Virus record (IMG/VR): IMGVR_UViG_3300023213_000432
Coordinates: 192,001-256,000 of that record
Direction: 5' to 3' (one strand)
DNA from: a virus
Lineage: Duplodnaviria > Caudoviricetes
Length of the DNA: 64,000 nucleotides
The notes under the pieces were generated by a model. The model was not told the DNA's origin. It made no database searches and saw only the letters and a program-made list of their open reading frames with translations. This document shows, piece after piece, positions 1 through 64,000 of this stretch. A program made the translations under genes and the position numbers. Position 1 is the first letter of the stretch; the number at the start of each line of letters is the position of its first letter.

Positions 1-568
1 CATTTTTGAACAACGACAACTCTCCCATAAACAAAAAGGTTCTAACAATAAAAACAAACAAAGAAAGGTAGTCGCAAAAATACACGAACGAATAGCCAAC
101 AGCAGAAATGATTTTCTTCATAAACTGACAAAACAACTAATTGACGAAAACCAAGTCATTATAGCAGAAACTCTGTCAGTTAAAAACATGATGAAAAATC
201 ACTGCTTGGCGAAGTCAATCTCGGATGCTAGCTGGGGAGAACTGGTAAGACAGTTAGAATATAAATCTAAATGGTATGGAAGAACTTTCCATCAAATAGA
301 TAAATTCTTCCCATCCAGTAAAACCTGTCATAATTGTCAGTTTGTATTAAATGATCTGCCATTATCGATCAGAGAATGGGATTGTCCAAGTTGCAAACAG
401 CATCATGATCGAGATATAAATGCTTCTCTTAATATAAGAGATAAGGGCATGATAGATTTAAACTTGTCTGGTTGTGGGATACAATCGGACATTAAACAAA
501 AACGCGGTGAGGCGCCAATGTTAATTGGGTCAATGAAACGCGAAGCTTTTGCCTTAAGGCAAGAGTAA
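1..568 (+). CDS. tnpB: TnpB (IS200/IS605 family RNA-guided nuclease), 5' truncated by the window edge
   Basis: Frame is open from nt 2. RuvC-II E (IIAETL), zinc finger CHNC/CPSC, RuvC-III DRDINA. Near-identical to 8661..9854. Confidence 0.93.
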   Translation, partial: IFEQRQLSHKQKGSNNKNKQRKVVAKIHERIANSRNDFLHKLTKQLIDENQVIIAETLSVKNMMKNHCLAKSISDASWGELVRQLEYKSKWYGRTFHQIDKFFPSSKTCHNCQFVLNDLPLSIREWDCPSCKQHHDRDINASLNIRDKGMIDLNLSGCGIQSDIKQKRGEAPMLIGSMKREAFALRQE

Positions 569-573
569 TTCAC
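1..573 (+). mobile_element. IS200/IS605-type tnpB element copy A (right end)
   Basis: Subterminal hairpin CTTTTGCC-TTAA-GGCAAGAG (546-565) then TAATTCAC (end 573); same end as copy B. Confidence 0.8.
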
Positions 574-722
574 CAGCATATTCGATTACTTTTTTTTTCG
601 TATAACCATTGGCAATTTTTGATTTCCACTTCCTATCAAACCAGATGTAGCTTTTTTGGACAAACTCTGTATAGAATTAGTAAAGCGTTCCTTATTCGCT
701 TAAATTTTTGGCATTCCATTAA

Positions 723-1055
723 ATGACTAATATCCAATTAACACCAGCCGCTCTTGACCAAATCAAAAAACAAATTGCTCTTCGTGGAACGCCTGACGTT
801 TATCTGCGATTAGGAATTAAGGGTGGTGATTGTGCTGGGTTTTCCTATGTCCTTTCATACGAGGACAAAGAGCCTAAAGAGCGAGATATTTCTTTCCAGA
901 TTGATGGCATCAAAGTAATCATTGACAAGAAAAGCATTCTTTATTTAGAAGGCGTCACACTTGACTGGAAATCATCTTTAATGGAACAAGGTTTCTTTTT
1001 TATCAATCCACATGAAAAAAGCCGCTGTTCCTGCGGTAAATCATTTTCTGTTTAG
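723..1055 (+). CDS. iscA: HesB/IscA-family Fe-S cluster assembly scaffold
   Basis: GGDCAGFSY and C-terminal CSCGKSF motifs. Confidence 0.92.
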   Translation: MTNIQLTPAALDQIKKQIALRGTPDVYLRLGIKGGDCAGFSYVLSYEDKEPKERDISFQIDGIKVIIDKKSILYLEGVTLDWKSSLMEQGFFFINPHEKSRCSCGKSFSV

Positions 1056-1091
1056 CATGTTATATATCTCCATGATCCTTCAAAGGAAATC

Positions 1092-2195
1092 ATGGGGAAC
1101 GCCCTCAATCTACAAGAAATAAATCAAGAAGAAGCGCTTAATCTTACAAAGTTCTACATACAATCCAATCAAAATTGTTTCTTTTTTGGACGTCGTGGAA
1201 CAGGAAAGACTGAAATTAGTATTCAAGCCGCCAAAGAATGCGGGTATCGAGTAAATTATATTAATCTATCAGTTTTAGAGCGCAGCGATCTCTTAGGAAT
1301 GCCGTCGTTATTTGACAAAAGCGAAGTGGTTAATTACAAGTCTCCTGTTTTTTTACCTTCGTTAAGTAAAGATGAAAAACCGAACACTGTGCTTGTGTTT
1401 GATGAAATTGACAAGTGCTATCATGATCTTACCGCCCCTTTGTTAGAGGTGTTGCAGTTTCGACGAATAAATGATCGCCCGCTTAATGTGGTCTCTTGTA
1501 TTCTTACTGGCAATCTCCCTAATGAGGAAACATTAAGTTCTCAAATATCCACAGCTGTTTTGGATCGAGGTGCTAAATATATTCTCTCTTTCAATTTAGA
1601 AAAGTGGTTAGAATGGGCTAAAGCTCACAATGTGCATGATCTTATCTTGGGATTTTTGAGTAAGCATCCTGATTTGGCTTGTGGTGAGCCAGATGATGTT
1701 AATTATGCTTCTCCATCTCCTCGTGGCTGGACGTTGGCCTCTCATGCTATCATCAAAGCTAGGATATTGAAGATCGTAGATATTAAGACTATCACTCAAA
1801 TAATTGCTGGTTTTGTTGGTCATAATGCGGCGGCATTGTTCGAAATTTGGTATTCTTGTTTTAGAAAATTTGACCCTTATGTGGTAAATTTGATTGAAGC
1901 AGGTAAGATGACTTTGGACTTTTCTCTTTTGGAACCTACAGAGAAAATTGTTTTTGTTATTGCAGTTTGCCTTCATACTAAACTAAAAACGTTGGAAGCT
2001 AAAACTAAAAATAAATTTCTTTTTTTAGAAAACTTATGTAAGTTTTATGCAGGATACCCCATTGATCCTGAAACTAAGTTAATGGGATTGAATAATGCTT
2101 TTACTTTCGAGATGATTGCGGCTCAGAAATGGTATGCTTGCAAGCCGTTTTTTGAATTGTTTAGTCAGATTGTTCAAGGAACAACTATAAAATGA
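1092..2195 (+). CDS. MoxR/dynein-related AAA+ ATPase
   Basis: Walker A GRRGTGKT, Walker B VFDEID, TGN sensor, SPRGW motif. Confidence 0.82.
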   Translation: MGNALNLQEINQEEALNLTKFYIQSNQNCFFFGRRGTGKTEISIQAAKECGYRVNYINLSVLERSDLLGMPSLFDKSEVVNYKSPVFLPSLSKDEKPNTVLVFDEIDKCYHDLTAPLLEVLQFRRINDRPLNVVSCILTGNLPNEETLSSQISTAVLDRGAKYILSFNLEKWLEWAKAHNVHDLILGFLSKHPDLACGEPDDVNYASPSPRGWTLASHAIIKARILKIVDIKTITQIIAGFVGHNAAALFEIWYSCFRKFDPYVVNLIEAGKMTLDFSLLEPTEKIVFVIAVCLHTKLKTLEAKTKNKFLFLENLCKFYAGYPIDPETKLMGLNNAFTFEMIAAQKWYACKPFFELFSQIVQGTTIK

Positions 2196-2199
2196 GAAC

Positions 2200-2227
2200 T
2201 TGACAACTAATTTTTTGGAATTACACT
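2200..2227 (+). promoter_or_regulatory. sigma70-like promoter
   Basis: TTGACA-N16-TACACT upstream of thioredoxin. Confidence 0.5.
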
Positions 2228-2245
2228 ATTGGGAATGAGGTAAAA

Positions 2246-2569
2246 ATGAGCGAGTTGAAGATGATTGATGATGAGAATTTTGATAGCGAAGTATTAAAAT
2301 CGGAAGTGCCAGTATTGATAGATTTTGGGGCAACATGGTGCCCTCCTTGTAAAGCGCAACTTCCTATTCTAGAAGAGTTCGCCGCTTCTCATCAAGAAGA
2401 AATTAAGGTAGTCAAGATTGATATCGATGATAGTCCCCGTTCAACATCGAGGTTTGGCATTCGTTCCATTCCTGCATTGATGTTGTTCAATAAAGGACAC
2501 CGAATAGATACCAAGGTGGGGCTGACATCATTGGCCGGATTGACTGAGATGTTAAAAAAAGTTGGTTGA
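2246..2569 (+). CDS. trxA: Thioredoxin
   Basis: FGATWCPPCK active site, SIP cis-Pro motif. Confidence 0.95.
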   Translation: MSELKMIDDENFDSEVLKSEVPVLIDFGATWCPPCKAQLPILEEFAASHQEEIKVVKIDIDDSPRSTSRFGIRSIPALMLFNKGHRIDTKVGLTSLAGLTEMLKKVG

Positions 2570-2576
2570 TTTGAAA

Positions 2577-3500
2577 ATGTTGAAAGTTATTATGCTAGTG
2601 GGTGCTCCTGCATCTGGAAAATCCACATGGGCTAAGCAGGAAATTGCCAAAGATCCGCTCAATTGGTGTCGGATTTCTAATGATGATTTACGAAATATGT
2701 GTAACGGATATGTTTTTTCTGCCGGATATGAGAAGTTTATCACCGATATCCGCAATCATCTTTTACGAGAAGCGCTGCACCGAAATATGAATGTTATTTT
2801 GGACAATGTCAATTCCAACAATAAACACTGGGAAACGACTTGTAAAATCGCGGTGGAGTCCCATAAGAACGTACAGGTGTTTGAAAAACATTTCTTTGAG
2901 GAACTAGATGTGTTGTTGGAGCGCAATGCTAAACGAGAAGGATCAGCTCGAGTTCCCGATGAAGCAGTAAAACGATTTTTCAAGGAATTGGGCGGAACAC
3001 AATTTAAGTTTTCCAATTCAAAAAATGAAACTTTTTTCAAACGGAACCAAGAAGTTGTAGATGCTCCTGTTTGGAATGATTCTCTTTCCACAGCTATAAT
3101 TTCAGATTTGGACGGAACACTTGCACTAATACACAATCGTAACCCATATGATGCTTCTGATTGTGACATTAAAGATTTACCGAATACGCCAGTAGTAAAA
3201 TCTGTTCAGCTTTATCATGACGCTGGATACAAAATAGTATTCTGTTCAGGACGTGAGGATAAATTTGAGCCTGAAACTCGACGTTTCATAGATAAACATT
3301 TGCCTAATATTACATATGAGCTTCATATGCGTAAGACGGGTGATTTCAGAAAAGATGCTATTATCAAAGAAGAAATTTATCGCAATAATATTGAAGGAAA
3401 ATATAATGTGATATTAATTTTGGATGATCGCGGACAAGTGGTTTCCTTATGGAGGTCACTAGGATTAACTTGTTTTCAGGTTGCTCCTGGAGAATTTTGA
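2577..3500 (+). CDS. pseT: T4 PseT-like polynucleotide 5'-kinase/3'-phosphatase
   Basis: GAPASGKST P-loop, HAD motif DLDGT, SGR, DDR...GLTCFQV C-terminus. Start placed at ATG 2577. Confidence 0.93.
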   Translation: MLKVIMLVGAPASGKSTWAKQEIAKDPLNWCRISNDDLRNMCNGYVFSAGYEKFITDIRNHLLREALHRNMNVILDNVNSNNKHWETTCKIAVESHKNVQVFEKHFFEELDVLLERNAKREGSARVPDEAVKRFFKELGGTQFKFSNSKNETFFKRNQEVVDAPVWNDSLSTAIISDLDGTLALIHNRNPYDASDCDIKDLPNTPVVKSVQLYHDAGYKIVFCSGREDKFEPETRRFIDKHLPNITYELHMRKTGDFRKDAIIKEEIYRNNIEGKYNVILILDDRGQVVSLWRSLGLTCFQVAPGEF

Positions 3501-3534
3501 TCAAAAAATTTAGAAACTTTCTGGAATCATAGTA

Positions 3535-4269
3535 ATGAACCAAATCTTTAATCAAGACTGTCTCGATATGAACGTTAGCGATCTATCTTTGGTGTATTTG
3601 GATCCGCCTTATGCCTCTGTTAGCGAAGATCGTTATTATGGCATTGGAAAAGATATCAACGAATATCTTGATTACATGGAAGCAAGGCTCACCAAAATTT
3701 TCTCTTTTATGGACAAGAAAGCCTCCAATATTCTTCTTCATGCTGATTTTAAGTGTGTTCATTATCTTAAAGTTAGGGCAGATGCTATTTTTGGTAGGAA
3801 CAATTTCCAGAACGAGATTATCTGGTGTTATACTAATCCAAGCAGTGTCAAAGCTCATCTTCCAAGAAAGCACGATAATATTTTGTGGTATGGTATCGGA
3901 GACTATGCTTTCAATCAAGAGTTTGTTCCATATACCGGTAATTTGCGAGTAGGTGGGAAAACTTCTTGGAATTCAGATGTCAAACTAGAAAATTACCTAG
4001 ATAAGGGGAAAAAACTAGAAGATTATTGGACGGATATCCCGGCGTTATGTCGTAATGAAAGCGAGAAGCTTGGATATCCCACGCAAAAACCAATCAAGTT
4101 AATGGAACGAATTATTAAAATGTTTTCTAATAAGGGAGATTTAGTGTGCGATCCTTTCTGCGGGAGTGGAAGTTTTTTGGAAGCAGCTAGACTATTGGAA
4201 CGAAATTTTGTGGGTTATGATATTTCTTTGCAGGCATGTGAGATAGTCAAAAAAAGATTGGGTATATGA
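3535..4269 (+). CDS. N6-adenine/N4-cytosine DNA methyltransferase (beta-class motif order)
   Basis: DPPY, YPTQKP, DPFCGSG. Confidence 0.92.
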   Translation: MNQIFNQDCLDMNVSDLSLVYLDPPYASVSEDRYYGIGKDINEYLDYMEARLTKIFSFMDKKASNILLHADFKCVHYLKVRADAIFGRNNFQNEIIWCYTNPSSVKAHLPRKHDNILWYGIGDYAFNQEFVPYTGNLRVGGKTSWNSDVKLENYLDKGKKLEDYWTDIPALCRNESEKLGYPTQKPIKLMERIIKMFSNKGDLVCDPFCGSGSFLEAARLLERNFVGYDISLQACEIVKKRLGI

Positions 4270-4508
4270 TTTTTGCGATCGGTATTTTGTTAGCTTTATT
4301 AATTATTTACTTTCTGTTTATTAGAGGAATATTGTGGAAAGGAATTGTTGGAGCTTTTGCTTTTTATGGAATGCGATTATTTTTGCTGACTTATTTTCCT
4401 AGCAGCCACAATATTTGTATGATAACGGTGGGACATAATTTCATGTGGGCCGAGATTGTTCCGTTGGTGGTATTGTTAATGGCTGCTATATGTTCGAGAG
4501 ATAAGTAA
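4266..4508 (+). CDS. Small membrane protein
   Basis: Three hydrophobic segments; start overlaps upstream stop (ATGA). Confidence 0.65.
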   Translation: MIFAIGILLALLIIYFLFIRGILWKGIVGAFAFYGMRLFLLTYFPSSHNICMITVGHNFMWAEIVPLVVLLMAAICSRDK

Positions 4509-4826
4509 ATGTTTAAATCTTTTAACTTTAAATATTTAGATCATGATTCAAAGAAAGCTAAGTATCGATACGAAATCATTATTGTGGATGATGATTTTAC
4601 CGAAGTCGCCGACGCGCTCGTTTGTGGTCGTCCCACTGCCGACGCCGCCGCCGCATTAATCACTATTTATTCTCGAAGAAATCTCAACGTAGCTGGTAAT
4701 TTAGCGTTGTTTATGCAATTTACAGAACATGAATGGTCATGGCGAAGTATTGAATGGCATCAAAAAGAAATTCCAGAATACCCAAAATACCACGATCAAG
4801 TAATAGGCTATCTAGCATTTATGTAA
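4509..4826 (+). CDS. Orphan paralog family protein, copy 1
   Basis: Shares IVDDDFTE, IYSRRNLNVAGNL and KYHDQV with 9881, 10223 and 51754. Confidence 0.8.
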   Translation: MFKSFNFKYLDHDSKKAKYRYEIIIVDDDFTEVADALVCGRPTADAAAALITIYSRRNLNVAGNLALFMQFTEHEWSWRSIEWHQKEIPEYPKYHDQVIGYLAFM

Positions 4827-4830
4827 AAAT

Positions 4831-5034
4831 ATGAAATATAATCAATTAATGAATGAAAGCGGATTTTTAACTCCACAAGGTAAGAAATGGATAGATGATA
4901 AGATTTTGCCCAGCATCATCGAGATTCTTGATGACATGGAGACAGAAAATCAAATGCGAATTGTAGGTGGCGCTTTGTCCAAACAAATTGGGGATCTAAT
5001 TGCAAATAAGTTGGTGGAACGAAAATTTACGTAA
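4831..5034 (+). CDS. Hypothetical protein
   Basis: ORF tightly packed in the operon. Confidence 0.6.
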   Translation: MKYNQLMNESGFLTPQGKKWIDDKILPSIIEILDDMETENQMRIVGGALSKQIGDLIANKLVERKFT

Positions 5035-5058
5035 AATTAAAACAATCTAAAGTGCCCG

Positions 5059-6270
5059 ATGTTATTAGTTCAACAATTGTTACAAACCAAAACATTTAAA
5101 GATTTAGAAAATGAGCACGGCGTTTTTGCTTCTTTTGATAAGTCTGGGAAATTTTGGAGCCTAAACTATGATCAGATTTTATCAAAAGAGAGTGATCTTC
5201 TTGCTCAGCAATGCCGCGGATTAATTTTGACTTGTGCAGATGGCAAATCCTTAAATCCAATAGCAAAAGAAGCAAACAACGGATTAGATTACAGTGATAT
5301 TTGTCCTGGCTCTACTGCCATTTTGGCGGCACCTCTTTTTAGGTTTTTCAATGAAGGTCAAGGCGCCGCTGCTAAAATAAATTGGGACAATCCCGACCTT
5401 AAAATTTATGAGAAAATGGATGGGTCTTTAATAATCGTTTGGTATAATTCATTTTCTAATGAGTGGAATGTAGCCACTCGAAGTGTGCCTCGGGCTGATC
5501 TTTTAATGGATAATGGGCTTTATACTTTTCGCACTTTGTTCGAGAAAGTATTAATAGAAACTACAGGCATAACATTTGGGGTCTGGTCTGATAAATTGAA
5601 CCAAGACATCACTTATTGTTTTGAATTATGTAGCCAATATAACAAAATTGTAGTTAGCTATCCAATAAGTTCAATTACGTTAATTGCTGCAAGGAATATT
5701 AAAACATTGCAAGAAATTGACATATCCGAATTAGATATAGGTATCCGTCATGTTCGATCTTATTCTACTATGTCCGTCGCTGAATTGGTAAATTGGGTTT
5801 CTACCCTCAATCCTCTAGAACATGAAGGCGTAGTAGTTAGAGATAGCAATTTCAATCGAATTAAAGTAAAGAATGCTAATTACGTTGCCTACTCGAAAGT
5901 TCGTGATAGTCTTGGGCACTCTGAACGAAATTGTATGGAACTTATTCTTTTAGGTAAGGATGACGATGTAGCATCTTTTCTCCCTGAAGAAATTGTCCAA
6001 AATCTAGCTCAACTCAAAGTCAAACTTAATGCCCTTATTCGGCATTACGATGAGATTTATCAATCTGTTGCTAAGGAAGCTACCGATAGAAAATCTTTTG
6101 CTTTGTTAATTGCCAAAAATAAAGAATTGTGGGGCGCCCCCCTTTTCCAAATCTATGCTCGAAAGTGTTCCGATGTCCGTGATTTTATTGAGAAAAATAA
6201 GAAGAACGGCTCTTATTCTGCTGGTTTTCTTGATAAGTTGTTGGATTTGACAAAATCATTTTCAGTGTGA
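5059..6270 (+). CDS. T4 Rnl1-like RNA ligase
   Basis: Motif I EKMDGSL, FELCS, EGVVVRD, RIKVK; N-terminal LNY/CRGLIL typical of phage Rnl1. Confidence 0.88.
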   Translation: MLLVQQLLQTKTFKDLENEHGVFASFDKSGKFWSLNYDQILSKESDLLAQQCRGLILTCADGKSLNPIAKEANNGLDYSDICPGSTAILAAPLFRFFNEGQGAAAKINWDNPDLKIYEKMDGSLIIVWYNSFSNEWNVATRSVPRADLLMDNGLYTFRTLFEKVLIETTGITFGVWSDKLNQDITYCFELCSQYNKIVVSYPISSITLIAARNIKTLQEIDISELDIGIRHVRSYSTMSVAELVNWVSTLNPLEHEGVVVRDSNFNRIKVKNANYVAYSKVRDSLGHSERNCMELILLGKDDDVASFLPEEIVQNLAQLKVKLNALIRHYDEIYQSVAKEATDRKSFALLIAKNKELWGAPLFQIYARKCSDVRDFIEKNKKNGSYSAGFLDKLLDLTKSFSV

Positions 6271-6318
6271 TATAGAATATAATAGTTGTTAGAACAACAA
6301 ATAACCTACGGAGATCAT

Positions 6319-6750
6319 ATGTTATCAATTTGGAATAATCCTTTTTTGTCGGTGCGAACAAAGTCAGACACTAAATTATCTACTAAGAGCTACATTGATC
6401 GTCTCTTTAAAGATACTTTTGAAATCGAAATGGGCGATTTGTTTCATCCAATAATTCAAATAGGAATAGAGCAGAAAGCCGATAATGGTAATATGGTTGT
6501 TTCTGTAGATCTTCCCGGCATCGCTGAAGAAGACATTAATGTTGAATTAGTAGATAATGTCATCACCATTAAAGGCGAGAGAAAAACTCAAACTTCTGCC
6601 TATTCTGTTCAAAAATCTTTTACTATCCCAGAAGGATATGATCCAAATGACATTAAGGCGGAACTGAAGAATGGCGTTTTGACATTTACTTTTGTTAGCA
6701 AAACGCCTATCAAATCAGAACCTAAAAAGATAGCCATCACCACCAAATAA
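6319..6750 (+). CDS. Hsp20/alpha-crystallin small heat-shock protein
   Basis: DLPG, ITIKGER, AELKNGVLT. ATG 6319 preceded by GGAG. Confidence 0.92.
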   Translation: MLSIWNNPFLSVRTKSDTKLSTKSYIDRLFKDTFEIEMGDLFHPIIQIGIEQKADNGNMVVSVDLPGIAEEDINVELVDNVITIKGERKTQTSAYSVQKSFTIPEGYDPNDIKAELKNGVLTFTFVSKTPIKSEPKKIAITTK

Positions 6751-6819
6751 TTTTCTAGTCATACTAGTTTTGAAAGCCAAGCGTTTATACCCTTGACTTT
6801 TGTCGATATATAGTTTGTA

Positions 6820-7551
6820 ATGACTAAGTACTCTCATGGTCGGGATTATGATCATGATTTTTCTCAATGGCTTAAAAAGTGTGAGGACATCACTTTAGAC
6901 ATCCTGTCAGAGAAACGTTCTCATGCGGAACAATTAGATAAACTTCAAACTGAAATTATCCGAGACAATAATTCAGCATTTGCTTGTTTTTTTGCTATTG
7001 ATTTCCCATCTTTTAAACCTTACAGGATGCAAAAAGTTATCTTCGATACTCGGGATCACAAGTATGCCGTGTTATTTGCTCAACAAGTAGAAAATGCAGA
7101 TATCAAAGCCCTCCAAAAATTAGTGATTCAGTCCAAGAAATTAAAATTCATTTGCCAATTTGCTCGTTTGGTGCCTAAAGCTAATCATCGGTTGTTAGAA
7201 AAGATCATCCTAAAATCCAAAGATGTTAAATATGCTCATATGTGGATCAAACATGTCAAAAGCGCCCAGATCAAAAGATTTAAAGATATTATCATTGCTT
7301 CTAAAAATCCCAGCTATTTATTGGAACTAGCTAAACATTTAACTAACCTCCAAGATATTGTCATCATTGAAGATTTAATTATTGCAACTAGTTCTTTTGT
7401 TCATATCCGAGCTATGGCTACCAAAATCAAGCTAGCTAACGTGGATAAACTAGAACAGGCAGTTTTAGAAAGCGGAAACACTAAAGAGATTAGGAAATTC
7501 GCTCGAGCCGTTAAACAATCTAAAATGAAGAAATTCTTACTCGTTGATTGA
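6820..7551 (+). CDS. Hypothetical helical-repeat protein
   Basis: About seven ~27-30 aa degenerate repeats (FACFFAIDF, YAVLFAQQV, FICQFARLV, YLLELAKHL, EIRKFARAV). Confidence 0.65.
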   Translation: MTKYSHGRDYDHDFSQWLKKCEDITLDILSEKRSHAEQLDKLQTEIIRDNNSAFACFFAIDFPSFKPYRMQKVIFDTRDHKYAVLFAQQVENADIKALQKLVIQSKKLKFICQFARLVPKANHRLLEKIILKSKDVKYAHMWIKHVKSAQIKRFKDIIIASKNPSYLLELAKHLTNLQDIVIIEDLIIATSSFVHIRAMATKIKLANVDKLEQAVLESGNTKEIRKFARAVKQSKMKKFLLVD

Positions 7552-8112
7552 ACAGTGATAAATTTTGCAAGTGTTGGCTAGATCAATGGATGTAATGTGA
7601 TCTGATCCATAGTCTATCAAAGGAAACATTAAAGTATAATAATCATTAACATTATGTGGCAATCCAATGCTGTGTCCCAATTCGTGCAAAACTACCATTC
7701 GAAACGCAGACGGATCTATTCTTCCATCTACTAGTTCAATATTAGGAATTAAAGCACGCCCATTGTAAAATCCTAAGATAGTGTGTTCTGATCCGCTAAT
7801 CGCTTCAAGGAACAACACCCTAGGATGCATTGGAGGCTCTTTCAATACCATGATACCATTGGTGACATCCAGAGGCGCATCAGATGGTAATTTGACGACA
7901 TCAAATTCGATAACATGATCGGTGGCATCTGCCCATTCTTCAGCGGCAGAGACAATTTCGTTTGTTTCCGTTTGTGTAAAGTTTGAATCAAGATATAGTA
8001 TTTTATGAAAGTGAGTAGGAGTGGAAAGCGGAGTTTTAATGCATAATAAACTAAACAGAATGATGAGAATAGTGGCGGTAGTGATAGAGTAAAAATGAAG
8101 TGAGCGAAACAT
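7537..8112 (-). CDS. Matrixin (M10-like) zinc metalloprotease with N-terminal signal/anchor
   Basis: HELGHSIGLPH zinc motif, Met-turn LMFP. Confidence 0.88.
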   Translation of the reverse strand: MFRSLHFYSITTATILIILFSLLCIKTPLSTPTHFHKILYLDSNFTQTETNEIVSAAEEWADATDHVIEFDVVKLPSDAPLDVTNGIMVLKEPPMHPRVLFLEAISGSEHTILGFYNGRALIPNIELVDGRIDPSAFRMVVLHELGHSIGLPHNVNDYYTLMFPLIDYGSDHITSIDLANTCKIYHCSINE

Positions 8113-8183
8113 TTGTTAAAAGATGCTTAATTATGGTGGTGAGACCAACAGCCGGAAATTATTGAACAAAAGGGAGGAATGTC

Positions 8184-8212
8184 TTGACACGCGTCTGTTG
8201 GATGTCCATAAT
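8184..8212 (+). promoter_or_regulatory. sigma70-like promoter
   Basis: TTGACA-N17-CATAAT. Confidence 0.6.
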
Positions 8213-8247
8213 AGTGTATATTGATATATCAACAAAGGAATTAACTG

Positions 8248-8475
8248 ATGTTGCGACGTTTCCACTTTGAAAGGGGTAAAGATGTGTCAGGTATTAGCGG
8301 AATTGGAATTGTGGCAGAAGGCGTGTTATTAACCGATACTAAAGAGTGTGTAGTGCATTGGTTGGGAAAGCGCGCTTGCATTAATATCTATCATTCCTTG
8401 GAAGATGTTATTTTTGTCCATGGACATGAAGGAAGTACCCAAATTGTTTGGGACGATCCAGAAGAGAAGAATTGA
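8248..8475 (+). CDS. Small phage-type hypothetical protein
   Basis: R..DVSGISG.G.VAEGV pattern recalled from phage hypotheticals. Confidence 0.65.
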   Translation: MLRRFHFERGKDVSGISGIGIVAEGVLLTDTKECVVHWLGKRACINIYHSLEDVIFVHGHEGSTQIVWDDPEEKN

Positions 8476-8585
8476 AAAAAGATAAATTAAGAACGATTGT
8501 AGTCGGAGATTTACATTGTTGTCTTGTAGAATTTGAAGAGTTATCTAAATTAAGCAGAAAACTCTCGTTTTCAAGCGAAAGATGA
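8472..8585 (+). pseudogene. Truncated metallophosphoesterase N-terminus, cut by tnpB element B
   Basis: TTG start, MKKDKLRTIVVGDLHCCLVEFEELSKL (GDxH motif I), then runs into the IS left end and stops. Confidence 0.65.
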
Positions 8586-9859
8586 ATGCGTTTTCTAGAA
8601 AAGACACACAAAAATAATCTCATTAACAAAAAATATTCATAACGTAAGATATAATTATACGTGATACAAAAAGCTTTCAAATTCCGTCTCTATCCAACTG
8701 GACAGCAAAAAGACTTTCTATCTCAACAATTCGGAGCAGTTCGTTTTGTCTATAATTTCTTCCTTGTCCATCGAAGGGACGAATACTTCAACAATAAGAA
8801 AAGCTTAACTTATTACGACGATGCTAAGAGTCTAACCGAACTAAAATCCAAAAACGGCTATGAATGGCTTTACGATATTAATAGTCAAACTTTGCAAGCC
8901 TCATTAAGAAATCTTGAAGTGGCATATACTAGCTTTTTCAAAAAACGAACCAAATTCCCTCGCTTTCATTCCAAAAAGAATAGACAGTGCATCAAAATAC
9001 CTCAGAATTTCAAGATCGAAAACAACCGCCTTTTTATTCCCAAACTCAAAGATGGGATTAAGATCAATCAGCATCAATCGCTCACCGGCAAACCCATCTG
9101 CTGTTTCATTTCTAAAACGCCATCAGATAAATATTATGTTTCTATCTTATGCGAGACGAATGTCACTCAGTTAAAAAAGAACGATAACGTTATCGGTATT
9201 GATTTAGGCAGTAAGCATATTGTCGTTTCCTCAAATGGATCTAAAATAGAAAACCCCAAGTTCTATCGCAAATTAGAAAAGAAACTCGCTTTTGAGCAGA
9301 AACAACTCTCCCATAAACAAAAAGGTTCTAACAATAAAAATAAACAAAGAAAGGTAGTAGCAAGAATACACGAACGAATAGCTAATAGCAGAAATGATTT
9401 TCTTCACAAACTGACAAAACAACTAATTGACGAAAACCAAGTCATTATAGCGGAAACCCTGTCAGTTAAAAACATGATGAAAAATCATTGTTTGGCGAAA
9501 AGCATATCTGATGCTAGCTGGAGCGAACTGTTAAGACAGTTAGAATATAAGTCTAAATGGTATGGGAGAACTTTTTATCAAATAGATAAGTTTTTTCCAA
9601 GTAGCAAAACCTGTAATAGTTGTCAGTTCGTACTAGATGATCTACCATTATCGATCAGAGAATGGGATTGTCCAAGTTGCAAACAGCATCATGATCGAGA
9701 TATAAATGCCGCCCTCAATATAAGAGATAAAGGCATGATAGATTTAAACTTGTCTGGCTTCGGAATGCAGCCGGACATTAAACAAAAACGCGGTGAGGCG
9801 CTAGTATTAACTAGGTCAATGAAACGCGAAGCTCTTGCTTTCAAGCAAGAGTAATTCAC
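8552..9859 (+). mobile_element. Non-autonomous IS200/IS605 (tnpB-only, IS1341-like) element copy B
   Basis: Left-end imperfect hairpin CTCTCGTTTTCAAGCGAAAG near 8562-8581; right-end hairpin 9832-9851 plus TAATTCAC; no tnpA. Left boundary approximate. Confidence 0.8.
8661..9854 (+). CDS. tnpB: TnpB with intact RuvC D-E-D
   Basis: N-terminal KAFKFRLYP HTH, GIDLG, IIAETL, CNSC/CPSC, DRDINAA. Confidence 0.96.
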   Translation: MIQKAFKFRLYPTGQQKDFLSQQFGAVRFVYNFFLVHRRDEYFNNKKSLTYYDDAKSLTELKSKNGYEWLYDINSQTLQASLRNLEVAYTSFFKKRTKFPRFHSKKNRQCIKIPQNFKIENNRLFIPKLKDGIKINQHQSLTGKPICCFISKTPSDKYYVSILCETNVTQLKKNDNVIGIDLGSKHIVVSSNGSKIENPKFYRKLEKKLAFEQKQLSHKQKGSNNKNKQRKVVARIHERIANSRNDFLHKLTKQLIDENQVIIAETLSVKNMMKNHCLAKSISDASWSELLRQLEYKSKWYGRTFYQIDKFFPSSKTCNSCQFVLDDLPLSIREWDCPSCKQHHDRDINAALNIRDKGMIDLNLSGFGMQPDIKQKRGEALVLTRSMKREALAFKQE

Positions 9860-9880
9860 CAGGCAAAGTGTGTTGTATAG

Positions 9881-10213
9881 ATGTTTCGATCCTGCGAATG
9901 GAAATATATAGGGTATGATGACAACGTAAATCTATGACGATACGAAATAATTATCGTGGATGATGATTTTACTGAAACCGCCGTCTCTGACAACGGCGAT
10001 CCTTACTCCATGGTCGGCGCTGCCTCCGCCCTGATCGATATTTACTCTCGAAGAAATCTCAATGTAGCTGGCAATCTAGTGTTGTTGATGCAATATATAG
10101 AAAATAAATGGTCATGGCAAGATATTAAATGTCAAATTAGATGGTATCAGAAATACATTCCTGAATATCAGAAATGCCACGATCAAGTGATGGACTATCT
10201 GGTATTTATGTGA
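9881..10213 (+). pseudogene. Orphan paralog family copy 2 with in-frame TGA
   Basis: ATG 9881 gives MFRSCEWKYIGYDDNVNL*RYEIIIVDDDFT; TGA at 9935-9937 where copy 4 has Trp (QWRHE). Confidence 0.75.
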
Positions 10214-10222
10214 AAAAGTAAA

Positions 10223-10549
10223 ATGTTTCAATCTTGCGCGCTTAAATATTTAAGCTATTCTCCACAAACAAATTGGAAGCGATACACAATTACCATTGTA
10301 GATGATACCTTTACTGAAACCGTTAGTTGTTATGCTGCTGGAGAAGCTTATGCTGTCGTTTCCGTTCTAATTAATATTTATTCTCAAAAAAATCTCAATG
10401 TAGCTAGTAATTTAGCCTTACTAATGCAACATTTGGAGCGTAAATGGGCATCAATTAATATTAAATGGCAAATAGAGTATTATCAAAAATACGTTCCCGG
10501 ATATCAGAAATACCACGATCAAGTAATGGAATATTTAGTATTTTTGTGA
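10223..10549 (+). CDS. Orphan paralog family protein, copy 3
   Basis: IVDDTFTE, IYSQKNLNVASNL, KYHDQVMEYL. Confidence 0.8.
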   Translation: MFQSCALKYLSYSPQTNWKRYTITIVDDTFTETVSCYAAGEAYAVVSVLINIYSQKNLNVASNLALLMQHLERKWASINIKWQIEYYQKYVPGYQKYHDQVMEYLVFL

Positions 10550-10563
10550 GGAAATGATATTAA

Positions 10564-10728
10564 ATGAAAATTCTTAAGTGTGCCCTTTGTTATGGCGAAG
10601 TCGATGTTGTTGGCGGAGAACGATCTATCAACAAAAAGATTAAATGTCAAAAATGCGGCTTCTCCAATCAAGAAGAAAAGCCGCATCCTGAAGTGATGGT
10701 TATTCGAAAACGAATAATGACAGATTAA
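10564..10728 (+). CDS. Small zinc-ribbon protein (54 aa, not in ORF track)
   Basis: MKILKCALC...KCQKCGF read from the sequence. Confidence 0.6.
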   Translation: MKILKCALCYGEVDVVGGERSINKKIKCQKCGFSNQEEKPHPEVMVIRKRIMTD

Positions 10729-10928
10729 CCGAAGATTTTCTTCCACAAAGATTTGAGGTTATCAATTATTGTTTTGACAAAGGCTATGACAACTGGTATT
10801 TGGTCTTTAAGATATGCGACGAACATGACGAGAACCATCAAAAAAGTTAGCAATGAAATCATGGGTGTGTTCCTGTGGTATAGATTCGGCTTCCAAGATT
10901 ATGCTTAAAAATTGATAATTCGTTAGAA

Positions 10929-13037
10929 CTAGTCAATGATTTGATGCTTGTTGGCTCGATACCATTCGATGGTTTGTTGGAGTCCAGTGCGAAGATCGGT
11001 GGAGGCTGTCCAGTTGAGGAGGGTTTTGGCGCGTGAGATATCGAGACATCTTCTAGGCTGACCATCTGACACTTCATTTGTGAAGATCGCGTTTCCAGTA
11101 AAACCGGTTAGTTCTTTGATAAGGTGAGCTAATTTATAGATGGAAATTTCTTTGCCAGTGCCCAAGTTGATGGGAAGATTGGTATCCAACTTGATGTTAA
11201 TGGCTTTAGTAATGGCGTCGGCACAATCCGACACGTGCAAAAATTCTCTGGTAGCTGCTCCTGAGCCCCAGCATTCCACAACAGGAAGGTTCTTTTCAAT
11301 AGCAGTATCAAATTTTCGAATTAATGCAGGAATGACGTGACTATTAGTAAGATCGAAATGATCGTGATTCCCAAACATGTTAGTTGGAATGAGATGAGCG
11401 CCTTTGATACCATATTGTTGTCGATAAGTTTGTCCTAACATCATGAGCGTTCTCTTACTCTGTGAGTAGGGAAAATTGGTTTCCTCTGCGGCACCGTTCC
11501 AAATGTCATCTTCTTTGAAAGGAACAGAACAGTATTTAGGATATGAACAATTATGAACAATTAATCCGTTAATATTATAGGTTTCGTTGGTGGTACTAAA
11601 ATTATATATATCAATATTTTGACGATAAATTTCTTTTTTAGACAAAACAGGAATGCACCAATCTGTAACATTATCATATGAATTGCATTCTACATTATAT
11701 CTGCTCCTTTTGGTTTTAGGATGTAAAAATTCTCTATATTCTGGGAAAAAGTCGTTGACTAATTTTTTACAAAATGAACCAGAGTATTTTAGCGTCCATG
11801 AACCGTTGCCTTGTATTTTTCTGGATTTAATATAAGAAATTGTTGGTTTTCGGTAATGAATCGATCCATAATATCCTAAAGAAAGTATCAAATCACGGAC
11901 TTGATAAATAAGGTTCTGTGAAGCACTTGTCATTTGAACAGTATTTATAAATTGCCCATTTGCATACTTTCTTCGACTAATGTGCCCATCTCCCATTATG
12001 TATGCTTTAAGAAATGAAATTTTCATTTCTCGTTCCAAATTATAAATCCAGCTTGGAATTTTTTTATAATGGCAAGTTTTTCTGGGAGCATTTTCCAAGT
12101 AAAAATTATCATGTAAAAATTCTTGTAGTTGTTTTGAACTAAAATCTAATCTATAACCTTTTTGATTACGACAGTGATTAACGCGAAGGGTTCTTTTGAA
12201 AAGTTTTTTAGTTATTTTTTGTAAAGCATCAATTGTTGGCTGTTCATTTTCTCCTAAATAAATGCTAATTTCGCCAGTGTGTGTTGCTGCATAGCCTTCC
12301 GCCAAATACCACCCAAAAAATTCCATCAACTCTTTTGTTATTTCTATTGTAGTATCTAGCGCAACTGTTTTATTATTCAAATTTTTTGTTCTCCAAGAAT
12401 TATTTATATTGTTTAATTTAATATTTGTAATTTTGTTGGATGAATCTGTTGTTTGAAGAACCAAATGATCATTTGATTTCAAATTTTGCGCAGGCACCCA
12501 TGTAATGTTATTGTTCCTTTTAACGAGAAATGGATGTTCTGGGGTAGTTGTGATTTTTTCTCCTCCAAAACTTCTTATTTCTATTAAATTACCAGTATAA
12601 ATTTGACGAATTAATTTTTCTATTTTAGCTGGACGATCTTTACCAATCACAAAATCATTGAGTTTTATATTATCAATTTGAATATATGTTAAATTATTTA
12701 GTTTAACCAAACAATCTTTTGTAAAACAAACTGTTCCAAGCGAATAAACATAGGGGATATTGTGTTTCCTAGCACATTCAAAAATGTTAAGTGCCATTTG
12801 AGTATTATCTCGGAGAAAATCCGCAGGATTATTTTTATTTGCTAAAATGCCTCCGCACTTGGCTGCGAGATGTAGGATTGCATCTGGGTTTTCTAACCAT
12901 ATAGAATTCAATTCGACATTAGGATTTAATAGATTAAGAGCTTTGCTTGACGGAGCAATAACTTGATGTTCTATTTTTAATTTCTCGATTACAGGTTTTC
13001 CGAGAAAACCGTTTCCGCCAGTTACTAAGATTTTCAT
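10929..13037 (-). CDS. fcl: GDP-L-fucose synthase (GDP-4-keto-6-deoxymannose 3,5-epimerase/4-reductase) containing an intein
   Basis: GGNGFLG, HLAAKCGGI..N...PADF, SLGTV|CSYPK, YSQSK, SHVIPAL, WGSGAATREF. Removing the intein leaves ~309 aa. Confidence 0.93.
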   Translation of the reverse strand: MKILVTGGNGFLGKPVIEKLKIEHQVIAPSSKALNLLNPNVELNSIWLENPDAILHLAAKCGGILANKNNPADFLRDNTQMALNIFECARKHNIPYVYSLGTVCFTKDCLVKLNNLTYIQIDNIKLNDFVIGKDRPAKIEKLIRQIYTGNLIEIRSFGGEKITTTPEHPFLVKRNNNITWVPAQNLKSNDHLVLQTTDSSNKITNIKLNNINNSWRTKNLNNKTVALDTTIEITKELMEFFGWYLAEGYAATHTGEISIYLGENEQPTIDALQKITKKLFKRTLRVNHCRNQKGYRLDFSSKQLQEFLHDNFYLENAPRKTCHYKKIPSWIYNLEREMKISFLKAYIMGDGHISRRKYANGQFINTVQMTSASQNLIYQVRDLILSLGYYGSIHYRKPTISYIKSRKIQGNGSWTLKYSGSFCKKLVNDFFPEYREFLHPKTKRSRYNVECNSYDNVTDWCIPVLSKKEIYRQNIDIYNFSTTNETYNINGLIVHNCSYPKYCSVPFKEDDIWNGAAEETNFPYSQSKRTLMMLGQTYRQQYGIKGAHLIPTNMFGNHDHFDLTNSHVIPALIRKFDTAIEKNLPVVECWGSGAATREFLHVSDCADAITKAINIKLDTNLPINLGTGKEISIYKLAHLIKELTGFTGNAIFTNEVSDGQPRRCLDISRAKTLLNWTASTDLRTGLQQTIEWYRANKHQIID
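11550..12728 (-). mobile_element. Intein (393 aa) with LAGLIDADG homing endonuclease in fcl
   Basis: Starts CFTKDCLV, block B TTPEHPFL, LAGLIDADG-like FGWYLAEGY and KAYIMGDGH, ends IYNFST...GLIVHN, +1 Cys. Confidence 0.93.
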
Positions 13038-13084
13038 TTTATTAAACTCCAATTTTCTTTAGTTCTAAATATATCTTTTTTCAC

Positions 13085-14044
13085 TTATATTGAAGCCATA
13101 CATTCTTCAATCATTTCATCAATAATATCATCCACTGTATATTTTGCTTTCCACCCTAATTCTTTTTGGATTTTACTACTGTCTGGATCTAACTGATCCA
13201 CTTCATTAGGTCTATAATATTTGCTGGATACTTTTACATAATCTTTCCAATTTAATCCAAGTTTAGTAAAAACTTTTTCAATGAATTCTTGAACGGTAAT
13301 CATTGGATTGGAGCCAATGACATAATCTTTTGGTTCTGCTGCATTCATCATCAGCAGCATCCCATCAATCACATCATTAACATGGTTCCAACTACGACGC
13401 GCCTCAATATTACCAATAACTAATTCTTTTTGTAATCCTTTTGATATTTTGCAAGCTGCCTGACACACCTTCATAGTTAGAAAGGTAGGAGATCGTTTTT
13501 TACTTTCGTGGTTAAACGATACGCTGTTAATCGCGAATAATCCATATGCCGTTCGATAATTTTTAACTGTCCAGTAAGCGGCAAGTTTGGCCACGCCATA
13601 TGGGCTTTGCGGATGCATCGCGGTTTCTTCGTTTTGAGGAGCTTTGGAACTGCCAAAAAGTTCAGAAGTTGAAGCCTGTAGAAACCTGGTTTTAGGACTA
13701 TATAATCTAATTGCTTCCAAGCATCTGATGACTCCACCACCATCAACATTTAGAACATAATCAGGAAGATCAAAACTTACTTTAACGTGAGACAAAGCTC
13801 CCAAATTAAAAAAGTAATCTGGTTTGCTGCTGCTTATAAAAGAATTTACACTGCCAGTATCTGATAGATCACCATATGATAGTTCAAGATTAGGATGATT
13901 GAATATGTGTTCAATTCTTTCTGTGTTGAAAGAGCTGCTTTTACGGATCATACCAAAAACTTGATACCCATCATTAAGCAATCTTTCAGCCAAAATAGAG
14001 CCGCATTGTCCCGTAATACCCGTAATTGCCGCCACTTTACTCAT
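13085..14044 (-). CDS. gmd: GDP-mannose 4,6-dehydratase
   Basis: ITGITGQCG, SHVKVSF, QASTSELFG, SPYGVAK, FNHES. Confidence 0.93.
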   Translation of the reverse strand: MSKVAAITGITGQCGSILAERLLNDGYQVFGMIRKSSSFNTERIEHIFNHPNLELSYGDLSDTGSVNSFISSSKPDYFFNLGALSHVKVSFDLPDYVLNVDGGGVIRCLEAIRLYSPKTRFLQASTSELFGSSKAPQNEETAMHPQSPYGVAKLAAYWTVKNYRTAYGLFAINSVSFNHESKKRSPTFLTMKVCQAACKISKGLQKELVIGNIEARRSWNHVNDVIDGMLLMMNAAEPKDYVIGSNPMITVQEFIEKVFTKLGLNWKDYVKVSSKYYRPNEVDQLDPDSSKIQKELGWKAKYTVDDIIDEMIEECMASI

Positions 14045-14965
14045 TTATTCTGCCTCTTCTTCCTCATATATCGTCTTAAAATATTCTATCGTCTTCTCAA
14101 TGCCCCTTTCCAAATCCCATTGAGGTTTCCATCCTTTTGCTTGAAGCTTCTCAGAAGATAATCTTGTATGCATCAATTCTCCCTTAATCGCTTCTCCATA
14201 AACAATTTTAGATTGACTTCCTGTTTTCTCCAAAATCATTTTAGTCACCTCATTGACACTAGTTTGCGTATTAGAGCTGACATTGTAGGTTCCTTCCAAA
14301 TCCATTGCCAAAAGATTGGCTTGAACAACCGAATAACAATCGATAAAATCTCTGGTTGCCTCACCTGAACCAAAGATTACGAGATCTTCCCCCTTTAACG
14401 CTTTCTCAATAAAAATGGAAATTATTCCAGCTTCGCCCTTACTGTTTTGGCGCGGGCCGTAGCAATTAGAATATCGTAGAGCGACATAGGGCAGATTATA
14501 CAATGCTAAATACTTTTCCACCGTCAATTTTGCCAATCCATATGGACTTTGAGGGTTGCACTCGGATGTTTCCTTCCATGGAAGAGGCGCCTTAGGAGAA
14601 TAGATGGCTCCCCCCGTTGAGGAAAAAATTAATTTCTTCACACTCGTCCTCACACAGTTTTCTATAATGTTGAGACTGCCCACAATATTAGTACTAGCGT
14701 CAAAGCGAGGTTCTTTGATAGAGTGGCGCAGATTTATTTGGGCAGCTAAATGGAAAACATAATCAAAATGGTGTTTATCAAAGATTTTACGAATCATCGC
14801 AGGATCAGTAATATCTTCTTTGTAAAAGGCGACGGGCGAATGAAGATTATCAAGGGAACCAGTGGAAAGGTTATCAATTACTACTATTTGATGAGATTGT
14901 TGAGCCAACGCATCTACTAAATGAGACCCGATAAATCCGCAACCTCCCGTGATTAAAATTTGCAT
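14045..14965 (-). CDS. NAD-dependent epimerase (UDP-Glc/GlcNAc 4-epimerase-like)
   Basis: GGCGFIGSH, HLAAQ, SSTGGAIY, SPYGLAK, YGPRQ..GEAG. Confidence 0.88.
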   Translation of the reverse strand: MQILITGGCGFIGSHLVDALAQQSHQIVVIDNLSTGSLDNLHSPVAFYKEDITDPAMIRKIFDKHHFDYVFHLAAQINLRHSIKEPRFDASTNIVGSLNIIENCVRTSVKKLIFSSTGGAIYSPKAPLPWKETSECNPQSPYGLAKLTVEKYLALYNLPYVALRYSNCYGPRQNSKGEAGIISIFIEKALKGEDLVIFGSGEATRDFIDCYSVVQANLLAMDLEGTYNVSSNTQTSVNEVTKMILEKTGSQSKIVYGEAIKGELMHTRLSSEKLQAKGWKPQWDLERGIEKTIEYFKTIYEEEEAE

Positions 14966-15927
14966 GTTGCCTCTTTTTGAGCTAGTTCTAAATCGTAATC
15001 CACCATTTCTTTTATTAAGTCAGTAAAGCTATATTTAGCTTTCCAATTCAGATGAGTTTGAATTTTGGTAATGTTGCCGCATAGAGTGTTTTCTGTAGTG
15101 TTCCTAAGAAATTTAGGATCTATCAAGACATAATCTTTCCAGTTTAAATCACAATATTCAAAAGCCAACTCTACCAATTCTTGGATCGAATGAGTCTGTC
15201 CAGAAGCAACAACAAAATCATCAGCTTGATGGTGAGTAATAATTTTGTAAATGGCTTCGGCGGTATCTTGGGCATGACTGAAATCGCGACATGATTGTAA
15301 ATTGCCAAGAGTGAGCGTCTTTTGCAAACCATATTTGATCCGAGCGGCTCCTTTGGTAATTTTACGAAAAACATATTCTTCGCTGCGGCGAGGACTTTCA
15401 CTATTAAAACAGATAGCATTACAAGCGAATACCCCCGTTTTGCGATAAGCTATGGTTGCCTGATACCCAATAAACTTAGCTTGAGCATAAGGGGATTGAG
15501 GATCTAATGGGCTAATTTCATTTTGAGGTGCCGGACTACTACCAAACATCAGGGCACTTCCCAGAGTAATAAAACGAGTGAATGGACTGTATTGTTGAAT
15601 GGCTTGCAAACAGGAAGAAACCGCATTGCCCGTGGCTTTCATGGTGTATTCTGCATTATCAAAAGAAGAGACAACGTTGGATTGTGCTGCACAATTGATA
15701 AAAAAATCAGGACATTTGCTAGCTAAACTATTAACAAAAGGCACATAAGTGATGTCTCCGGAGATAAGAGACAATTTAGAATCAGAAAGTAATGGCTCCA
15801 TGTATGTTGGCATGGGCTTGTCGAGATTATGAATTACCCCCCAGACTTCGTAATTTGCTTTCAAAAAAAGTTCGGTCAAATATGATCCAATTTGACCGGT
15901 AACGCCAGTAATACAAACAGTCGGCAT
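14953..15927 (-). CDS. Second GMD-like SDR lacking the catalytic Glu (possible Rmd-type reductase)
   Basis: ITGVTGQIG, SPYAQAK, FNSESPRR; LGSALMFG replaces ASTSELFG. Confidence 0.8.
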   Translation of the reverse strand: MPTVCITGVTGQIGSYLTELFLKANYEVWGVIHNLDKPMPTYMEPLLSDSKLSLISGDITYVPFVNSLASKCPDFFINCAAQSNVVSSFDNAEYTMKATGNAVSSCLQAIQQYSPFTRFITLGSALMFGSSPAPQNEISPLDPQSPYAQAKFIGYQATIAYRKTGVFACNAICFNSESPRRSEEYVFRKITKGAARIKYGLQKTLTLGNLQSCRDFSHAQDTAEAIYKIITHHQADDFVVASGQTHSIQELVELAFEYCDLNWKDYVLIDPKFLRNTTENTLCGNITKIQTHLNWKAKYSFTDLIKEMVDYDLELAQKEATCKF

Positions 15928-15980
15928 ATCGCGGTATATATCGTGGGTAGATGTGAATTTCTAAAATTAGTGAGAGAAAC

Positions 15981-16601
15981 ATGCAGATAGAGTTTCAAGG
16001 ACAAGCCCGCCAAGATGAATTTGTTGCCAATATTTTGAATTTTAAAGAAGATGGATATTATTTGGACATCGGAAGTTGTGATGCAATTTCTACCAGTAAT
16101 ACTTATTACCTCGAATCATTAGGATGGAATGGGATTTGCGTAGAAATTGATCCACAACATGTCAAAAGTTATGATGCTCGAACGTGTTATTTCGTGAATG
16201 GTGATGCTACTCAACTTGATTATAAGGATTTGTTGGATCGAAGAAATTATCCACCACACATTGATTATTTATCATTGGACGTGGATGAATTAAGCACCGC
16301 AGTTCTCCAGAAATTACCCCTCGACGATTACAGATTTAATATCATTACTATCGAACATGATTTTTATCGACTTGGTGGTGAATTCCGAGATATTCAAAGA
16401 GGTCTTTTACATAAACATGGGTATTCACTATTATTTGCAGATGTATTAGTGCCGCTCAACGACGAATTCCCGCCTGACTGCGCTTTTGAGGATTGGTGGA
16501 TTGATCCCACAACTTTTGATATGGAGATCATGAAGAAGTTAAGCGCGGAAAAATTATACCCCAAACAAATAATTGATGTCCTCAAGGAATCCAAATCATG
16601 A
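15981..16601 (+). CDS. FkbM-like SAM methyltransferase
   Basis: QARQDEFV, YYLDIGS, IDYLSLDVD. Confidence 0.8.
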   Translation: MQIEFQGQARQDEFVANILNFKEDGYYLDIGSCDAISTSNTYYLESLGWNGICVEIDPQHVKSYDARTCYFVNGDATQLDYKDLLDRRNYPPHIDYLSLDVDELSTAVLQKLPLDDYRFNIITIEHDFYRLGGEFRDIQRGLLHKHGYSLLFADVLVPLNDEFPPDCAFEDWWIDPTTFDMEIMKKLSAEKLYPKQIIDVLKESKS

Positions 16602-17344
16602 TTAATATATATACTATCCAATTCAATGATGCCGATTATTTACGATGGCAACATCGAACTTTTGAAAGATTTTGTAAGGACGCTTATCGAATAATTTGCA
16701 TCAACAATGCCTATGATAATTGGCGTAATAAAGAAGAAATTCGAACCACAGCCGTCGAATTAGGAATAGAACACCATTTTCCTCAAGGCGTCAATAATGT
16801 TAAAGGTGGGTGGGCTCATCAATCTGCTCTCAATTGGACTTGGCGTAACCTTATCATTCATAACAATGACATTAACATGATTTTAGATCATGATATGTTT
16901 TTAATCCGAGATTTTTCTTGTGCAGGCATGCAAGAAGATGTTTGGAGCGTGATGCAAGGGCGCGGAGGTCATATTAGATATTTTTGGCCCGGATTTATGG
17001 TAGTCAATAACACTCTAAGAGATAAAGAGACAGCGGATTTTACTGGCGGGATAATTGATGGTCATCCATGCGATAGTGGCGGCAACTGGCATCACTATCT
17101 TCAAAGGCACCCAGATCTCAAGATTAAAGGGTTATCGATGGTGCATATTTGTGCGGAACAAGGCAACCTAGATGTATTACCTCCTGAGATTTTGGGCGAA
17201 TATGATGATAAAATCGATCCTATCCAAATACTGGAAAATCATACCATTCATTTTCGGAATGGTTCCAATTGGGCACAGAATCCTAATATTGGAAAAAAGA
17301 AAGAACACCTTATCAAAATTCTTAATTTTTATTTAAATAAATGA
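16598..17344 (+). CDS. Orphan glycosyltransferase-like protein
   Basis: LDHDMF DxD-like motif; related to 20486..21328. Confidence 0.55.
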   Translation: MINIYTIQFNDADYLRWQHRTFERFCKDAYRIICINNAYDNWRNKEEIRTTAVELGIEHHFPQGVNNVKGGWAHQSALNWTWRNLIIHNNDINMILDHDMFLIRDFSCAGMQEDVWSVMQGRGGHIRYFWPGFMVVNNTLRDKETADFTGGIIDGHPCDSGGNWHHYLQRHPDLKIKGLSMVHICAEQGNLDVLPPEILGEYDDKIDPIQILENHTIHFRNGSNWAQNPNIGKKKEHLIKILNFYLNK

Positions 17345-18312
17345 GCGAAATTAAAGTTGTCATTTTTGTAGTCACATTTAATCGTCTAAACACTCTTCGG
17401 AGATCGCTAGATGCTTATCGGGGATTTGCCACTCCACACGAAATTGTTATCATCAATAATGGCACCGATGATCCTCATGCGCTAGAATACCTTAATTCAT
17501 TGCCATATAAAGTTTATACTTTTCCTCAAATCTTTACCACCGATGCATTGGGGGCTAATATCGCTGCTGGTGTTCGAAAATATTATGACGAAGGCAACTA
17601 TGCTCCCTACTATGCAGTTTCGGATTGCGATATTTGCTTTGAAGGCGCACCACACAACACTTTAGATGCGTATATCGATTTATACCAAGCACTCGGTGGC
17701 AGATTTAATGTTGGCCCTGCCTTGATGATTGATCAGATACCTAACCACTATCCTCTAAAAAACAAAGCTATCATTGATAGTGCGTTTGATTTGCTTCCAC
17801 GTAATCAAAGAACATGGAACGGCATCCAATACAGTGAAGTTCCGATCGATACTACTTTTTGTTTATTTAGCGCTTCCAATACTCATTTTAGACGGCTGAC
17901 TAACACTATTCGTGTTAATAAGCCATACGCCGCCCACCATCTTGATTGGTATATTGACATTCGGAGCCCACAAGAAGATCAGGTGCGATACATGTTCAAG
18001 AAAAGTCCGATTGGTTCCTCAGGCGGCACCTATATTTCTGGTATGTATGAAGATTTACGAGTATCTCCAGAATATGCTTTTCAAAAAAGAATTGGAGAAT
18101 GGTCAAATAGAGAGCTTGCCTCATATTACATCGAGCCATATAATATTGCGTGGATGCTTCAATTTGGAATTGGATGCCAACAAGATATTGCTGAATCAAA
18201 AAGATGGATGACCAAAATGATTAAAACTTATGGAATTCATAAGGTAGATAAAATTTCCAATGAAGACTACTTTAAAATGATCTATGAGAACGATTTTGGA
18301 TGCCTCCGATGA
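17341..18312 (+). CDS. GT2-like glycosyltransferase
   Basis: VVTFNR, IINNG, SDCD, IDTTF. Confidence 0.7.
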   Translation: MSEIKVVIFVVTFNRLNTLRRSLDAYRGFATPHEIVIINNGTDDPHALEYLNSLPYKVYTFPQIFTTDALGANIAAGVRKYYDEGNYAPYYAVSDCDICFEGAPHNTLDAYIDLYQALGGRFNVGPALMIDQIPNHYPLKNKAIIDSAFDLLPRNQRTWNGIQYSEVPIDTTFCLFSASNTHFRRLTNTIRVNKPYAAHHLDWYIDIRSPQEDQVRYMFKKSPIGSSGGTYISGMYEDLRVSPEYAFQKRIGEWSNRELASYYIEPYNIAWMLQFGIGCQQDIAESKRWMTKMIKTYGIHKVDKISNEDYFKMIYENDFGCLR

Positions 18313-18977
18313 TTGCTATTTTTTGTCATATTTTTTATTCAAGAACATGGACTGATATTCGAGAGAGGTTAAGAAATTTTCCATTTCCTTTCAATCTTTA
18401 TATTAATCTTGTTGAGGGTCATTCTAGTCCGCTACTCAATATCATCGTTGCAGAGTTTCCGAGCGCTAAGATTCAGATTTCTCCCAATCAAGGAATGGAT
18501 CCCGGCGGACAACTTTGCACCCTCAATTATTGGTTAAAAGAAGGAGAAAACGAAGATTTTTTAATTTTCATTCATTCCAAGAACGATGATAGTCTGCGGG
18601 ACTTAATGATGAGCATTATTACTCCAGAAAAAGCCAGAAAAGCGATGGAACTTTTTAATGATCCTCAAGTGGGGATGGTCGGCGTTCAAGAGTGGAATCT
18701 ATACCCGCCAAAAATGTATAGTGCTCCTATTCACTTTTGTGATTACTATTGTGAGAAACTTGGTTTGAATAATTTTGAAACTAATCGTTTTGGATTTATT
18801 GGTGGAACTCAATTTTGGGTGCGCTCTTCTATTTATCGCAAAGTTTTTCAAAATGCTCCTATTCTTGATATTGTCGGCGAACTTCCTCCCTATGAAACTG
18901 GAAGTAAAACTCATGCCTTAGAACGAATTTTTGGGTATATTGTTTTGAGCGAAGGATTTAAAATCGAAGGCGTCTGA
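18309..18977 (+). CDS. Rhamnan synthesis F (RgpF)-like protein
   Basis: NQGMDPGG, FIHSK, GGTQFW, HALERIFG. Confidence 0.72.
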   Translation: MIAIFCHIFYSRTWTDIRERLRNFPFPFNLYINLVEGHSSPLLNIIVAEFPSAKIQISPNQGMDPGGQLCTLNYWLKEGENEDFLIFIHSKNDDSLRDLMMSIITPEKARKAMELFNDPQVGMVGVQEWNLYPPKMYSAPIHFCDYYCEKLGLNNFETNRFGFIGGTQFWVRSSIYRKVFQNAPILDIVGELPPYETGSKTHALERIFGYIVLSEGFKIEGV

Positions 18978-18978
18978 C

Positions 18979-19515
18979 ATGACACTAAGAGAATTATTTT
19001 GGAGTAAAGGATCGTCTTACTATTTAACTGACAAAGACACCCATCATACTTATTTGGAGACATATTCTAAATTGTTCGGTAAATGGGAGAAAGAACCGAT
19101 TACTATTTTGGAAGTGGGAGTATATAAAGGTGGTAGCTTGAGACTATTTGAAGAATATTTTGTTAACGCTACCATTATTGGTTATGACATTAAGGATTGG
19201 GGCGATATTCAATGTAAACGAGCTACTCGTATTCTTAAAGATTTTGGACAAGTATCTTCCACAGAATTACCGGACAATATTACCATCGCTATTGAAGATG
19301 GGGCTCATGACTTTCATAGTCAGTTTGACTTTGTCAGAAAAGTGTGGCCTAAGATGGCATCAGGCGGAATTATGGTAATTGAAGATATTTTCACTCGCAA
19401 ATTGGGAGAGATGAAAACTGCTTTGGATGCTATTCGAATGCCGTATGAATTGCTAACATTTTATCCTCCAAAGGACGAGGATAACGATAACTTATTTATT
19501 ATTCGAAAAGATTAA
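18979..19515 (+). CDS. Class I SAM O-methyltransferase
   Basis: TDK..HHTY, LEVGV..GGS, IEDGAH, MVIEDI. Confidence 0.8.
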   Translation: MTLRELFWSKGSSYYLTDKDTHHTYLETYSKLFGKWEKEPITILEVGVYKGGSLRLFEEYFVNATIIGYDIKDWGDIQCKRATRILKDFGQVSSTELPDNITIAIEDGAHDFHSQFDFVRKVWPKMASGGIMVIEDIFTRKLGEMKTALDAIRMPYELLTFYPPKDEDNDNLFIIRKD

Positions 19516-20486
19516 TTTATATCAATGGTTGGCAAATATTCGTCCATATAAGTGGTAAGCTTATCTGTCGTTAAAAGAAAATCAGCAGACGAATATTCTT
19601 TGCTCAAATTATTTTTGGGCAAACTATTTTTGACGACAACAAAATAATTATCTCGAACATCCGTTCTGAGCGCCTCTTCAGTGGTTAACATAATTTCGTC
19701 CAATTTTTCCACTCCTCGTAAGCCAATTATTTTGTAAGGTTTGTTAAATTTCTTGCTAAAGTATTCTATTAAATCAAGGATTTTCATTGAAGAAAGTTTT
19801 GGCACCCACATCTCTCCGTTTTGTCCCCGCTTTATAGTATCATTGATTAAATTAACTGCTTCAGAAAGCGTCATCATAAATCTTGTCATTGCTGGATGTG
19901 TTAAAGTAAAACAATTGATTTTGGAATCTTTGGACTGTTTTATTAATAATGGTATTATGCTGCCCTTGGAGCACAAAACATTGCCATATCTAACTACGAT
20001 TACTTTGGAAGTGGAGCCATCAAAATGATTAGATAAGTTGAACATAATTTTTTCGGAAATGGACTTGCACATTCCATAAATACTGATCGGCCCAGCCGCT
20101 TTATCTGTAGATATAAAACATGTTATTTGGGGCGCCCATGCTTTTATTAGACTCAATGATTGGATTGCATTGGCAATATTTAATATACCTAGAATATTGG
20201 TTTTGACGCTTTCTTCTGGAAATTTTTCACAAATGTCTATTTGTTTAAGTGCTTGCGCGATGATTACGATATCTGGTTTTTCTTGTAACAAAATTTCTTT
20301 AACTCTTTTGTCATCTCTAACATCACAAATGGTAGTGGAAAGATTGTTGTGTTTGAAGCGATTACTTATTTCCCAGTGTTTGGCTTCGTCGCGAGAAGCT
20401 ACAACAATTTCATATCGATCGATGTAAAACTTTACCAGCTCATTGCCTAAGGAACCTGCTCCACCGAATATTAACATTTTGGTCAT
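19512..20486 (-). CDS. UDP-GlcNAc 4,6-dehydratase/epimerase (PseB/FnlA/CapD family)
   Basis: GGAGSLG, ALKQI, STDKA, YGMCK, RYGNV..SKGS, MTRF. Confidence 0.88.
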   Translation of the reverse strand: MTKMLIFGGAGSLGNELVKFYIDRYEIVVASRDEAKHWEISNRFKHNNLSTTICDVRDDKRVKEILLQEKPDIVIIAQALKQIDICEKFPEESVKTNILGILNIANAIQSLSLIKAWAPQITCFISTDKAAGPISIYGMCKSISEKIMFNLSNHFDGSTSKVIVVRYGNVLCSKGSIIPLLIKQSKDSKINCFTLTHPAMTRFMMTLSEAVNLINDTIKRGQNGEMWVPKLSSMKILDLIEYFSKKFNKPYKIIGLRGVEKLDEIMLTTEEALRTDVRDNYFVVVKNSLPKNNLSKEYSSADFLLTTDKLTTYMDEYLPTIDIN

Positions 20487-21328
20487 TAGTCCCATCCGAA
20501 ATATTCGTTATTTTGCATTTGAAAATTATGCTCTTTGGCTATTATTATTCCGTCTATGGTTCCATAAACAAATTTTTTGACAAATTCTGATTTTAATCTG
20601 TGATGGTCTTCGGAGCGCCAATCCCAATTACTACTAGCGCGATAATGTAAAAACTCATTACCAAAAAATTCAATATGATATTCATCATTATATTCATTAA
20701 GAAGACTATCAGGGATACAATGTCTGTTACCGTTTTGTTCTTTGATGTGCCAGCTGCTTTTTAAATTTTTGACTTTTTCTTTCATACTTGGGTGTGATTG
20801 AAAATATAAATATGTTCCGCCTCCGGTATCTAATGCCACTTCTACTCCAGTATCGTAAAGTTTTGGCCCCTCCCAATCAATAGTTTCAGCATCGGGTATA
20901 TTTTCTGTATCCATTATAACTACAGCCGGGCCCAAATAATGATAATGTGGGCGACGTTTATAATACGCTCCTGCGAACGCATAATCCTTCATAAAATCGT
21001 TGATATTGAGTTTCTTAATTAAGAAAATATCACCATCCATCATAATGGTAAAAGTTCCATTGTTTTTAATGGAGTGATTTTTCCAAACATAGTTGAATGC
21101 GTCGGCATGTTGTTTGCCAACCGGGCCTTCACTGTAAAACGTTTCTATTATTTCCAATTTTAGTTCAGAAGCTGCGTTGTTTATTTCTTGACGATGATTA
21201 GGATCTCGTGCGTTATTGACCACAATTAATTCAAATTGATCGGAAAGATGACATTTGAAACTATCAAGCTGCCATTTGATTATGTCTGCTCTATTGCAGT
21301 GGATAGTGTATATTTTGACTGGCTTCAT
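20486..21328 (-). CDS. Orphan glycosyltransferase-like protein
   Basis: MDGDIF; N-terminus parallels 16598..17344 (IYTI...I.WQ...F). Confidence 0.55.
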   Translation of the reverse strand: MKPVKIYTIHCNRADIIKWQLDSFKCHLSDQFELIVVNNARDPNHRQEINNAASELKLEIIETFYSEGPVGKQHADAFNYVWKNHSIKNNGTFTIMMDGDIFLIKKLNINDFMKDYAFAGAYYKRRPHYHYLGPAVVIMDTENIPDAETIDWEGPKLYDTGVEVALDTGGGTYLYFQSHPSMKEKVKNLKSSWHIKEQNGNRHCIPDSLLNEYNDEYHIEFFGNEFLHYRASSNWDWRSEDHHRLKSEFVKKFVYGTIDGIIIAKEHNFQMQNNEYFGWD

Positions 21329-22103
21329 TCATAAACTCTTTCAGCTCATATAGTTGTATTCTGAGTGGCAAACTTTGAATATCTGGCATTAACGTCCTAT
21401 TAACAGAGTTTGTATCAGTATGACTAATTATTGATTTCTGACATTCAAAAATTTCGTTGATAAGTTGAAGCAAACTAAATTTACTAATGGATTCTGATGC
21501 TATTTGTTTAATTCCTATTTGATATGTGGAAGCATGAATGATGTTATCAATAATTTTAGCCAATTCCAAAGTGGTTATTCCTGACCACCAGTGATTAACA
21601 AATCCCTTGACAGGGTTTTGCGAAGTATGTCTGAACCATTCAAATAATCCGAAGTTATCTTTGGATGGCCCGATTATGCTGGTTCGTAAGATCATAGCAT
21701 TTAAATCATCTTCTCCTTTAGCTTTGGATTTGCCATAACTGTCTTCGGCATCTTTTACATCATTGATGCAATACGATTTGCCCGCAGCTAGATTGCCGGA
21801 AAAAACGCAATCGCTTGAAATGTGAAACAATTTTTTGCATTTCGGTACGAGTTTATGTGGAAAATCATCGTTAAGCCTAAAAAATAAATTATCATCCGAT
21901 GATTTTTGTTTGATTAGTCCAATACAGTTAATGACATAATCATATTTTAACAATAGGGGAGGCTCAACTAAAGCATTGAATTCTTTTCTTGTCCATGCTG
22001 TAATAGCGTAACCAATTTTTGTTAGGTATTGAGAAATCGTGGAGCCTGCCATTCCGCTAGCCCCTAATACCAAGATCTTGCACGAATTACGTGTTATTGA
22101 CAC
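21291..22103 (-). CDS. RmlD-like NDP-4-keto-sugar reductase
   Basis: GASGMAG, NCIG, HISSDCVFSG, YGKSK, RTSIIG. Confidence 0.85.
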   Translation of the reverse strand: MSITRNSCKILVLGASGMAGSTISQYLTKIGYAITAWTRKEFNALVEPPLLLKYDYVINCIGLIKQKSSDDNLFFRLNDDFPHKLVPKCKKLFHISSDCVFSGNLAAGKSYCINDVKDAEDSYGKSKAKGEDDLNAMILRTSIIGPSKDNFGLFEWFRHTSQNPVKGFVNHWWSGITTLELAKIIDNIIHASTYQIGIKQIASESISKFSLLQLINEIFECQKSIISHTDTNSVNRTLMPDIQSLPLRIQLYELKEFMNEASQNIHYPLQ

Positions 22104-23011
22104 GTTTTTTCCAGAAAATCCAAAATCGCACCTATTCTATTGATGTAGGTATGTTTATTTTTAACAACATCCATCAAGGCGTGCAATTCCGTTAGAGGCA
22201 TACTTTCCATATATGTTCGAGCATTATAGAATAAGAGACGAGTATCGTTATTGTGAATTACTTTTTGTTGGAATAGTTCATGAATTCGTGGAGAATTGGT
22301 GATTCCCATTTGTCCATAACTAATATTTTTAAAAATCCTACAAGGAACATATCCTTTTTCATGTTGCCATTTACCCACAATAGTTGGTGCCATGTAAGAA
22401 TTTTGAATGAATTTGATATGTTCTTCTGGAACAACATTCATTCCATGCTCAAATCGAATACCGTTGGCTTGACATGCTTGTTGAAATGGAGTGATCTGAT
22501 CCAGATTACCAAAAGATCCTTCGCCCACAGTTCCGACCCAACGAATTAATTTGCTTTCGCTATTAAATACTCTGTTGGATTTATTGGCTTCTATCTCATG
22601 AGGCAGCAAATCAGTCGCCCATGGGAAATAAATGCATTTGCCATCGTAATCCGCTAAAACACAGTCATCCATTTTGGTGGTATTGTATTTCAAAGCATCG
22701 TCTGTATATGTTTGCATTCTAACCGCTTTATTGTCAGCAATTAGCGGCAAATATTTAGGATCATAGCAGTTATGAATAACATATAAACAATTATGACTAA
22801 TAGGAATTTTCTTATCTACTTGACCCTCGGTTAAATATAGGGTATTCGTGTGAAAGCTATCATTTACATTATCGTTATCGTCAAACCAATAGGCTTGGGC
22901 TCCTAGATGCTTGAAAGCTTTGACATAGGCTTGATGAATATAATAGAAAGTATTTTCTGTGGTCTTATGACCCCATAAAACAACTTTCCAATCTGTATAA
23001 TTAAACTGCAT
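22094..23011 (-). CDS. Glycosyltransferase-like hypothetical protein
   Basis: C-terminal PCRIFKNISYG...ITNS and HTYINRI resemble CgeB/GT-B type C-domains; island context. Confidence 0.5.
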   Translation of the reverse strand: MQFNYTDWKVVLWGHKTTENTFYYIHQAYVKAFKHLGAQAYWFDDNDNVNDSFHTNTLYLTEGQVDKKIPISHNCLYVIHNCYDPKYLPLIADNKAVRMQTYTDDALKYNTTKMDDCVLADYDGKCIYFPWATDLLPHEIEANKSNRVFNSESKLIRWVGTVGEGSFGNLDQITPFQQACQANGIRFEHGMNVVPEEHIKFIQNSYMAPTIVGKWQHEKGYVPCRIFKNISYGQMGITNSPRIHELFQQKVIHNNDTRLLFYNARTYMESMPLTELHALMDVVKNKHTYINRIGAILDFLEKTCQ

Positions 23012-23606
23012 TTTGATCCTGTTGATTGATATATATGCCTATCATAGATTTCCCATCCAAATAATACATGCGGCATCTTTCTTCATTCATTATGTATTTT
23101 TGGGTTATGTTAAATAATGTGTATGGGGAAAACCAGTACTTGTGATCCGGATGCACGATTTCAAAAGCATATTCGTCTTCTTGAGTCATTTCTTTTTGAT
23201 AGTGTAAAATATTGGGAACACTAATAAAAACTTCTTTGGATTTAATAACAAAAATCTGATCTAAAAATTCTTTAGCATTTATCACATGTTCCAAAACTTC
23301 TGGTACAATCACTATATCATATTCTTGATCGCAAGTTTCAAAATTTGAAAAATATGTTCCGGGATACGCTTCTTGTAATTTTTGTAAATCTTCCTTATTG
23401 ACATCCATTCCGTGCAACTCAGAAGCTGTTTCAATCAACTTGATATGTAAATTATGTCCTGGACCATATACCATCGCATCAGCACATCCAATATGTAGAA
23501 CCTTTTTATCTTTGCATAGGTTTTTAAAGAAATCAAATCTGGTTTCCGTCACGTTAATCATGTGAATTTTTTGCAAATAAAAGTCTTCTGTTTTTTCATA
23601 AATCAT
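23001..23606 (-). CDS. SAM-dependent methyltransferase-like protein
   Basis: VLHIGC, GMDVN, EVLEHV, SVPN. Confidence 0.78.
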   Translation of the reverse strand: MIYEKTEDFYLQKIHMINVTETRFDFFKNLCKDKKVLHIGCADAMVYGPGHNLHIKLIETASELHGMDVNKEDLQKLQEAYPGTYFSNFETCDQEYDIVIVPEVLEHVINAKEFLDQIFVIKSKEVFISVPNILHYQKEMTQEDEYAFEIVHPDHKYWFSPYTLFNITQKYIMNEERCRMYYLDGKSMIGIYINQQDQNAV

Positions 23607-24328
23607 ATTTGCTTCCAAGATGATGGTAAAAGATCTCTAGTGTTGTGAGATAATGCTGGGCCAAACCAACGAGCAGGGGCGACCACAATTTTAGTAGGAA
23701 GTTTATTAAGATAAGCGCTCCACCACCCAAACGTACTATTGCAAACAATCTGGTTTTCACAACTGGCCATTAATGCCAGATCTTCGATCGGACTTCTTCC
23801 TTCTGAGAATATAACGTTATTGCCTGTAAAATTAGCTTTGCACCACGGAATATCATCCGAGAAAATAATGTATTGGTTTGTTTTAGCAATTTCCATGGCT
23901 TTTTGGTAATAGTCCATTCCTAGCTGTATATACTCTCTTGTTAGAGTTAAGTAATCTCCGCGCCTTATGTGTATCGCAGTATAGCCGTATTTGATTCCAA
24001 ATCCAATTTTTGGAGTAAGTAGATGTTGGATGGTGTCCTGACAATCTTCGAAATATTTGATGGATTGATAAAATCCTACTAAATCTACAGTAGCGTTTAT
24101 AGTGTCTCGGTGTGGAATGGGCGCATAATGAAAATGAGGTTCATTGTAAGTGATGGTTGGCTGGATAGAATTGGAAAAGCATCCGTGCAAATTGAAGTGA
24201 GGAGCATAGTCCCATGGTGGAAATAGGTATTTATCGTTATTGCGAATAGCAAGAGCAATGGTAGCGGCACACTGAAAGAGCTGATTTCCAAGTCTGCCTT
24301 GCTTTCCGAGATTAGTAAAAGTGATCAT
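23603..24328 (-). CDS. Alpha-1,2-fucosyltransferase (GT11)
   Basis: GRLGNQLFQ, GFYQS.KYF, HIRRGDY, FSDD..WC, NSTFGWW.AYL. Confidence 0.92.
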   Translation of the reverse strand: MITFTNLGKQGRLGNQLFQCAATIALAIRNNDKYLFPPWDYAPHFNLHGCFSNSIQPTITYNEPHFHYAPIPHRDTINATVDLVGFYQSIKYFEDCQDTIQHLLTPKIGFGIKYGYTAIHIRRGDYLTLTREYIQLGMDYYQKAMEIAKTNQYIIFSDDIPWCKANFTGNNVIFSEGRSPIEDLALMASCENQIVCNSTFGWWSAYLNKLPTKIVVAPARWFGPALSHNTRDLLPSSWKQI

Positions 24329-24331
24329 GAT

Positions 24332-24433
24332 TTAGTCTTTACGCTGAAACTGATCGGCATTTTTAATTTCTTTGCACCCACAACATTTTTTGGTTATTAG
24401 GTTTTGTTTTTCAAGATTGGTGGGCGTGATCAT
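24332..24433 (-). pseudogene. 33-codon remnant: duplicated GT11 5' end fused to an HNH-family N-terminus
   Basis: MITPTNLEKQ (cf. GT11 MITFTNLGKQ) followed by TKKCCGCKEIKNADQF (cf. TKQCNECGLIKTKEEF). Confidence 0.6.
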
Positions 24434-25113
24434 GTTGGTTTTTTCTTTTTGTGTCTAATTTTGGTAGATCCGTCTAATATATTTTGTTTTGCAGATAATG
24501 GTCTAAGATTTTCCAACGACCAGCATTCCCTGAATTCTTCGTCTTCCATCGAAGTATAGCGAAATGTTGAGTGGGGAATAATGTGATCTAATTGCCACTT
24601 CCAAGTGGAGGGATCATTATTATTCCAAGTTTTAGAATCATAACTTCCGTGATTATCTTTATTCATCCATGGTTCAAATTGATTTTTTATATGGTTCCAA
24701 AATTCTTCCATAGAATATGGCAAATAATTTAATGTAGATCTGCCGCCCTTACTTGATCCTTCGTGTTTTAAATGATATGCTATCATTTTAGATATAAGTT
24801 TTTTAAGTTTAAATTGAATGTCTTCTTGTATTCTTTCTTTTTCTCTTTCATTATTTCTTTTTAGAATTTTCTTTTTATTGATTGGATCTGTACGATATTC
24901 TTTTTGATATTTTATTTTTTCTTCTCTATGGGTTTGATAATACTGCTTATCATATTTTATTTTATCTTCTTTATGTAGTTGCGCATATTTTCGAAAACAC
25001 TCGCTGCATTTTCCACTTTTTCTTCCATCCTTTCTTTCAAATTGAGACGGAAAAAATTCTTCTTTTGTTTTTATTAGACCGCATTCGTTACATTGTTTGG
25101 TTTTGATATTCAT
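24430..25113 (-). CDS. HNH-like putative homing endonuclease, copy 1
   Basis: CxxC N-terminus, K/E/Y-rich helical repeats, WQLDHIIP...CWSLENLRP.SAKQN. Confidence 0.72.
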   Translation of the reverse strand: MNIKTKQCNECGLIKTKEEFFPSQFERKDGRKSGKCSECFRKYAQLHKEDKIKYDKQYYQTHREEKIKYQKEYRTDPINKKKILKRNNEREKERIQEDIQFKLKKLISKMIAYHLKHEGSSKGGRSTLNYLPYSMEEFWNHIKNQFEPWMNKDNHGSYDSKTWNNNDPSTWKWQLDHIIPHSTFRYTSMEDEEFRECWSLENLRPLSAKQNILDGSTKIRHKKKKPT

Positions 25114-27431
25114 GATCTTATTTTAATGTGATCTTTGTCAAGAAGTAATATCTTCGGTTGCCAATTATGTCCTCCCCACTTTGTTTTATATCTCTCAATA
25201 TCTGTTTGGGGATAATGATATGAGGGTGAAAGATTAAGGGTTGGAGGATGATCTGCAAAATATTTGTTGAGTATACTTTCATCATGGTAAATTGGAATTA
25301 TTCCATTTTTTTGATCTTCTTCCAATGCTTCGGAGCACCATTTGGCTAATTCTAAATATTGCTCTCGTTTCCCGCCACTAAATCCGCCACCATAATAAAA
25401 TTTTCTTTTAGCAGGTTCAATGTAAGATGTTGATTTGGTATTGTTTTCAAATGGGCCACTTCCATCTAAATGCCCACAATGCCTTACTCCCACTAATTGT
25501 TCTATGATCGCATTATTCACAGTATCAACAAACAAACAATCTACATCAACATAAAAAAGATATTCTTCTTGCACAAACTTATCAGCATGTTGTGTAAAAT
25601 GTTTAAATCTATCCATGCTTGCATACGGGAAAGGTCGATGTTCAATTGGTATCTTGATAACTGGACGCCTAGAAACAATTTCAGCATTACTATCCGTGAA
25701 AATATAATAAGACACGTCATAATCATTTAGGAAATAATTATCAGCGGAAGAAATCATTCCCTGAATAAATCGATCATACTTGCCCGTAGCAATCATTATT
25801 AAGCCAACAGTAGTTCTGAAGGGGTTCGTATCTACTCGTTGATACTTGGGCAACCCTCGAATATAGCGATCCAAAAATTGCTGCATTTCCATATTAACTT
25901 TATGATCATTAATTGGATTTTCCAAATTATAGACATAAAGAATATCATGCAAATATTTGGCTCGATGTCCCGACATTTCCATCATGGGAAACATCATGGC
26001 CAAGTCCCATGTCATTGGATAGAAGTGTCCATCCTTCATCAAATCTTCTTTTTTAATCTCCTTGAATAACCAAGCATAGAAAGTTCTCAAATGGCTAGCG
26101 CCCCAAGTAAAATTGCGAAAAGAGTTAGAATCAATCACGTGACCCGGATAGGGAGCAGCTACTCCTACTCCGCCCATTGGATGATTAGTATATTGTCCAT
26201 AAGTCATCCAGATGTCTTCTCTGGAATAAATATCATTGAGTCGATTAAGAACATTATCATTGGGAAGCCAATCATCTCCATCCAACGTTAGCACGATTTC
26301 GTCATCCCCGCAACTATGGATCATATTGTAAAGATTGCCTAATGCACCAATTCTAGTTTCATTTTTATGCACGGTAGCAATATTAGCTCGTCCCGAAGCA
26401 TGCACTGCCTCTTTGACCAAGCCAAAAGTGTTGTCCTTAGAACAGTCATCGGTAAATAGCACCCGAAAATTATCGTAATTTTGATTAAGAGCAGAATTAA
26501 TATTCCTCATGCACCATTGAGCATTATTGTAGCTTGGAATGACAATAGCAAACCTTTTGCCATGCTTAAAGTTACGAGTCCTAATACGGATAGGTGGATT
26601 AGAAATAGGAGCGCCGCCGGGCGCAGCTGTTGGCACATGTCCAGACAAAGATGGCGGAGTAAAGAAAACTGGTGGGGATTGACTGGCGGTGGTTTGATAT
26701 CGATAATTGGCTGTTTGGAAAAAATTGAGGGATGGAGGAATAAGAGATGGCGGAGGCTCTGGGGGGGATGGAGGAATCGGACGAGCAAACTGAATGGGAC
26801 TGGTATTTTTGACCGCAATCCATAATCTTCGATTGTTTGAATTGCTTTTTCCATCGTTTCTATCTACCCAATCATAGGTATAATCACCGGAATTGAATCT
26901 ATTGTTGTCCAATCGTTTCCAATTCATTCCACATTCTGCCATAACTCGTTCAATAGCGGCGGTGGAAGGACGACAACTTACCCCGTTAATAGAGAGATCG
27001 TAGATGGCTTTGTTTTCTTGAAGCAATTCATGTTTGAAGGGATCCGCGGAGTCGCAAACGGTGGTTTCTAGGACTAGGTGAGTAGTGGCTGCACAAACTG
27101 CCCGCAAATGAGCCGTATAATCTCGCAAATGACAAAGCAAATCCAAATCTAAAATAATATCAAAAGCTTTATTGCCGAAGGGCCAGCCTTGATCTAAATC
27201 GGCTTGCAGGGTTTTGATGCCGGGATATTTTTTATTGGCTACTTTAAGATGTTCTGGACGGGCATCTATCGCGGTGACATCAGCACCTAATCGATATAAG
27301 GCAGCACTAATATCAGCGTGCCCACATCCTAGATCTAGAAGCCGCTTATAATAGAAAAACTTATAGCCATAGAATTCAATAATACCTTTGATGCGTTTGG
27401 CGTTCCAATCAATATAGCGTCCGTCGAACAC
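25110..27431 (-). CDS. Fusion: SAM methyltransferase + Pro-rich linker + GT2 + GT6 (ABO-type alpha-1,3-GalNAc/Gal transferase)
   Basis: LLDLGCG; IVIPSYN...DDCS...LDGDD; IATGKY, YIFTD, DVD (25539-25547), FYYGGGFSGG, HDESILN. Confidence 0.88.
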   Translation of the reverse strand: MFDGRYIDWNAKRIKGIIEFYGYKFFYYKRLLDLGCGHADISAALYRLGADVTAIDARPEHLKVANKKYPGIKTLQADLDQGWPFGNKAFDIILDLDLLCHLRDYTAHLRAVCAATTHLVLETTVCDSADPFKHELLQENKAIYDLSINGVSCRPSTAAIERVMAECGMNWKRLDNNRFNSGDYTYDWVDRNDGKSNSNNRRLWIAVKNTSPIQFARPIPPSPPEPPPSLIPPSLNFFQTANYRYQTTASQSPPVFFTPPSLSGHVPTAAPGGAPISNPPIRIRTRNFKHGKRFAIVIPSYNNAQWCMRNINSALNQNYDNFRVLFTDDCSKDNTFGLVKEAVHASGRANIATVHKNETRIGALGNLYNMIHSCGDDEIVLTLDGDDWLPNDNVLNRLNDIYSREDIWMTYGQYTNHPMGGVGVAAPYPGHVIDSNSFRNFTWGASHLRTFYAWLFKEIKKEDLMKDGHFYPMTWDLAMMFPMMEMSGHRAKYLHDILYVYNLENPINDHKVNMEMQQFLDRYIRGLPKYQRVDTNPFRTTVGLIMIATGKYDRFIQGMISSADNYFLNDYDVSYYIFTDSNAEIVSRRPVIKIPIEHRPFPYASMDRFKHFTQHADKFVQEEYLFYVDVDCLFVDTVNNAIIEQLVGVRHCGHLDGSGPFENNTKSTSYIEPAKRKFYYGGGFSGGKREQYLELAKWCSEALEEDQKNGIIPIYHDESILNKYFADHPPTLNLSPSYHYPQTDIERYKTKWGGHNWQPKILLLDKDHIKIRS

Positions 27432-27448
27432 TTGAATAATCCTCTTTC

Positions 27449-28216
27449 TTATTTATTGGATTTTATTAGTCGAAGGGTTTGATGACGAATTCTATTAACA
27501 CCATCTAAACAATTTTGTTTAGCAGACAAAGGACGAAGATTGGAAAGAGCCCAACACTTTTTAAAATTGTCATCTTTCATAGACATGTAAGGCAAATCAG
27601 ATTGAGGAATAATATGATCAATTTGCCAAGTCCAAGTATTTGGATCTTTATCGTTCCATATTTTAGCGTTGTATTTGCCATGATTATTCCAGTTCATCCA
27701 AGGCTCAAATTGGTTTTCGAGGTGAGCTTTCAGTTTTTCTTTTGTGTAATTCAAATATTCTAATATGGAGTGTCCTTCTTTGGAACTGGCGTTGGCTTTA
27801 AGCGCATGTCCAATTTGGATGGAAAAATATTGTCTTAATTTATAAGACGGATCTTTTAACCGGTGTCTTTTTTCATTTTTAGCTTTGCGGGCATTTATGG
27901 ATACTTTATTTGCTTGACGATATTGTTTATTAAATGTTTTTGCCTTTTCTTTATTGATTTGATAATATTGCTTATTGTAGATAGTTTTTTGTGATTTTTT
28001 AGTTTGATTATTGTATTTTATTTTTTCCTTATTATTTTGATAGTATTGTTTGGCATATGTTATTTTTTCTTCTTTATTATTTAGATAGTGTTGTTTGGCG
28101 TAATTGTTTTGGCATTCTTTGCATAATGAAGAGTTTTTACTGAATTGATCAATGGGTTTGTTTAATCTGCAGGCTCGTTCGGGAAAATTTTTGCTATTAC
28201 ATTGCTTTGTTTTCAT
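27449..28216 (-). CDS. HNH-like putative homing endonuclease, copy 2
   Basis: MKTKQCNSK start, WQIDHIIP...CWALSNLRP. Confidence 0.72.
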   Translation of the reverse strand: MKTKQCNSKNFPERACRLNKPIDQFSKNSSLCKECQNNYAKQHYLNNKEEKITYAKQYYQNNKEKIKYNNQTKKSQKTIYNKQYYQINKEKAKTFNKQYRQANKVSINARKAKNEKRHRLKDPSYKLRQYFSIQIGHALKANASSKEGHSILEYLNYTKEKLKAHLENQFEPWMNWNNHGKYNAKIWNDKDPNTWTWQIDHIIPQSDLPYMSMKDDNFKKCWALSNLRPLSAKQNCLDGVNRIRHQTLRLIKSNK

Positions 28217-29070
28217 GTATTTTTAATAGAACTTTGGTGACGAATTTTGGTGGCGCCATCGATGTAATTTTGTTTTGCGGAAAATGGACGGAGATTATCT
28301 AGTGCCCAACATTTTAGAAAGTTTTCTTCTTTCATTGACTTAAATGGAAGAACACTCTGTGGAATAATATGATCTATTTGCCAAATCCAAGTTGAAATAT
28401 CATTATCATTCCATGTTTTTGCATTGTATTTGCCATAATTATTCCAATTCATCCATGGTTCAAAAAGATTTTCGATGTGTTCTTTTAATTGTCTTGCGGT
28501 GTAGGGTAAAAATTCTAATGTTGAATGTCCTTCTTTAGAGCCACCATTGGATTTGAGAATGCGCCCAATTCTAATGGATATGTATTGTCTTAATTTGAAT
28601 TCTGGATTCTCGGCGCGCCTTTTATGCTCTCGTTTTGATTTTTGTATGTTGATCGTTTCTTTGTTTTCTTTGCTGTATTTTTTATTATAATCTCGAACTT
28701 CTTCTTTATGATCTTGTTTATATTTTTGGTTATAATTCTTAATTTCTTTTTTATGCTTTAATTTCCATTGACAACTACGATCATTTTCGCAGAATCTACA
28801 ATCGCTTCTATAATACCCTCCATCGAATCTAAATTCAGTTATTGGTTTTGATATTAAACATTTAGGACATTTCTTGATGGTTCCTTCTAACTTTTGAACA
28901 TAAATATCAATGGCTTTTGGCGACTTGGCTCGTTCTTTTTTGGAGAACACGTTTTTTTTATTAGCACAATTTTTGCACAGAGAAGAATGACTGTGAAATT
29001 GATCAATCGGCTTTATTAAATTACATGACCAATCTGGGTGCTTTTTACTGTTGCATTGTTTTGTTTTCAT
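28213..29070 (-). CDS. HNH-like putative homing endonuclease, copy 3 (two zinc-finger units)
   Basis: MKTKQCNSK start, second KKCPKC...CRFC unit, WQIDHIIP...CWALDNLRP. Confidence 0.72.
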   Translation of the reverse strand: MKTKQCNSKKHPDWSCNLIKPIDQFHSHSSLCKNCANKKNVFSKKERAKSPKAIDIYVQKLEGTIKKCPKCLISKPITEFRFDGGYYRSDCRFCENDRSCQWKLKHKKEIKNYNQKYKQDHKEEVRDYNKKYSKENKETINIQKSKREHKRRAENPEFKLRQYISIRIGRILKSNGGSKEGHSTLEFLPYTARQLKEHIENLFEPWMNWNNYGKYNAKTWNDNDISTWIWQIDHIIPQSVLPFKSMKEENFLKCWALDNLRPFSAKQNYIDGATKIRHQSSIKNT

Positions 29071-29840
29071 GAATCGTTTAATTCTTGAAGCGAAAATGGT
29101 AAATAGATGGGCTTTTTACCAGAACTATAATCGTGACAGTCCTGAAAGAATTTAGGACGGTTCTCATCACCATATTTATTTTTGAACTCTCTATATTCGC
29201 CTTTGTCTAATTCACCAGACCCAAAATGAAGACCATTTTCTTTGATGTATCCAAGGCGGTATCCTGCTAATCGCGCTCTCCATCCCCAATTTGCGTCTTC
29301 ATGGGCATACCATTTATATTCCGTGGTAAAGAACCCAATTTTCTCATGCAAATCTCTTTCAAACACCATATTTGCAGTTCCTAGGTTACCTGCCGCTTTA
29401 TGTTGAAAAGTCTTTCCATTCTGAGTAATCAGCGGGTATATAGCGTCTTCCATATTAACACCGATTGAAAACCTACTCACTGCCGTCATAATATCCACAC
29501 ATTCTTTCAACCATCCCATCGGCATTTCTACATCATTATCCAAGCATCCCAAAAAATAGTCCTTATATTTATCGGCAATCTGAAGTCCTTGATTTCTTCC
29601 GCTAGCAATTCCTAAATTTTTCTCATTGCAGTGTAGATCATAATTTTGACAATATTCCGATTTTTTTAAAAGAGAGGGTAGTTCATCAGAGAGCCAACTA
29701 ACGGTGCCATCTAAACTTCCATTATCTACTACAATCAATCTGAATGGTGAATTAGTAGTCATTAACAAGCTGGACATCATTCTTTTGGTAAGCTCTAATC
29801 GATTGTAAGTGCAAAGCATCAAAGAAACAGTGGTAGTCAT
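29067..29840 (-). CDS. GT2 glycosyltransferase
   Basis: LCTYNR, VDNGS.DG, LDND, HEDANWGWR. Confidence 0.85.
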   Translation of the reverse strand: MTTTVSLMLCTYNRLELTKRMMSSLLMTTNSPFRLIVVDNGSLDGTVSWLSDELPSLLKKSEYCQNYDLHCNEKNLGIASGRNQGLQIADKYKDYFLGCLDNDVEMPMGWLKECVDIMTAVSRFSIGVNMEDAIYPLITQNGKTFQHKAAGNLGTANMVFERDLHEKIGFFTTEYKWYAHEDANWGWRARLAGYRLGYIKENGLHFGSGELDKGEYREFKNKYGDENRPKFFQDCHDYSSGKKPIYLPFSLQELNDS

Positions 29841-29936
29841 AAGAAAGGATATATCAAAGAATGATGATTAACTTATTGATTTTTAGCGGGATGTGGATCG
29901 TTATTTTGTCCCTGCTAACTCTTTCGTATATGGTTG

Positions 29937-30473
29937 ATGACCCCCCGTCTAATTAGGCTTAGGTTTTGGCAAAAATTAGCCCAATCAATACCTGCTAATC
30001 TTCCCACAGCTCAAGTAACTAAAAATCAACCAGTGAGCGGAACTCCTCCCACTTTTATCGCCTCCGAGTGGTATCCTTCTATTATTATTGGGTGGCAGTC
30101 TAAAAATGTTCCTTGGATTAATGGTTTAACTAGTTTAATCAATACTGCTTTATTTTACACCAGCAACGGACAAATTCATATTCCTTGGATGCGAGCCCAA
30201 AACTTCTTTTTTCAATTGGATCAGATCCCCTCAGTTGATCTACGTAATTTAATGAACTTTACCAAACTTATGTATAATCAAATTTTTACCAATTTAGGAT
30301 ATTCTTATCAACAATCATTAACGCCCCAACAAATAACAGCAAAAGTTAATATTTTGCGGAATAGTCCATTCCTTCTCAATTTATCTTTGACCAACCCAAG
30401 TTCCCAACTAGCGAGCAAAATCGGCGGAAATCTTCGACAATTTATCGTTAATTATTTGTTGCAAATTAAATAA
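29937..30473 (+). CDS. Hypothetical protein (N/Q-rich, possibly virion-associated)
   Basis: Long clean ORF; no catalytic motif recognised. Confidence 0.6.
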   Translation: MTPRLIRLRFWQKLAQSIPANLPTAQVTKNQPVSGTPPTFIASEWYPSIIIGWQSKNVPWINGLTSLINTALFYTSNGQIHIPWMRAQNFFFQLDQIPSVDLRNLMNFTKLMYNQIFTNLGYSYQQSLTPQQITAKVNILRNSPFLLNLSLTNPSSQLASKIGGNLRQFIVNYLLQIK

Positions 30474-30495
30474 TCCATCGTTATATTTTTTCCCA

Positions 30496-31284
30496 ATGTC
30501 CTCCATCAAGCTCAAAGATCGAATCGATTCTTATCGTGAAGCATCTCAATATTATCTCACTCCTCGGCTTCCCATTATCATCTCGGTGAATGGTAGGGCA
30601 TCTTCCAAATTAACATCCCTATTGGATAAGCCATATGATGCCAAATTTGCAGAGTGTATTCTTTCTACGGCTCAACAACTATGTTCCGAGATTGAAGGTG
30701 CAGTTTTGGCGTATCAGCATAATGACGAAATTGTGGTAATAGCTCGAAATGATCAATCTTTAAATACTCTTCCTTGGTTTGATAATAAACTTCAAAAAAT
30801 TTGTTCTATTGCTGCCTCCATTGCTACGGAACATTTTGGTGCTTGTTGCGCTGCAGTAGAGTTAAATTTGTGCGGAGCTTCTCATTTCTTTTCGGAAGTT
30901 TTTGTGGTACCCAACGAAGTGGAAGCTATCAATACCATCATTTATAATCAGCAAAAAAATCTACATACTTCTATTCAGTTCGCTTGCTATTACGAGTTTA
31001 TCAAAAAACATGACAAAAATGCTATTCGAGATATGTTACAGGGATTAAGTATTGATGAAAAGATCGATCTACTCCGTCAAGATTGTGGAGTAAATTTCAA
31101 CGAATACCCAGCGGTATTTCGCAGAGGAGCAGCTATCTATAAAGCTCCAACTTTTACAGAAGAAGGCGGCATTAAAAACAAATGGGTAATTAATAAAGAA
31201 TTGCCAATTTTTTCTAAGGATCAAGTGCTGCTCAATAACATTCTTCGAACTGGAAGCGATATTGTTCGGAAAGAGAGTTTTTGA
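30496..31284 (+). CDS. Thg1-like (tRNA-His guanylyltransferase family) protein with divergent active site
   Basis: DRIDSY..., IIISVNGRASSKLT (cf. RIDGxxFxxFT), AYQHNDEI (cf. YxQSDEI), FDNKLQKICS, FRRG. Confidence 0.8.
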   Translation: MSSIKLKDRIDSYREASQYYLTPRLPIIISVNGRASSKLTSLLDKPYDAKFAECILSTAQQLCSEIEGAVLAYQHNDEIVVIARNDQSLNTLPWFDNKLQKICSIAASIATEHFGACCAAVELNLCGASHFFSEVFVVPNEVEAINTIIYNQQKNLHTSIQFACYYEFIKKHDKNAIRDMLQGLSIDEKIDLLRQDCGVNFNEYPAVFRRGAAIYKAPTFTEEGGIKNKWVINKELPIFSKDQVLLNNILRTGSDIVRKESF

Positions 31285-31535
31285 TGGATTGTTTTAAATC
31301 TAAATGCCCTTGTTGTGGTCACATCATTTATTGGATGGGATCTAATACTTTCTTTGTTAAGATTGATTATCCTGTGTGTTTTCGATGTGGCACTCAAACT
31401 CGAGAACAAGACAAAAGTATTGATCGAGAAAGTATTATTGGGAGAACATATGAGTTAAGGTTGCTAAGAGCTTTGATGGATATTCCTGATATTCACTGGG
31501 ATATTCAAGCATTTATTCATGAGCACAAACATTAA
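31281..31535 (+). CDS. Small zinc-ribbon protein
   Basis: CPCC and CFRC pairs. Confidence 0.6.
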   Translation: MMDCFKSKCPCCGHIIYWMGSNTFFVKIDYPVCFRCGTQTREQDKSIDRESIIGRTYELRLLRALMDIPDIHWDIQAFIHEHKH

Positions 31536-31812
31536 AAAATTGGTGGTATTAGCGGATGCTTTTGAGAAGAAATTGGCAACAGAAAATGCAGGTGAATATG
31601 GTGGAAAAGGTGAATTTGAGTTGCCGTCAGACCATAAAGCTGCAATGGTTTTGAAAAACGGAACATTTTCTTGTGCGAACTGTAAGTTCGTTAATGTTGA
31701 AAAACACGAATGTAATAGTGTTCATTATATTAAATGGAATGGTGAAAGCAGAAAATTACCAAATGCGCCGCTCACTTTTATTTGCTCAGATTGGTTTGAG
31801 CCGAAAAATTGA
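31519..31812 (+). CDS. Hypothetical Cys-containing protein
   Basis: CANC, C, CSDW. Confidence 0.6.
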   Translation: MSTNIKKLVVLADAFEKKLATENAGEYGGKGEFELPSDHKAAMVLKNGTFSCANCKFVNVEKHECNSVHYIKWNGESRKLPNAPLTFICSDWFEPKN

Positions 31813-31822
31813 TGAGTAGGAA

Positions 31823-31850
31823 TTGACAATGCTACATAAATAATTATTAT
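31823..31850 (+). promoter_or_regulatory. sigma70-like promoter for the tRNA cluster
   Basis: TTGACA-N16-TATTAT, 10 nt upstream of the first tRNA-like element. Confidence 0.55.
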
Positions 31851-31860
31851 GTATGTGTGC

Positions 31861-31935
31861 GCCTCGTTAGTTTAACAGTAAAACATGCTGATGTGTATCA
31901 GCAATCGTCAGATCATTTCTGACACGAGGCTCCCA
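31861..31935 (+). ncRNA. tRNA-like element with perfect stems and non-canonical loops (His-GTG or Thr-TGT derived)
   Basis: Acceptor GCCTCGT/ACGAGGC, D GTTT/AAAC, anticodon stem TGCTG/CAGCA with 8-nt loop ATGTGTAT, T stem GTCAG/CTGAC with loop ATCATTT, 3' TCCCA. Confidence 0.7.
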
Positions 31936-31941
31936 AAGTAA

Positions 31942-32013
31942 GCCCATTTCGTATAGTGGTTATTACTTAACTTCGGTAAAGTTGAAAGCTGAGTTCGATT
32001 CTCAGATTGGGCT
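31942..32013 (+). tRNA. tRNA-Thr(GGT) with C at position 33
   Basis: G1-C72, C2-G71, D-loop GG, anticodon stem TAACT/AGTTG, loop TCGGTAA, T arm CTGAG-TTCGATT-CTCAG. CCA not encoded. Confidence 0.75.
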
Positions 32014-32033
32014 CAAACAAACCTACTAATAGC

Positions 32034-32043
32034 TTGATATATA
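32034..32043 (+). promoter_or_regulatory. Recurrent (TT)GATATAT(A/C) motif, candidate phage promoter
   Basis: TTGATATATA 7 nt before ATG 32051; same motif 7-9 nt before several other starts. Confidence 0.55.
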
Positions 32044-32050
32044 GATCGAC

Positions 32051-32389
32051 ATGAACTCGTAGAACCTCAAACTTTATTTAATTATTCGCAAGGATTTGTC
32101 ATCTGGCGCTATCCTCGCTCAAGCTTGCCATGCAGCATTTACATTTAGTTCCGAACATCCTGAAATAGCCAAAGATTGGCTCCTCAATTCCAATTATATT
32201 TGCATTTTAGAAATTGATGATGAAGATAAACTTCAAGAATTGTTGGACAAAGCCAGGCATCTTAACATTCCACATTCCTTGTTTATCGAACCTGATTACA
32301 ATTATTCTCTTACAGCGATTGCTTTGGCACCTACTCTTGCTAGCAAGAAATTATGTCGTGGCTTGCGATTGGCTTTCAAGGATCAATGA
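32051..32389 (+). CDS. Peptidyl-tRNA hydrolase 2 (PTH2)-like protein with in-frame TAG at codon 4 (readthrough candidate)
   Basis: ATG AAC TCG TAG AAC CTC AAA CTT TAT TTA ATT ATT CGC AAG GAT TTG = MNS*NLKLYLIIRKDL, then GAILAQACHA...ICILE...EPD...TAIAL; TAG at 32060-32062. Confidence 0.82.
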
Positions 32390-32398
32390 TGAAGATTT

Positions 32399-32470
32399 CC
32401 GCTCTTGGTATAGTGGCTGTGCTTTCCCATTCTAAACGGGAAAAGCCGTGTTCAAATCACGGAGAGCGGG
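32399..32470 (+). tRNA. Amber suppressor tRNA (anticodon CTA), type 1
   Basis: Acceptor CCGCTCT/AGAGCGG, G73; anticodon loop TT-CTA-AA (CTA 32432-32434) with an A:C mismatch at 31-39; T arm CCGTG-TTCAAAT-CACGG. No CCA encoded. Confidence 0.82.
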
Positions 32471-32478
32471 CTAAATAT

Positions 32479-32553
32479 GGGCGATTAGTTCAGCGATAGA
32501 ACGGGCAATTCTAAATTGCTGCGTCGAAGGTTTGACTCCTTCATCGCCCACCA
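32479..32553 (+). tRNA. Amber suppressor tRNA (anticodon CTA), type 2, Lys-like body
   Basis: Acceptor GGGCGAT/ATCGCCC, A73, encoded CCA; D GTTC/GAAC; anticodon stem GGCAA/TTGCT with loop TT-CTA-AA (CTA 32511-32513); T arm GAAGG-TTTGACT-CCTTC. Confidence 0.9.
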
Positions 32554-32858
32554 ATTTTTCATGAAAACTTCAGAGCTTATCAAAGAACTCCAAGAACTTG
32601 ATCCCAATGATGAGTGTATTTTGTGCATAGACAATCATCCTATTCGCTACATATCTAAAATGCCTTGGTATTGGGATGGCAGAGTTGAAATAATTTCACG
32701 CAATCACGCCCATATCCCCATCAAAGCCGGTTATCCTAATCAAGGTTCCAAAATCTCTTTCCATTACGATACCATTGAAGACGTTCTTATTGATAATCCC
32801 GATATGGGAGTTGGATTTAAGCGGGATTACCCATCAAGGAAAAGTGGAAGAACGATAC

Positions 32859-34080
32859 GTCAATAACTTACGACTAAAGTCGTAAGCTTGTCGCTCATCC
32901 TACCATAAGCAGGATGTTGTTTTTTAATGGCAACAATAGGCTGATTGACAGCAGCCCTGAATGAAATATTTTTAGCAGCATTGAGATCCGCGTTTATAGT
33001 ATAACCACAGGTTTGGCAAATAAAAAGCGCTTGACTTTTCCTGTTTTTCTTATCGCAAAACCCACAGCAAGAGCAAGTCCGAGAAGTGTTTCTAGGATCT
33101 ACCTTGATTACGGGAATGCCTTCTAACCTAGCCTTATACTCGATAAATGCTGTTAACTCTCCAAATGCCCACTTTCCGAATTGCTCTCGTTGTTCTTTGC
33201 GAACCGTTTTCTTGAAGTTATGGAGATCCTCGATAGCGATCCCCATTCCAAGTGCCTTAGCGACTTGAATAATTCGTTTAGCGATAACATGATTGGTGTC
33301 TTTTTTAAATCTACGTTCCTTTCCTGATATGTTCTTTAGTTTCTTTTGAGAAGAGTTGGTATTGAGAGATTGAAGCTTTGCTTTGAGTTTAGTGTAGCGC
33401 TTTCGATTAGCGTCGGTTTTCTCACCAGAGAAAGTAGTTCCTTCTGAGGTGGTTGCCAGATTAACGATTCCTAGATCTACTCCTAGATATTCTTTTACTT
33501 GCTTAGATGGAGGTTCGGGAACATCAATAGAAGCTTGGAGATAGAATTCTTTATTTCGATAGATGAGTTTAGCGGAAGTACGAAGGGATTTTTCAGATAA
33601 TTTCTCATAGAGCTTAGCATATTCTCCGAAAGCAATGGGAATAGGAAGCCTACCGTCTAGAGAAAGAATGGAGATGGTTCCTAACTTTTTCCAATTGAGA
33701 ATGCGGGCATCATATTCTATCGAAGAGTTCTTTTTAAAGGTATGCTGAACTTTCTTATCGATTGTGTAAGAATCGCAAACACGAGAGATAACACGAATAG
33801 CAAACTGGGAAGGAAGATTGAACTTTTGGCGGAGTTCATGGTAAATGTTCTCTTGAACTTTAAACTTACTGAATAAGCGATTGTTAAAACAATACTCGCT
33901 AACCCAATTGCAAGCCGCATTAAACTGATAGATGGAGCGAAGGAGCTGAGCTTTCTGCCCTGAATTAGCGAGTAATTTGACAGAAACGGTTAAGAGCATG
34001 CTATATGGTATATATCAAAGGTTCTTGGAAAATGCAATTCATCCCACGATTAAAATCGTGGGCTTCCTTGCTAAGAGATC
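32859..34080 (-). mobile_element. Non-autonomous IS200/IS605 element copy C (different tnpB subfamily)
   Basis: Right-end hairpin CTTACGAC-TAAA-GTCGTAAG ending TTGAC on the minus strand; left-end hairpin CCCACGAT-TAAA-ATCGTGGG (34043-34062). A CGT on both sides makes the junction ambiguous by 3 nt. Confidence 0.85.
32860..33999 (-). CDS. tnpB: TnpB with intact RuvC D-E-D
   Basis: LGVDLG, IAIEDL, SRTCSCCG...CQTCG, NADLNAA. Confidence 0.95.
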   Translation of the reverse strand: MLLTVSVKLLANSGQKAQLLRSIYQFNAACNWVSEYCFNNRLFSKFKVQENIYHELRQKFNLPSQFAIRVISRVCDSYTIDKKVQHTFKKNSSIEYDARILNWKKLGTISILSLDGRLPIPIAFGEYAKLYEKLSEKSLRTSAKLIYRNKEFYLQASIDVPEPPSKQVKEYLGVDLGIVNLATTSEGTTFSGEKTDANRKRYTKLKAKLQSLNTNSSQKKLKNISGKERRFKKDTNHVIAKRIIQVAKALGMGIAIEDLHNFKKTVRKEQREQFGKWAFGELTAFIEYKARLEGIPVIKVDPRNTSRTCSCCGFCDKKNRKSQALFICQTCGYTINADLNAAKNISFRAAVNQPIVAIKKQHPAYGRMSDKLTTLVVSY

Positions 34081-34266
34081 GTGAAAAAAATTGAAGAGTG
34101 GAGACGGCAAGGACGTGAATTTCAACGAGAAATTAAAAAGAATCCACTAATCAAAGATTTGGGATTGAGACCCAAACGAAAGATCAGTTGGCGAACTCGT
34201 TTGACCAAGTGGCTTCGAAAACTACGGGTAATAGATTGATATTAAAATGGAGCAAATAACAACATA

Positions 34267-34797
34267 ATGCAGAAAGAAACATCAAACCGCATTAGAATAA
34301 ATCATTACATTCGTGTTCCACAAGTAAGAGTGGTGTTAGAAGATGGAACCAGTCCCGGCATCATGGGCACTCCCGAAGCTCTTAAAATGGCTAAAGACAT
34401 GGGTTTGGACATGATCGAAATTAATCCCAAAGCTTCGCCGCCCGTTGTCAAGCTTATGGACTTCGGTCGCCATAAATATAATGAAAAGAAAAAACAGCAA
34501 GAAATCAAAAGGAATCAAAAAGTTCATGAACAAAAAGAACTGTTGCTTCGCCCTAACATTGAAGAACACGATCTGACACACAAACTCAATGCAGCCAAAC
34601 AGTTTCTTGCTGAGGGAAACTCAGTCAAATTTACGGTGCGATTCAGAGGAAGGGAACTTACTCACCCAGAAGTGGGTCGAGACAAATTAGATTGGATTGT
34701 TCAGCAATTGAGCGGATTAATTCAGCCCTTTCCCGTTATTTCTATGGAAGGAAAACTCATGCACATGCTTGTTATTCCAACCAAACAAAAAGCGTGA
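34267..34797 (+). CDS. infC: Translation initiation factor IF-3
   Basis: RINHYIRVPQVRV, PPVVKLMDFG, RPNIEEHD, VRFRGRE. Confidence 0.95.
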   Translation: MQKETSNRIRINHYIRVPQVRVVLEDGTSPGIMGTPEALKMAKDMGLDMIEINPKASPPVVKLMDFGRHKYNEKKKQQEIKRNQKVHEQKELLLRPNIEEHDLTHKLNAAKQFLAEGNSVKFTVRFRGRELTHPEVGRDKLDWIVQQLSGLIQPFPVISMEGKLMHMLVIPTKQKA

Positions 34798-34810
34798 TAT
34801 ATGATACAGC

Positions 34811-35545
34811 ATGCAAGTTCGCACTGGTATTCTGTTGGCAGGAGGTTCAGGAAGCCGCTTAGCTCCCTTAAATTCCCAATTCAACAAGCATTTAATTCCC
34901 GTTTATAATAAATTCATCATTGATTATCCGCTTGCTACTTTACATAGTGCAGGAGTTAAGAATCTAACAGTGGTTTTAGGCGGGCAACATTATGCTCAAG
35001 TAGTCTCTTATTTAAAAGATGGACAACAGTTCGGAATGAATATTAATTATGTTTATCAAGACAAACCTGCCGGACTATCACAGGCTATAAATTTATGTCA
35101 GCCCTTTGTAGAACATAAAGATAATTTTATGGTAGTGTTAGGAGATAATATTTTCGAGAAGCCGGTGACCTTCCAAGATATGGAAGCTCCTGCTCAAATT
35201 GTTCTTCATAAACACCCAGAATTGCACCGATTTGGAGTAGCATCCATTAAAGATAATAAAATTGTTCAAATTGAGGAAAAGCCCAAGGTTTTGCCTGATG
35301 GCTACGATAACTATGCGATTGCCGGATGTTATCTTTTTGATAGTCAGTTCTTCAAATTCTTTACTCATTTGAAGCCGTCATCCAGATTGGAATTTGAAAT
35401 CACAGATATTATCCGAATGTATCATGAACGAGGAAAGTTAGGATATTCTTTTGTGGATGGACTTTGGAGTGATGCTGGAACTCATCAATCTATCAATTAC
35501 GTCAATAACTTTTTTTATCGGAAGGATGTCTCTAATGAAAGTTAG
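34811..35545 (+). CDS. rmlA: Glucose-1-phosphate thymidylyltransferase (RmlA-like)
   Basis: LAGGSGSRLAP, YQDKPAGL, LGDN, EEKP, SSRLEFEITD, WSDAGT. Confidence 0.9.
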   Translation: MQVRTGILLAGGSGSRLAPLNSQFNKHLIPVYNKFIIDYPLATLHSAGVKNLTVVLGGQHYAQVVSYLKDGQQFGMNINYVYQDKPAGLSQAINLCQPFVEHKDNFMVVLGDNIFEKPVTFQDMEAPAQIVLHKHPELHRFGVASIKDNKIVQIEEKPKVLPDGYDNYAIAGCYLFDSQFFKFFTHLKPSSRLEFEITDIIRMYHERGKLGYSFVDGLWSDAGTHQSINYVNNFFYRKDVSNES

Positions 35546-36377
35546 CATTTTAGGAAATGGATTTGTTGCAGATCATTTGCCCTACCACCGGATAACAGAA
35601 CGATTGGATTTTAGTTCTAAACAAATCGAAAATCTTTTAGAAACAGAAAAGCCAGATGTGGTAGTTAATTGTATCGGTAAATGTGGCAATCCTAATGTCG
35701 ATTGGTGTGAAGCTAACAAGGAAATTACTGCTTTGACCAACACCGCCCTACCGATTATGTTGGCAACGGTATGTGCTAAAAAATCCATTCATATGATCCA
35801 GATTGGAAGTGGTTGTATCTTCTTTAATAAGTCGCCTAATACAACTCTCAACGGACAGGTAGAAGTTGATTTGGGCTGGAAGGAAATCAATTTTCCCAAT
35901 CCTCAATCTTATTACTCCAAGACCAAGGCGGCTTGTGATTTTACTATTGGCGAGATGAAAAATGTGACTACTTTGAGAATTAGGATGCCCATCTCTTCCA
36001 AAAATCATCCTCGTAATTTAATTAACAAGCTTCGAGGATATAAACAAGTGATCGATGCTCCAAACTCTATAACCATGATGAGTGATTTAATGCGATGTAT
36101 TGATTGGGCTATTACCACTGGGCAAGTGGGCATTTTTCATGTCACTAATCCACAACCTATTACTGCCGCACAGATTATGAAAATGTACCAAACGTATAAA
36201 CCCGAACACACTTTCGAGGCTATTTCCGAAGGACAGTTAGATAAACTTACCATTGCCAAACGATCCAATTGCCTTCTCAATACCGAGAAGTTACAAAAGG
36301 CGGGTTTTCATATGACACCGTCTGAAGAAGCTTTAAAGCAATGCATGAACGAATATGTTAAAAATTTGAAGGATTGA
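35535..36377 (+). CDS. NDP-4-keto-6-deoxyglucose epimerase/reductase (NRS/ER, RmlD-like fold)
   Basis: GKCGNPNVDWCE, GSGCIF, SYYSKTK, LRIRMPIS, RNLINKL. Confidence 0.85.
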   Translation: MKVSILGNGFVADHLPYHRITERLDFSSKQIENLLETEKPDVVVNCIGKCGNPNVDWCEANKEITALTNTALPIMLATVCAKKSIHMIQIGSGCIFFNKSPNTTLNGQVEVDLGWKEINFPNPQSYYSKTKAACDFTIGEMKNVTTLRIRMPISSKNHPRNLINKLRGYKQVIDAPNSITMMSDLMRCIDWAITTGQVGIFHVTNPQPITAAQIMKMYQTYKPEHTFEAISEGQLDKLTIAKRSNCLLNTEKLQKAGFHMTPSEEALKQCMNEYVKNLKD

Positions 36378-36379
36378 TT

Positions 36380-36577
36380 ATGTCGAATAAGAATTTAACC
36401 ATTGAACTTCGGGCTCGTCAGGATAAAGATGGACGTACCTTTTATGTTGGAAAATTAAGATCTCCTGTTTTAATTGATTGTAGTGAAGGAGCCGTTTTTC
36501 TCATTTTTGTCAGCGATCATGGAGCTGAAGAAATGCAAATTGCTTGCATGGATACTAAAGATGACACTTCATTTTGA
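36380..36577 (+). CDS. Hypothetical protein
   Basis: ORF in the operon (RQDKDGRTFYVG). Confidence 0.6.
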   Translation: MSNKNLTIELRARQDKDGRTFYVGKLRSPVLIDCSEGAVFLIFVSDHGAEEMQIACMDTKDDTSF

Positions 36578-36854
36578 AGAATTGTGGGTCGAATGTGAGC
36601 AGCATCATCAGGACAGCAAAGGAGATAATTCTGTTCTAATGTTGATCAATGAATTAGTAATGAAAGCCAATATATATAATGCTGTTGAGCAAAGAACCGA
36701 ACTTTCCAAAGAAGATCGTCAGAATTCTAAATTCCTTATCATGGGAGAAATCTTATGGGCTTTAACTCACTTATCTCTTAAAGAGAATATCAATGTTTTT
36801 GATGCTTTGAACGTAGCTCTTCAGAATCGGAATACGTCTTTAATTTTGAGGTAG
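36561..36854 (+). CDS. Hypothetical protein, weakly MazG-like
   Basis: MGEILWALTHLSLKENINVFDAL resembles the MazG C-terminal helix but lacks the acidic cluster. Confidence 0.45.
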   Translation: MTLHFEELWVECEQHHQDSKGDNSVLMLINELVMKANIYNAVEQRTELSKEDRQNSKFLIMGEILWALTHLSLKENINVFDALNVALQNRNTSLILR

Positions 36855-36913
36855 AGGAAGATCATTCCTATGTTGCAAACGATATTGTCAGTCATAACTG
36901 TTACGGCAATTGA
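36830..36913 (+). pseudogene. Orphan intein C-terminal splicing motif (blocks F/G)
   Basis: Alternate frame reads EYVFNFEVEEDHSYVANDIVSHN-CYGN*; no start codon after the in-frame stop at 36800-36802. Confidence 0.7.
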
Positions 36914-36933
36914 TTGCTCGGTTCGCCGAGATA

Positions 36934-37263
36934 TTAGGCAACAGCTTTAACTTTATAAGCGAAAGGAAGTGCTCCCTTAGCCAATAGTTGCTGCACCGTT
37001 CTAACAACTCCATCCAGCGCTATTTGTGACGCTTTTCCCGGTTTGAAATAAACTTCCAGAGTGTCTGCCTTAGCTACAAGATCTTGAACAGTAGCAACAA
37101 TGGCTGGAGGCAAACTGTTCATTACCAGTTGAGCCACGTGCAATTCTGGATGTTTGGGTTCAATCCGTTGCGGTGGTGGCTCGACCCGTTGGGCTAATTT
37201 GGTAAGAATTTTCTGTTGTTTCTCCGCAATAACCAAAAGTTTTTTCAAAATATCGTCGCTCAT
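36934..37263 (-). CDS. Hypothetical protein
   Basis: Clean ORF coupled to the upstream gene. Confidence 0.6.
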   Translation of the reverse strand: MSDDILKKLLVIAEKQQKILTKLAQRVEPPPQRIEPKHPELHVAQLVMNSLPPAIVATVQDLVAKADTLEVYFKPGKASQIALDGVVRTVQQLLAKGALPFAYKVKAVA

Positions 37264-37709
37264 AAAAGTCCCTTTAATGTTTGTTGTAAAAGATAAACCG
37301 CTTCTTCTCGTTTGCTTGCTATTGCCGTGATAGTATCATCTAATCCCAGCGTCATTTTGCCCTCATCCTCACATGCTTGATAAGCATCTTGGCTCAGTTT
37401 GAGAAAATCTTTTTCCGCGGACAATGACATTTCCACGGGCGAGCCTTCCAAATTCCGATACTTCAAAAGTACCTTGTGAATTAACTCGGTTTGAGTATCG
37501 TAGTCCAAACAAGCATCGCCCATCAACCCAATAAATTTTTCGGCAGCCAAGTCCAAATTTTCCAAGGTTGAATTGTAAAGTCTCTCGAACAATAGGTGAT
37601 CCCCATAAAAAGTATCGCCTTTGGTTAGCCAATGACTGTGTTGATGAACTAAGGCTAATACCTTCAACGAAGCGATATATAGGGCAGCAATCTTCTCACA
37701 CTTGTCCAT
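37260..37709 (-). CDS. Dps/ferritin-like protein
   Basis: HQHSHW.TKG..FYGDHLLFERLY...D..AEK. Confidence 0.78.
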   Translation of the reverse strand: MDKCEKIAALYIASLKVLALVHQHSHWLTKGDTFYGDHLLFERLYNSTLENLDLAAEKFIGLMGDACLDYDTQTELIHKVLLKYRNLEGSPVEMSLSAEKDFLKLSQDAYQACEDEGKMTLGLDDTITAIASKREEAVYLLQQTLKGLL

Positions 37710-37771
37710 GTAAGAATGTCATGCTATTGGTAGGGCTAAAATCGCGATTCTTTAGGATATATTTCATCTAA

Positions 37772-38119
37772 ATGAAGAAGCCTAAAGTAATTGTTAACCC
37801 CTTTTTTTTCAAAGGACGAACTCATCAACAATTGGTAGATGTCCTTAATAAAGAACTTCCTATTAGCCTGATACATAATGAAAGGTTAGTAGAACGAATA
37901 GCGGCCCGATACCCACTGATCAAAAAATCCGAGGTGGCAATTATCATTCGAGCTATTTTTGAGAGTTTTCGAGATTTATTGATATTAGGAAAGGTGCTCA
38001 ATTTGAACAAGTTGTTTTTTGATACCAAACTTCACTTTCATCCTTATCGTAGAGATGGCAAGCTCTTACCATCACTCAAAGTCCAAATTTCTACCCCACC
38101 ACCTATGAGAAAGCAATGA
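37772..38119 (+). CDS. HU/IHF-like DNA-binding protein (degenerate)
   Basis: RIAARYPLIKKSEVAIIIRAIFESF...GKVLNL. Confidence 0.55.
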   Translation: MKKPKVIVNPFFFKGRTHQQLVDVLNKELPISLIHNERLVERIAARYPLIKKSEVAIIIRAIFESFRDLLILGKVLNLNKLFFDTKLHFHPYRRDGKLLPSLKVQISTPPPMRKQ

Positions 38120-38412
38120 CAGATGACAAATTAGGAAAATTGGAGGGCATTGCATTGGATATTTCAGCAATCCAAAAAATGATCCCCAACTATACTTCAG
38201 AAAAGTTATGTGAAATGATTGTTTCCACTCGATATTTTGGGTTTGATCATGAGATTTGTGTAGCATGTATGGAGGAATTAGCAACTAGACGAACGCAGGG
38301 AGACATCTTCGCATTTGAGGAATACATTGAAGCCGCTACCAAGGAGATGCCAGAATTGGACGTAGTTCAAATGGACTGGCGAACAATATTAAGTCGAGCA
38401 AGGAATCAATGA
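38116..38412 (+). CDS. Hypothetical protein
   Basis: Coupled ORF. Confidence 0.6.
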   Translation: MTDDKLGKLEGIALDISAIQKMIPNYTSEKLCEMIVSTRYFGFDHEICVACMEELATRRTQGDIFAFEEYIEAATKEMPELDVVQMDWRTILSRARNQ

Positions 38413-38927
38413 GCCAATTATTAACTGAACATATTATCCGACACATTTTTGCCAAATTGGGAATTATCGTTGACAAACAAGTTGATACTAGTAAAAATCA
38501 ATCCTTGATGGATAAAACGTTACTTTTGCCAGAAAAACTAACTTTTCAAGATGATAATGGCGATACCATTCAAAATCGAGTATGGGGATGTCAATTATCT
38601 TTAGCCCAGCAGGAAATGAAATTGCTCTTAGGAGACTGTTCTCAAGATAAGAAGATTACAGAGTATTGCCTAGTCGTTCAGTTAAAAGGAACCCCGACTT
38701 ATGGATTATATTTGGTGAATAGTGAAATATCCGAACCATTAATCGCGGTAGCTGTTGAAAAAGATTGGATGCCATGTTCTACTTTCCTACAGGCTTATTT
38801 TTTAGCAGGAATGGAACAAATAAAAGATATGTTATTTTCATGGAGTAAATGTGAAAATTACAAGGATCAGTATGCTTTGATGCTTTCTTTTATTAAATAT
38901 CATAGTGTTTTGTATAGCGGAGAGTAA
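38409..38927 (+). CDS. Hypothetical protein
   Basis: Coupled ORF. Confidence 0.6.
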   Translation: MSQLLTEHIIRHIFAKLGIIVDKQVDTSKNQSLMDKTLLLPEKLTFQDDNGDTIQNRVWGCQLSLAQQEMKLLLGDCSQDKKITEYCLVVQLKGTPTYGLYLVNSEISEPLIAVAVEKDWMPCSTFLQAYFLAGMEQIKDMLFSWSKCENYKDQYALMLSFIKYHSVLYSGE

Positions 38928-39277
38928 TGTTTGTTTGTGTATGTCAAAGAGATGGAAAACCTCATATAGTTGATTTTGAGACTAAACGAGACTATTTTAC
39001 TCATTGTAAAGAGTATATTACTAAAGGATTAGAATACAATCTCAATACTTTTAGTGTGGATGCTTTGCCTAATGGTATGTGTTCTAAGTGTTTGGATAAT
39101 ATAGAAGATCTTTACAAGACACATAATGAAAACTGGAAGAAGCTCAACTGCAGAATAGACGCACCTTTAAACCATAGTCATTGGAAAAATCGTGGCTCTC
39201 GAGCACGAATTTTGCAAGTATTTTGGCGCAACAAAGATGGCGGCCGAGCTTTGTTGAATAAAATTAGGAGATACTAA
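38927..39277 (+). CDS. Hypothetical Cys/His-rich protein
   Basis: CVC, CSKC; coupled ORF. Confidence 0.55.
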   Translation: MFVCVCQRDGKPHIVDFETKRDYFTHCKEYITKGLEYNLNTFSVDALPNGMCSKCLDNIEDLYKTHNENWKKLNCRIDAPLNHSHWKNRGSRARILQVFWRNKDGGRALLNKIRRY

Positions 39278-39610
39278 GTGCGTCTTCCTACCAGCATCGA
39301 ACGAGAAACGATATGGCGTTATGTAGTGCGTAAATTGAATTGCACTATTCATTATTTCCATGTTTTAGGTGTTTTGACAGCGCTTCTCTCTGAAATGCTC
39401 AAAGATCTTAAAAATGGAAAATACATCAGAATTCATAACTTGGGATGTTTAAAATTAAGAAAAACTAAGCCACGTCGGCACTGGCACGTTAAGACGAGAA
39501 CCGTTGTTTTATCCAGGGGCTACAAAAAACTTCACTTTCGTTTAGCTAAACAGCTCAAAAAGCGCTTGCGAGAGGAGCTTGATCTTGACAAGACTTTCGG
39601 AGATATTTAG
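39278..39610 (+). CDS. HU/IHF-family DNA-binding protein
   Basis: GKYIRIHNLGCLKLRKTKPR.....KT....LHFR.AKQLK. Confidence 0.75.
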   Translation: MRLPTSIERETIWRYVVRKLNCTIHYFHVLGVLTALLSEMLKDLKNGKYIRIHNLGCLKLRKTKPRRHWHVKTRTVVLSRGYKKLHFRLAKQLKKRLREELDLDKTFGDI

Positions 39611-39613
39611 AAT
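39585..39613 (+). promoter_or_regulatory. sigma70-like promoter upstream of dksA
   Basis: TTGACA-N17-TAGAAT. Confidence 0.6.
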
Positions 39614-39673
39614 ATGCGGTTCGTCCCGCATTGATAATAACAATATTTGATACATTAACAGGAAATATAATAC

Positions 39674-40036
39674 ATGGTTAATAAAGCTTCTTTACGCAAA
39701 ATCAAAAATCAGCTCCTTTCACAAAAGAAAGAATTGCTTAATATTTCTATTCGCAATAAAGAAATGAACGCGGTAGATATGGATGGTGATGAAACTGATG
39801 AAATTCAAGGCAATATGTTGATTGAACTCAACAATCAACTCCATACTAGAAACGGAGCTAAGCTTACTCAAATTGAAGACGCTCTCAGACGCATCGATAA
39901 TAAAACTTATGGCGTGTGTGAAGAATGTGGAGAAAAGATTCCCGATAAGAGATTATTAATTAACCCACATTTTTTGACTTGTATTTCTTGCGCAGAAGAA
40001 CGGGAAGTTGAAAACAAAAGAATGCGAGGATTTTAA
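39674..40036 (+). CDS. dksA: DksA/TraR-family RNA polymerase regulator
   Basis: DETD acidic tip, IEDALRRI..KTYGVCEECG..I...RL...P....CISC. Confidence 0.92.
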   Translation: MVNKASLRKIKNQLLSQKKELLNISIRNKEMNAVDMDGDETDEIQGNMLIELNNQLHTRNGAKLTQIEDALRRIDNKTYGVCEECGEKIPDKRLLINPHFLTCISCAEEREVENKRMRGF

Positions 40037-40038
40037 TC

Positions 40039-40611
40039 TTGAACACTATCATTTTGGAAGAAACAGAACATGGTGACGTTCCAGTAGATGTCTATCAGAA
40101 GTTAGCTAATAATCGTATTCTGTTTCTTTATAATTTAATAGACGCTAAATTGGCTTCTGATATTACTGCCACTCTTTTGCTTAAAGATTGTGAAGATTCA
40201 AATGAAAAGATTACTATTTTTATCAATTCCGATGGTGGCGACATTCGGAACGTTTTAATGATCTATGACATGATGATGTTAGTGCAATCTCCCATTGAAA
40301 CAGTATGCATTGGTTCGGCTCAAAATGAAGCTGCGTTACTATTAGGTGCCGGAACTCCCGGTTTGAGGTTTGCCACTAAACATGCTATTATTACGGTCAG
40401 TCAATTAGTGCATGATTGGATGTCATTTTCAGATCTCGCAGACGCTAAGCAGATTTTGAGCCTTTCCATCAATGACAACAAAAGAATGATGGAAATCATT
40501 GCCAAATCGTGTAAGAAAACTTTAAAAGAAGTTATGGTAGATTTTGAGAGAAAAGTTTTCATGAGTAGTCAGCAAGCCCTTAAATACGGGTTGATTGATG
40601 AGGTTATTTAA
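40039..40611 (+). CDS. ClpP paralog lacking catalytic Ser/His (ClpR-like)
   Basis: INSDGG, ETVCIGSAQNEAA (Ser replaced by Asn), TVSQL (His lost), ALKYGLIDEV. Confidence 0.85.
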   Translation: MNTIILEETEHGDVPVDVYQKLANNRILFLYNLIDAKLASDITATLLLKDCEDSNEKITIFINSDGGDIRNVLMIYDMMMLVQSPIETVCIGSAQNEAALLLGAGTPGLRFATKHAIITVSQLVHDWMSFSDLADAKQILSLSINDNKRMMEIIAKSCKKTLKEVMVDFERKVFMSSQQALKYGLIDEVI

Positions 40612-40617
40612 TTCCCC

Positions 40618-41211
40618 ATGAAGAACAATGATCCAATTGAGGCACTTGCTGTGCCGCCTCCTATGCTATTTGGGTATGCAGAAACTTATGTCAAACTAGC
40701 TCAAGCTCGAACCATTTTTTTATCAGAAACTATTACCAAAGATGTGGCGGCAGCTCTTTCGGCTTTTCTTCTTTATTACGATAATCTCAATTCGGAAGAA
40801 GAAATCACTCTATATCTTAACTCTGATGGCGGAGAAGTGTCTGGATTAATTAATATTTATGACGTAATGCAAATGATTTGTTCTCCTGTCAAAACCATAT
40901 GTGTAGGTAAATGTTATTCAGCAGCAGCGATTTTGCTAGCGGCGGGCGAGCCCGGCAGCCGGTTTGCTTTTAAAAATTCTCAATTAATGATCCATGGCAT
41001 TCAATGCGCTTTTCCAATTGCTGGACATGATCAAATATCGTCTAAAAACTACTATGAATTTCTTAAAGATAACAATGATAACATCATGAAGATTTTGGCT
41101 AATCATACTGGACATCCGTTAGAGAAAATCAAAGAAGACTGTAAGACTGATGTTTTTTTTACAGCTAAACAAGCTTTAGATTATGGACTGATTGACGCGA
41201 TCATCGAATAG
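40618..41211 (+). CDS. clpP: ClpP protease subunit with intact triad
   Basis: LNSDGG, CVGKCYSAAA (Ser), LMIHG (His), TDVFF (Asp), ALDYGLID. Confidence 0.9.
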   Translation: MKNNDPIEALAVPPPMLFGYAETYVKLAQARTIFLSETITKDVAAALSAFLLYYDNLNSEEEITLYLNSDGGEVSGLINIYDVMQMICSPVKTICVGKCYSAAAILLAAGEPGSRFAFKNSQLMIHGIQCAFPIAGHDQISSKNYYEFLKDNNDNIMKILANHTGHPLEKIKEDCKTDVFFTAKQALDYGLIDAIIE

Positions 41212-41225
41212 TTTAGCATACCTAC

Positions 41226-41654
41226 ATGATCATCAAGGATGCTCGCAAGCCTTCGCCCGATCCGGTTCAGGAACGTCTTCGTCAAGAAAAGGCGCAATTT
41301 AATAAGGAAACCAGCGCTTTTATTACTGGATTAATCAATTTTAAGAAGCTGATGAATGGACAACCTTCCAAGTTCCATATGCAGAAGTCTAACATCAAAA
41401 ATCCAATTCCTGCAGAACCCATTTCTATCATTGATGCCCTAGCCGAAGATTTTCAATCCATCGCCCAACAAGCTAGAAATATCGTAGAACGTCAATTAGA
41501 ATATTCTCAGACTCGAAGAAAAAAAGCACCTACGCCATCTCCGGGAACTACCCCTTCCCCAACTACACCAGATCTTACCCAACAACTAATAGGCAAAGCT
41601 AGCACCGTTTCTAATCCTCTTATCAAATTTTTGTCCAAATATGGAAGCCTATGA
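41226..41654 (+). CDS. Hypothetical protein with Pro/Thr-rich linker
   Basis: Clean ORF. Confidence 0.6.
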   Translation: MIIKDARKPSPDPVQERLRQEKAQFNKETSAFITGLINFKKLMNGQPSKFHMQKSNIKNPIPAEPISIIDALAEDFQSIAQQARNIVERQLEYSQTRRKKAPTPSPGTTPSPTTPDLTQQLIGKASTVSNPLIKFLSKYGSL

Positions 41655-42040
41655 AACAGGGTTTCATTTATATTCACGATAACATTTTTCCCACTTTATT
41701 AGCACTTTCGGCAGAAGAGCAAGCTATCGGATTGATGCATCAACCATTTCCGCCACCAGTGATGTCGTTTATTTATCCTCGCCCTCAAATCAATAAATTT
41801 TGGATGCACCAAACTCCTAGCCCATTAGATATTATTTTTTGTCACAATGGCAAAGTATCCCAGATCTGTAAAGGAGATCCATATTCTACTCGAGTAATCG
41901 GTAGTGAGGAATACAGCGATTTAGTAGTAGAACTTCCCTATGGAACTGCCGCCGTTATTGGGCTTAAATTGGGACACACGGCGGAATTGTTTAAACCAAA
42001 TAGAAATGATCTAAAGAGATTAATGTTTCAAAATTTCTGA
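41651..42040 (+). CDS. DUF192-family protein
   Basis: EEQAIGLM, M.F.YP.....FWM..T..PLDIIF, VVELP.G. Confidence 0.85.
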   Translation: MKQGFIYIHDNIFPTLLALSAEEQAIGLMHQPFPPPVMSFIYPRPQINKFWMHQTPSPLDIIFCHNGKVSQICKGDPYSTRVIGSEEYSDLVVELPYGTAAVIGLKLGHTAELFKPNRNDLKRLMFQNF

Positions 42041-42093
42041 TTTTTGCGCTTCACCTCTTGTTTTTTAATTCCCTATGATTATAATTATGATGC

Positions 42094-43089
42094 ATGGTAT
42101 CCATTCAAGATTTTGATAACATTCTTCAAACATTTAACATTAAAGCTAAATGCGTTAATTATCAACAAGCCAATCACTATTTTTGTTATGATTTAATGCT
42201 GGAGCCTCGCAGCAAAGTTAAAGATGTTGCCAAATGGGGAGAGGAACTGTCTCTTTCTCTAAAAGCATGCAATAAACCCAACGTAAAAATTCTTCATTCA
42301 CAAGGATTGGTTAGGTTAGAATTTGCTTCACCTCAAACTCAAGTTCTCAATTTATTCGATTGCTTCACTAACCAGAACATCTCTGTTGGTGGGATACCTT
42401 GTCTTTTAGGACAAGGTATAGATGGACAGAACGTTTGGATGGAACTTACTCAAAATCCTCATATGATTGTTGCTGGAACAACAGGTTCCGGAAAAAGCAC
42501 TTTACTACATACCATCATTGCCAATCTTTTAAATTACAGTGACGCTTTGTTATATTTAGCGGATCCTAAAGGTATTGAATTTTTTGAATATGATCGTAAA
42601 ATTGATAATCTAGCAATCGGTTATTCCTATGAAGAAGTAGTGGGAATGTTGGATGCGCTATTGAACATTATGGAAGAACGTTATTCTAAAATACGACAAG
42701 GAACAAAACCATCCCAGTTCAAACATATTGTGCTGATCATAGATGAATTTGCAGATTTGATAATGCAAGATAAAGACGATCTATTTTATCATCGATTGTG
42801 TCGGTTAGCTCAAAAATGTCGGGCAGCTAAAATCAACATTATTCTTTCTACTCAACGACCTTCCACTAATTTCATCAAGGGTGCCATCAAAGCTAATTTT
42901 CCGGCACGAATTGCTTGTCGAGTAGCTACTCATGTGGATTCCAAAGTTATTTTGGATGCGACAGGTGCTGAAAATTTATTGGGTAATGGAGATGCTCTTA
43001 TTAGAGATAATTTTCGGTTTTTGGAAAGATTTCAGGTAGCTTATACTACGCCAACGGAGGTATGCAAATATTTTGGTAGGCCGATATAG
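42094..43089 (+). CDS. FtsK/SpoIIIE-like ATPase (no membrane or gamma domain)
   Basis: PHMIVAGTTGSGKS, DPKG.E, IIDEFADL, LAQKCRAA, STQRPS, GAENLLGNGD. Confidence 0.92.
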   Translation: MVSIQDFDNILQTFNIKAKCVNYQQANHYFCYDLMLEPRSKVKDVAKWGEELSLSLKACNKPNVKILHSQGLVRLEFASPQTQVLNLFDCFTNQNISVGGIPCLLGQGIDGQNVWMELTQNPHMIVAGTTGSGKSTLLHTIIANLLNYSDALLYLADPKGIEFFEYDRKIDNLAIGYSYEEVVGMLDALLNIMEERYSKIRQGTKPSQFKHIVLIIDEFADLIMQDKDDLFYHRLCRLAQKCRAAKINIILSTQRPSTNFIKGAIKANFPARIACRVATHVDSKVILDATGAENLLGNGDALIRDNFRFLERFQVAYTTPTEVCKYFGRPI

Positions 43090-43112
43090 GAATCGATGTA
43101 TATGGCAATGTC

Positions 43113-43565
43113 ATGATCACTGATCGCACTCTTTCTCTTTTACAATCTTTGTCTTCAACTCGTTCCCCGTCTAAACAATTGTCTCTGATTCAAGAATACT
43201 GTCTTTATGAAGGAGATATGGCTCAGCAATCACAACAGATTGAGGAGTTGTTAACAATTTATAGACAGGTTGTGAAGGACACGCACCAACAAGGAATAAA
43301 AGCCGCTTCTCAAAGAAAGAAAATGGTAAAACCACATCAATATCCCAAATTTTTTCCAACTTTCAATGGACAAGGAAATTGTGATCGTTGTGGAGCCATA
43401 ATTGATGGCGCCCAAAAACCAGTCCCCGCTTTCTTTCATCGTTATGGAACACAAAGCAATGAAGTTAGAATCTATTGTCCCTTACCCTCTTGTTTTCCGC
43501 TTGAACATAAAGCCAAAATGTTGGAGGATCGAGACTATCTAAAAAAAATGATTAAAGCTCAATGA
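43113..43565 (+). CDS. Hypothetical protein with CxxC zinc site
   Basis: CDRC...C....C. Confidence 0.55.
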   Translation: MITDRTLSLLQSLSSTRSPSKQLSLIQEYCLYEGDMAQQSQQIEELLTIYRQVVKDTHQQGIKAASQRKKMVKPHQYPKFFPTFNGQGNCDRCGAIIDGAQKPVPAFFHRYGTQSNEVRIYCPLPSCFPLEHKAKMLEDRDYLKKMIKAQ

Positions 43566-43599
43566 TAACTAAAACCGTAGAAAGAACTAACATATTATA

Positions 43600-44904
43600 A
43601 TGGACAAAGGCTCATTTTCCTCAATTGATATAGAACAACAAGAGCATCTTTCTTTAAAAAAGTTGCAACAGTTCAAAACTAATAATATCGATGATCTGCC
43701 AGAACGACCCAAAGAATATCTTATTGATTTGATGACTTGGACAGAAGATTCCTTTAAATCTTTTCTCAAAGATCAAATTGGATTGAATAGATTTATTCAT
43801 AATCGGATCATTATGGATGGGCAATTTCTTCGTTTTTGTGAAGAAAACAAAATGACAATTGAGTGTCTCCATAAGAATTCCGTAGTTTCATGGAAGACAG
43901 ATCATCATTTTGAAAAATTCTTTATGCAAGGCGTCTTTTTGATTAAAGGGCATGGATGGGAATTTTTACAAGCTTCTCTCATGCACAAGGGCAATCAGTT
44001 TGAAGATGAGGTTGGATTTTTTGTTATTGTCTCGGAAAAGAACTATGAAGCTTATATTAATGTTCGTAATCAATTTGATGCTTGGGTTCAACGAAGAGAT
44101 CGTAACAATTTACGGGTTCGTGTGATTGATGGTGAAGATATTATTTACACCAAAGATCATACTTGGGATGATTTGTTCTTGCCGGCTTCATTGAAAAATG
44201 AGATTAAAAGTTTAGTAGAAAATTTTCTCTCTTCCAAGGAATTCTATCTAAAGAATAAAATACCTTGGAAAAGGGGAATACTTCTTTATGGGGAACCGGG
44301 CAACGGAAAGACGTCTTTAATTCGCACTATTATGTCCGTTTATAATTTCAAGCCCATTACTATTACAACCAATGCTAATGATGAAGTTATTCGAGAAGCT
44401 TTTACTTATGCGGAAGAGCAAAGTCCGTCTCTTCTATATTTCGAAGACTTAGATTCTTTGTTGGAGAAACGTATCGATTCATCCTCTTTTCTCAATTTAA
44501 TGGATGGTATTTCCGCCCGAAATGGGATATTGGTAGTGGCTACTGCCAATGACGTTCGAAGCCTAAAAAGCAATATTACAGATCGTCCATCTCGATTTGA
44601 TAGAAAATTCGAAATTCCACCACCAAATCAAGAAATGGCTGGCATATATCTAAAGAGGTGGTTCAACGATTTGCTTTCTGCTAAAAAGGTTAAAGAGTTA
44701 GCTAAATATGCTGAAAGATATGAATTTTCGTATGCTTACCTCAAAGAATTTTATCTTTCAACAATGTTTGAAGCTTTGGCGCATAATCGAAAAACTCCTA
44801 TTAAGAAAGACATCGATCATGCACTGCAACGATTAATCAAAGATAAAAACATTTTGCACGGTAGAATTATCGACACTGATAAGTATTTTAAATCAAAAGG
44901 TTAA
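43600..44904 (+). CDS. AAA+ ATPase (BCS1/Cdc48-like single domain)
   Basis: WKRGILLYGEPGNGKT, FEDLD, NLMDG, DRPSRFD. Confidence 0.9.
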   Translation: MDKGSFSSIDIEQQEHLSLKKLQQFKTNNIDDLPERPKEYLIDLMTWTEDSFKSFLKDQIGLNRFIHNRIIMDGQFLRFCEENKMTIECLHKNSVVSWKTDHHFEKFFMQGVFLIKGHGWEFLQASLMHKGNQFEDEVGFFVIVSEKNYEAYINVRNQFDAWVQRRDRNNLRVRVIDGEDIIYTKDHTWDDLFLPASLKNEIKSLVENFLSSKEFYLKNKIPWKRGILLYGEPGNGKTSLIRTIMSVYNFKPITITTNANDEVIREAFTYAEEQSPSLLYFEDLDSLLEKRIDSSSFLNLMDGISARNGILVVATANDVRSLKSNITDRPSRFDRKFEIPPPNQEMAGIYLKRWFNDLLSAKKVKELAKYAERYEFSYAYLKEFYLSTMFEALAHNRKTPIKKDIDHALQRLIKDKNILHGRIIDTDKYFKSKG

Positions 44905-44918
44905 AGCGGGTTAATCCA

Positions 44919-45215
44919 ATGTTCAAAAACAAATTTTTTAAGAAATCTTCTCCCAAAGTTTTGAAGGGAGGTGAAGTTGATAGTCATGAGCCAGTTCAAG
45001 CTCAACATTTGGAAGTCAAAGTTTTCCATGACCAATTTGATAGGGCTTTCCGAGCCTTTCGAACTCTGGTTCAGAAAGATGGTATTCTTTCTGTTTATAA
45101 AGAGAAACAACGATACGAAAAGCCTTCCGATAAACGACGAAGAAAACGAAATGAACATAAGAGAAAATTGTTTGAATTAGAAATGTCTAAACGTTTCCAC
45201 AAAGAAAGCAAGTGA
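44919..45215 (+). CDS. rpsU: Ribosomal protein bS21 with N-terminal extension
   Basis: VKV..DQFDRAFRAFR...KDGIL..YKEKQRYEKPSDKRRRK. Confidence 0.88.
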   Translation: MFKNKFFKKSSPKVLKGGEVDSHEPVQAQHLEVKVFHDQFDRAFRAFRTLVQKDGILSVYKEKQRYEKPSDKRRRKRNEHKRKLFELEMSKRFHKESK

Positions 45216-45218
45216 ATT

Positions 45219-45881
45219 ATGTCTAATGAAAAGACCAAAATTTTGAAAAATCCAGCTCGTAATACTTCAGAACCTAGAAAACCTTATGTTTCTCAATATC
45301 AAATATTGGGAGTAGAACCTTCTGAGTATAAAAGCGCCGTGATGCCCAAGAATGTGATGATAGCAAAAGGGGCTCCTGAGAATCCTCGATTGCCTCGTTC
45401 TCCTATCAGGCAACCATATGCAGAACCCGTTCCATCACCTATCGGAAGAGATAAAGGATTAATTCCCAATGTCGGTAATAACATGGAGCATTCATGGTCA
45501 GGCGTAGATGATGAAATTATCGATAATCTAGAAGATATGGAGATAATTAATCCGGAACATGAGATGATCGATAATAATGAGTTTGTTTCTCCGGCAACAT
45601 TAGGGCTTTCAGAAGAGGATGTGGCAGTGGAACCAGAAACTGGATCTTTCGATTTCTCTGCCTTTGTTTCAATGGTTCAGTCTGAGGTAGAAGAAAATGA
45701 ATGTGTTCTTTTCGTTAGTGGCATGTGGTTATCCAAGGGTTCGCCAAAGGACATTGAAAAACAAGTTCAAGATCTAATGTTTGGTGAGCATGAAGTATTT
45801 AAAGGAGAACCAATTAGCATTGAAGATATTTTGGTAGTTAAGAAAGTGCCAATTAAAGTAGGAGTATTTTTTTCGGAGTAA
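45219..45881 (+). CDS. Hypothetical acidic/Pro-rich protein
   Basis: Clean ORF. Confidence 0.6.
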   Translation: MSNEKTKILKNPARNTSEPRKPYVSQYQILGVEPSEYKSAVMPKNVMIAKGAPENPRLPRSPIRQPYAEPVPSPIGRDKGLIPNVGNNMEHSWSGVDDEIIDNLEDMEIINPEHEMIDNNEFVSPATLGLSEEDVAVEPETGSFDFSAFVSMVQSEVEENECVLFVSGMWLSKGSPKDIEKQVQDLMFGEHEVFKGEPISIEDILVVKKVPIKVGVFFSE

Positions 45882-45885
45882 AGAC

Positions 45886-46581
45886 ATGACAGAACCGCGT
45901 AAAGCATCAGAAGTTATTTTGTCCTTAGAGAATAAAGTTGATATTCTTCTTGGATTGGTGAGATCTTTGGATCTCAACATCAAAGTTCTATCCAATAAAC
46001 TTAATCAATTATTAGCAAAACAAGAAACCTCTTCGCCCAAGATTGTGGTAGAGGCTGCTAATGTGGCACTGCCCGCTTTATCTTCCTTTAATTCAGAAAG
46101 AGATGTATTGATTTCTCCCGAAGATAGTTCGTTGATGGAAGTTAATCCAAAAGGTTTTCGTCGCACCAGCCGTCCCGAAACTTTTTCCGGAGACGATATC
46201 TATCTAAACCGAGAGTCTAAAGAAGCCCCTAAAGCAGAAGCGATCGTTCCTCGTCCAAAGGATAAGCCTTCTAACACACCTAAATCTGTTCCTAATACTT
46301 CGCCACCCGCTTCCATTGTTGCTACTATGCAACGAATAATTAGAGGCGGCAAATCTGTTTTCATGGCTGACGTGGAAATTACTAACATGACTACTGGAAA
46401 AGTCGAAAAAAGTCGAACCAATGCTGTCGGTAAATGGAACGCACCTTTACAACCCGGCGGTTACCGAATTGTTGTTAGGAAACAAGAAATCGCCTCTAAA
46501 GAAAAATTCGAGATTGAGCAAAATATTCAAATTGATGGCAAACAAAGCCCACTGGAACTTCCACCACTAATTGTTAAGTAA
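45886..46581 (+). CDS. Hypothetical protein (N-terminal coiled coil, C-terminal beta-sandwich)
   Basis: RTNAVGKW...LQPGGYRI transthyretin-like/SpaA-type pattern. Confidence 0.55.
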   Translation: MTEPRKASEVILSLENKVDILLGLVRSLDLNIKVLSNKLNQLLAKQETSSPKIVVEAANVALPALSSFNSERDVLISPEDSSLMEVNPKGFRRTSRPETFSGDDIYLNRESKEAPKAEAIVPRPKDKPSNTPKSVPNTSPPASIVATMQRIIRGGKSVFMADVEITNMTTGKVEKSRTNAVGKWNAPLQPGGYRIVVRKQEIASKEKFEIEQNIQIDGKQSPLELPPLIVK

Positions 46582-46597
46582 TTATTTAAGGGTAAAA

Positions 46598-47206
46598 ATG
46601 AATAAAAAGTTCAACGTAATTGTTGTAGATTGTCCATGGAACTTTAATGATGCTCTCAAAATGTCTGACACTAAACGGAGTGCTCAGTCTAATTATAATA
46701 CTATGACCATGGAAGAACTTCAAAAACTTCCAATTAATCAAATTGCTGATCCCAATGGGTGCGTTTTAGCCTTGTGGTGTCCTGCCTCTTTGTTCAAATG
46801 TGGATTAGAAATTATGGAAGCGTGGGAATTTGAACACAAACAGATTTACACTTGGGTCAAAAGTAAAAAGAAACTTCCAAAAGATGTTCAGTTAGAACAA
46901 ATATTATCTTTTGGGATGGGAAGATTATTTCGAGGATGTAGCGAACATGCTCTAATTGGAATTAATTCAACCAAAATATATCGTAATCTTCAAAACAGAT
47001 CGCAACGCTCTGTTTCTTTTGCTTCTAATTTGGGACATTCGTCAAAGCCAGCAACCCTGCAAAACAGCCTAGATTTAATGTATCCACTTGCTAACAAGAT
47101 CGAATTATTTGCTCGGCAAGAAAGAGCAGGTTGGACATGTCTTGGCAATCAGTGTCCATCCACACTGGGCGAAGATATTTTTGAATCTTTAGCTAAATTA
47201 ATGTGA
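46598..47206 (+). CDS. MT-A70-family adenine methyltransferase
   Basis: VDCPW (DPPW variant), Y.TM..EEL..LPI, WVK, RGCSEH, HSSKP, IELFAR...GW...GNQ. Confidence 0.9.
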   Translation: MNKKFNVIVVDCPWNFNDALKMSDTKRSAQSNYNTMTMEELQKLPINQIADPNGCVLALWCPASLFKCGLEIMEAWEFEHKQIYTWVKSKKKLPKDVQLEQILSFGMGRLFRGCSEHALIGINSTKIYRNLQNRSQRSVSFASNLGHSSKPATLQNSLDLMYPLANKIELFARQERAGWTCLGNQCPSTLGEDIFESLAKLM

Positions 47207-47238
47207 ACTACTTTTGCTTAAAGGCAAAAGTAATTCAC
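47203..47238. mobile_element. 36-bp palindromic IS200/IS605 end remnant (two right ends back to back)
   Basis: GTGAACTACTTTTGC-TTAAAG-GCAAAAGTAATTCAC; its 3' half closely matches the copy A right end CTTTTGCCTTAAGGCAAGAGTAATTCAC. Confidence 0.72.
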
Positions 47239-47412
47239 GCCGGAGATTTTCAAGAACAGTGGCATGATGATTGGACGGCTTCTTAATCAACACCTAACCT
47301 CTTGATTACATAGATGATTTTTGAACTAAAAGCAAAGATGCGACAAGTCCTTGAAATGATTATCAATATCGATGCATTAATAATGTAAGCTTGTTCGATA
47401 TATGAGGACACC

Positions 47413-47658
47413 ATGGATCAAGTCAATTGTAATTGCATCGTCTGTGCTAGCGAGTTCAATCCTGAGGAACTGCAAAGTGTTGCCTTGTCCAAACTTAATA
47501 TCACTCGATTTAAAATTTGTCAATCTTGTTTGGATAGATGCGATCCAACTAATGATTATCGAGAAGCTAGAAGTATCATCAATTCTTATCTAGTCGCTTC
47601 AGACGCTAAACATCTCTTTGAAGACGTTCGCAAAATTCTAGATAATCAAAAAGAATAA
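47413..47658 (+). CDS. Small zinc-finger hypothetical protein
   Basis: CIVC...CQSC. Confidence 0.6.
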   Translation: MDQVNCNCIVCASEFNPEELQSVALSKLNITRFKICQSCLDRCDPTNDYREARSIINSYLVASDAKHLFEDVRKILDNQKE

Positions 47659-47811
47659 TTAAAAAATCTCGATAATGATAACGCCTCGTTCGTCATCTTG
47701 CTTTTTTTCTTTTAATGGAGGCTCTTGTGGCAACACCAGCTCGATATATAATGGTACGGGCTCTTGATTTTTTTCTTGCGGCTCAGGAAGAAAAGGATTG
47801 ATGTCCGCCAT
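47659..47811 (-). CDS. Small acidic/Pro-rich protein (50 aa, not in ORF track)
   Basis: MADINPFLPEPQEKNQEPVPLYIELVLPQEPPLKEKKQDDERGVIIIEIF*. Confidence 0.55.
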   Translation of the reverse strand: MADINPFLPEPQEKNQEPVPLYIELVLPQEPPLKEKKQDDERGVIIIEIF

Positions 47812-47837
47812 TATATTTAATATGTTAGGATATTGAT

Positions 47838-48035
47838 ATGCTGTGCTCCAATTGTGCTCAACTTGCCTATATGCAAACTCAAAAATCTTGCGTTCGATGT
47901 CAGAACGATGTTCATATGACCATCTCGGTGTTATGTGAAGGATGTTCAGCTACTGATAGAGTATGTTCTGTTTGCTTGAAGAAAATTGTTATTCCCGGAA
48001 TGCCTGCTAAGGGATGTGGTTGTGGTGGAAAATGA
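47838..48035 (+). CDS. Cys-rich small protein
   Basis: Four CxxC pairs plus terminal CGCG. Confidence 0.6.
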   Translation: MLCSNCAQLAYMQTQKSCVRCQNDVHMTISVLCEGCSATDRVCSVCLKKIVIPGMPAKGCGCGGK

Positions 48036-48559
48036 TCATCATTAATAATGAAGAAGCCTTACGTGTTAAATGCGAAGATGTTTTATCAGATGAAATAGGG
48101 AATTTAATATTAGCTCTGGAAACAGAGCTTAATCATGCTAATCGGCTTGGAAAAAGCGGCATTGGATTAGCTGCTCCTCAAATTGGAATTGCTAAAAACA
48201 TCGCTATTGTTCGGTTAGGAAATGGACTCAATCTAGATTTGGTTAATGCTAAAATTGAGAAAGGATATGACTCTACCATGTTTCGAACGGAAGGTTGCTT
48301 GTCATTTCCGGGAAGAATGGAAGATACTATGCGTTATCAGGAGATTTATCTGACTAATAATTTGGTGTCTCCGCACAATTTGATTGCTACTGGATTGTTA
48401 GCAGTCGTTTGCCAACACGAGATCGATCATCTTAACTCAATTCTATTTATGGATCGGGCTATTCCAAAGGTTGCGACAAATGATGTCGTTAAAGCTGGTA
48501 GGAACGATTTATGTCCTTGCGGTTCGTTCAAAAAATATAAAAAATGTTGCGGAAGGTAA
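48032..48559 (+). CDS. def: Peptide deformylase with C-terminal SEC-C motif
   Basis: GIGLAAPQIG, EGCLS, HEIDH; GRNDLCPCGS.KKYKKCCG. Confidence 0.95.
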   Translation: MIIINNEEALRVKCEDVLSDEIGNLILALETELNHANRLGKSGIGLAAPQIGIAKNIAIVRLGNGLNLDLVNAKIEKGYDSTMFRTEGCLSFPGRMEDTMRYQEIYLTNNLVSPHNLIATGLLAVVCQHEIDHLNSILFMDRAIPKVATNDVVKAGRNDLCPCGSFKKYKKCCGR

Positions 48560-48564
48560 ATTAC

Positions 48565-48780
48565 ATGGCTAAAGAAATAACTAACGAAGTTTTGATTGCA
48601 GATGCTCTCTTGCGATTGCGTGCCTTGGAAAGCCTCTTGATTACTAAAGGTATCATTACAGAAAAAGAGTTTGAAGAACAATTGACAGGCTTAACTAACC
48701 AAATCACCAAGGTACTTCTTCAAAAAGCTAATGTTCCGGGTGATTTGGACGACATCATTGCTAAATTGAAAAAATCGTGA
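48565..48780 (+). CDS. Hypothetical protein
   Basis: Coupled ORF. Confidence 0.6.
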   Translation: MAKEITNEVLIADALLRLRALESLLITKGIITEKEFEEQLTGLTNQITKVLLQKANVPGDLDDIIAKLKKS

Positions 48781-49070
48781 TTTTTATCTGTCAGGAAGAA
48801 GAGTTTAATTGGAAAACGGGAGATGTCGTTCTTTATTTCTATTTTCCTAATATGCCATATCACAAATTATTGCTTGGTGCTATGGACAAGATTGAAAAAA
48901 TGCATAAAGGTATTCGCATTCTGGGAATAGATGTAGAATATTTTAGCGTATTATGCCGAAGATTTGAAATTAAATCAGCGCCCACCACCCTGTTAATTAA
49001 AGAAGGAAAAGAAATTAAACGAATAGTTGGACTAATTGATGATATATCTTATTTGATGGGTGCCCTATGA
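48777..49070 (+). CDS. Thioredoxin-fold protein lacking CxxC
   Basis: IDVE....C.RFEIKSAPT.LLIKEGKEIKRIVG. Confidence 0.7.
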   Translation: MIFICQEEEFNWKTGDVVLYFYFPNMPYHKLLLGAMDKIEKMHKGIRILGIDVEYFSVLCRRFEIKSAPTTLLIKEGKEIKRIVGLIDDISYLMGAL

Positions 49071-49375
49071 TTACAAAAACTAAAAAATCAATCAATCCAG
49101 AAATTAAATCTGTTGAAGAAGTTTTGGGAGATTCCGAAGCGCTCAAAATTTGGATGGAAATCAAAGACAAACCTATTGCTATGTTTGCTTTACCCAATCA
49201 AGCCGTGAGCCAATATTGTGTGCCACAAGTGGTGGAACCAACTAAATTGTATCTTTTGACCACTGCTACGGCAGTTCTACCGGCTCTGGAAGCGGCTCTG
49301 AGTGGCGCCTATGTAGTGGAATTAGTTCATAAATTCGTGGTAGTGTCTCGTCCATCTAACCTTTTAGGAAAATAA
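49067..49375 (+). CDS. Hypothetical protein
   Basis: Coupled ORF. Confidence 0.6.
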   Translation: MITKTKKSINPEIKSVEEVLGDSEALKIWMEIKDKPIAMFALPNQAVSQYCVPQVVEPTKLYLLTTATAVLPALEAALSGAYVVELVHKFVVVSRPSNLLGK

Positions 49376-49377
49376 TC

Positions 49378-49863
49378 ATGCCTTTCGATGAAGAAGATCA
49401 GGATCAACCACAAACTCATAAAATTGGGCTAAAACAAGTTAGCTCTCAACCATCCATTTTTGATTCCATCCCTAAAAAACCAACACAGGCTGATCTAGAC
49501 CAGAGAGTAAAAGCGATGCAAGAACGTGACGCCACTTACAAAGCACAAGTAGCGGAATTTACTGTTCAGTTCAGTAAAATGATCAAGGATAAAACACTTC
49601 GACAAAATAAAAATATCATCCAGAAAGACATGGAAAAAGAATTAATGGATGAAATGATCAAATTTGCCTTTCAGGTCAATAAAGATCCGGTAGAACAAGA
49701 GGGAGCAGGATCTGTTAGTCTTATTCTTTTGCTATTGCGAGCAATATTATTTCAACGAGATAGAATTAATGAATTAGAATATAGTCAAGTGCAAATACAA
49801 AAAGTAATAGATCTTTTAGGGAAGGAGATCAAAGGACTTGACATTAAAAAATCAAGTGAATAA
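49378..49863 (+). CDS. Hypothetical coiled-coil protein
   Basis: Coupled ORF. Confidence 0.6.
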   Translation: MPFDEEDQDQPQTHKIGLKQVSSQPSIFDSIPKKPTQADLDQRVKAMQERDATYKAQVAEFTVQFSKMIKDKTLRQNKNIIQKDMEKELMDEMIKFAFQVNKDPVEQEGAGSVSLILLLLRAILFQRDRINELEYSQVQIQKVIDLLGKEIKGLDIKKSSE

Positions 49864-49868
49864 ACTTA

Positions 49869-50045
49869 ATGACTAAAGAAGTTTTATTGGCTTTAATTAC
49901 GGAAGAAAAAGACAATTTTGCCCGGTACTCTGAATTATGCACCCTTTACAAAGTGGAACCCGACCCGTTAGCCAGAGCCCGTCATCATGGGAAGATGGAA
50001 ATTTTACAGAATCTTTTGCAGGAAACGAAGAATCCAAAGATTTAA
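49869..50045 (+). CDS. Small hypothetical protein (58 aa, not in ORF track)
   Basis: MTKEVLLALITEEKDNFARYSELC...; preceded by TTGACA-N17-TAAACT (49838-49866). Overlaps the next ORF. Confidence 0.45.
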   Translation: MTKEVLLALITEEKDNFARYSELCTLYKVEPDPLARARHHGKMEILQNLLQETKNPKI

Positions 50046-50566
50046 TTACTCAAGCTAACAGTGTTTCTCTTCTTCGAATTTTTCAACATTATCGATTGCG
50101 ACTAGACGAGATCAATAAGAAAATTATTTGTCCCTTTAAATCTCATAAAAGTGGTCGAGAAAATAGCGCTTCTTTTTATTACTATCCAGAAACAAACAGT
50201 TTTTATTGCTTCGGGTGCTCTGTTGGTGGTAAATATGCTCATGGTTGTGAATTTGTGGCTTTGATGGAAGGTATCAATAAGCAAGAAGCAGCATACAGAA
50301 TTTTGGAATTGTTTCAGTCAGATGTTGATGAAAATGTGATCTGGAATGATGCCAATAATTTTTCGGAACGTTTAGAAATTATGATGGACTTTGCTCGAGG
50401 TGTTCGAGAATTTCGGCAAGCTCATACCGATAACAAATCCCAAGAGTTCATTGATAACATTTGTATGGTGTATGACATGTTGAATCTGAAACATGATCTC
50501 AACAATGAGGCATTGCGATCTATGGTGGCTCAGTTGAAAGATAGGATAGGATTGTTTATTACATGA
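49937..50566 (+). CDS. Stand-alone CHC2 (DnaG-type) zinc-finger protein
   Basis: CPFKSH...ENSASF......FYCFGC..GG; no TOPRIM domain. Start uncertain. Confidence 0.8.
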   Translation: MHPLQSGTRPVSQSPSSWEDGNFTESFAGNEESKDLITQANSVSLLRIFQHYRLRLDEINKKIICPFKSHKSGRENSASFYYYPETNSFYCFGCSVGGKYAHGCEFVALMEGINKQEAAYRILELFQSDVDENVIWNDANNFSERLEIMMDFARGVREFRQAHTDNKSQEFIDNICMVYDMLNLKHDLNNEALRSMVAQLKDRIGLFIT

Positions 50567-51753
50567 GCCGAGTGGTTATTCTAGGTGATCCGCATATTGG
50601 CAAATCTCAAAATCTTGGTCGTGTCGGACTCGGTGCTAATCTCAATAGTCGCGTGGCAGATCAGAGCAATTTGCTAGATTGGACGTTAGACCAAGCATTG
50701 GAACATCATGCCGGAAATATTATTATTACTGGAGATATTTTTGAGGATCCAAGACCTGCTCCTTCTCTAGTTGCTTTATTCATCTCTTGGTTAAAAAAGT
50801 GCCAGATGCACGATGTTAAAGTATATGTTATCATGGGCAATCATGATGCAGTGAGAAGTGGAAATTTCATAGTTTCTAGTTTAGATATTATTAGTGAGAT
50901 TGATTTGGATAATGTTAGTGTTTATAAGGACATCGACACTGCTTTTATTGGAACCGCAGCCTTCACTTTTATTCCGTTTCGTGATCGTAAATTTTTCGGC
51001 ACTAGTTCAGCGGCAGAAGCTTTATCTCTCATTCGAGAAAATTTAATCTATGAATTATCTTCTATTCCAATTACTTATCGAAAAGTGGTGATAGGGCACT
51101 TAGCCATTGAAGGCTCGATCCCGGTAGGTGATGAAATCGATGACCTAACTAATGAGCTTTATTGTCCCATTGAAATGTTTAAAGGATATGATTGTGTCTG
51201 GATGGGACACATCCATAAACCTCAAGTTCTTCATGAAACAATTCCGTTTGTCGCTCATATTGGAAGTATGGATATTTCTAATTTTGGGGAAGTAAATCAA
51301 ACTAAGCATATTATCATTTTCGATTGTGAAGAAGGAACGTGGGAAGAAAAACAATTACCCACTCGTCCTCTCAAAAAGATACATATCATTGTTCCCAAAG
51401 ATATTGAGAATACCACCTTATATGTGATGGAAGAGTTGGAAAAAATAGACGATTGGAATAAGTCTATTATTCGTTTGGAAATTTCACTGGCAGTTCCAGA
51501 ATTATCTTCCATCAATAAGTCGGATATTGAGAAGTATCTATTGGGTCATGGAGCTTTCAACGTGGCAGACATCACAGAAACTAAAAAAATGATGTTGATT
51601 AAAAAAGATGATAATACTATTGACACCAAAATGGATGTTGCTTCAGCTATTAAAACTTATGCCCAAACTTATGTGGAAGAAGAGTTGCGAGATGCATTCA
51701 TAGAGTTGGCTACGGAAATTCATAATATTTACAAAGAAAAACCTGTGGAATAA
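50563..51753 (+). CDS. sbcD: Mre11/SbcD nuclease
   Basis: GDPH, TGDIF, GNHD, GHLA, GHIH. Confidence 0.92.
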   Translation: MSRVVILGDPHIGKSQNLGRVGLGANLNSRVADQSNLLDWTLDQALEHHAGNIIITGDIFEDPRPAPSLVALFISWLKKCQMHDVKVYVIMGNHDAVRSGNFIVSSLDIISEIDLDNVSVYKDIDTAFIGTAAFTFIPFRDRKFFGTSSAAEALSLIRENLIYELSSIPITYRKVVIGHLAIEGSIPVGDEIDDLTNELYCPIEMFKGYDCVWMGHIHKPQVLHETIPFVAHIGSMDISNFGEVNQTKHIIIFDCEEGTWEEKQLPTRPLKKIHIIVPKDIENTTLYVMEELEKIDDWNKSIIRLEISLAVPELSSINKSDIEKYLLGHGAFNVADITETKKMMLIKKDDNTIDTKMDVASAIKTYAQTYVEEELRDAFIELATEIHNIYKEKPVE

Positions 51754-52104
51754 ATGTTCAGATCCTATAGTTATAAATATCTTGGATATGACAGTAAAAC
51801 TGATCAATGGCGACACGAAATCACTATCGTGGATGATGATTTTACCGAAGACGATGCCTTCGCCTCTTCCGTTCGCCCACTGATCCTCGCCGATGAAGCT
51901 GCCGCCGCCGTATCCGCCGCCTTAATCGATATTTACTCTCGAAGGAATCTCAATGTGGCTGGCAATCTAGTTTTACTGATGCAATATATAGAAAATAAAT
52001 GGCCATGTCGAGATATTAAGTCACAAATTGAATGGTATCAAAAATATGTTCCTGAGTATCCAAAATACCACGATCAAGTAATGGACTATCTAGTGTTTAT
52101 ATAA
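51754..52104 (+). CDS. Orphan paralog family protein, copy 4 (between sbcD and sbcC)
   Basis: IVDDDFTE, IYSRRNLNVAGNL, KYHDQVMDYL. Confidence 0.82.
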   Translation: MFRSYSYKYLGYDSKTDQWRHEITIVDDDFTEDDAFASSVRPLILADEAAAAVSAALIDIYSRRNLNVAGNLVLLMQYIENKWPCRDIKSQIEWYQKYVPEYPKYHDQVMDYLVFI

Positions 52105-52109
52105 TCGTC

Positions 52110-54341
52110 ATGAAACTTCTCCGTCTTTACATCAAAGATTTTATGTGTTATGAAGGCGCCTTTATTGACTTCACTCAGTTTAATAGCGCCGTTATCATTG
52201 GAAAAAAAGAGAACAATGATAACATTGCTAACGGTGTCGGTAAGAGCACTATTTTTAGCGCCATCGAATATGTTTTCTTCAATCAATCGGAATTTCCGTT
52301 AGAAGATGTTATCAGAGATGAAACCAATAAATGTCAGGTAGTAGTAGATTTTCTAATTGGAGATCAAGAATATCGGTTAGCTCGAACTCGAACTAAGAAA
52401 GGAAGTACCGATCTGGTATTGCTTCAACGTAACAATCAAGACGGCACCATTGAAGAGGCTTATCATATCACGGTAGGAGAATTTGAAGTGCCATGGGTTG
52501 AGAAAAAGCATACCGAGAAATATTGGAAGGAATTTTCTGGCAGTCGTGCCGGTGATACCGAAAAAGATTTAGCTAAGTTGATCAAAATTAACTACAAGTC
52601 TTTTCTGAGCACCACTTTGTTTCCTCAAAATGATATTACGGGTCTAGCCACAGCTACCGCCGAAAAGCGAAAAACCATTCTCAAAGATGCCCTTAATTTA
52701 GCTGTATATATTAAGTTGGAAAAGATTGCTAAAGAAAAATATGGACTTTTGTCCAAGGAAGCAGAAAAGAATGCTTTACTTATTGATAATTTGGGAGAAC
52801 CTCAAAAAGATTTGGCAGAGTGCCAGAAACAATTAGAATTTGCAGAGAAGTCATTATCCGAAAAAAAAATTATCTTAGCTGATTTGGAAAAAAAAGCATC
52901 TATTCACGATAACAAAATCAATGAACTTAATAATAATCTATCCAAATTAGAAAGCAAGTTTTCCTCCTTGGTGGAGCAAGAGAAATCTATACATTCTGAA
53001 AAGAAAACTATTGAGATGTCTATTCAGGAATATCAACAAAAAAAATTAGATGCTAACAAAGAAGCTCATCGTTTGGTGGCCCAAATTGAGAGATTAAAAA
53101 AAGACTGTGTTCCACTTAATGTGCTAGATTTTTATCGGATGGATGCTCTCACTGAGATCATTAACTCTCTTAGAGAACAAATAACCACTCATAACATTGG
53201 GATCAAAAGAAATCTAGAGGAATTAGAGGAATTAAAAATACCTATTCCTGAAGGAGCTGCTTGCAAACATTGTCGCCGCCCAATGAATGAAGAACATCGT
53301 CAAGCTTGTCGAATCAAAGATGCGGAACAGATGAAAGTTCTTCAATTTAGTATTCAACAAGCCAAAAAAGCTATCGTTCAATTTTCCGGAGAATTAACTA
53401 AATGTCAGCAAGAACACAATAGTTTGACCGCTTCCAAACAAAATCTGAACAAAATAAATGGTGAAATTATTGCCTTAGATAAAGAGTTTGTTAATCAAAA
53501 GGTATTTTTTGATGATTATTCAGATTTATTAACTAAGTTTAATACTACTTTGGTAGAAAAAGAAAGAGAACTCTTTAAAGTTCAAGAAGAACTCAGCAAT
53601 TCTTCTCTGGAGGAAGCTAAGTCTATTCGAAAGAAAATTGAAACAGAAAAACAAAACAAGCTGATAATCACTGATCATATAATTTCTGTTAATAAAGAAG
53701 TTAATCATTACAGCAACAATGTAGCCGTGATTCAGCACACTATTGAGCAAAGAAAGAAAGACGCCGCCGCCAAAGAGATGTTGGAAAAACAACGTCGTGC
53801 CCTAAATAATAAGCTGTCAGTGTATCCGTCTGTTATTCAGTCTTTTTCTTCTATGGGCATCCCAAAACTTATTATTCAGACCGTATTAGATGATCTTCAA
53901 ATGGAAGCCAATAATTTGTTATCTCAATTACGCCCTGATTTGCAGTTAGCTTTTTTTACCGAAAAAACTCGATCCAAAGATGGAGAACAGGCTGATACTT
54001 TAGATATTCAATATCATGTTAATGGGCGGAAGCGATATTACAAACAATTATCGGGCGCTATGCGACTAGCAGTAGCATTTAGTTTGAAATTGGGATTGTC
54101 TCTTCTTCTTCAAAAAATGTTGGGAATCGACATCAAGTTTCTGTTATTGGACGAAATTGATCAACCGCTGGATAAAGCTAGCACGGATGCGTTAGCTAAC
54201 ATTATCAGATTCTTTCAAAAGGATTTAACCATTCTGATTATCACGCATAATGATCGAATGAACGACAAGTTTTCTCACGCTATTTTGGTAGAACAAGATA
54301 TAAATATGATTAGTCGAGCCCATGTTACTTCTTCTTGGTAA
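52110..54341 (+). CDS. sbcC: Rad50/SbcC ATPase
   Basis: NGVGKST, coiled coil with CKHC hook, LSGAM signature variant, LLDEID, ITH. Confidence 0.93.
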   Translation: MKLLRLYIKDFMCYEGAFIDFTQFNSAVIIGKKENNDNIANGVGKSTIFSAIEYVFFNQSEFPLEDVIRDETNKCQVVVDFLIGDQEYRLARTRTKKGSTDLVLLQRNNQDGTIEEAYHITVGEFEVPWVEKKHTEKYWKEFSGSRAGDTEKDLAKLIKINYKSFLSTTLFPQNDITGLATATAEKRKTILKDALNLAVYIKLEKIAKEKYGLLSKEAEKNALLIDNLGEPQKDLAECQKQLEFAEKSLSEKKIILADLEKKASIHDNKINELNNNLSKLESKFSSLVEQEKSIHSEKKTIEMSIQEYQQKKLDANKEAHRLVAQIERLKKDCVPLNVLDFYRMDALTEIINSLREQITTHNIGIKRNLEELEELKIPIPEGAACKHCRRPMNEEHRQACRIKDAEQMKVLQFSIQQAKKAIVQFSGELTKCQQEHNSLTASKQNLNKINGEIIALDKEFVNQKVFFDDYSDLLTKFNTTLVEKERELFKVQEELSNSSLEEAKSIRKKIETEKQNKLIITDHIISVNKEVNHYSNNVAVIQHTIEQRKKDAAAKEMLEKQRRALNNKLSVYPSVIQSFSSMGIPKLIIQTVLDDLQMEANNLLSQLRPDLQLAFFTEKTRSKDGEQADTLDIQYHVNGRKRYYKQLSGAMRLAVAFSLKLGLSLLLQKMLGIDIKFLLLDEIDQPLDKASTDALANIIRFFQKDLTILIITHNDRMNDKFSHAILVEQDINMISRAHVTSSW

Positions 54342-54347
54342 AAGTTT

Positions 54348-54929
54348 ATGCTTAAAATTGCAATAACAGGAAAAGCAGCCTCGGGAAAAAATACAACCGC
54401 TAAAATTATTACTGATTTAATTTGTTCCGAAGCTCAAAAGTCCATTTGTTTGGCTTTTGCAGATCCTATTAAAGAAATAGCTCTCACTATGTTTCCTCAA
54501 TTGCCCAAGAAATATCTCTACGGTTCTTCCAAGTATCGTTCCAAGATTGTTTCGGGTGCTTTTAGAAATGGAGAGCCATTAACAGTGCGCCAACTTTTAA
54601 TTGATATTGGAACTGCGGGACGTAGTTACAATCCGGATGTTTGGATCGATGTTTTACACCATCGTTTGAAAGAGGCTCAAAAGGAAAATAAAGATTTGGT
54701 GGTGGTAATGGATGTTCGTTTTCGAAACGAATATGAATTTCTTAAAAAGATGGAATTTTATCAAATTAAATTGTATCGAGACGCTCATACCGTGATTGAT
54801 CATATCAGTGAAACCGAGCAAGATGCTTTACAAGATAGCCAATTTAATTGCATTTTGCATAATAATGGAGCTTTATATGACCTTCGAAGAGATATTCGAC
54901 AGATTGTGGAGTTGTTGCCAAACCTCTAA
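54348..54929 (+). CDS. Deoxynucleoside monophosphate kinase
   Basis: GKAASGKNT, AFADPIKE, RQLL..IGT..R, DVRFRNE, HISE. Confidence 0.88.
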   Translation: MLKIAITGKAASGKNTTAKIITDLICSEAQKSICLAFADPIKEIALTMFPQLPKKYLYGSSKYRSKIVSGAFRNGEPLTVRQLLIDIGTAGRSYNPDVWIDVLHHRLKEAQKENKDLVVVMDVRFRNEYEFLKKMEFYQIKLYRDAHTVIDHISETEQDALQDSQFNCILHNNGALYDLRRDIRQIVELLPNL

Positions 54930-54946
54930 TAATTTGACATATTTTC

Positions 54947-55264
54947 ATGAATGTTGATATTCTCAAAAGAGATTTTATTCCTAAATACTTGGCAGCAGGC
55001 GAACAGAGATTTTATCGATTTCTGCTAACGTATGCTCTGGATAAATTGGTCGGAATGGAAAAAAAGACTTACACTGGAATAAGTCCAGATTTGGAATTTT
55101 TGGAATATTACGAGCAGTTTTTAATTTTGTATCGACGAGAGGGCGAAGGCATGTATTTGGATCTCGCCGCACTTTTTAGAAAAGCGGGGCATAAAATTTA
55201 TCGAGTCCGTCTTCAAAAGGGAATGACTTCTCCCAATGCTAAATTTCTCCAATTGGTATCCTAA
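54947..55264 (+). CDS. Hypothetical protein
   Basis: Coupled ORF. Confidence 0.6.
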   Translation: MNVDILKRDFIPKYLAAGEQRFYRFLLTYALDKLVGMEKKTYTGISPDLEFLEYYEQFLILYRREGEGMYLDLAALFRKAGHKIYRVRLQKGMTSPNAKFLQLVS

Positions 55265-56241
55265 TGGTTGTCATCAGCGTTTCTATTACTCAATCTACCG
55301 ATCAAGTCGTTTCTGGTATTCCAAAAGTTGTTTCGTTATCAACTAACGTTCCAGCGACTATTTTCTACACTTTGGATGGCACAGATCCTACTCTGTTTTC
55401 CACCATCTATACCTCTCCTATTCATCTTCCATTTAGTCAGCTCTCCGTTACCCTCAAAGCGATGGCTACTGATGGAACGAATTTTTCTCCTATTGTAGTC
55501 AGCGTTTTCTCCACTAATATTTTAGATAATGCTCGCTTACCCCATACTAACACTAGCGGACAAGCCCAATCTAATGTTCCTGATAATTTTCCATTTGGCA
55601 CTCCTCCTATCCAACCCAACAATATCTTTACTAATCCTGCCGGCATTACTGTGGATGATCCTGCTTTGCCCACTATTCCACAAGGATTTGATGATAGTGG
55701 CAATCCGGGCTCTTTCACTAATCAACCATTTGATTTGACAAATTATAGTATTCAATATTCCACCACTGATGCTGAAGGGCAAAGACCCATTGGTGTCGGA
55801 AATTTGCCGGGTAGTGTAAAAACTAAGCAAGAAACCAAACCTCGAGAAGAGACTCAGCAATTTAGCAACATGTTTGATCCTCGAGCTTTAGTTATTTTTC
55901 AAGATGCTAGCTTAGCTAATCCAGATGATCCGGTGCAGATTAATCGTCAATTTTTCACTTTTGAAAATGTAGAAAAGGCACGAGACGGAGCTTATCTATA
56001 TAGTAGTGGAGTAGATGCGCCGCCTGTCAATGGATCTTTTGTTCGCTCCGCGTTTAATCCTCGAGATAATACTATTACTTATTATTACTTAGATAGCTGG
56101 AGTAATCGTTGGATTATTAGCAAACAACCATTTCAACCATCTGCTAATGCATTCGATGGCAATCTAACAGGGCCAGCAAATGCTTTTGGAAGCAGTAAAG
56201 TTTATGAATGGATTCCTCACCAGAGGCGTGTTTTGTTCTAA
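55264..56241 (+). CDS. Probable virion/structural protein with N-terminal Fn3-associated (chitobiase C-terminal-like) domain
   Basis: ATIFYTLDGTDPT....YTSPI...TLKAMA; P/N/T-rich remainder. Confidence 0.65.
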   Translation: MVVISVSITQSTDQVVSGIPKVVSLSTNVPATIFYTLDGTDPTLFSTIYTSPIHLPFSQLSVTLKAMATDGTNFSPIVVSVFSTNILDNARLPHTNTSGQAQSNVPDNFPFGTPPIQPNNIFTNPAGITVDDPALPTIPQGFDDSGNPGSFTNQPFDLTNYSIQYSTTDAEGQRPIGVGNLPGSVKTKQETKPREETQQFSNMFDPRALVIFQDASLANPDDPVQINRQFFTFENVEKARDGAYLYSSGVDAPPVNGSFVRSAFNPRDNTITYYYLDSWSNRWIISKQPFQPSANAFDGNLTGPANAFGSSKVYEWIPHQRRVLF

Positions 56242-57122
56242 TGGAAGAGCACAAAGTTTGCTTCAAATGTAAGCAATTAAAACATAAGAGCGAATATTCT
56301 CCAAGCAAATTTGCCTTGAAAAGTGGGTGGTGTAAATTTTGTGTCAGTGAAAGTGGCAAGAAGTATAGAGAGTCGCACAAAGAAGAGATCAAAGAAAGAG
56401 ATAAAAAATATCAAAAAAATCATAGAAAACAGCGCCAAGAATATAACAAACAATACAGAGAAATTAATAAAGATAAAATTAAAACACTACAAAAACAATA
56501 TCGAAAAGAAAATAAAGAAGCACTTAAAGTTCAAAACAAAAAATATTATGAAAAGAATAGAAAAGATATTATAAAATACAATCAAAAATATAATAATGAA
56601 CACCAAGAAGAGATAAAAGAATACAAGAAAAATTATTACCAGCAAAACAAAGAAGAAATACTCCATAAACAAAGACACTATCAAAAAGACAATAATGATA
56701 AAATAAATTTACGAATGCGCACTAGAAGAAAAAATGATCCATTATATAAGATGAGATGTTTTATATCTGCTTTGATAGGCAAAATTCTAAAGACTCGTGG
56801 TGGCTCTAAAAATGGTTCTTCCGTTTGGGATCATCTCTATTATGATAAAAACCAATTATGGTCTCATATTGAGAGCCAATTTGAGCCATGGATGAATAAA
56901 AATAATCAAGGGAAATATAATCCTGAAACATGGGACGACGATGATCCAAAAACTTGGAAGTGGCAACTTGACCATATTATTCCCAATTCAACATTTCACT
57001 ATACATCAATGGAAGATGAGGAGTTTAAGAAGTGTTGGGCGCTAACAAATCTTCGTCCCTACTCTGCCAAACAAAACATTCTTGACGGAACGAGTAGGGT
57101 AAGACACAAAAAGCAGTCTTGA
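56241..57122 (+). CDS. HNH-like putative homing endonuclease, copy 4
   Basis: CFKC...CKFC, long K/Y-rich repeats, WQLDHIIP...CWALTNLRP. Confidence 0.72.
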   Translation: MEEHKVCFKCKQLKHKSEYSPSKFALKSGWCKFCVSESGKKYRESHKEEIKERDKKYQKNHRKQRQEYNKQYREINKDKIKTLQKQYRKENKEALKVQNKKYYEKNRKDIIKYNQKYNNEHQEEIKEYKKNYYQQNKEEILHKQRHYQKDNNDKINLRMRTRRKNDPLYKMRCFISALIGKILKTRGGSKNGSSVWDHLYYDKNQLWSHIESQFEPWMNKNNQGKYNPETWDDDDPKTWKWQLDHIIPNSTFHYTSMEDEEFKKCWALTNLRPYSAKQNILDGTSRVRHKKQS

Positions 57123-57148
57123 TATATTGAATTTAGCAGAAAGTTCGC

Positions 57149-57946
57149 ATGTCCGAAGAATTCAGATTAAGTGTTTCCAAAACTAAGACTTTTTTATCTT
57201 GTAAGAAAAAGTTTCATTATACCTATATTCAGAAGCTTCCTAGAAAAGAGTGGTCATTTCATGTGCTTGGACATTTTTGTCATAAAACACTAGAATTATT
57301 TCATAACGCATACATCAAAGACAATTCTGTTCTTCCATTTAATGTAGAAATGGGCAAAGCATTTAATATTGCTTTTCAAGAATATGGTGCTAAAATGACG
57401 CCCAAAATGAAGCAAGAGTGTTATCAGCTCATCGATCAATATTTGAGGATCGTTTCTCATGACAAGGAAATTGGTAATACCATTAATGTTTTAGCTATGG
57501 AAAAGAAGTTCAGTTTTCCTATTGCTGATAATATCATTATTAATGGAGCCATTGACAAAATCCAATTGGATGCTGATAATATCTTGCACCTCGCCGATTA
57601 TAAAACTACTAAAGATAAAAGATTTCTGAAAGAAGATTGGTTTCAACTTCAAACGTATGGCTTTGTGATGTTGCAGGAAAATCCGGATTTGGAAAAAGTG
57701 CGATGTTCTTATATTTTGATGCGACATAATTTTGAGCATTTAACCAAAGAATTTTCTGCCAAAGAATTATGGGAAGTGAAGGATAAATATTTGGAATATG
57801 CCAAGCAGATGGAAGAAGAAACAGAATTTCCGGCTAATCCGACAGTTTTGTGTCAATACTGCGACCATCTTGATTTGTGTGTTCAAGGTAAAGAGATAGT
57901 GGATAAGATCAAGCCATCGTCAGTTTTTGGAGAAGTTTCTTGGTAA
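57149..57946 (+). CDS. PD-(D/E)XK (RecB/Cas4-like) exonuclease
   Basis: LSVSK....C, G..CH..LE, EKKF, GAIDK, DYKT, QL..Y, C..C..C. Confidence 0.88.
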   Translation: MSEEFRLSVSKTKTFLSCKKKFHYTYIQKLPRKEWSFHVLGHFCHKTLELFHNAYIKDNSVLPFNVEMGKAFNIAFQEYGAKMTPKMKQECYQLIDQYLRIVSHDKEIGNTINVLAMEKKFSFPIADNIIINGAIDKIQLDADNILHLADYKTTKDKRFLKEDWFQLQTYGFVMLQENPDLEKVRCSYILMRHNFEHLTKEFSAKELWEVKDKYLEYAKQMEEETEFPANPTVLCQYCDHLDLCVQGKEIVDKIKPSSVFGEVSW

Positions 57947-57962
57947 AGAAAAGAGGATAACA

Positions 57963-59210
57963 ATGGAAATTAAAGTCACGGAAATGGAAAGCTGCAAATT
58001 GAATGTGCATTGTGAAGCCAATGCCTTAGAAATCCTTGATAAACGGGGTGAAGTATTGAATATTTTCAAGAAAGCTCCCGTCAAAGGTTTTAGGCCTGGG
58101 CGCGGTTCTATTGAAGCTATTAAGATTCAATATAAAGACCAAATTGAAGACGCTTTAAAGAAAGCGTTAGCTGAAGATGCATATCATGAAGCGATCTTCC
58201 AACAGAAGCTTCGTCCTCATGGGTCTCCCAGATTTACCGCTATTTTGTTAGTTGATGGTAAATTCACTTGTGATTTTGAAATGCATACTAAACCGGATTT
58301 TGAATTGGCGCCCTATAAAAACATGGAAGTACCCAAACCTCACATGACAATAACAGAAACGGAATTAACGGAAAGAATGCTTCAAGAGCTTCGAGTCAAA
58401 TATGGAGATATTAGCCCTTACGCTGAACAAGATTTTGTCCAGCGTGGCGACAATATTTTGGTGGATTATGAAGGAACAATTGATGGCGTCAAAATTGATA
58501 CTTTGTGTGCTACTGGAGAAATGTTAACAGTGGGCGGTGGTCAATTAATATCTTTTGATGATAATTTGTTGGGAATGGCATTAGGAGAGTCACGAGAATT
58601 TGATTTGGTGGTACCCGCTAATGGTTTGCCCTCTTTGGTTGGAAAAACAATTCATTTCAAAGTTACTCTCAATATGGGTTCCAAAACTATTCCTTGTCCC
58701 TTAGACGACGAGCTGGCAAAAAAATTGGATAAGAATACCTACACAGAATTACGAGAATTTGTTAATTCGATATCCCAAGCTAAAGTGGCCGATATGTTTC
58801 GAAACGCAGTGGCTAATAGCGTGGCTACTAAAGTGATTGCGGATAATGCTTTTGCCGTGCCCAATTGGATGTCCTTGTCGGAAGCTCAGTATTTAGTACA
58901 TACCGCTAAGTTAGAATGGGATAAACTTCAAGATGTGGATAAGGAGAGTTATCTGGCTTTGGCTGAAAAGAATGTCAAGCTCTCTTTAATCCTCGATAAG
59001 ATCAGGGAAGAAGAGCCAGAAGCTCAACTTTCCGATCAAGAAGTATTTGAAATCATTAGAGAAAACTTGGCTGCCACTAAATTAGAAAAGCCAGTGAATG
59101 AGGTAATTGACACTATGAATAAAAGTGGCTATTTGCAAGTTTTAGCCGCTCGAATCAAAGACGAACAAGTGCTTGATTTTCTTGTCAAATCAGTTAAAAT
59201 TGTGGAGTGA
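57963..59210 (+). CDS. tig: Trigger factor (ribosome-associated chaperone/PPIase)
   Basis: KGFRPG ribosome-binding motif, GDNILVDYEGTIDG FKBP domain, FDDNLLGM..GE, LDDELAK, ~415 aa. Confidence 0.9.
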   Translation: MEIKVTEMESCKLNVHCEANALEILDKRGEVLNIFKKAPVKGFRPGRGSIEAIKIQYKDQIEDALKKALAEDAYHEAIFQQKLRPHGSPRFTAILLVDGKFTCDFEMHTKPDFELAPYKNMEVPKPHMTITETELTERMLQELRVKYGDISPYAEQDFVQRGDNILVDYEGTIDGVKIDTLCATGEMLTVGGGQLISFDDNLLGMALGESREFDLVVPANGLPSLVGKTIHFKVTLNMGSKTIPCPLDDELAKKLDKNTYTELREFVNSISQAKVADMFRNAVANSVATKVIADNAFAVPNWMSLSEAQYLVHTAKLEWDKLQDVDKESYLALAEKNVKLSLILDKIREEEPEAQLSDQEVFEIIRENLAATKLEKPVNEVIDTMNKSGYLQVLAARIKDEQVLDFLVKSVKIVE

Positions 59211-59215
59211 AAGTT

Positions 59216-59518
59216 ATGAAAAACCAAAGTGAATTTCCGGAAAAATGGAATAAAATATTAAGGGATTTGCCCGAATTCAAAGATATTGCGGAAGCAGCTA
59301 ATGCTGAAGAACTAAAAAAAATGATTGTCTTAGCAGAAGGTAATATCTACAATATCGAGCAAGAAAAAGAAAATGATAATAAATTGAATGCGGCTCGAGA
59401 ATTAGTGAAAGAACATTCTGCTCCCTATAGAGACGCTATGCGGACACAAACTGCCAAAATCAAGTATTGTTTGTTTTTGCTAGAAGGTAAGGGCACGGAA
59501 TTAGGCGACCAAGATTGA
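59216..59518 (+). CDS. Hypothetical coiled-coil protein
   Basis: Coupled ORF. Confidence 0.6.
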   Translation: MKNQSEFPEKWNKILRDLPEFKDIAEAANAEELKKMIVLAEGNIYNIEQEKENDNKLNAARELVKEHSAPYRDAMRTQTAKIKYCLFLLEGKGTELGDQD

Positions 59519-59793
59519 AAATTCTTCGTCATACTTCTTGCACTAGTTGCGGGGGCACTTCTGTTGCCATTCAATTAGACCGTCCCATAATGAAGGATCT
59601 TTTGGATAAACTAGTAGGAATGGGTTTTGTGGAAGCAACTCATTTCACAGCCGCAGGATTGCTTTATATGGAAGACATGGCATTAATCTTGACCGGGCCA
59701 TTTGGTTCCGATCGGCTTCAAGTTAAGTGCAAGATCCAAGATTGTGAAAAAAAGATCAATGATCTCGAAGCCTTACTTCAACAAATGGAGTAA
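59515..59793 (+). CDS. Hypothetical protein
   Basis: CTSC near the N-terminus. Confidence 0.55.
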   Translation: MKILRHTSCTSCGGTSVAIQLDRPIMKDLLDKLVGMGFVEATHFTAAGLLYMEDMALILTGPFGSDRLQVKCKIQDCEKKINDLEALLQQME

Positions 59794-59796
59794 TTC

Positions 59797-60393
59797 ATGC
59801 CAAAATCCGCTGTTAATGCTGAGATGCGTAAGTTGGCCAAGCACTTTGATCAAATTATGACGGCATTTCATGAAAGTGGGCACACTATTTGTGGACTTTT
59901 GCATGCTTTCAAGGTGGATGCAGTTGTCATCTTCGAACGTAAAAAAGACAAACGAATTGAAGGATTTACCCTCTATAATGACACACAACGGCATGATAAT
60001 AGGTGGTTAAACTCAGAGCTTCAAGTTTCATATGCAGGAATTGCAGCGGAACAGATTTTGTTCCAAAAACTATCTGGTTTTAATAAACTCCCCCTGTTCC
60101 TCAAAGAAGGATCTTCGGATGATATTGTTTCCGCGGGGCAACTCCTTCATAAACATAACGTTTGTCCGCCCGGCAGGAAACGTCTTCAATTCAAAAAGAA
60201 GATAATGGCGACTACCTCTCGTCAATTGACAAAATATTGGGATGACGTTATATTGGTGGCACATGCTTTGCTTCAAAATAAATGTCTCTATTTTCAAGAT
60301 TTGAAACATTTACTTACCAAAAAATCAAAGAATAAGAGGATTTGGCAAACACAGTTTCAAAAACTTTGTAACAACATTAACTGGTGTCCCTGA
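59797..60393 (+). CDS. Stand-alone FtsH-type (M41-like) zinc peptidase domain
   Basis: TAFHESGH, YAGIAAE, GSSDD, VAHALL. Confidence 0.75.
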   Translation: MPKSAVNAEMRKLAKHFDQIMTAFHESGHTICGLLHAFKVDAVVIFERKKDKRIEGFTLYNDTQRHDNRWLNSELQVSYAGIAAEQILFQKLSGFNKLPLFLKEGSSDDIVSAGQLLHKHNVCPPGRKRLQFKKKIMATTSRQLTKYWDDVILVAHALLQNKCLYFQDLKHLLTKKSKNKRIWQTQFQKLCNNINWCP

Positions 60394-60465
60394 TTTAACA
60401 CACCCAGCCTATTTATTGGGCTGTAGCGCTTTTGCATAAGCCAGCGTGATTAAATTAAACACTTT

Positions 60466-63400
60466 ATGAAAATCATGATTCCATTTGTAAGCCTCCATAA
60501 TCAAACCGATTTTTCTATTCTCGATTCCATCATTTCCGTCAAAAATTTATTTCAACGTGCCAAAGAGTTAGAGCAGCCAGCCATTGCGGTGGTGGAACAC
60601 GGCTCATTTGCAAGTGTATGGGATGCACTTAAAGCTTCTCGAGAAACGGGCGTTAAACTCATTACTGGATGTGAATTCTATTTCTTAGATGATGCAACTA
60701 AAACTGATGAGAAACTTCGTCATCTTGTTTTGTTAGCTAAGAATGCCATTGGTTATCGCAATGTTCTTATTCTTAATAAACTTGGTTTTGATCAACGGTT
60801 CTCCATTGGAAAACGAGTATATCCCATTATTGATTGGAAGATGTTGAAGGAGTATTCTGATGGAGTGATTTGTTTAACTGCTTGTGGTAATGGCATTATT
60901 TCTCAACTATTAATGAATCGACGTGTTGAAGAAGCAGAAAAGACTCTTCTTAAGTTGCGAGATATTTTTGGAGAAAATTTAGGAATCGAAGTTCAACCCA
61001 ATAATATGAAGCGAGGCTCCAACATCTTCAATGATGAAATCGATCAACAATTCCTTAATCGACGACTAATCGATTTGGGTAAAAAGCATGGAATCAAAAT
61101 TGTTCCTGCTTGTAATTCCCATTATCTTACAAAGGAAGAATCTGGTATTCACGATGTTCTTTTAGCTATTGGCTCTCATCAACCCATTTATTCTAACTAT
61201 CGTTTGAGATATCCAGTAGCGGATTTTTATTTGAAGTCGGGAGACGAAGTTAAGGCATTCTTTGCTAGAAATTATGGAGAAGAATTCGCCGTAGAAATTT
61301 GTGCTAATACGATGCATTTCGCTAATTTGTGCGAAACACCTGATTGGATTGATCCCAAATTTTCTAATCCTGCTGGTAAGGAACTTCCCGTGTTTCCGGT
61401 GAAGGATCAATCAGATTATTCAGAGTTTATAGAATGGATTAAAAGGCAACCGGACGAATCGCAAAAATTAAGTGAAGATAAACTATATTTGCGGTTCAAA
61501 TGCTATTCTAATTTCGAAACAAAAATTATTTCTAATAAAACATTTAATAACGATCAAATTGGTGAATATCGTAACAGGTTAAATGAAGAGATTGATGTAT
61601 TGGAATATCAGGACTTTAGTTCATACATGTTAATTGTTAGTGATTATATTAATTGGGCTAAAACCAATAATATTGCGGTGGGGCCGGGACGTGGATGTGT
61701 AGGCTCTGACACGTTAGTATTAGCTGATTCAGGCTTTAAAAAAATAATAGATATTAAAATTGGTGATTGTGTTTACACACACACAGGACAAAAAAAGAAA
61801 GTCCTTAATACATTTGAATTTGATATTAAAGATACTGAAAAGGTTCTTGAGATAAAAACACAAAAGAGTTGTGGTTCCATTACCTTGACTCGAGATCACA
61901 AGGTGCTGGGTATTAAAAATGTTCAATTCAATTCCATCTTGCCTAAAATAAAAAGAAATTGGAACCGAATCGGAGATCCTCAATGGATTCAGGCAAAAGA
62001 TTTATCAAAAAAAGATTTATTATGGATGACGTATCCTCAACCGATCGTGGATAGAAATTCAAAATGGAATGATAGTGACTTCGATTTGACTTCTTTTTGC
62101 ACTACAGGTGAAATAAAAAACGATCACATTCGCTATACAACTTGGAAACAACATCCGTTGTCAGTTAGGAATATATCAAAATTAATTGCTGTTCCCTATC
62201 CAACTCTTTTAAAAATAAAAAAGAATCTCTTTAATATAAGAAACAAAAATCTTGTTATTGAAAAACTAACTTCACTTTTGTCTGAAAAGGGACTATCCAT
62301 ATCTGATTGGATAAAATTAGATACGGCTACCTATATTGATTTATCTAAAACGATAATACTTGATGGTGATTTTTATAAATTTTTGGGATTATGGATAGGA
62401 GACGGATTTTTTATAAATCAACCTGGTAAAAAAGGAATTGGATTTTCTATTCATAGTGACGAGGTAGAACTTGCTTCCTTCATTCGACATTATATTAAAA
62501 AATATGGATTCAGAGCGTCTATCTACCGAAAGAAGAATGAAAAAGCACTTAAGATCGAAATAACCAATGAGCTGTTGTTTAAATTAGTAAAGTTTATGAT
62601 CAATGATTATCAAAATAGCTCCAATACAAAACATTTACCGTTCTTTTTTAGACAGCTTAATAAAAATAATCTTTGGCATCTACTAGAAGGCGTTTTTAAT
62701 GCTGATGGCAGCATTAATCGAAAGCAAACCAACGAGACTATCGCAACTACTAGTAAAAGACTTGCTCTCGAACTAAAGGAAGCGCTGCTCTTCATAAATA
62801 AAGCATCATCTATCTTAATGCCTAAAATTTATACAAAAGATGGCGCTAAAAGAAAGCAGGTTTTTGTAATTAATTTTTCTGCCATGTTTAGTGGTAATGT
62901 AAATGATAATACACATTTTTATAAAAAAGAAGGCTATTTTTGTCGAATAGCAGATATCAAAGAAAAGACTATCACTAAGGTATATGATATCGAAGTAGAA
63001 AGTGATCATTCATATTTAACTACTAACTTTGTTTCACATAATAGCGTTGGTGGTTCATTAGTTGCTTATTTATTAGATATTCATAAAGCCGATCCAATCA
63101 AATATGATTTAATTTTTGCTCGTTTTCAGAATAAAGAACGATGTTCGCCTCCCGATATCGATCAAGACATTTCAACAAATGGAAGGGATTCTGTTATTGA
63201 TTACATCACGGCTAAATATGGTGCGGATAATGTTGCTTCTATTTCTAATTTGAATAGATTGACGCCAAAAGTTTATGTGCGTGATGTAGCACGAGCGTGC
63301 GAATTGGGCGGAACCAAAGCGACTGCTGTTGAGATTGGCAATGCGGTTGCGGATATCATTCCAAAAGAAATTAAAGGCATCGAACAGTTTCAACAATTAG

Positions 63401-64000
63401 ATAAATTGCCGCTTTTTGTTGAATATGGTAAGCGCTATCCAGAATTGCTCAAATATAAATCACTATTGGGTAAAGTACGCAATTTTAGCACACATGCTGC
63501 CGCAATTGTGATCTCAAAACGTCCGCTTGTTGGATTGGTTCCGCTGCGAAAAGATAAGGATGGAACGTGGTCAATTGAATATGAAAAAGACACCACGGAA
63601 GCTAATGGACTTGTTAAAATGGATATTTTGGGACTTTCTAGTTTAGATTTAATTGAAAAAACTCTCTACTTAATTCAACAAAATGAAAAACCATTTCCAA
63701 CAGATTATATTAATTACGATACATATGATCAAAAAACTTATGATTTAATATCATCAGGCAACACATATGGAGTTTTTCAATTTGGAACAAGCACGGGCAC
63801 AATTGAATTATGTAAAAAAATAAACCCAAAAAATATCGAAGATCTTGCTATCATTACTACCTTGGCGCGGCCAGCCGCAGCTAATATTAGAGATGCGTTC
63901 ATTAAAACACGAAATGGCAAACTATCATTTAGTTTATTGCATCCTTCACTTAAAAACGCCTTTGAAAAAACGTTTGGGTTTGGTTTATTTGATGAATCTA
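60466..64000 (+). CDS. dnaE: DNA polymerase III alpha subunit, intein-containing, 3' truncated by the window edge
   Basis: PHP domain (LHNQTDFSILD, LLAKNAIGY, CNSHY), GPGRG|SVGGSLVAY, FARF, PDIDQD, HAAAIVI, KMDILGL, GVFQF. Confidence 0.96.
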   Translation, partial: MKIMIPFVSLHNQTDFSILDSIISVKNLFQRAKELEQPAIAVVEHGSFASVWDALKASRETGVKLITGCEFYFLDDATKTDEKLRHLVLLAKNAIGYRNVLILNKLGFDQRFSIGKRVYPIIDWKMLKEYSDGVICLTACGNGIISQLLMNRRVEEAEKTLLKLRDIFGENLGIEVQPNNMKRGSNIFNDEIDQQFLNRRLIDLGKKHGIKIVPACNSHYLTKEESGIHDVLLAIGSHQPIYSNYRLRYPVADFYLKSGDEVKAFFARNYGEEFAVEICANTMHFANLCETPDWIDPKFSNPAGKELPVFPVKDQSDYSEFIEWIKRQPDESQKLSEDKLYLRFKCYSNFETKIISNKTFNNDQIGEYRNRLNEEIDVLEYQDFSSYMLIVSDYINWAKTNNIAVGPGRGCVGSDTLVLADSGFKKIIDIKIGDCVYTHTGQKKKVLNTFEFDIKDTEKVLEIKTQKSCGSITLTRDHKVLGIKNVQFNSILPKIKRNWNRIGDPQWIQAKDLSKKDLLWMTYPQPIVDRNSKWNDSDFDLTSFCTTGEIKNDHIRYTTWKQHPLSVRNISKLIAVPYPTLLKIKKNLFNIRNKNLVIEKLTSLLSEKGLSISDWIKLDTATYIDLSKTIILDGDFYKFLGLWIGDGFFINQPGKKGIGFSIHSDEVELASFIRHYIKKYGFRASIYRKKNEKALKIEITNELLFKLVKFMINDYQNSSNTKHLPFFFRQLNKNNLWHLLEGVFNADGSINRKQTNETIATTSKRLALELKEALLFINKASSILMPKIYTKDGAKRKQVFVINFSAMFSGNVNDNTHFYKKEGYFCRIADIKEKTITKVYDIEVESDHSYLTTNFVSHNSVGGSLVAYLLDIHKADPIKYDLIFARFQNKERCSPPDIDQDISTNGRDSVIDYITAKYGADNVASISNLNRLTPKVYVRDVARACELGGTKATAVEIGNAVADIIPKEIKGIEQFQQLDKLPLFVEYGKRYPELLKYKSLLGKVRNFSTHAAAIVISKRPLVGLVPLRKDKDGTWSIEYEKDTTEANGLVKMDILGLSSLDLIEKTLYLIQQNEKPFPTDYINYDTYDQKTYDLISSGNTYGVFQFGTSTGTIELCKKINPKNIEDLAIITTLARPAAANIRDAFIKTRNGKLSFSLLHPSLKNAFEKTFGFGLFDES
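61696..63042 (+). mobile_element. Intein (449 aa) with LAGLIDADG endonuclease in dnaE
   Basis: Starts CVGSDT after GPGRG, LTRDHKV, FLGLWIGDG and LEGVFNADG, ends VYDIEVESDHSYLTTNFVSHN, +1 Ser. Confidence 0.95.

Follow-up and report, generated by a model that had tools for sequence, protein, structure and literature searches.

Can a bacteriophage build a sugar terminus that resembles the human blood group A antigen? This question is raised by a 64-kb stretch of DNA (the window), which belongs to an IMG/VR virus record of 327 kb with a completeness estimate of 76%. In this genome of a very large uncultured phage, sugar-building genes form an island of approximately 19 kb, and phage-type genes flank it on both sides. 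The gene identities are homology matches with E-values far past chance, and the named genes lie on the minus strand unless noted. The first-pass annotation proposed a near-complete A-antigen pathway comprising gmd, fcl, a 4-epimerase, a GT11 enzyme and a GT6 domain with the motifs DVD, FYYGGGFSGG and HDES. Profile matches and the translation place all of these where it had them. The gene set is real, with the GDP-fucose genes, GT11 and GT6 linked, but the pathway description undersells the island, and the fucose synthase needs splicing. It goes well beyond an A-antigen pathway, with as many as nine glycosyltransferase domains, five methyltransferases and a pair of Megavirus-like genes for UDP-L-RhaNAc.

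The GT6 domain locates at the C-terminus of a 773-aa fusion of three transferases (25110..27431; Pfam methyltransferase E=1e-11, GT2 E=1e-15, GT6 E=2e-37). A SAM-methyltransferase domain (residues ~1–200, signature LDLGCG) is followed by a Pro-rich linker (~205–290), a GT2 domain (~293–530, signatures IPSYNN, TDDCS and DGDD) and the GT6 domain (538–773, nt 25113–25820). For the GT2 domain, solved relatives yield generic GT2 matches only. The GT6 domain matches PF03414 (E=2e-37), BoGT6a (E=4e-35) and human GTA (E=2e-30), and its motifs are D629-V-D631, F678-YYGGGFSGG-687 and H716-DES-719. Alignment to BoGT6a and GTA assigns D629xD631, E718, K766 and R772 as catalytic or substrate residues. Because the protein stops one residue past R772, the C-terminal membrane-binding BHB domain is absent from the phage GT6. 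Fusions of the X-GT2-GT6 type form a fully supported, all-viral clade (n=12 sequences), and the fusion family comprises about 19 clusters at 50% identity. Giant viruses offer a parallel in PBCV-1 A064R, which unites two glycosyltransferases and a methyltransferase (PMC9614988). The DxD motif had been singled out as vertebrate-like. It is present but not special, occurring in 83 of the 84 viral and 83 of the 84 bacterial-MAG GT6 homologues sampled; it typifies the GT6 clade of phages and Parachlamydia, described since 2012.

Acceptance of a 2'-fucosylated acceptor is decided by His at position A1, Gly at A2 and a small or aliphatic residue at A7 (PMC3516806). Profile alignment to solved GT6 structures places His651, Gly653 and Leu763 at these positions in the phage enzyme, whereas α3GalT has Gln, Trp and Trp, none of which the phage GT6 matches. 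The alignment supports a predicted acceptor site of the fucose-accepting GTA/BoGT6a type, not the α3GalT type, although the acceptor and donor calls rest on enzymes just 30–40% identical. Meanwhile, human ABO positions 266, 267 and 268 align with G681, G682 and G683, which bears out the earlier reading of Gly at both 266 and 268. The donor tetrapeptide GGGF shares its Gly-Gly core with the GalNAc transferases GTA (LGGF) and BoGT6a (AGGL), whose tetrapeptides it resembles. However, Gly at 266 does not fix the donor: it is also found in a dual-specificity human cis-AB variant (L266G and G268A), which is among the solved-structure matches listed, so that Gal is a possible donor as well. Experiments on PaGT6, a relative from the DxD clade, showed metal-dependent GalNAc transfer to the H antigen and no activity on LacNAc (PMC3516806).

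On the other hand, the phage GT6 might take a different UDP-sugar as donor, or an acceptor that lacks fucose or is not Gal, and GT11 might act at a different position, in which case the likeness to ABO would exist at the family level only. The otherwise highly conserved acceptor-stacking Trp (W300 in GTA, W189 in BoGT6a) is replaced by Tyr715, a residue rare at this site (1/84 viral homologues), and A7 is Leu, compared with Ala in most of the clade. The closest NCBIfam model is named 'family 6 glucosyltransferase', with a score below its cut-off, and up to nine glycosyltransferase domains allow many orders of action. We nevertheless regard this reading as unlikely: the His at A1, the Gly at A2 and the aliphatic A7 all fit fucose-accepting enzymes and none fits α3GalT, PaGT6 of the same clade requires a fucosylated acceptor, and GT6 is very tightly linked to GT11.

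The GT11 fucosyltransferase (241 aa, 23603..24328; PF01531, 94.6 bits versus a cut-off of 23.9) carries the N-terminal motif GRLGNQLFQ as well as IHIRRGDY, FSDDIPWCK and NSTFGWWSAYL. The CAZy family GT11 includes an α1,3-fucosyltransferase activity too. Homologues of the phage GT11, 44–61% identical, directly follow the GT6 fusion in 10 relatives. A GT11 gene lies near GT6 in 68 of 80 viral contigs with this GT6 type (85%), with a median gap of 646 bp and a gap of at most 1 kb in 40 viral loci; nine of nine randomly sampled GT11 calls were upheld by Pfam. The two genes overlap in all eight of the closest huge-phage relatives examined. Our findings support the idea that the GDP-Fuc genes, GT11 and GT6 are one gene set. 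The B antigen of E. coli O86 offers a parallel, with the GT11 enzyme WbwK and the GT6 enzyme WbnI, which acts on Fuc-α2-Gal-β-R; GT2 includes several β3-Gal transferases (PMC4202792).

A conserved core is read in the order of a 257-aa GT2 protein, the fusion, GT11 and a 205-aa SAM methyltransferase. Immediately upstream of the fusion, nine relatives carry homologues of the GT2 protein (29067..29840; PF00535, 58 bits) that are 45–57% identical, and six carry 47–64% identical homologues of the methyltransferase (23001..23618; weak Pfam methyltransferase matches) directly after GT11. This order is kept in relatives on contigs of 9 to 428 kb. The accessory genes vary, and GMD and Fcl are absent near the module in most close relatives; the fucose supply is thus not a fixed part of the module.

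In this phage, GDP-L-fucose synthase (Fcl; 10929..13052, matched in two segments by NCBIfam NF047922 at E=1e-70, database copy of 702 aa) is split by an intein of 393 aa that carries a LAGLIDADG homing endonuclease (11550..12728; Pfam Intein_splicing and LAGLIDADG_3). The boundaries are GTV|CFTKDC and IVHN|CSYPKY, the TxxH block reads TPEH, and two LAGLIDADG motifs are present. The +1 Cys aligns to the catalytic Cys109 of E. coli GFS. Since the insertion point is the catalytic residue itself, Fcl would be active only after protein splicing. The C-extein aligns to residues 107–317 of E. coli GFS (E=1.5e-42) and keeps YxxxK and His179, and the true start is likely the ATG at 13037. Ten other metagenomic clusters carry an intein at the same Fcl site. 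GDP-mannose 4,6-dehydratase (GMD; 13085..14044, Pfam GDP_Man_Dehyd 356.5 bits) scores 366.5 bits against TIGR01472, whose equivalog cut-off is 415, and the GalE-like UDP-hexose 4-epimerase (14045..14965; best solved relatives, the UDP-glucose 4-epimerases 4zrm E=1.4e-82 and 2p5u E=4e-61) scores 175.7 bits against TIGR01179, with a cut-off of 262; Fcl falls under its NCBIfam equivalog cut-off as well. A second, divergent GMD paralogue (14953..15927) is closer to Arabidopsis MUR1 GMD (239 bits) than to the Rmd-type reductase 2pk3 (75 bits), and none of 159 other GT6 loci contains a close counterpart (>=150 bits).

The remaining genes extend the island further. A UDP-GlcNAc 4,6-dehydratase/5-epimerase (19512..20495; Pfam Polysacc_synt_2, 227 bits) has as its best solved relative 4TQG (E=9e-70), the Megavirus chilensis protein Mg534, which catalyses the first step towards UDP-L-RhaNAc (PMC9614988). 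An RmlD-like 4-reductase (270 aa, 21291..22103; Pfam RmlD_sub_bind E=2e-11, TIGR01214 E=1e-11) is a candidate Mg535 equivalent, matching Mg535 in length, with a single gene between it and the Mg534-like gene. A 280-aa protein (20486..21328) of no assigned family is by its AlphaFold model (pLDDT 79.6, pTM 0.82) a GT-A-fold glycosyltransferase. In the PDB, the 50 matches that Foldseek lists are nearly all GT-A glycosyltransferases, at TM about 0.4–0.5, and include GT8, glycogenin, C1GalT1 and GT6; a DxD/HxD-type motif is conserved. A weak GT1-like protein (305 aa, 22094..23011; Pfam Glyco_trans_1_2 E=0.002) has homologues adjoining the module in three relatives (L004, L011 and L013). On the plus strand, Pfam matches outline a sub-operon of five genes (15981..19515) encoding an FkbM-type methyltransferase, a 248-aa GT-A paralogue of the 280-aa protein, a weak GT2-like protein (323 aa), an RgpF-like protein (225 aa) and a methyltransferase (178 aa); only the FkbM-type and 248-aa proteins have counterparts in relatives. 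Outside the island, an RmlA-like sugar-1-phosphate nucleotidyltransferase and an RmlD-like reductase (34811..36377, plus strand) match PF00483 (153 bits), TIGR01208 (180.7 bits, below the cut-off) and TIGR01214 (E=1e-13).

Mobile genes interrupt this arrangement. A free-standing homing-endonuclease-like gene (24430..25113; PHROG 2340 'endonuclease' E=5e-8, GC 0.30) separates GT6 from GT11. It is absent from this junction in the eight relatives examined with overlapping genes, and relative L004 has an unrelated GIY-YIG-like gene there. Two further homing-endonuclease-like genes (255 and 285 aa, 27449..29070; PHROG 'endonuclease VII' E=1e-8 and 'endonuclease' E=2e-6; GC 0.31 and 0.32) lie between the GT2 gene and the fusion, where L004 has none. 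TnpB genes are located on both flanks of the region (8661–9854 and 32860–33999), and the best characterised relatives of the sugar-nucleotide genes are cellular, as might be expected of bacterial DNA misjoined to a phage contig, or of a very recent passenger with no phage role. We find this very improbable, the least credible of the alternatives. The GC content of the island equals that of the rest of the window, the core module is kept in synteny with a phage Thg1-like gene on five other viral contigs, the fusion clade is viral only, and phage-typical homing endonucleases and an intein lie inside the island.

We propose, with a probability of roughly 0.55, that the island is a cytoplasmic, virus-encoded assembly system for a methyl-capped, blood-group-A/B-like terminus; gene identities, motifs, substrate-determining residues, gene linkage and the lack of membrane proteins are observed, and the catalytic steps, linkages and product are inferred. 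One or both GT2 activities would add a β-linked sugar, presumably Gal, to a primer, and GT11 would place α1,2-fucose on it, yielding an H-type disaccharide. The metal-dependent DxD GT6 would add α1,3-GalNAc, or possibly Gal, to the same Gal, and methyltransferases would O-methylate the chain end to give the capped terminus. GMD and the spliced Fcl would supply GDP-Fuc, the GalE-like epimerase UDP-Gal or UDP-GalNAc, and the Mg534/Mg535-like pair UDP-6-deoxy-L-HexNAc. At least four further putative transferases would extend the glycan, making the whole larger than the A trisaccharide. The A-antigen-like cap first suggested is consistent with the GTA/BoGT6a-type acceptor residues and the PaGT6 precedent, but the number of transferase and methyltransferase domains and the UDP-6-deoxy-L-HexNAc pathway indicate that any A/B-like motif would make up just one portion of a larger, methylated structure.

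As to what this glycan decorates, we tentatively and slightly favour the phage's own virion proteins, as in giant viruses and mycobacteriophages, over a host envelope glycan. Remodelling of the host envelope, the classical 'phage LPS genes' view, is a serious possibility, though we would not bet on it. Soluble phage enzymes would modify the host's O-antigen or capsule precursors while these are lipid-linked at the inner membrane face, and a host flippase or ABC transporter would export the altered glycan, changing the cell surface so as to block superinfection or grazing. The homologous clusters of P-SSM2 have been read in this way (PMC1079782), and the same view is taken of jumbo cyanophages (PMC7824862). 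In bacteria, GT6 and GT11 homologues serve O-antigen synthesis (PMC4202792), and accessory genes differ strongly among related phages, like O-antigen loci. However, the analysis turned up no initiating phosphoglycosyl transferase, no flippase, polymerase or ligase, and no membrane protein of the Gtr type. Predicted TM segments are absent from all 22 island proteins, and ORFs across the 327 kb have four at most, although membrane or export genes may be missing from a record ~76% complete. Moreover, the phage GT6 lacks the BHB domain typical of bacterial O-antigen GT6 (PMC3516806), GT11 linkage reaches 23% in bacterial genomes, far below the viral figure of 85%, and core synteny is kept across diverged huge phages, unexpected for a strain-variable host acceptor. 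Phage glycosyltransferases are also described as glycosylating DNA, at times with diverse glycans (Pyle et al. 2024, as cited in PMC12619734), and a glycan built on modified phage-DNA bases could evade restriction. Such hypermodification is very improbable here: a thymidylate-synthase-family (dCMP/dUMP hydroxymethylase) gene was not found within 327 kb, GT6 and GT11 are not among the known DNA glycosyltransferase families, and the fucose-acceptor determinants indicate a Gal-containing glycan acceptor.

Comparable gene sets are already known in cyanophages. P-SSM2 (2005) has GMD, epimerases, GT11 and GT6 together, in agreement with the GT6/GT11 precedent cited in the first-pass annotation. The X-GT2-GT6 fusion clade, the Fcl intein, the three homing endonuclease genes and the membrane-protein-free island are details beyond that annotation. 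In this phage, a relative of the human ABO enzyme is joined to two further transferases and accompanied by an enzyme that adds fucose, and the gene set appears capable of producing a blood-group-A/B-like sugar cap.

The GT6 and GT11 glycosyltransferases are the enzyme families behind the human ABO(H) antigens. In the window, GT6 forms the C-terminal domain (residues 538–773) of a 773-residue protein encoded on the minus strand at 25110-27431 (P0001, referred to as the fusion protein), behind a SAM methyltransferase domain (LDLGCG), a Pro-rich linker and a GT2 domain (IPSYNN, TDDCS, DGDD). The GT6 domain matches PF03414 with E = 2e-37 (128.9 bits, cut-off 25), and aligns over ~205 residues with BoGT6a of Bacteroides ovatus (E = 4e-35) and the human A synthase GTA (E = 2e-30). 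The motifs reported in the first-pass annotation had been read exactly, with DVD at residues 629-631, FYYGGGFSGG at 678-687 and HDES at 716-719. Direct and profile alignments place the catalytic set at D629-V-D631, E718 (E303 in GTA), K766 (K346) and R772 (R352).

The acceptor determinants of fucose-accepting GT6 enzymes are a His at position A1 (His122 in BoGT6a, His233 in GTA), either Gly or Ser at A2, and at A7 a residue that is small or aliphatic (Ile228 in BoGT6a, Ala in GTA). In α1,3-galactosyltransferase (α3GalT), these positions are Gln, Trp249 and Trp356, and a 2'-fucose cannot be accommodated (PMC3516806). The corresponding residues here, His651, Gly653 and Leu763, are of the A/B-synthase type by alignment. 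A profile of 15 homologues aligns the clade-conserved LLLDKNHxEVR with human VPK346NHQAVR352; K766 and R772 thus correspond to K346 and R352 of GTA, and A7 is Leu763. The same profile alignment excludes the C-terminal NWQPK as the counterpart of Trp356-x-x-Lys359 in α3GalT (SWQTK), an assignment under which the fucosylated acceptor would be blocked. We notice that the otherwise conserved acceptor-stacking Trp (W300 in GTA) is replaced by Tyr715, a change found in only one of 84 viral homologues.

At the donor tetrapeptide, the window domain has GGGF, where GTA has LGGF, BoGT6a AGGL, the human B synthase GTB MGAF and α3GT HAAI. The two glycines at ABO positions 266 and 268 had been taken to favor UDP-GalNAc. 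This holds insofar as the Gly-Gly core is that of GalNAc transferases, but Gly266 is also present in a human dual-specificity cis-AB variant, according to the title of its structure, so that Gal is still possible as the donor. Judged from these residues, GGGF would be compatible with a GalNAc donor. PaGT6 of Parachlamydia acanthamoebae, a minimal DxD-type enzyme, transfers GalNAc to the H antigen, requires Mn2+ or Mg2+, and is inactive on LacNAc (PMC3516806).

The DxD motif, earlier regarded as a special, vertebrate-like feature, turns out to be the norm in this clade: of the 84 homologues sampled from viruses and the 84 from bacterial MAGs, 83 in each set carry it. Nearly all members of this sample also share His-x-Gly, a donor tetrapeptide of AGGF or GGGF, and an A7 residue that is Ala or Leu. 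A minimal DxD-bearing prokaryotic GT6 clade, typified by cyanophage P-SSM2 and PaGT6, was already defined (Thiyagarajan et al. 2012, PMC3516806). Like PaGT6, the window domain has DxD and lacks BHB, the C-terminal membrane-binding domain typical of bacterial O-antigen GT6, and it shares its catalytic and substrate residues with the sampled homologues from Parachlamydiaceae and other Chlamydiae MAGs. It differs from PaGT6, a single-domain bacterial enzyme, in being fused behind a methyltransferase and a GT2, and from those Chlamydiae homologues (the comparison being made through them rather than the PaGT6 sequence) in having GGGF instead of AGGF. Relative to most of the DxD clade, it has Leu instead of Ala at A7 and Tyr in place of a conserved Trp. 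The cellular genomes that carry DxD GT6 (contigs L086-L164) are mostly Dependentiae/Babeliales and Chlamydiae MAGs, which are amoeba- or protist-associated lineages.

Close to the fusion gene lies GT11, a 241-residue fucosyltransferase (23603-24328) that scores 94.6 bits against PF01531 (cut-off 23.9) and contains IHIRRGDY (the HxRRGDY motif that binds GDP-fucose), GRLGNQLFQ and FSDDIPWCK. We searched the ORFs of 80 viral and 79 bacterial loci with this type of GT6 using HMMs of the window proteins. Across these loci, which are phylogenetically non-independent and span 34-60% identity to the query, GT11 lies in the flank of GT6 in 68 of the 80 viral loci (85%; median gap 646 bp, 40 within 1 kb) and in 18 of the 79 bacterial loci (23%). 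GMD (GDP-mannose 4,6-dehydratase), Fcl (GDP-L-fucose synthase) and a GalE-like gene are also present in 44%, 22% and 40% of the viral loci, respectively. Nine GT11 calls picked at random all exceed the Pfam cut-off. In one of them, on a viral contig (L062:11365-12906), GT11 is fused to Glyco_transf_7C, a galactosyltransferase-type domain, which is a different way to couple Gal transfer with fucosylation.

The GT6-GT11 pair is thus a tightly linked and widespread module in viral contigs, and the linkage is the strongest evidence that the two enzymes may act on the same sugar. WbwK (GT11) and WbnI (GT6) of E. coli O86 do so, and GT2 members supply the β-Gal in loci comparable to O86 (PMC4202792). 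The likeness to O86 and to BoGT6a lies in the order of reactions, in which GT11 forms an H-type disaccharide and GT6 then adds an α1,3-linked sugar to the same Gal.

When the GT6 domain was searched exhaustively, its closest ~19 clusters (51-62% identity) proved to be proteins of 774-988 aa that carry GT6 C-terminally. Among the 22 sequences examined, 20 contain GT2 and only three a methyltransferase, in place of which 15 share an N-terminal domain of ~400 aa. This domain, conserved at residues about 1-430 of fifteen GT2-GT6 fusion clusters (P0077-P0093), has no Pfam match, and its atlas feature matches, at most 0.79, give weak carbohydrate-binding-module-like leads. Compared with solved structures, the GT2 domain shows generic GT2 matches only (chondroitin and heparosan synthases, E = 1e-9), which are too general to point to a donor. 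A FastTree of 169 GT6 domains, a set without vertebrate and NxN bacterial sequences, places the window domain within a clade of 12 (SH-like support 100) that consists entirely of viral fusion proteins; we identified no cultured member of it.

Among the viral relatives, we examined the eight closest, on contigs of 41-428 kb; in these, the fusion gene is immediately followed by GT11 and the two overlap. The conserved core reads Thg1-like / GT2 (257 aa) / fusion / GT11 / methyltransferase (205 aa), and the remainder varies among relatives. The Thg1-like tRNA-His guanylyltransferase (30496-31284; PHROG 4717, E = 1e-44) adjoins the glycan core here and in five relatives as a stable neighbor. Three homing-endonuclease-like genes with a GC content of 0.30-0.32 interrupt the core in the window, one inserted between the GT6 fusion and GT11 (24430-25113) and two at 27449-28216 and 28213-29070. 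At the same GT6-GT11 junction of the relative L004, a GIY-YIG-like gene is present (L004:12322-13023). No homology was found between the two junction endonucleases, which points to independent insertions, the junction having been invaded at least twice.

The genes that the first-pass annotation named for the pathway (gmd, fcl, a 4-epimerase, GT11 and GT6) are all present. Fcl (10929-13052, minus strand) matches the NCBIfam GDP-L-fucose synthase model with E = 1e-70 and E. coli GDP-fucose synthetase (GFS) structures with E = 1.5e-42; its score against NF047922 is 238 bits (cut-off 500) with the intein still in the sequence. The catalytic residues of E. coli GFS (Ser/Thr107, Cys109, Tyr136, Lys140, His179) align to GTV-C, YSQSK and NSHVIPAL. 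GMD (13085-14044) scores 356 bits against Pfam GDP_Man_Dehyd and 366.5 bits against TIGR01472 (cut-off 415), and a second GMD paralogue scores 282 and 252 bits, respectively. We considered this second gene as an Rmd-type GDP-D-rhamnose reductase and rejected the assignment, as it scores 239 bits to true GMD versus 75 to Rmd. The best solved relatives of the 4-epimerase (14045-14965) are UDP-glucose 4-epimerases (4zrm, E = 1.4e-82). GMD, Fcl and the GalE-like protein all score under the NCBIfam equivalog cut-offs, so their exact activities are predicted from the best relatives.

Fcl is interrupted by an intein of 393 aa (nt 11550-12728, minus strand) with an N-terminal Cys, TxxH, HN/C and two LAGLIDADG motifs. 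These appear as C109, TPEH and VHN/C502, with Pfam scores of 47 bits for Intein_splicing and 42 bits for LAGLIDADG_3. In the alignment with E. coli GFS, the +1 Cys of the intein falls on catalytic Cys109, and the extein retains its YxxxK and His179 motifs. With the +1 Cys being the catalytic one, Fcl activity is predicted to hinge on intein splicing, and GDP-fucose synthesis by the phage would depend on it. The same Fcl site holds an intein in ten other metagenomic clusters. In two metagenomic clusters (P0228, P0233), we observed a second Fcl intein site ~70 residues downstream of the catalytic Cys (…NMYGE/CFS…). Among the papers searched, we found none on inteins in GDP-fucose synthase. By sitting on the catalytic Cys, the Fcl intein illustrates neatly how a selfish element can gate a metabolic enzyme.

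The island contains far more than these genes. The best solved relative of its UDP-GlcNAc 4,6-dehydratase is Mg534 of Megavirus (4TQG, E = 9e-70), and a 270-aa RmlD-like reductase lies one gene away, its size fitting the Mg534/Mg535 pair, which makes UDP-L-RhaNAc (PMC9614988). Together with the hosts of DxD GT6, this Megavirus-closest dehydratase hints at a gene pool common to protist-associated bacteria, giant viruses and huge phages. An RmlA-like/RmlD-like pair is located at 34811-36377. There are also four stand-alone methyltransferases, an RgpF-like protein, weak GT2-like and GT1-like proteins, and two mutual paralogues outside any assigned family, one of which is modelled with a GT-A fold (pLDDT 79.6); GT-A glycosyltransferases make up nearly all of its Foldseek matches listed. 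An A-antigen pathway, as first proposed, fits in its genes and fucose-acceptor residues; the island, however, is much larger than a pathway to the A trisaccharide. Given the many extra sugar, transferase and methyltransferase genes, the A/B-like motif would be one part of a larger, methylated and deoxy-sugar-rich glycan.

The IMG/VR virus record, of which the window covers bases 192001-256000, is 327 kb long and 76% complete by CheckV estimate. Both flanks of the island are of phage type, with an RNA ligase/tail-fibre attachment catalyst, an SbcCD-like nuclease, a clamp-loader-like ATPase, a family B DNA polymerase and TnpB transposases, and GC is uniform at about 0.33-0.40 across the island and the rest of the window. 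It is a huge uncultured phage with only distant cultured kin, the best SbcC-like matches being 21-26% identical. The TnpB-type transposase genes stand on either side of the island at 8661-9854 and 32860-33999 (PHROG 506, E = 4e-133 and 2e-49). Just outside it, at 31942-32553, a tRNA-Thr(GGT) is followed by two tRNAs with the CTA anticodon (amber suppressors, labeled 'Pyl' by ARAGORN); the island ORFs listed are all open under table 11. The phage also encodes a full-length homologue of translation initiation factor IF-3 (34267-34797; TIGR00168 182 bits, cut-off 60). The polymerase ORF (60466-63999, >1178 aa) continues past the window end, and its residues ~320-520 match terminase, RNR and helicase PHROGs, a pattern typical of an intein or homing-endonuclease insert. 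Scanning the island for sigma-70 promoters and terminators gave 89 and 13 hits, no different from the 79.5±9.7 and 12.9 in shuffled sequences, and these counts allow no inference on operon structure. A look for public sequencing runs covering 23603-27431 listed none, RNA data included.

Predicted TM segments are missing from all 22 island proteins (no hydrophobic 19-residue window ≥1.6), and no ORF with more than four TM-type segments occurs in the 327 kb of the 76% complete record. Neither an initiating transferase nor a flippase, polymerase or Gtr-type protein was found, and GT6 ends one residue past R772, leaving no BHB anchor. The O86 and BoGT6a systems differ: their GT6 enzymes are NxN, metal-independent and membrane-associated, and their undecaprenyl-linked units are served by a complete export pathway, none of which was found in the window. 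Nor does the island hold the membrane-embedded enzymes of seroconversion (Gtr-type, O-antigen polymerase, acetylase). It combines its own sugar-nucleotide synthesis with soluble multi-domain transferases, as giant viruses do. A064R of chlorovirus PBCV-1 likewise places two GT domains and a methyltransferase in one soluble viral protein, and Megavirus encodes Mg534/Mg535, a UDP-GlcNAc 4,6-dehydratase/5-epimerase and a 270-aa reductase, with all enzymes cytoplasmic (PMC9614988). The GT families and domain order of A064R are unrelated to those of the fusion, so the likeness to giant viruses is analogy and not homology. Moreover, giant-virus glycans are proven on capsid or fibril proteins, whereas the window system is known from its genes.

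On the basis of the missing membrane components, the stable core synteny across diverged huge phages and the giant-virus parallels in A064R architecture and the Mg534-like enzyme, we slightly favor, at somewhat under even odds, a glycan built on the phage's own proteins. Virion glycosylation has a precedent in mycobacteriophages (Freeman et al. 2023, as cited in PMC12619734). Remodelling of the host envelope by the phage enzymes is a serious and nearly as likely alternative: it has been put forward in print for the P-SSM2 cluster (PMC1079782; PMC7824862), and lipid-linked intermediates are accessible to soluble glycosyltransferases. Glycosylation of the phage DNA is unlikely, because no gene of the thymidylate-synthase or hydroxymethylase family was found in the 327 kb of the record. 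In its fullest form, the virion reading is that this huge-phage clade puts a methyl-capped A/B-like glycan on its own virions via cytoplasmic giant-virus-style machinery, built around an ABO-type enzyme that unites three activities and is coupled in translation to a fucosyltransferase; we give this form a probability of about one in four.

Islands of this kind are already known. The precedent earlier cited for GT6 and GT11 in cyanophages is borne out by the 'LPS' cluster of P-SSM2 (PSSM2_257-271; Sullivan et al., 2005, PMC1079782), a lytic phage with GMD, epimerases, several GT2 genes, GT11 and a DxD-type GT6 in the same cluster, the GT6 domains being 33% identical. Its host is a marine cyanobacterium. 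Other cultured phages with a GT6-GT11 pair are S-CAM9, S-PRM1 and ACG-2014f. In P-SSM2, however, GT6 is free-standing (231 aa) and two genes separate it from GT11; the methyltransferase-GT2-GT6 fusion, the Fcl intein and the Mg534/535-like pair are lacking. A GT2-GT6 fusion is also found in the 642-kb phage LR756502, together with GT11, an epimerase, aminotransferases and an FkbM methyltransferase. What sets the present case apart is the conserved multidomain fusion clade, to which GT11 is coupled in translation, along with the quantified linkage, an Fcl gated by an intein, a HexNAc pathway resembling that of Megavirus, and the complete lack of membrane components.

Our findings turn an annotation of 'phage LPS genes' into a specific hypothesis open to biochemical test, and describe a huge-phage clade in which GT6 is welded to GT2 and often to a methyltransferase as well. 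Prokaryotic and phage relatives of GT6 and GT11 bear on the origin of vertebrate GT6 and on the existence of natural anti-A and anti-B antibodies. From the Megavirus-like sugar pathway and the missing membrane components, it seems possible that very large phages glycosylate their own particles as giant viruses do, which, if true, would affect views of phage-host recognition, grazing and immune recognition. Should the virion reading hold in its fullest form, phage particles would carry A/B-like antigens widely through the environment, and the DxD lineage of phage GT6 could plausibly have been the reservoir from which the vertebrate ABO genes descend.

Follow-up and report, generated by a model that had tools for sequence, protein, structure and literature searches.

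Translation of a divergent Pth2-like paralogue in this huge phage is very probably gated by suppressor tRNAs encoded directly after the gene. The locus lies within the window, the whole 64,000-nt stretch of viral DNA analyzed here (Table 1). A short leader, ATG AAC TCG, is followed by an in-frame TAG, after which the same frame continues into a protein of the PTH2 fold, just as the original prediction had read the sequence from 32051. Two CUA-anticodon tRNAs, also predicted, were both found directly downstream, with a gap of 9 nt rather than 10 nt from the gene's stop. Because dozens of other phages, cultured ones among them, share this pairing of gene and tRNA, production of the protein most likely depends on the phage's own tRNAs overriding the stop.

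Table 1. Features around the stop-gated Pth2-like gene, with positions in the window
Feature	Position	Strand	Basis and remarks
Sigma-70-like promoter (TTGACA, 16 nt, TATTAT)	31823..31850	+	Consensus scan, 11/12 matches; pattern match only
tRNA-like gene, abnormal anticodon loop	31861..31931	+	Rfam tRNA model, 37.9 bits; missed by ARAGORN
tRNA-Thr (GGU)	31942..32014	+	ARAGORN; Rfam, 45.3 bits
Extended -10-like motif TGATATATA	32035..32043	+	Sequence; 7 nt before ATG 32051; putative function
Leader ATG AAC TCG (M-N-S), 3 codons	32051..32059	+	Sole available start of the Pth2-like gene
In-frame TAG (proposed gate), next base A	32060..32062	+	Sequence
Pth2-like coding region, 108 residues after TAG, stop TGA	32063..32389	+	Pfam PF01981, AlphaFold, Foldseek
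Suppressor tRNA A, CUA anticodon	32399..32471	+	ARAGORN; Rfam tRNA model, 34.7 bits
Suppressor tRNA B, CUA anticodon	32479..32553	+	ARAGORN; Rfam tRNA model, 57.7 bits
Small conserved ORF, 101 aa, no Pfam family	32561..32866	+	Begins 7 nt past tRNA B

Organization of the locus

The frame after the TAG (NLKLYLIIRKDLSSGAILAQACHAAF...) ends with TGA at 32387-32389, and a second TGA comes immediately next. The sigma-70-like promoter stands ahead of the tRNA cluster and could possibly drive the entire tRNA/Pth2-like/tRNA unit. The small ORF past tRNA B is probably in the same transcription unit as the gated gene and the tRNAs, and the same ORF (MKTSELIKELQELDP...) lies downstream of the tRNA in the homologous loci L005, L010, and L011. 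Upstream, tRNA-Thr also precedes the gated gene in L005, L006, L010, L011, and L014, and Rfam tRNA matches occur upstream of tRNA-Thr in L005 and L006 as well. The promoter-like motif predicted 7 nt ahead of the ATG was present, and its geometry recurs at several other genes: motifs of the TGATATATA type were located 5-8 nt before the ATG of other genes of this genome, and also in L010 and L011. The spacing of TGATATATA, 7 nt, and ATG would fit an mRNA of the window gene that is leaderless or nearly so.

Thg1 and IF3 are genomic neighbors of the gated gene. These match the neighborhood in which PTH2 has been noted in jumbo phages, and neither the stop codon nor a tRNA link is mentioned in that work (Iyer et al. 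2021, PMC7824862). Our literature search found no paper on a stop-gated Pth2-like gene with a suppressor tRNA.

PTH2 homology starts just past the stop codon

As predicted, no ATG, GTG, or TTG occurs between the TAG at 32060 and the TTG at 32096, so none lies ahead of the first strand of the fold. This strand (KLYLIIR) is encoded at 32069-32089, and TTG 32096 is the first canonical start after it. The Pfam PTH2 match has its profile position 1 at residue 6, just past the TAG; read from TTG 32096, the match only begins at profile position 13. The prediction that an intact fold requires UAG readthrough is therefore supported: similarity to PTH2 sets in immediately past the TAG, and strand 1 precedes the first canonical start. 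That readthrough of the UAG takes place in the gated gene is what we infer from this arrangement.

Assignment to the family was consistent across methods. The Pfam PTH2 model (PF01981) matched with E=1.5e-13 and 51.4 bits against a cut-off of 23, covering profile positions 1-101 of 115. A profile built from 60 family members found the Pth2 chains 2zv3, 1rzw, 1wn2, 1q7s, and 1xty (E 2e-11 to 3e-6). The AlphaFold2 model had a mean pLDDT of 96.0 and a pTM of 0.89, with strand 1 formed by residues 3-9 after the TAG. The top 13 Foldseek matches to this model were all Pth2/Bit1 structures (TM 0.69-0.81, with 0.77-0.81 to Pth2 structures; probability 1.00).

In its fold, its Pfam match, and the retained Q..H motif of helix 1, the protein resembles canonical Pth2 enzymes (archaeal 2zv3, 1xty, and 3erj; human Bit1/PTRH2, 1q7s). 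It differs from them in two conserved motifs. The catalytic Lys of GKxAAQ (Lys18 of Sulfolobus solfataricus Pth2) is replaced by Ala in the window protein; the clade as a whole has Ala, Ser, or Leu at this position, and the GK insert is missing. The earlier caveat that the catalytic Lys is absent thus extends to the whole clade. Where DAGxTQ would lie, E76-P77 is nearly invariant across the clade and D78 does not vary. In the HMMER alignment, E76 falls opposite the canonical Asp, and a deletion of four residues follows the motif.

A second PTH2 is encoded in the same genome at contig positions 173184-173564. It is canonical and ungated and retains both the Lys motif (GKMAVQ) and the DAG motif, and phage Myrna also has a separate canonical PTH2. 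Because this enzyme is present, the gated gene is a divergent paralogue and not the phage's general hydrolase, and the earlier description of its product as the factor that recycles peptidyl-tRNA is not supported in that form. The gated gene is a specialized paralogue without the catalytic Lys, and its hydrolase activity is putative.

Conservation of the stop codon and its proposed decoder

The gate is conserved beyond chance. Homologues were collected from 115 loci, which formed 93 clusters at 90% identity. In 35 of the 93 clusters, no ATG, GTG, or TTG is available between the first in-frame stop and KLY; this stop is TAG in 32 of them, TGA in three, and TAA in none. A further eight clusters have the arrangement RTG-TAG-RTG. 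All 19 of the closest non-identical homologues retain the early in-frame TAG, and 23 of the 32 TAG clusters have a CUA-type tRNA within the flank that was fetched. The original prediction had proposed looking among homologues for a TAG near codon 4 and adjoining suppressor tRNAs, and both proved to be conserved. The window locus and its closest relatives (L005, L006, and L010-L014) all have ATG, one to three codons, and TAG, followed by (N/T)xKLY(I/V)(I/V)(I/V)RKDL. The proteins of L005-L014 are 58-72% identical to that of the window.

Within the protein, conservation is highest from the TAG to the TTG, and this stretch, which ends at the first canonical start, is under purifying selection. 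As its codons vary synonymously while K, L, Y, R, and D are invariant, the stretch after the TAG must be translated in the frame of the leader.

The proposal that the gene and its adjoining CUA tRNAs form a self-contained translational unit is supported by the conserved pairing and by one concerted change of stop and anticodon. Locus L065 reads ATG..GCC TGA ATC CCC without an alternative start, and carries a UCA tRNA. It is nested (100/99 support) among the TAG- and CUA-bearing sisters L062, L115, and L070, and its UCA tRNA shares the acceptor, D, and T arms with the second CUA tRNA of these sisters. Since L065 lies within a TAG/CUA group yet has TGA and a homologous UCA tRNA, stop and anticodon changed together. 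Against gating, several members with an ordinary ATG start still have a CUA tRNA downstream, so the link between gene and tRNA is independent of the gate.

Signals for translation initiation, as far as they can be recognized in sequence, mark the start of the leader and nothing after the stop. In the AT-rich clade, a Shine-Dalgarno sequence (AAGGA/GGAG) lies 7-9 nt upstream of the leader ATG. The leader is reduced to RTG-TAG in 14 cluster representatives, where no peptide is made, and TTGAC is located 35-39 nt upstream of the RTG-TAG in all 14, a leaderless-mRNA geometry. Across 30 obligate-TAG loci the leader has one codon (n=6), two (n=3), three (n=15), or four to six (n=6), and in 13 of the 30 its last codon is for Ser. 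The gate is followed directly by a purine (A or G) in all 30 obligate-TAG loci tallied. In E. coli amber suppression, as Bossi reportedly described in 1983, a purine 3' of the UAG is a context that favors suppression.

The suppressor tRNAs

The first tRNA 3' of the gene reads a stop codon in 44 of 48 loci (CUA in 36, UUA in four, UCA in one, and an odd-looped CUA-like tRNA in three). Among all tRNAs of the homologous loci suppressors are in the minority, and the first tRNA upstream is usually an ordinary sense tRNA, with CUA in 2 of 45. In the window, tRNA A has the discriminator base G and an A31-C39 mismatch in its anticodon stem, and its closest relatives are CUA tRNAs of L011, L014, and L098. 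tRNA B has the discriminator base A and an encoded CCA end, and is closest to CUA tRNAs of L010, L011, L055, and L082. A blastn search with each CUA tRNA against cultured phages returned no match.

CUA tRNAs are more alike among themselves than to any sense tRNA, and when amino-acid identity was sought by similarity to sense tRNAs, the best sense neighbors scattered across 15 isotypes. By E. coli rules, Gln and Lys would be compatible with U35 combined with a discriminator G (tRNA A) or A (tRNA B). The low model score of tRNA A (34.7 bits) and its anticodon-stem mismatch count against gating, as does the retention of two suppressor tRNAs by the phage for what may be a single codon.

The genome uses the standard code

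The original prediction held that the region is not globally recoded, and this was borne out over the whole 327-kb contig. A crude ORF caller gave 453 ORFs, terminated by TAG in 46 cases, TAA in 189, and TGA in 218. Treating TAG as sense raised coding coverage from 88.6% to 89.8%, which equals the TAA control, and the gain was no larger than that of the TAA and TGA controls. Same-frame joins across the stop numbered 6 of 46 for TAG, 22 of 189 for TAA, and 18 of 218 for TGA. Global recoding was rejected on these grounds, TAG still serving as a terminator.

Relative to the same controls, the genome has no excess of further TAG-gated or TAG-interrupted genes, a point that also counts against gating. 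Five same-frame ORF pairs or triples across a TAG and five candidates with a leader and TAG were translated with TAG as Gln and scanned against Pfam, and no TAG-spanning domain was found. An iscA/AAA pair considered as a TAG-interrupted gene was rejected, as these are two separate genes. Searches of the contig, which belongs to a record estimated as 76% complete, gave no release factor (PF00472), GlnRS/GluRS (PF00749), LysRS/AspRS-type synthetase (PF00152), or HD domain (PF01966).

Alternative explanations for the early stop

The stop could instead act as a constitutive attenuator that is passed by host near-cognate readthrough of UAG, with the phage tRNAs nearby for another reason, such as a tRNA array. 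Gated genes do sit in tRNA-rich regions, and the TGA-gated L108, which has no canonical start, belongs to a phage whose complete 191.6-kb genome has 37 tRNAs, none of them UCA; UGA is naturally leaky. However, a bystander array does not fit with a stop-codon reader as the first tRNA downstream in nearly every locus, against CUA in two of 45 first upstream tRNAs, or with the joint change of gate and anticodon in L065. TGA is also not preferred at the gate, though the least leaky stop, TAA, is never used. We consider an attenuator improbable. A start past the stop, at TTG 32096 or a non-canonical codon, would leave ATG-AAC-TCG-TAG as no more than a very short upstream ORF with a coupling or tuning role in initiation. 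Gene callers place the starts of all close homologues downstream, giving proteins of 89-100 residues, and members of the mycobacteriophage-like clade often have a GTG or ATG immediately after the TAG, preceded at 7 nt by a Shine-Dalgarno-like GGAGG. Such mycobacteriophage-like members could initiate after the stop without readthrough. For the window gene, the TTG is not kept (L006 and L014 have TTA), the codons after the TAG (AAC, GAT, and AAA) are not near-cognate starts, and the Shine-Dalgarno and promoter geometry fits the leader ATG. A downstream start would also remove the most conserved residues of the protein, which form strand 1 of the sheet, and we find it very improbable.

The short ORF had itself been proposed to form an MNS minigene within a translational switch. 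The switch is supported by the conserved TAG and tRNAs, but the minigene is not, with leaders of one to six codons and the 14 RTG-TAG representatives. A functional minigene similar to bar of phage lambda would load the cell with Pth substrate through peptidyl-tRNA drop-off, with readthrough being secondary. Drop-off is known to be promoted by minigenes of two or three codons, such as lambda bar, and the window gene and its nearest relatives have three-codon leaders, the loci tallied often ending theirs in Ser. Against this, a start followed directly by a stop yields no peptidyl-tRNA, and what is conserved is the stop codon and the protein downstream. Because leader length varies and 14 representatives yield no peptide, tripeptidyl-tRNA drop-off is not a conserved feature, and there is only a very slight chance that it is the primary function. 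An assembly error or a decaying pseudogene, which the mere presence of a stop codon might suggest, has practically no likelihood at all. The stop occurs at the same place in dozens of independent assemblies, including Sanger- and Illumina-finished cultured phages, and purifying selection on the protein encoded after it is strong; conservation of both rules this explanation out. A lookup of sequencing runs for window positions 31500-33000 gave no entry.

Proposed mechanism of gating

In the gating model that we favor, translation would initiate at ATG 32051, and passing codon 4 (UAG) would need an amino acid delivered by a CUA-anticodon tRNA. The two CUA tRNAs starting 9 nt downstream would be the decoder, and they are probably carried on the gene's own transcript. 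If termination by release factor 1 prevails at the UAG, the product would be Met-Asn-Ser alone; if a charged suppressor tRNA prevails, the full protein of 111 residues would be made. As passage of the UAG would need a CUA tRNA, output of the protein would be coupled to the activity of the phage's suppressor tRNAs. The gate falls within an unstructured N-terminal tail, so any inserted residue should be tolerated and a failed attempt should cost almost nothing.

If the gate is real, our preferred though tentative view of its purpose is that the paralogue handles a by-product of the suppressor tRNAs or limits suppression, and is made in proportion to it. A further reading, in which the protein is no general peptidyl-tRNA hydrolase and acts in a readthrough homeostat, seems rather unlikely. 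Here, the protein would be a dedicated partner of the suppressor tRNA and hydrolyze acylated suppressor tRNA or the readthrough product, so that more suppression gives more enzyme, which in turn lessens or detoxifies suppression. If true, this would be a portable two-part module found from mycobacteriophages to huge phages, and would explain the "orphan" suppressor tRNAs of standard-code phages.

Comparison with known systems

Suppressor tRNAs are present in some phages that use the standard code, and recoded phages (crAss-like, Lak, and others) read TAG as Gln or TGA as Trp (Borges et al., bioRxiv 10.1101/2021.08.26.457843). As in recoded phages, a phage suppressor tRNA here would read an in-frame stop, making gene expression dependent on the tRNA. 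In those phages, however, in-frame stops occur in many genes, mainly late and lysis genes, whereas the only gated gene found here is one small, tRNA-adjoining gene with the stop always within the first few codons.

prfB also has an early in-frame stop, and a translation-related protein depends on competition at that stop. In contrast to the gated gene, prfB is resolved by a +1 frameshift and encodes the release factor for that stop; in the present case the frame is unchanged and the decoder would be a tRNA. Lambda bar shares the very short phage ORF (here AUG AAC UCG UAG) and a thematic tie to peptidyl-tRNA hydrolase, but in the present family leader length varies, many relatives have AUG-UAG, and the ORF runs in frame into a conserved protein. 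The A1 protein of phage Q-beta likewise requires a stop to be read as sense, although there a host tRNA acts at a leaky UGA to produce a C-terminal extension at a fixed low rate. The module described here has an N-terminal stop and a dedicated tRNA supplied by the phage.

The suppressor tRNAs of standard-code phages have had no known target, and the module supplies one in the form of a single conserved gene with a matching early stop. It would be the smallest natural example of gene expression under a virus-encoded suppressor tRNA, and may show how whole-genome recoding of a stop codon begins. A gate that is short, optimized in context, and dependent on a tRNA would also be a ready-made part for synthetic biology.

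The module in cultured mycobacteriophages

Myrna, Alice, and other cluster C Mycobacterium phage records carry the same gene/tRNA module, apparently on a leaderless AUG-UAG mRNA. A near-identity search of window positions 30000-36000 against cultured phages gave no match. Since the module is present in more than 200 cultured Mycobacterium phage records, grown on M. smegmatis, it is open to direct testing.

Annotation of these genes is of practical concern, as gene callers cut the N-terminus of a gated gene or begin it just past the stop. Strand 1, or more, is missing from each of the eight database proteins found. In the Mycobacterium phages the gene is annotated as "peptidyl tRNA hydrolase", and the next feature is "tRNA-suppressor (cta)" in Alice and "tRNA-Pyl(cta)" in ScoobyDoobyDoo. 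For Myrna, ARAGORN calls a CUA tRNA where the record annotates tRNA-Ser.

An early in-frame stop is retained across the family

The contig holding the window is single and belongs to a huge phage (327,423 bp, 38.5% G+C, about 76% complete by CheckV estimate). Its divergent Pth2-like gene begins with a short leader followed by an in-frame TAG, here termed the gate. Past this codon the same frame runs on as NLKLYLIIRKDLSSGAILAQACHAAF... up to a double TGA at 32387-32392. The gated protein scored 51.4 bits against Pfam PTH2 (PF01981; cut-off 23), with the alignment opening at profile position 1, immediately past the TAG. Use of the first canonical downstream start, TTG 32096, drops the first 12 profile positions. 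The K, L, Y, R, and D residues between the gate and any downstream start were invariant or nearly so in 60 sequences, and constitute strand 1 (pLDDT 96) of a structure model that resembled solved Pth2/Bit1 structures (TM 0.77-0.81). As strand 1 is encoded between the gate and the first canonical start, a downstream-started protein would miss it.

All eight homologous proteins in a large protein database were also called N-terminally short, at 89-100 residues. Each of seven relatives with DNA fetched contained ATG, 1-3 codons, TAG, and (N/T)xKLY(I/V)(I/V)(I/V)RKDL, and these seven differed synonymously from one another within this stretch. We assembled a family set of 115 loci (93 clusters at 90% identity) from metagenome and viral contigs and cultured phages. 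In 35 of the 93 clusters, the stretch from the first in-frame stop to the invariant KLY motif contained no ATG, GTG, or TTG; the gate was TAG in 32 of these, TGA in 3, and TAA in none. Eight further clusters had RTG-TAG-RTG. Leaders ranged from 1 to 6 codons, and the base following the gate was A or G in every case. According to the E. coli literature, a purine after the stop suits efficient suppression.

Features of the gated locus and of the second PTH2 gene (window positions unless marked contig)
Feature	Position	Strand	Remarks
Thg1-like tRNA 5'-end repair enzyme	30496-31284	+	upstream of gated gene
tRNA-like gene	31861-31931	+	abnormal anticodon loop (GCUGA-UGUGUA-UCAGC); Rfam tRNA 37.9 bits; missed by ARAGORN
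Leader and gate	from 32051	+	ATG AAC TCG TAG
First CUA-anticodon tRNA	32399-32471		downstream of gated gene
Second CUA-anticodon tRNA	32479-32553		downstream of gated gene
TnpB/IS605 OrfB gene	32860-33999	-	Cas12f1-like TNB and OrfB_IS605 domains; between tRNA unit and IF3
IF3	34267-34797	+	both domains; downstream of gated gene
Second PTH2 gene	contig 173184-173564		outside window; 126 aa; 85 bits; ordinary ATG start

Suppressor tRNAs lie behind the gene

A tRNA-Thr and the odd tRNA-like gene precede the gated gene in the window. The order Thg1, tRNA-Thr, Pth2-like, CUA tRNA, IF3 was kept in the relatives L005 and L006, and in L011 the part from Thg1 up to the CUA tRNAs was kept, the fetched stretch ending there. 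The TnpB gene looks like an insertion, as no such gene was present between the tRNA unit and IF3 in L005 and L006. Rfam tRNA matches upstream of tRNA-Thr were also observed in L005 (1086-1156) and L006 (285-355).

Forty-eight loci had at least one tRNA behind the gene, and the nearest of these was CUA in 36, UUA in 4, UCA in 1, CUA-like with an odd loop in 3, and other in 4. Upstream tRNAs were mostly ordinary sense tRNAs, with a CUA tRNA first at just 2 of 45 loci. A CUA-type tRNA fell inside the fetched flank of 23 of 32 obligate-TAG clusters; flanks of the remainder were mostly only a few hundred bases. Family members L082-L089 have normal starts, yet carry CUA tRNAs behind the gene. The paralogue is thus linked to suppressor tRNAs beyond its gated members alone.

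Some tRNAs directly behind the gene were missed or oddly called by ARAGORN (L005 3303-3375, L017 1827-1901, and L006 3316-3440). Their anticodon stem is imperfect and encloses a UUCUAAA or CUCUAAA loop, with a possible long insert in L006; suppressor tRNA counts in phages are therefore probably too low. tmRNA genes occurred within about 2 kb of the gene in L006, L014, L017, and L115. Outside the window, ARAGORN predicted a tRNA whose anticodon has four bases (agca) and a phage tmRNA with tag ANDNNAFVQMPLAA, at contig complement 17637-17709 and 23279-23637, respectively.

Stop codon and anticodon at TGA-gated loci

Locus L065 was nested with 100/99 tree support among L062, L115, and L070, all of which have TAG gates. 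CUA tRNAs lie beside L062 and L115; the L070 flank is only 109 nt. L065 itself reads ATG ACA CCC ATG CAC GAC GCC TGA ATC CCC TCG..., without an alternative start, and the acceptor, D, and T arms of its UCA tRNA match those of the sisters' second CUA tRNA. With a TGA gate and a homologous UCA tRNA, stop codon and anticodon have thus changed together. This co-change is our most telling case; it is a single event, but UCA tRNAs were very rare in the set (2 among the 171 tRNAs predicted for the first 91 loci).

Two other loci did not show this pairing. L108 (G001), an IMG/VR complete phage of 191,623 bp, has TGA in the gate position without a canonical start, and no UCA tRNA was found in its complete genome (0 of 37 tRNAs). 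At L045, TGA is followed by no canonical start for 36 codons, and both tRNAs are CUA instead of UCA.

The contig uses the standard code

A crude ORF caller returned 453 ORFs on the contig (88.6% coverage), terminated by TAG (46), TAA (189), or TGA (218). Reading TAG as sense revealed nothing TAG-specific beyond TAA and TGA controls. Against the same controls, counts of same-frame ORF pairs joined across a stop and of short leader-plus-stop arrangements carried no TAG-specific signal, and none of ten single TAG candidates in the contig had a Pfam domain spanning the TAG. The genome uses the standard code, and the Pth2-like gene is the only demonstrable TAG-gated case in the contig.

Where translation would start

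Members of the AT-rich clade, to which the window belongs, have AAGGA or GGAG 7-9 nt upstream of the leader ATG. An extended -10-like TGATATATA is located 7 nt before this ATG in the window, as is an extended -10 in L010 and L011; several other genes of the phage have such a motif at the same spacing. For the G+C-rich clade, TTGAC was present 35-39 nt upstream of the RTG in 14 of 14 RTG-TAG representatives. This is the spacing expected for transcription starting at the RTG, with a predicted leaderless AUG-UAG or GUG-UAG message.

The G+C-rich clade includes the cultured cluster C Mycobacterium phages Myrna (L095/L008), ScoobyDoobyDoo (L097), and Alice (L096 1137-1181). In their records the Pth2-like gene is annotated as peptidyl tRNA hydrolase, with the GTG right behind the TAG as its start codon. 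For the tRNA that follows, the Alice record has 'tRNA-suppressor (cta)' and that of ScoobyDoobyDoo 'tRNA-Pyl(cta)'; the Myrna record has tRNA-Ser, but ARAGORN gives this tRNA a CUA anticodon. Initiation at this GTG is possible in these phages, where a GGAGG-like motif sits 7 nt before it. The position of the RTG in RTG-TAG would fit a leaderless mRNA made from a TTGACA-N17/18-TAnnnT promoter, and the annotated start may be wrong.

Decoding of the early UAG by the phage's own CUA tRNAs is the best-supported reading. Production of the Pth2-like protein would then require, and scale with, expression and charging of these tRNAs and their success against release factor 1. With the stop within the first few codons, failed attempts would be cheap and the inserted residue unconstrained. 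The switch proposed in the original prediction is supported by retention of the early TAG, linkage of CUA tRNAs, and the L065 co-change. Its MNS minigene is disfavoured, as leader length is variable and many leaders are start-stop.

A separate canonical PTH2 copy

The original prediction also cast the gated protein as the factor recycling peptidyl-tRNA. A role as the general hydrolase of this kind is not supported, given the separate canonical PTH2 copy in the contig. This second PTH2 keeps GKMAVQ and DAGLTQ, has no tRNA neighbour, and shares only 22% identity with the gated protein. A second Thg1-like gene directly follows it (pair at contig 173184-174316; locus L158 1474-2606), so the phage has two PTH2/Thg1 sets. 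Whereas canonical Pth2 has a Lys in GKxAAQ, the entire gated clade lacks it; in place of DAGxTQ, the clade has E-P-D and a short deletion.

PTH2, Thg1, and IF3 have been recorded in jumbo phages (Iyer et al. 2021, PMC7824862). Borges et al. (10.1101/2021.08.26.457843) described recoded phages and noted suppressor tRNAs in some phages that use the standard code. In the library searched, we found no paper tying this Pth2-like gene to suppressor tRNAs or mentioning the early stop. The gated paralogue probably acts on suppressor tRNAs or on what follows from their action, and we favour a coupling that would protect against, or limit, suppression side effects. Myrna also has two PTH2-family genes.
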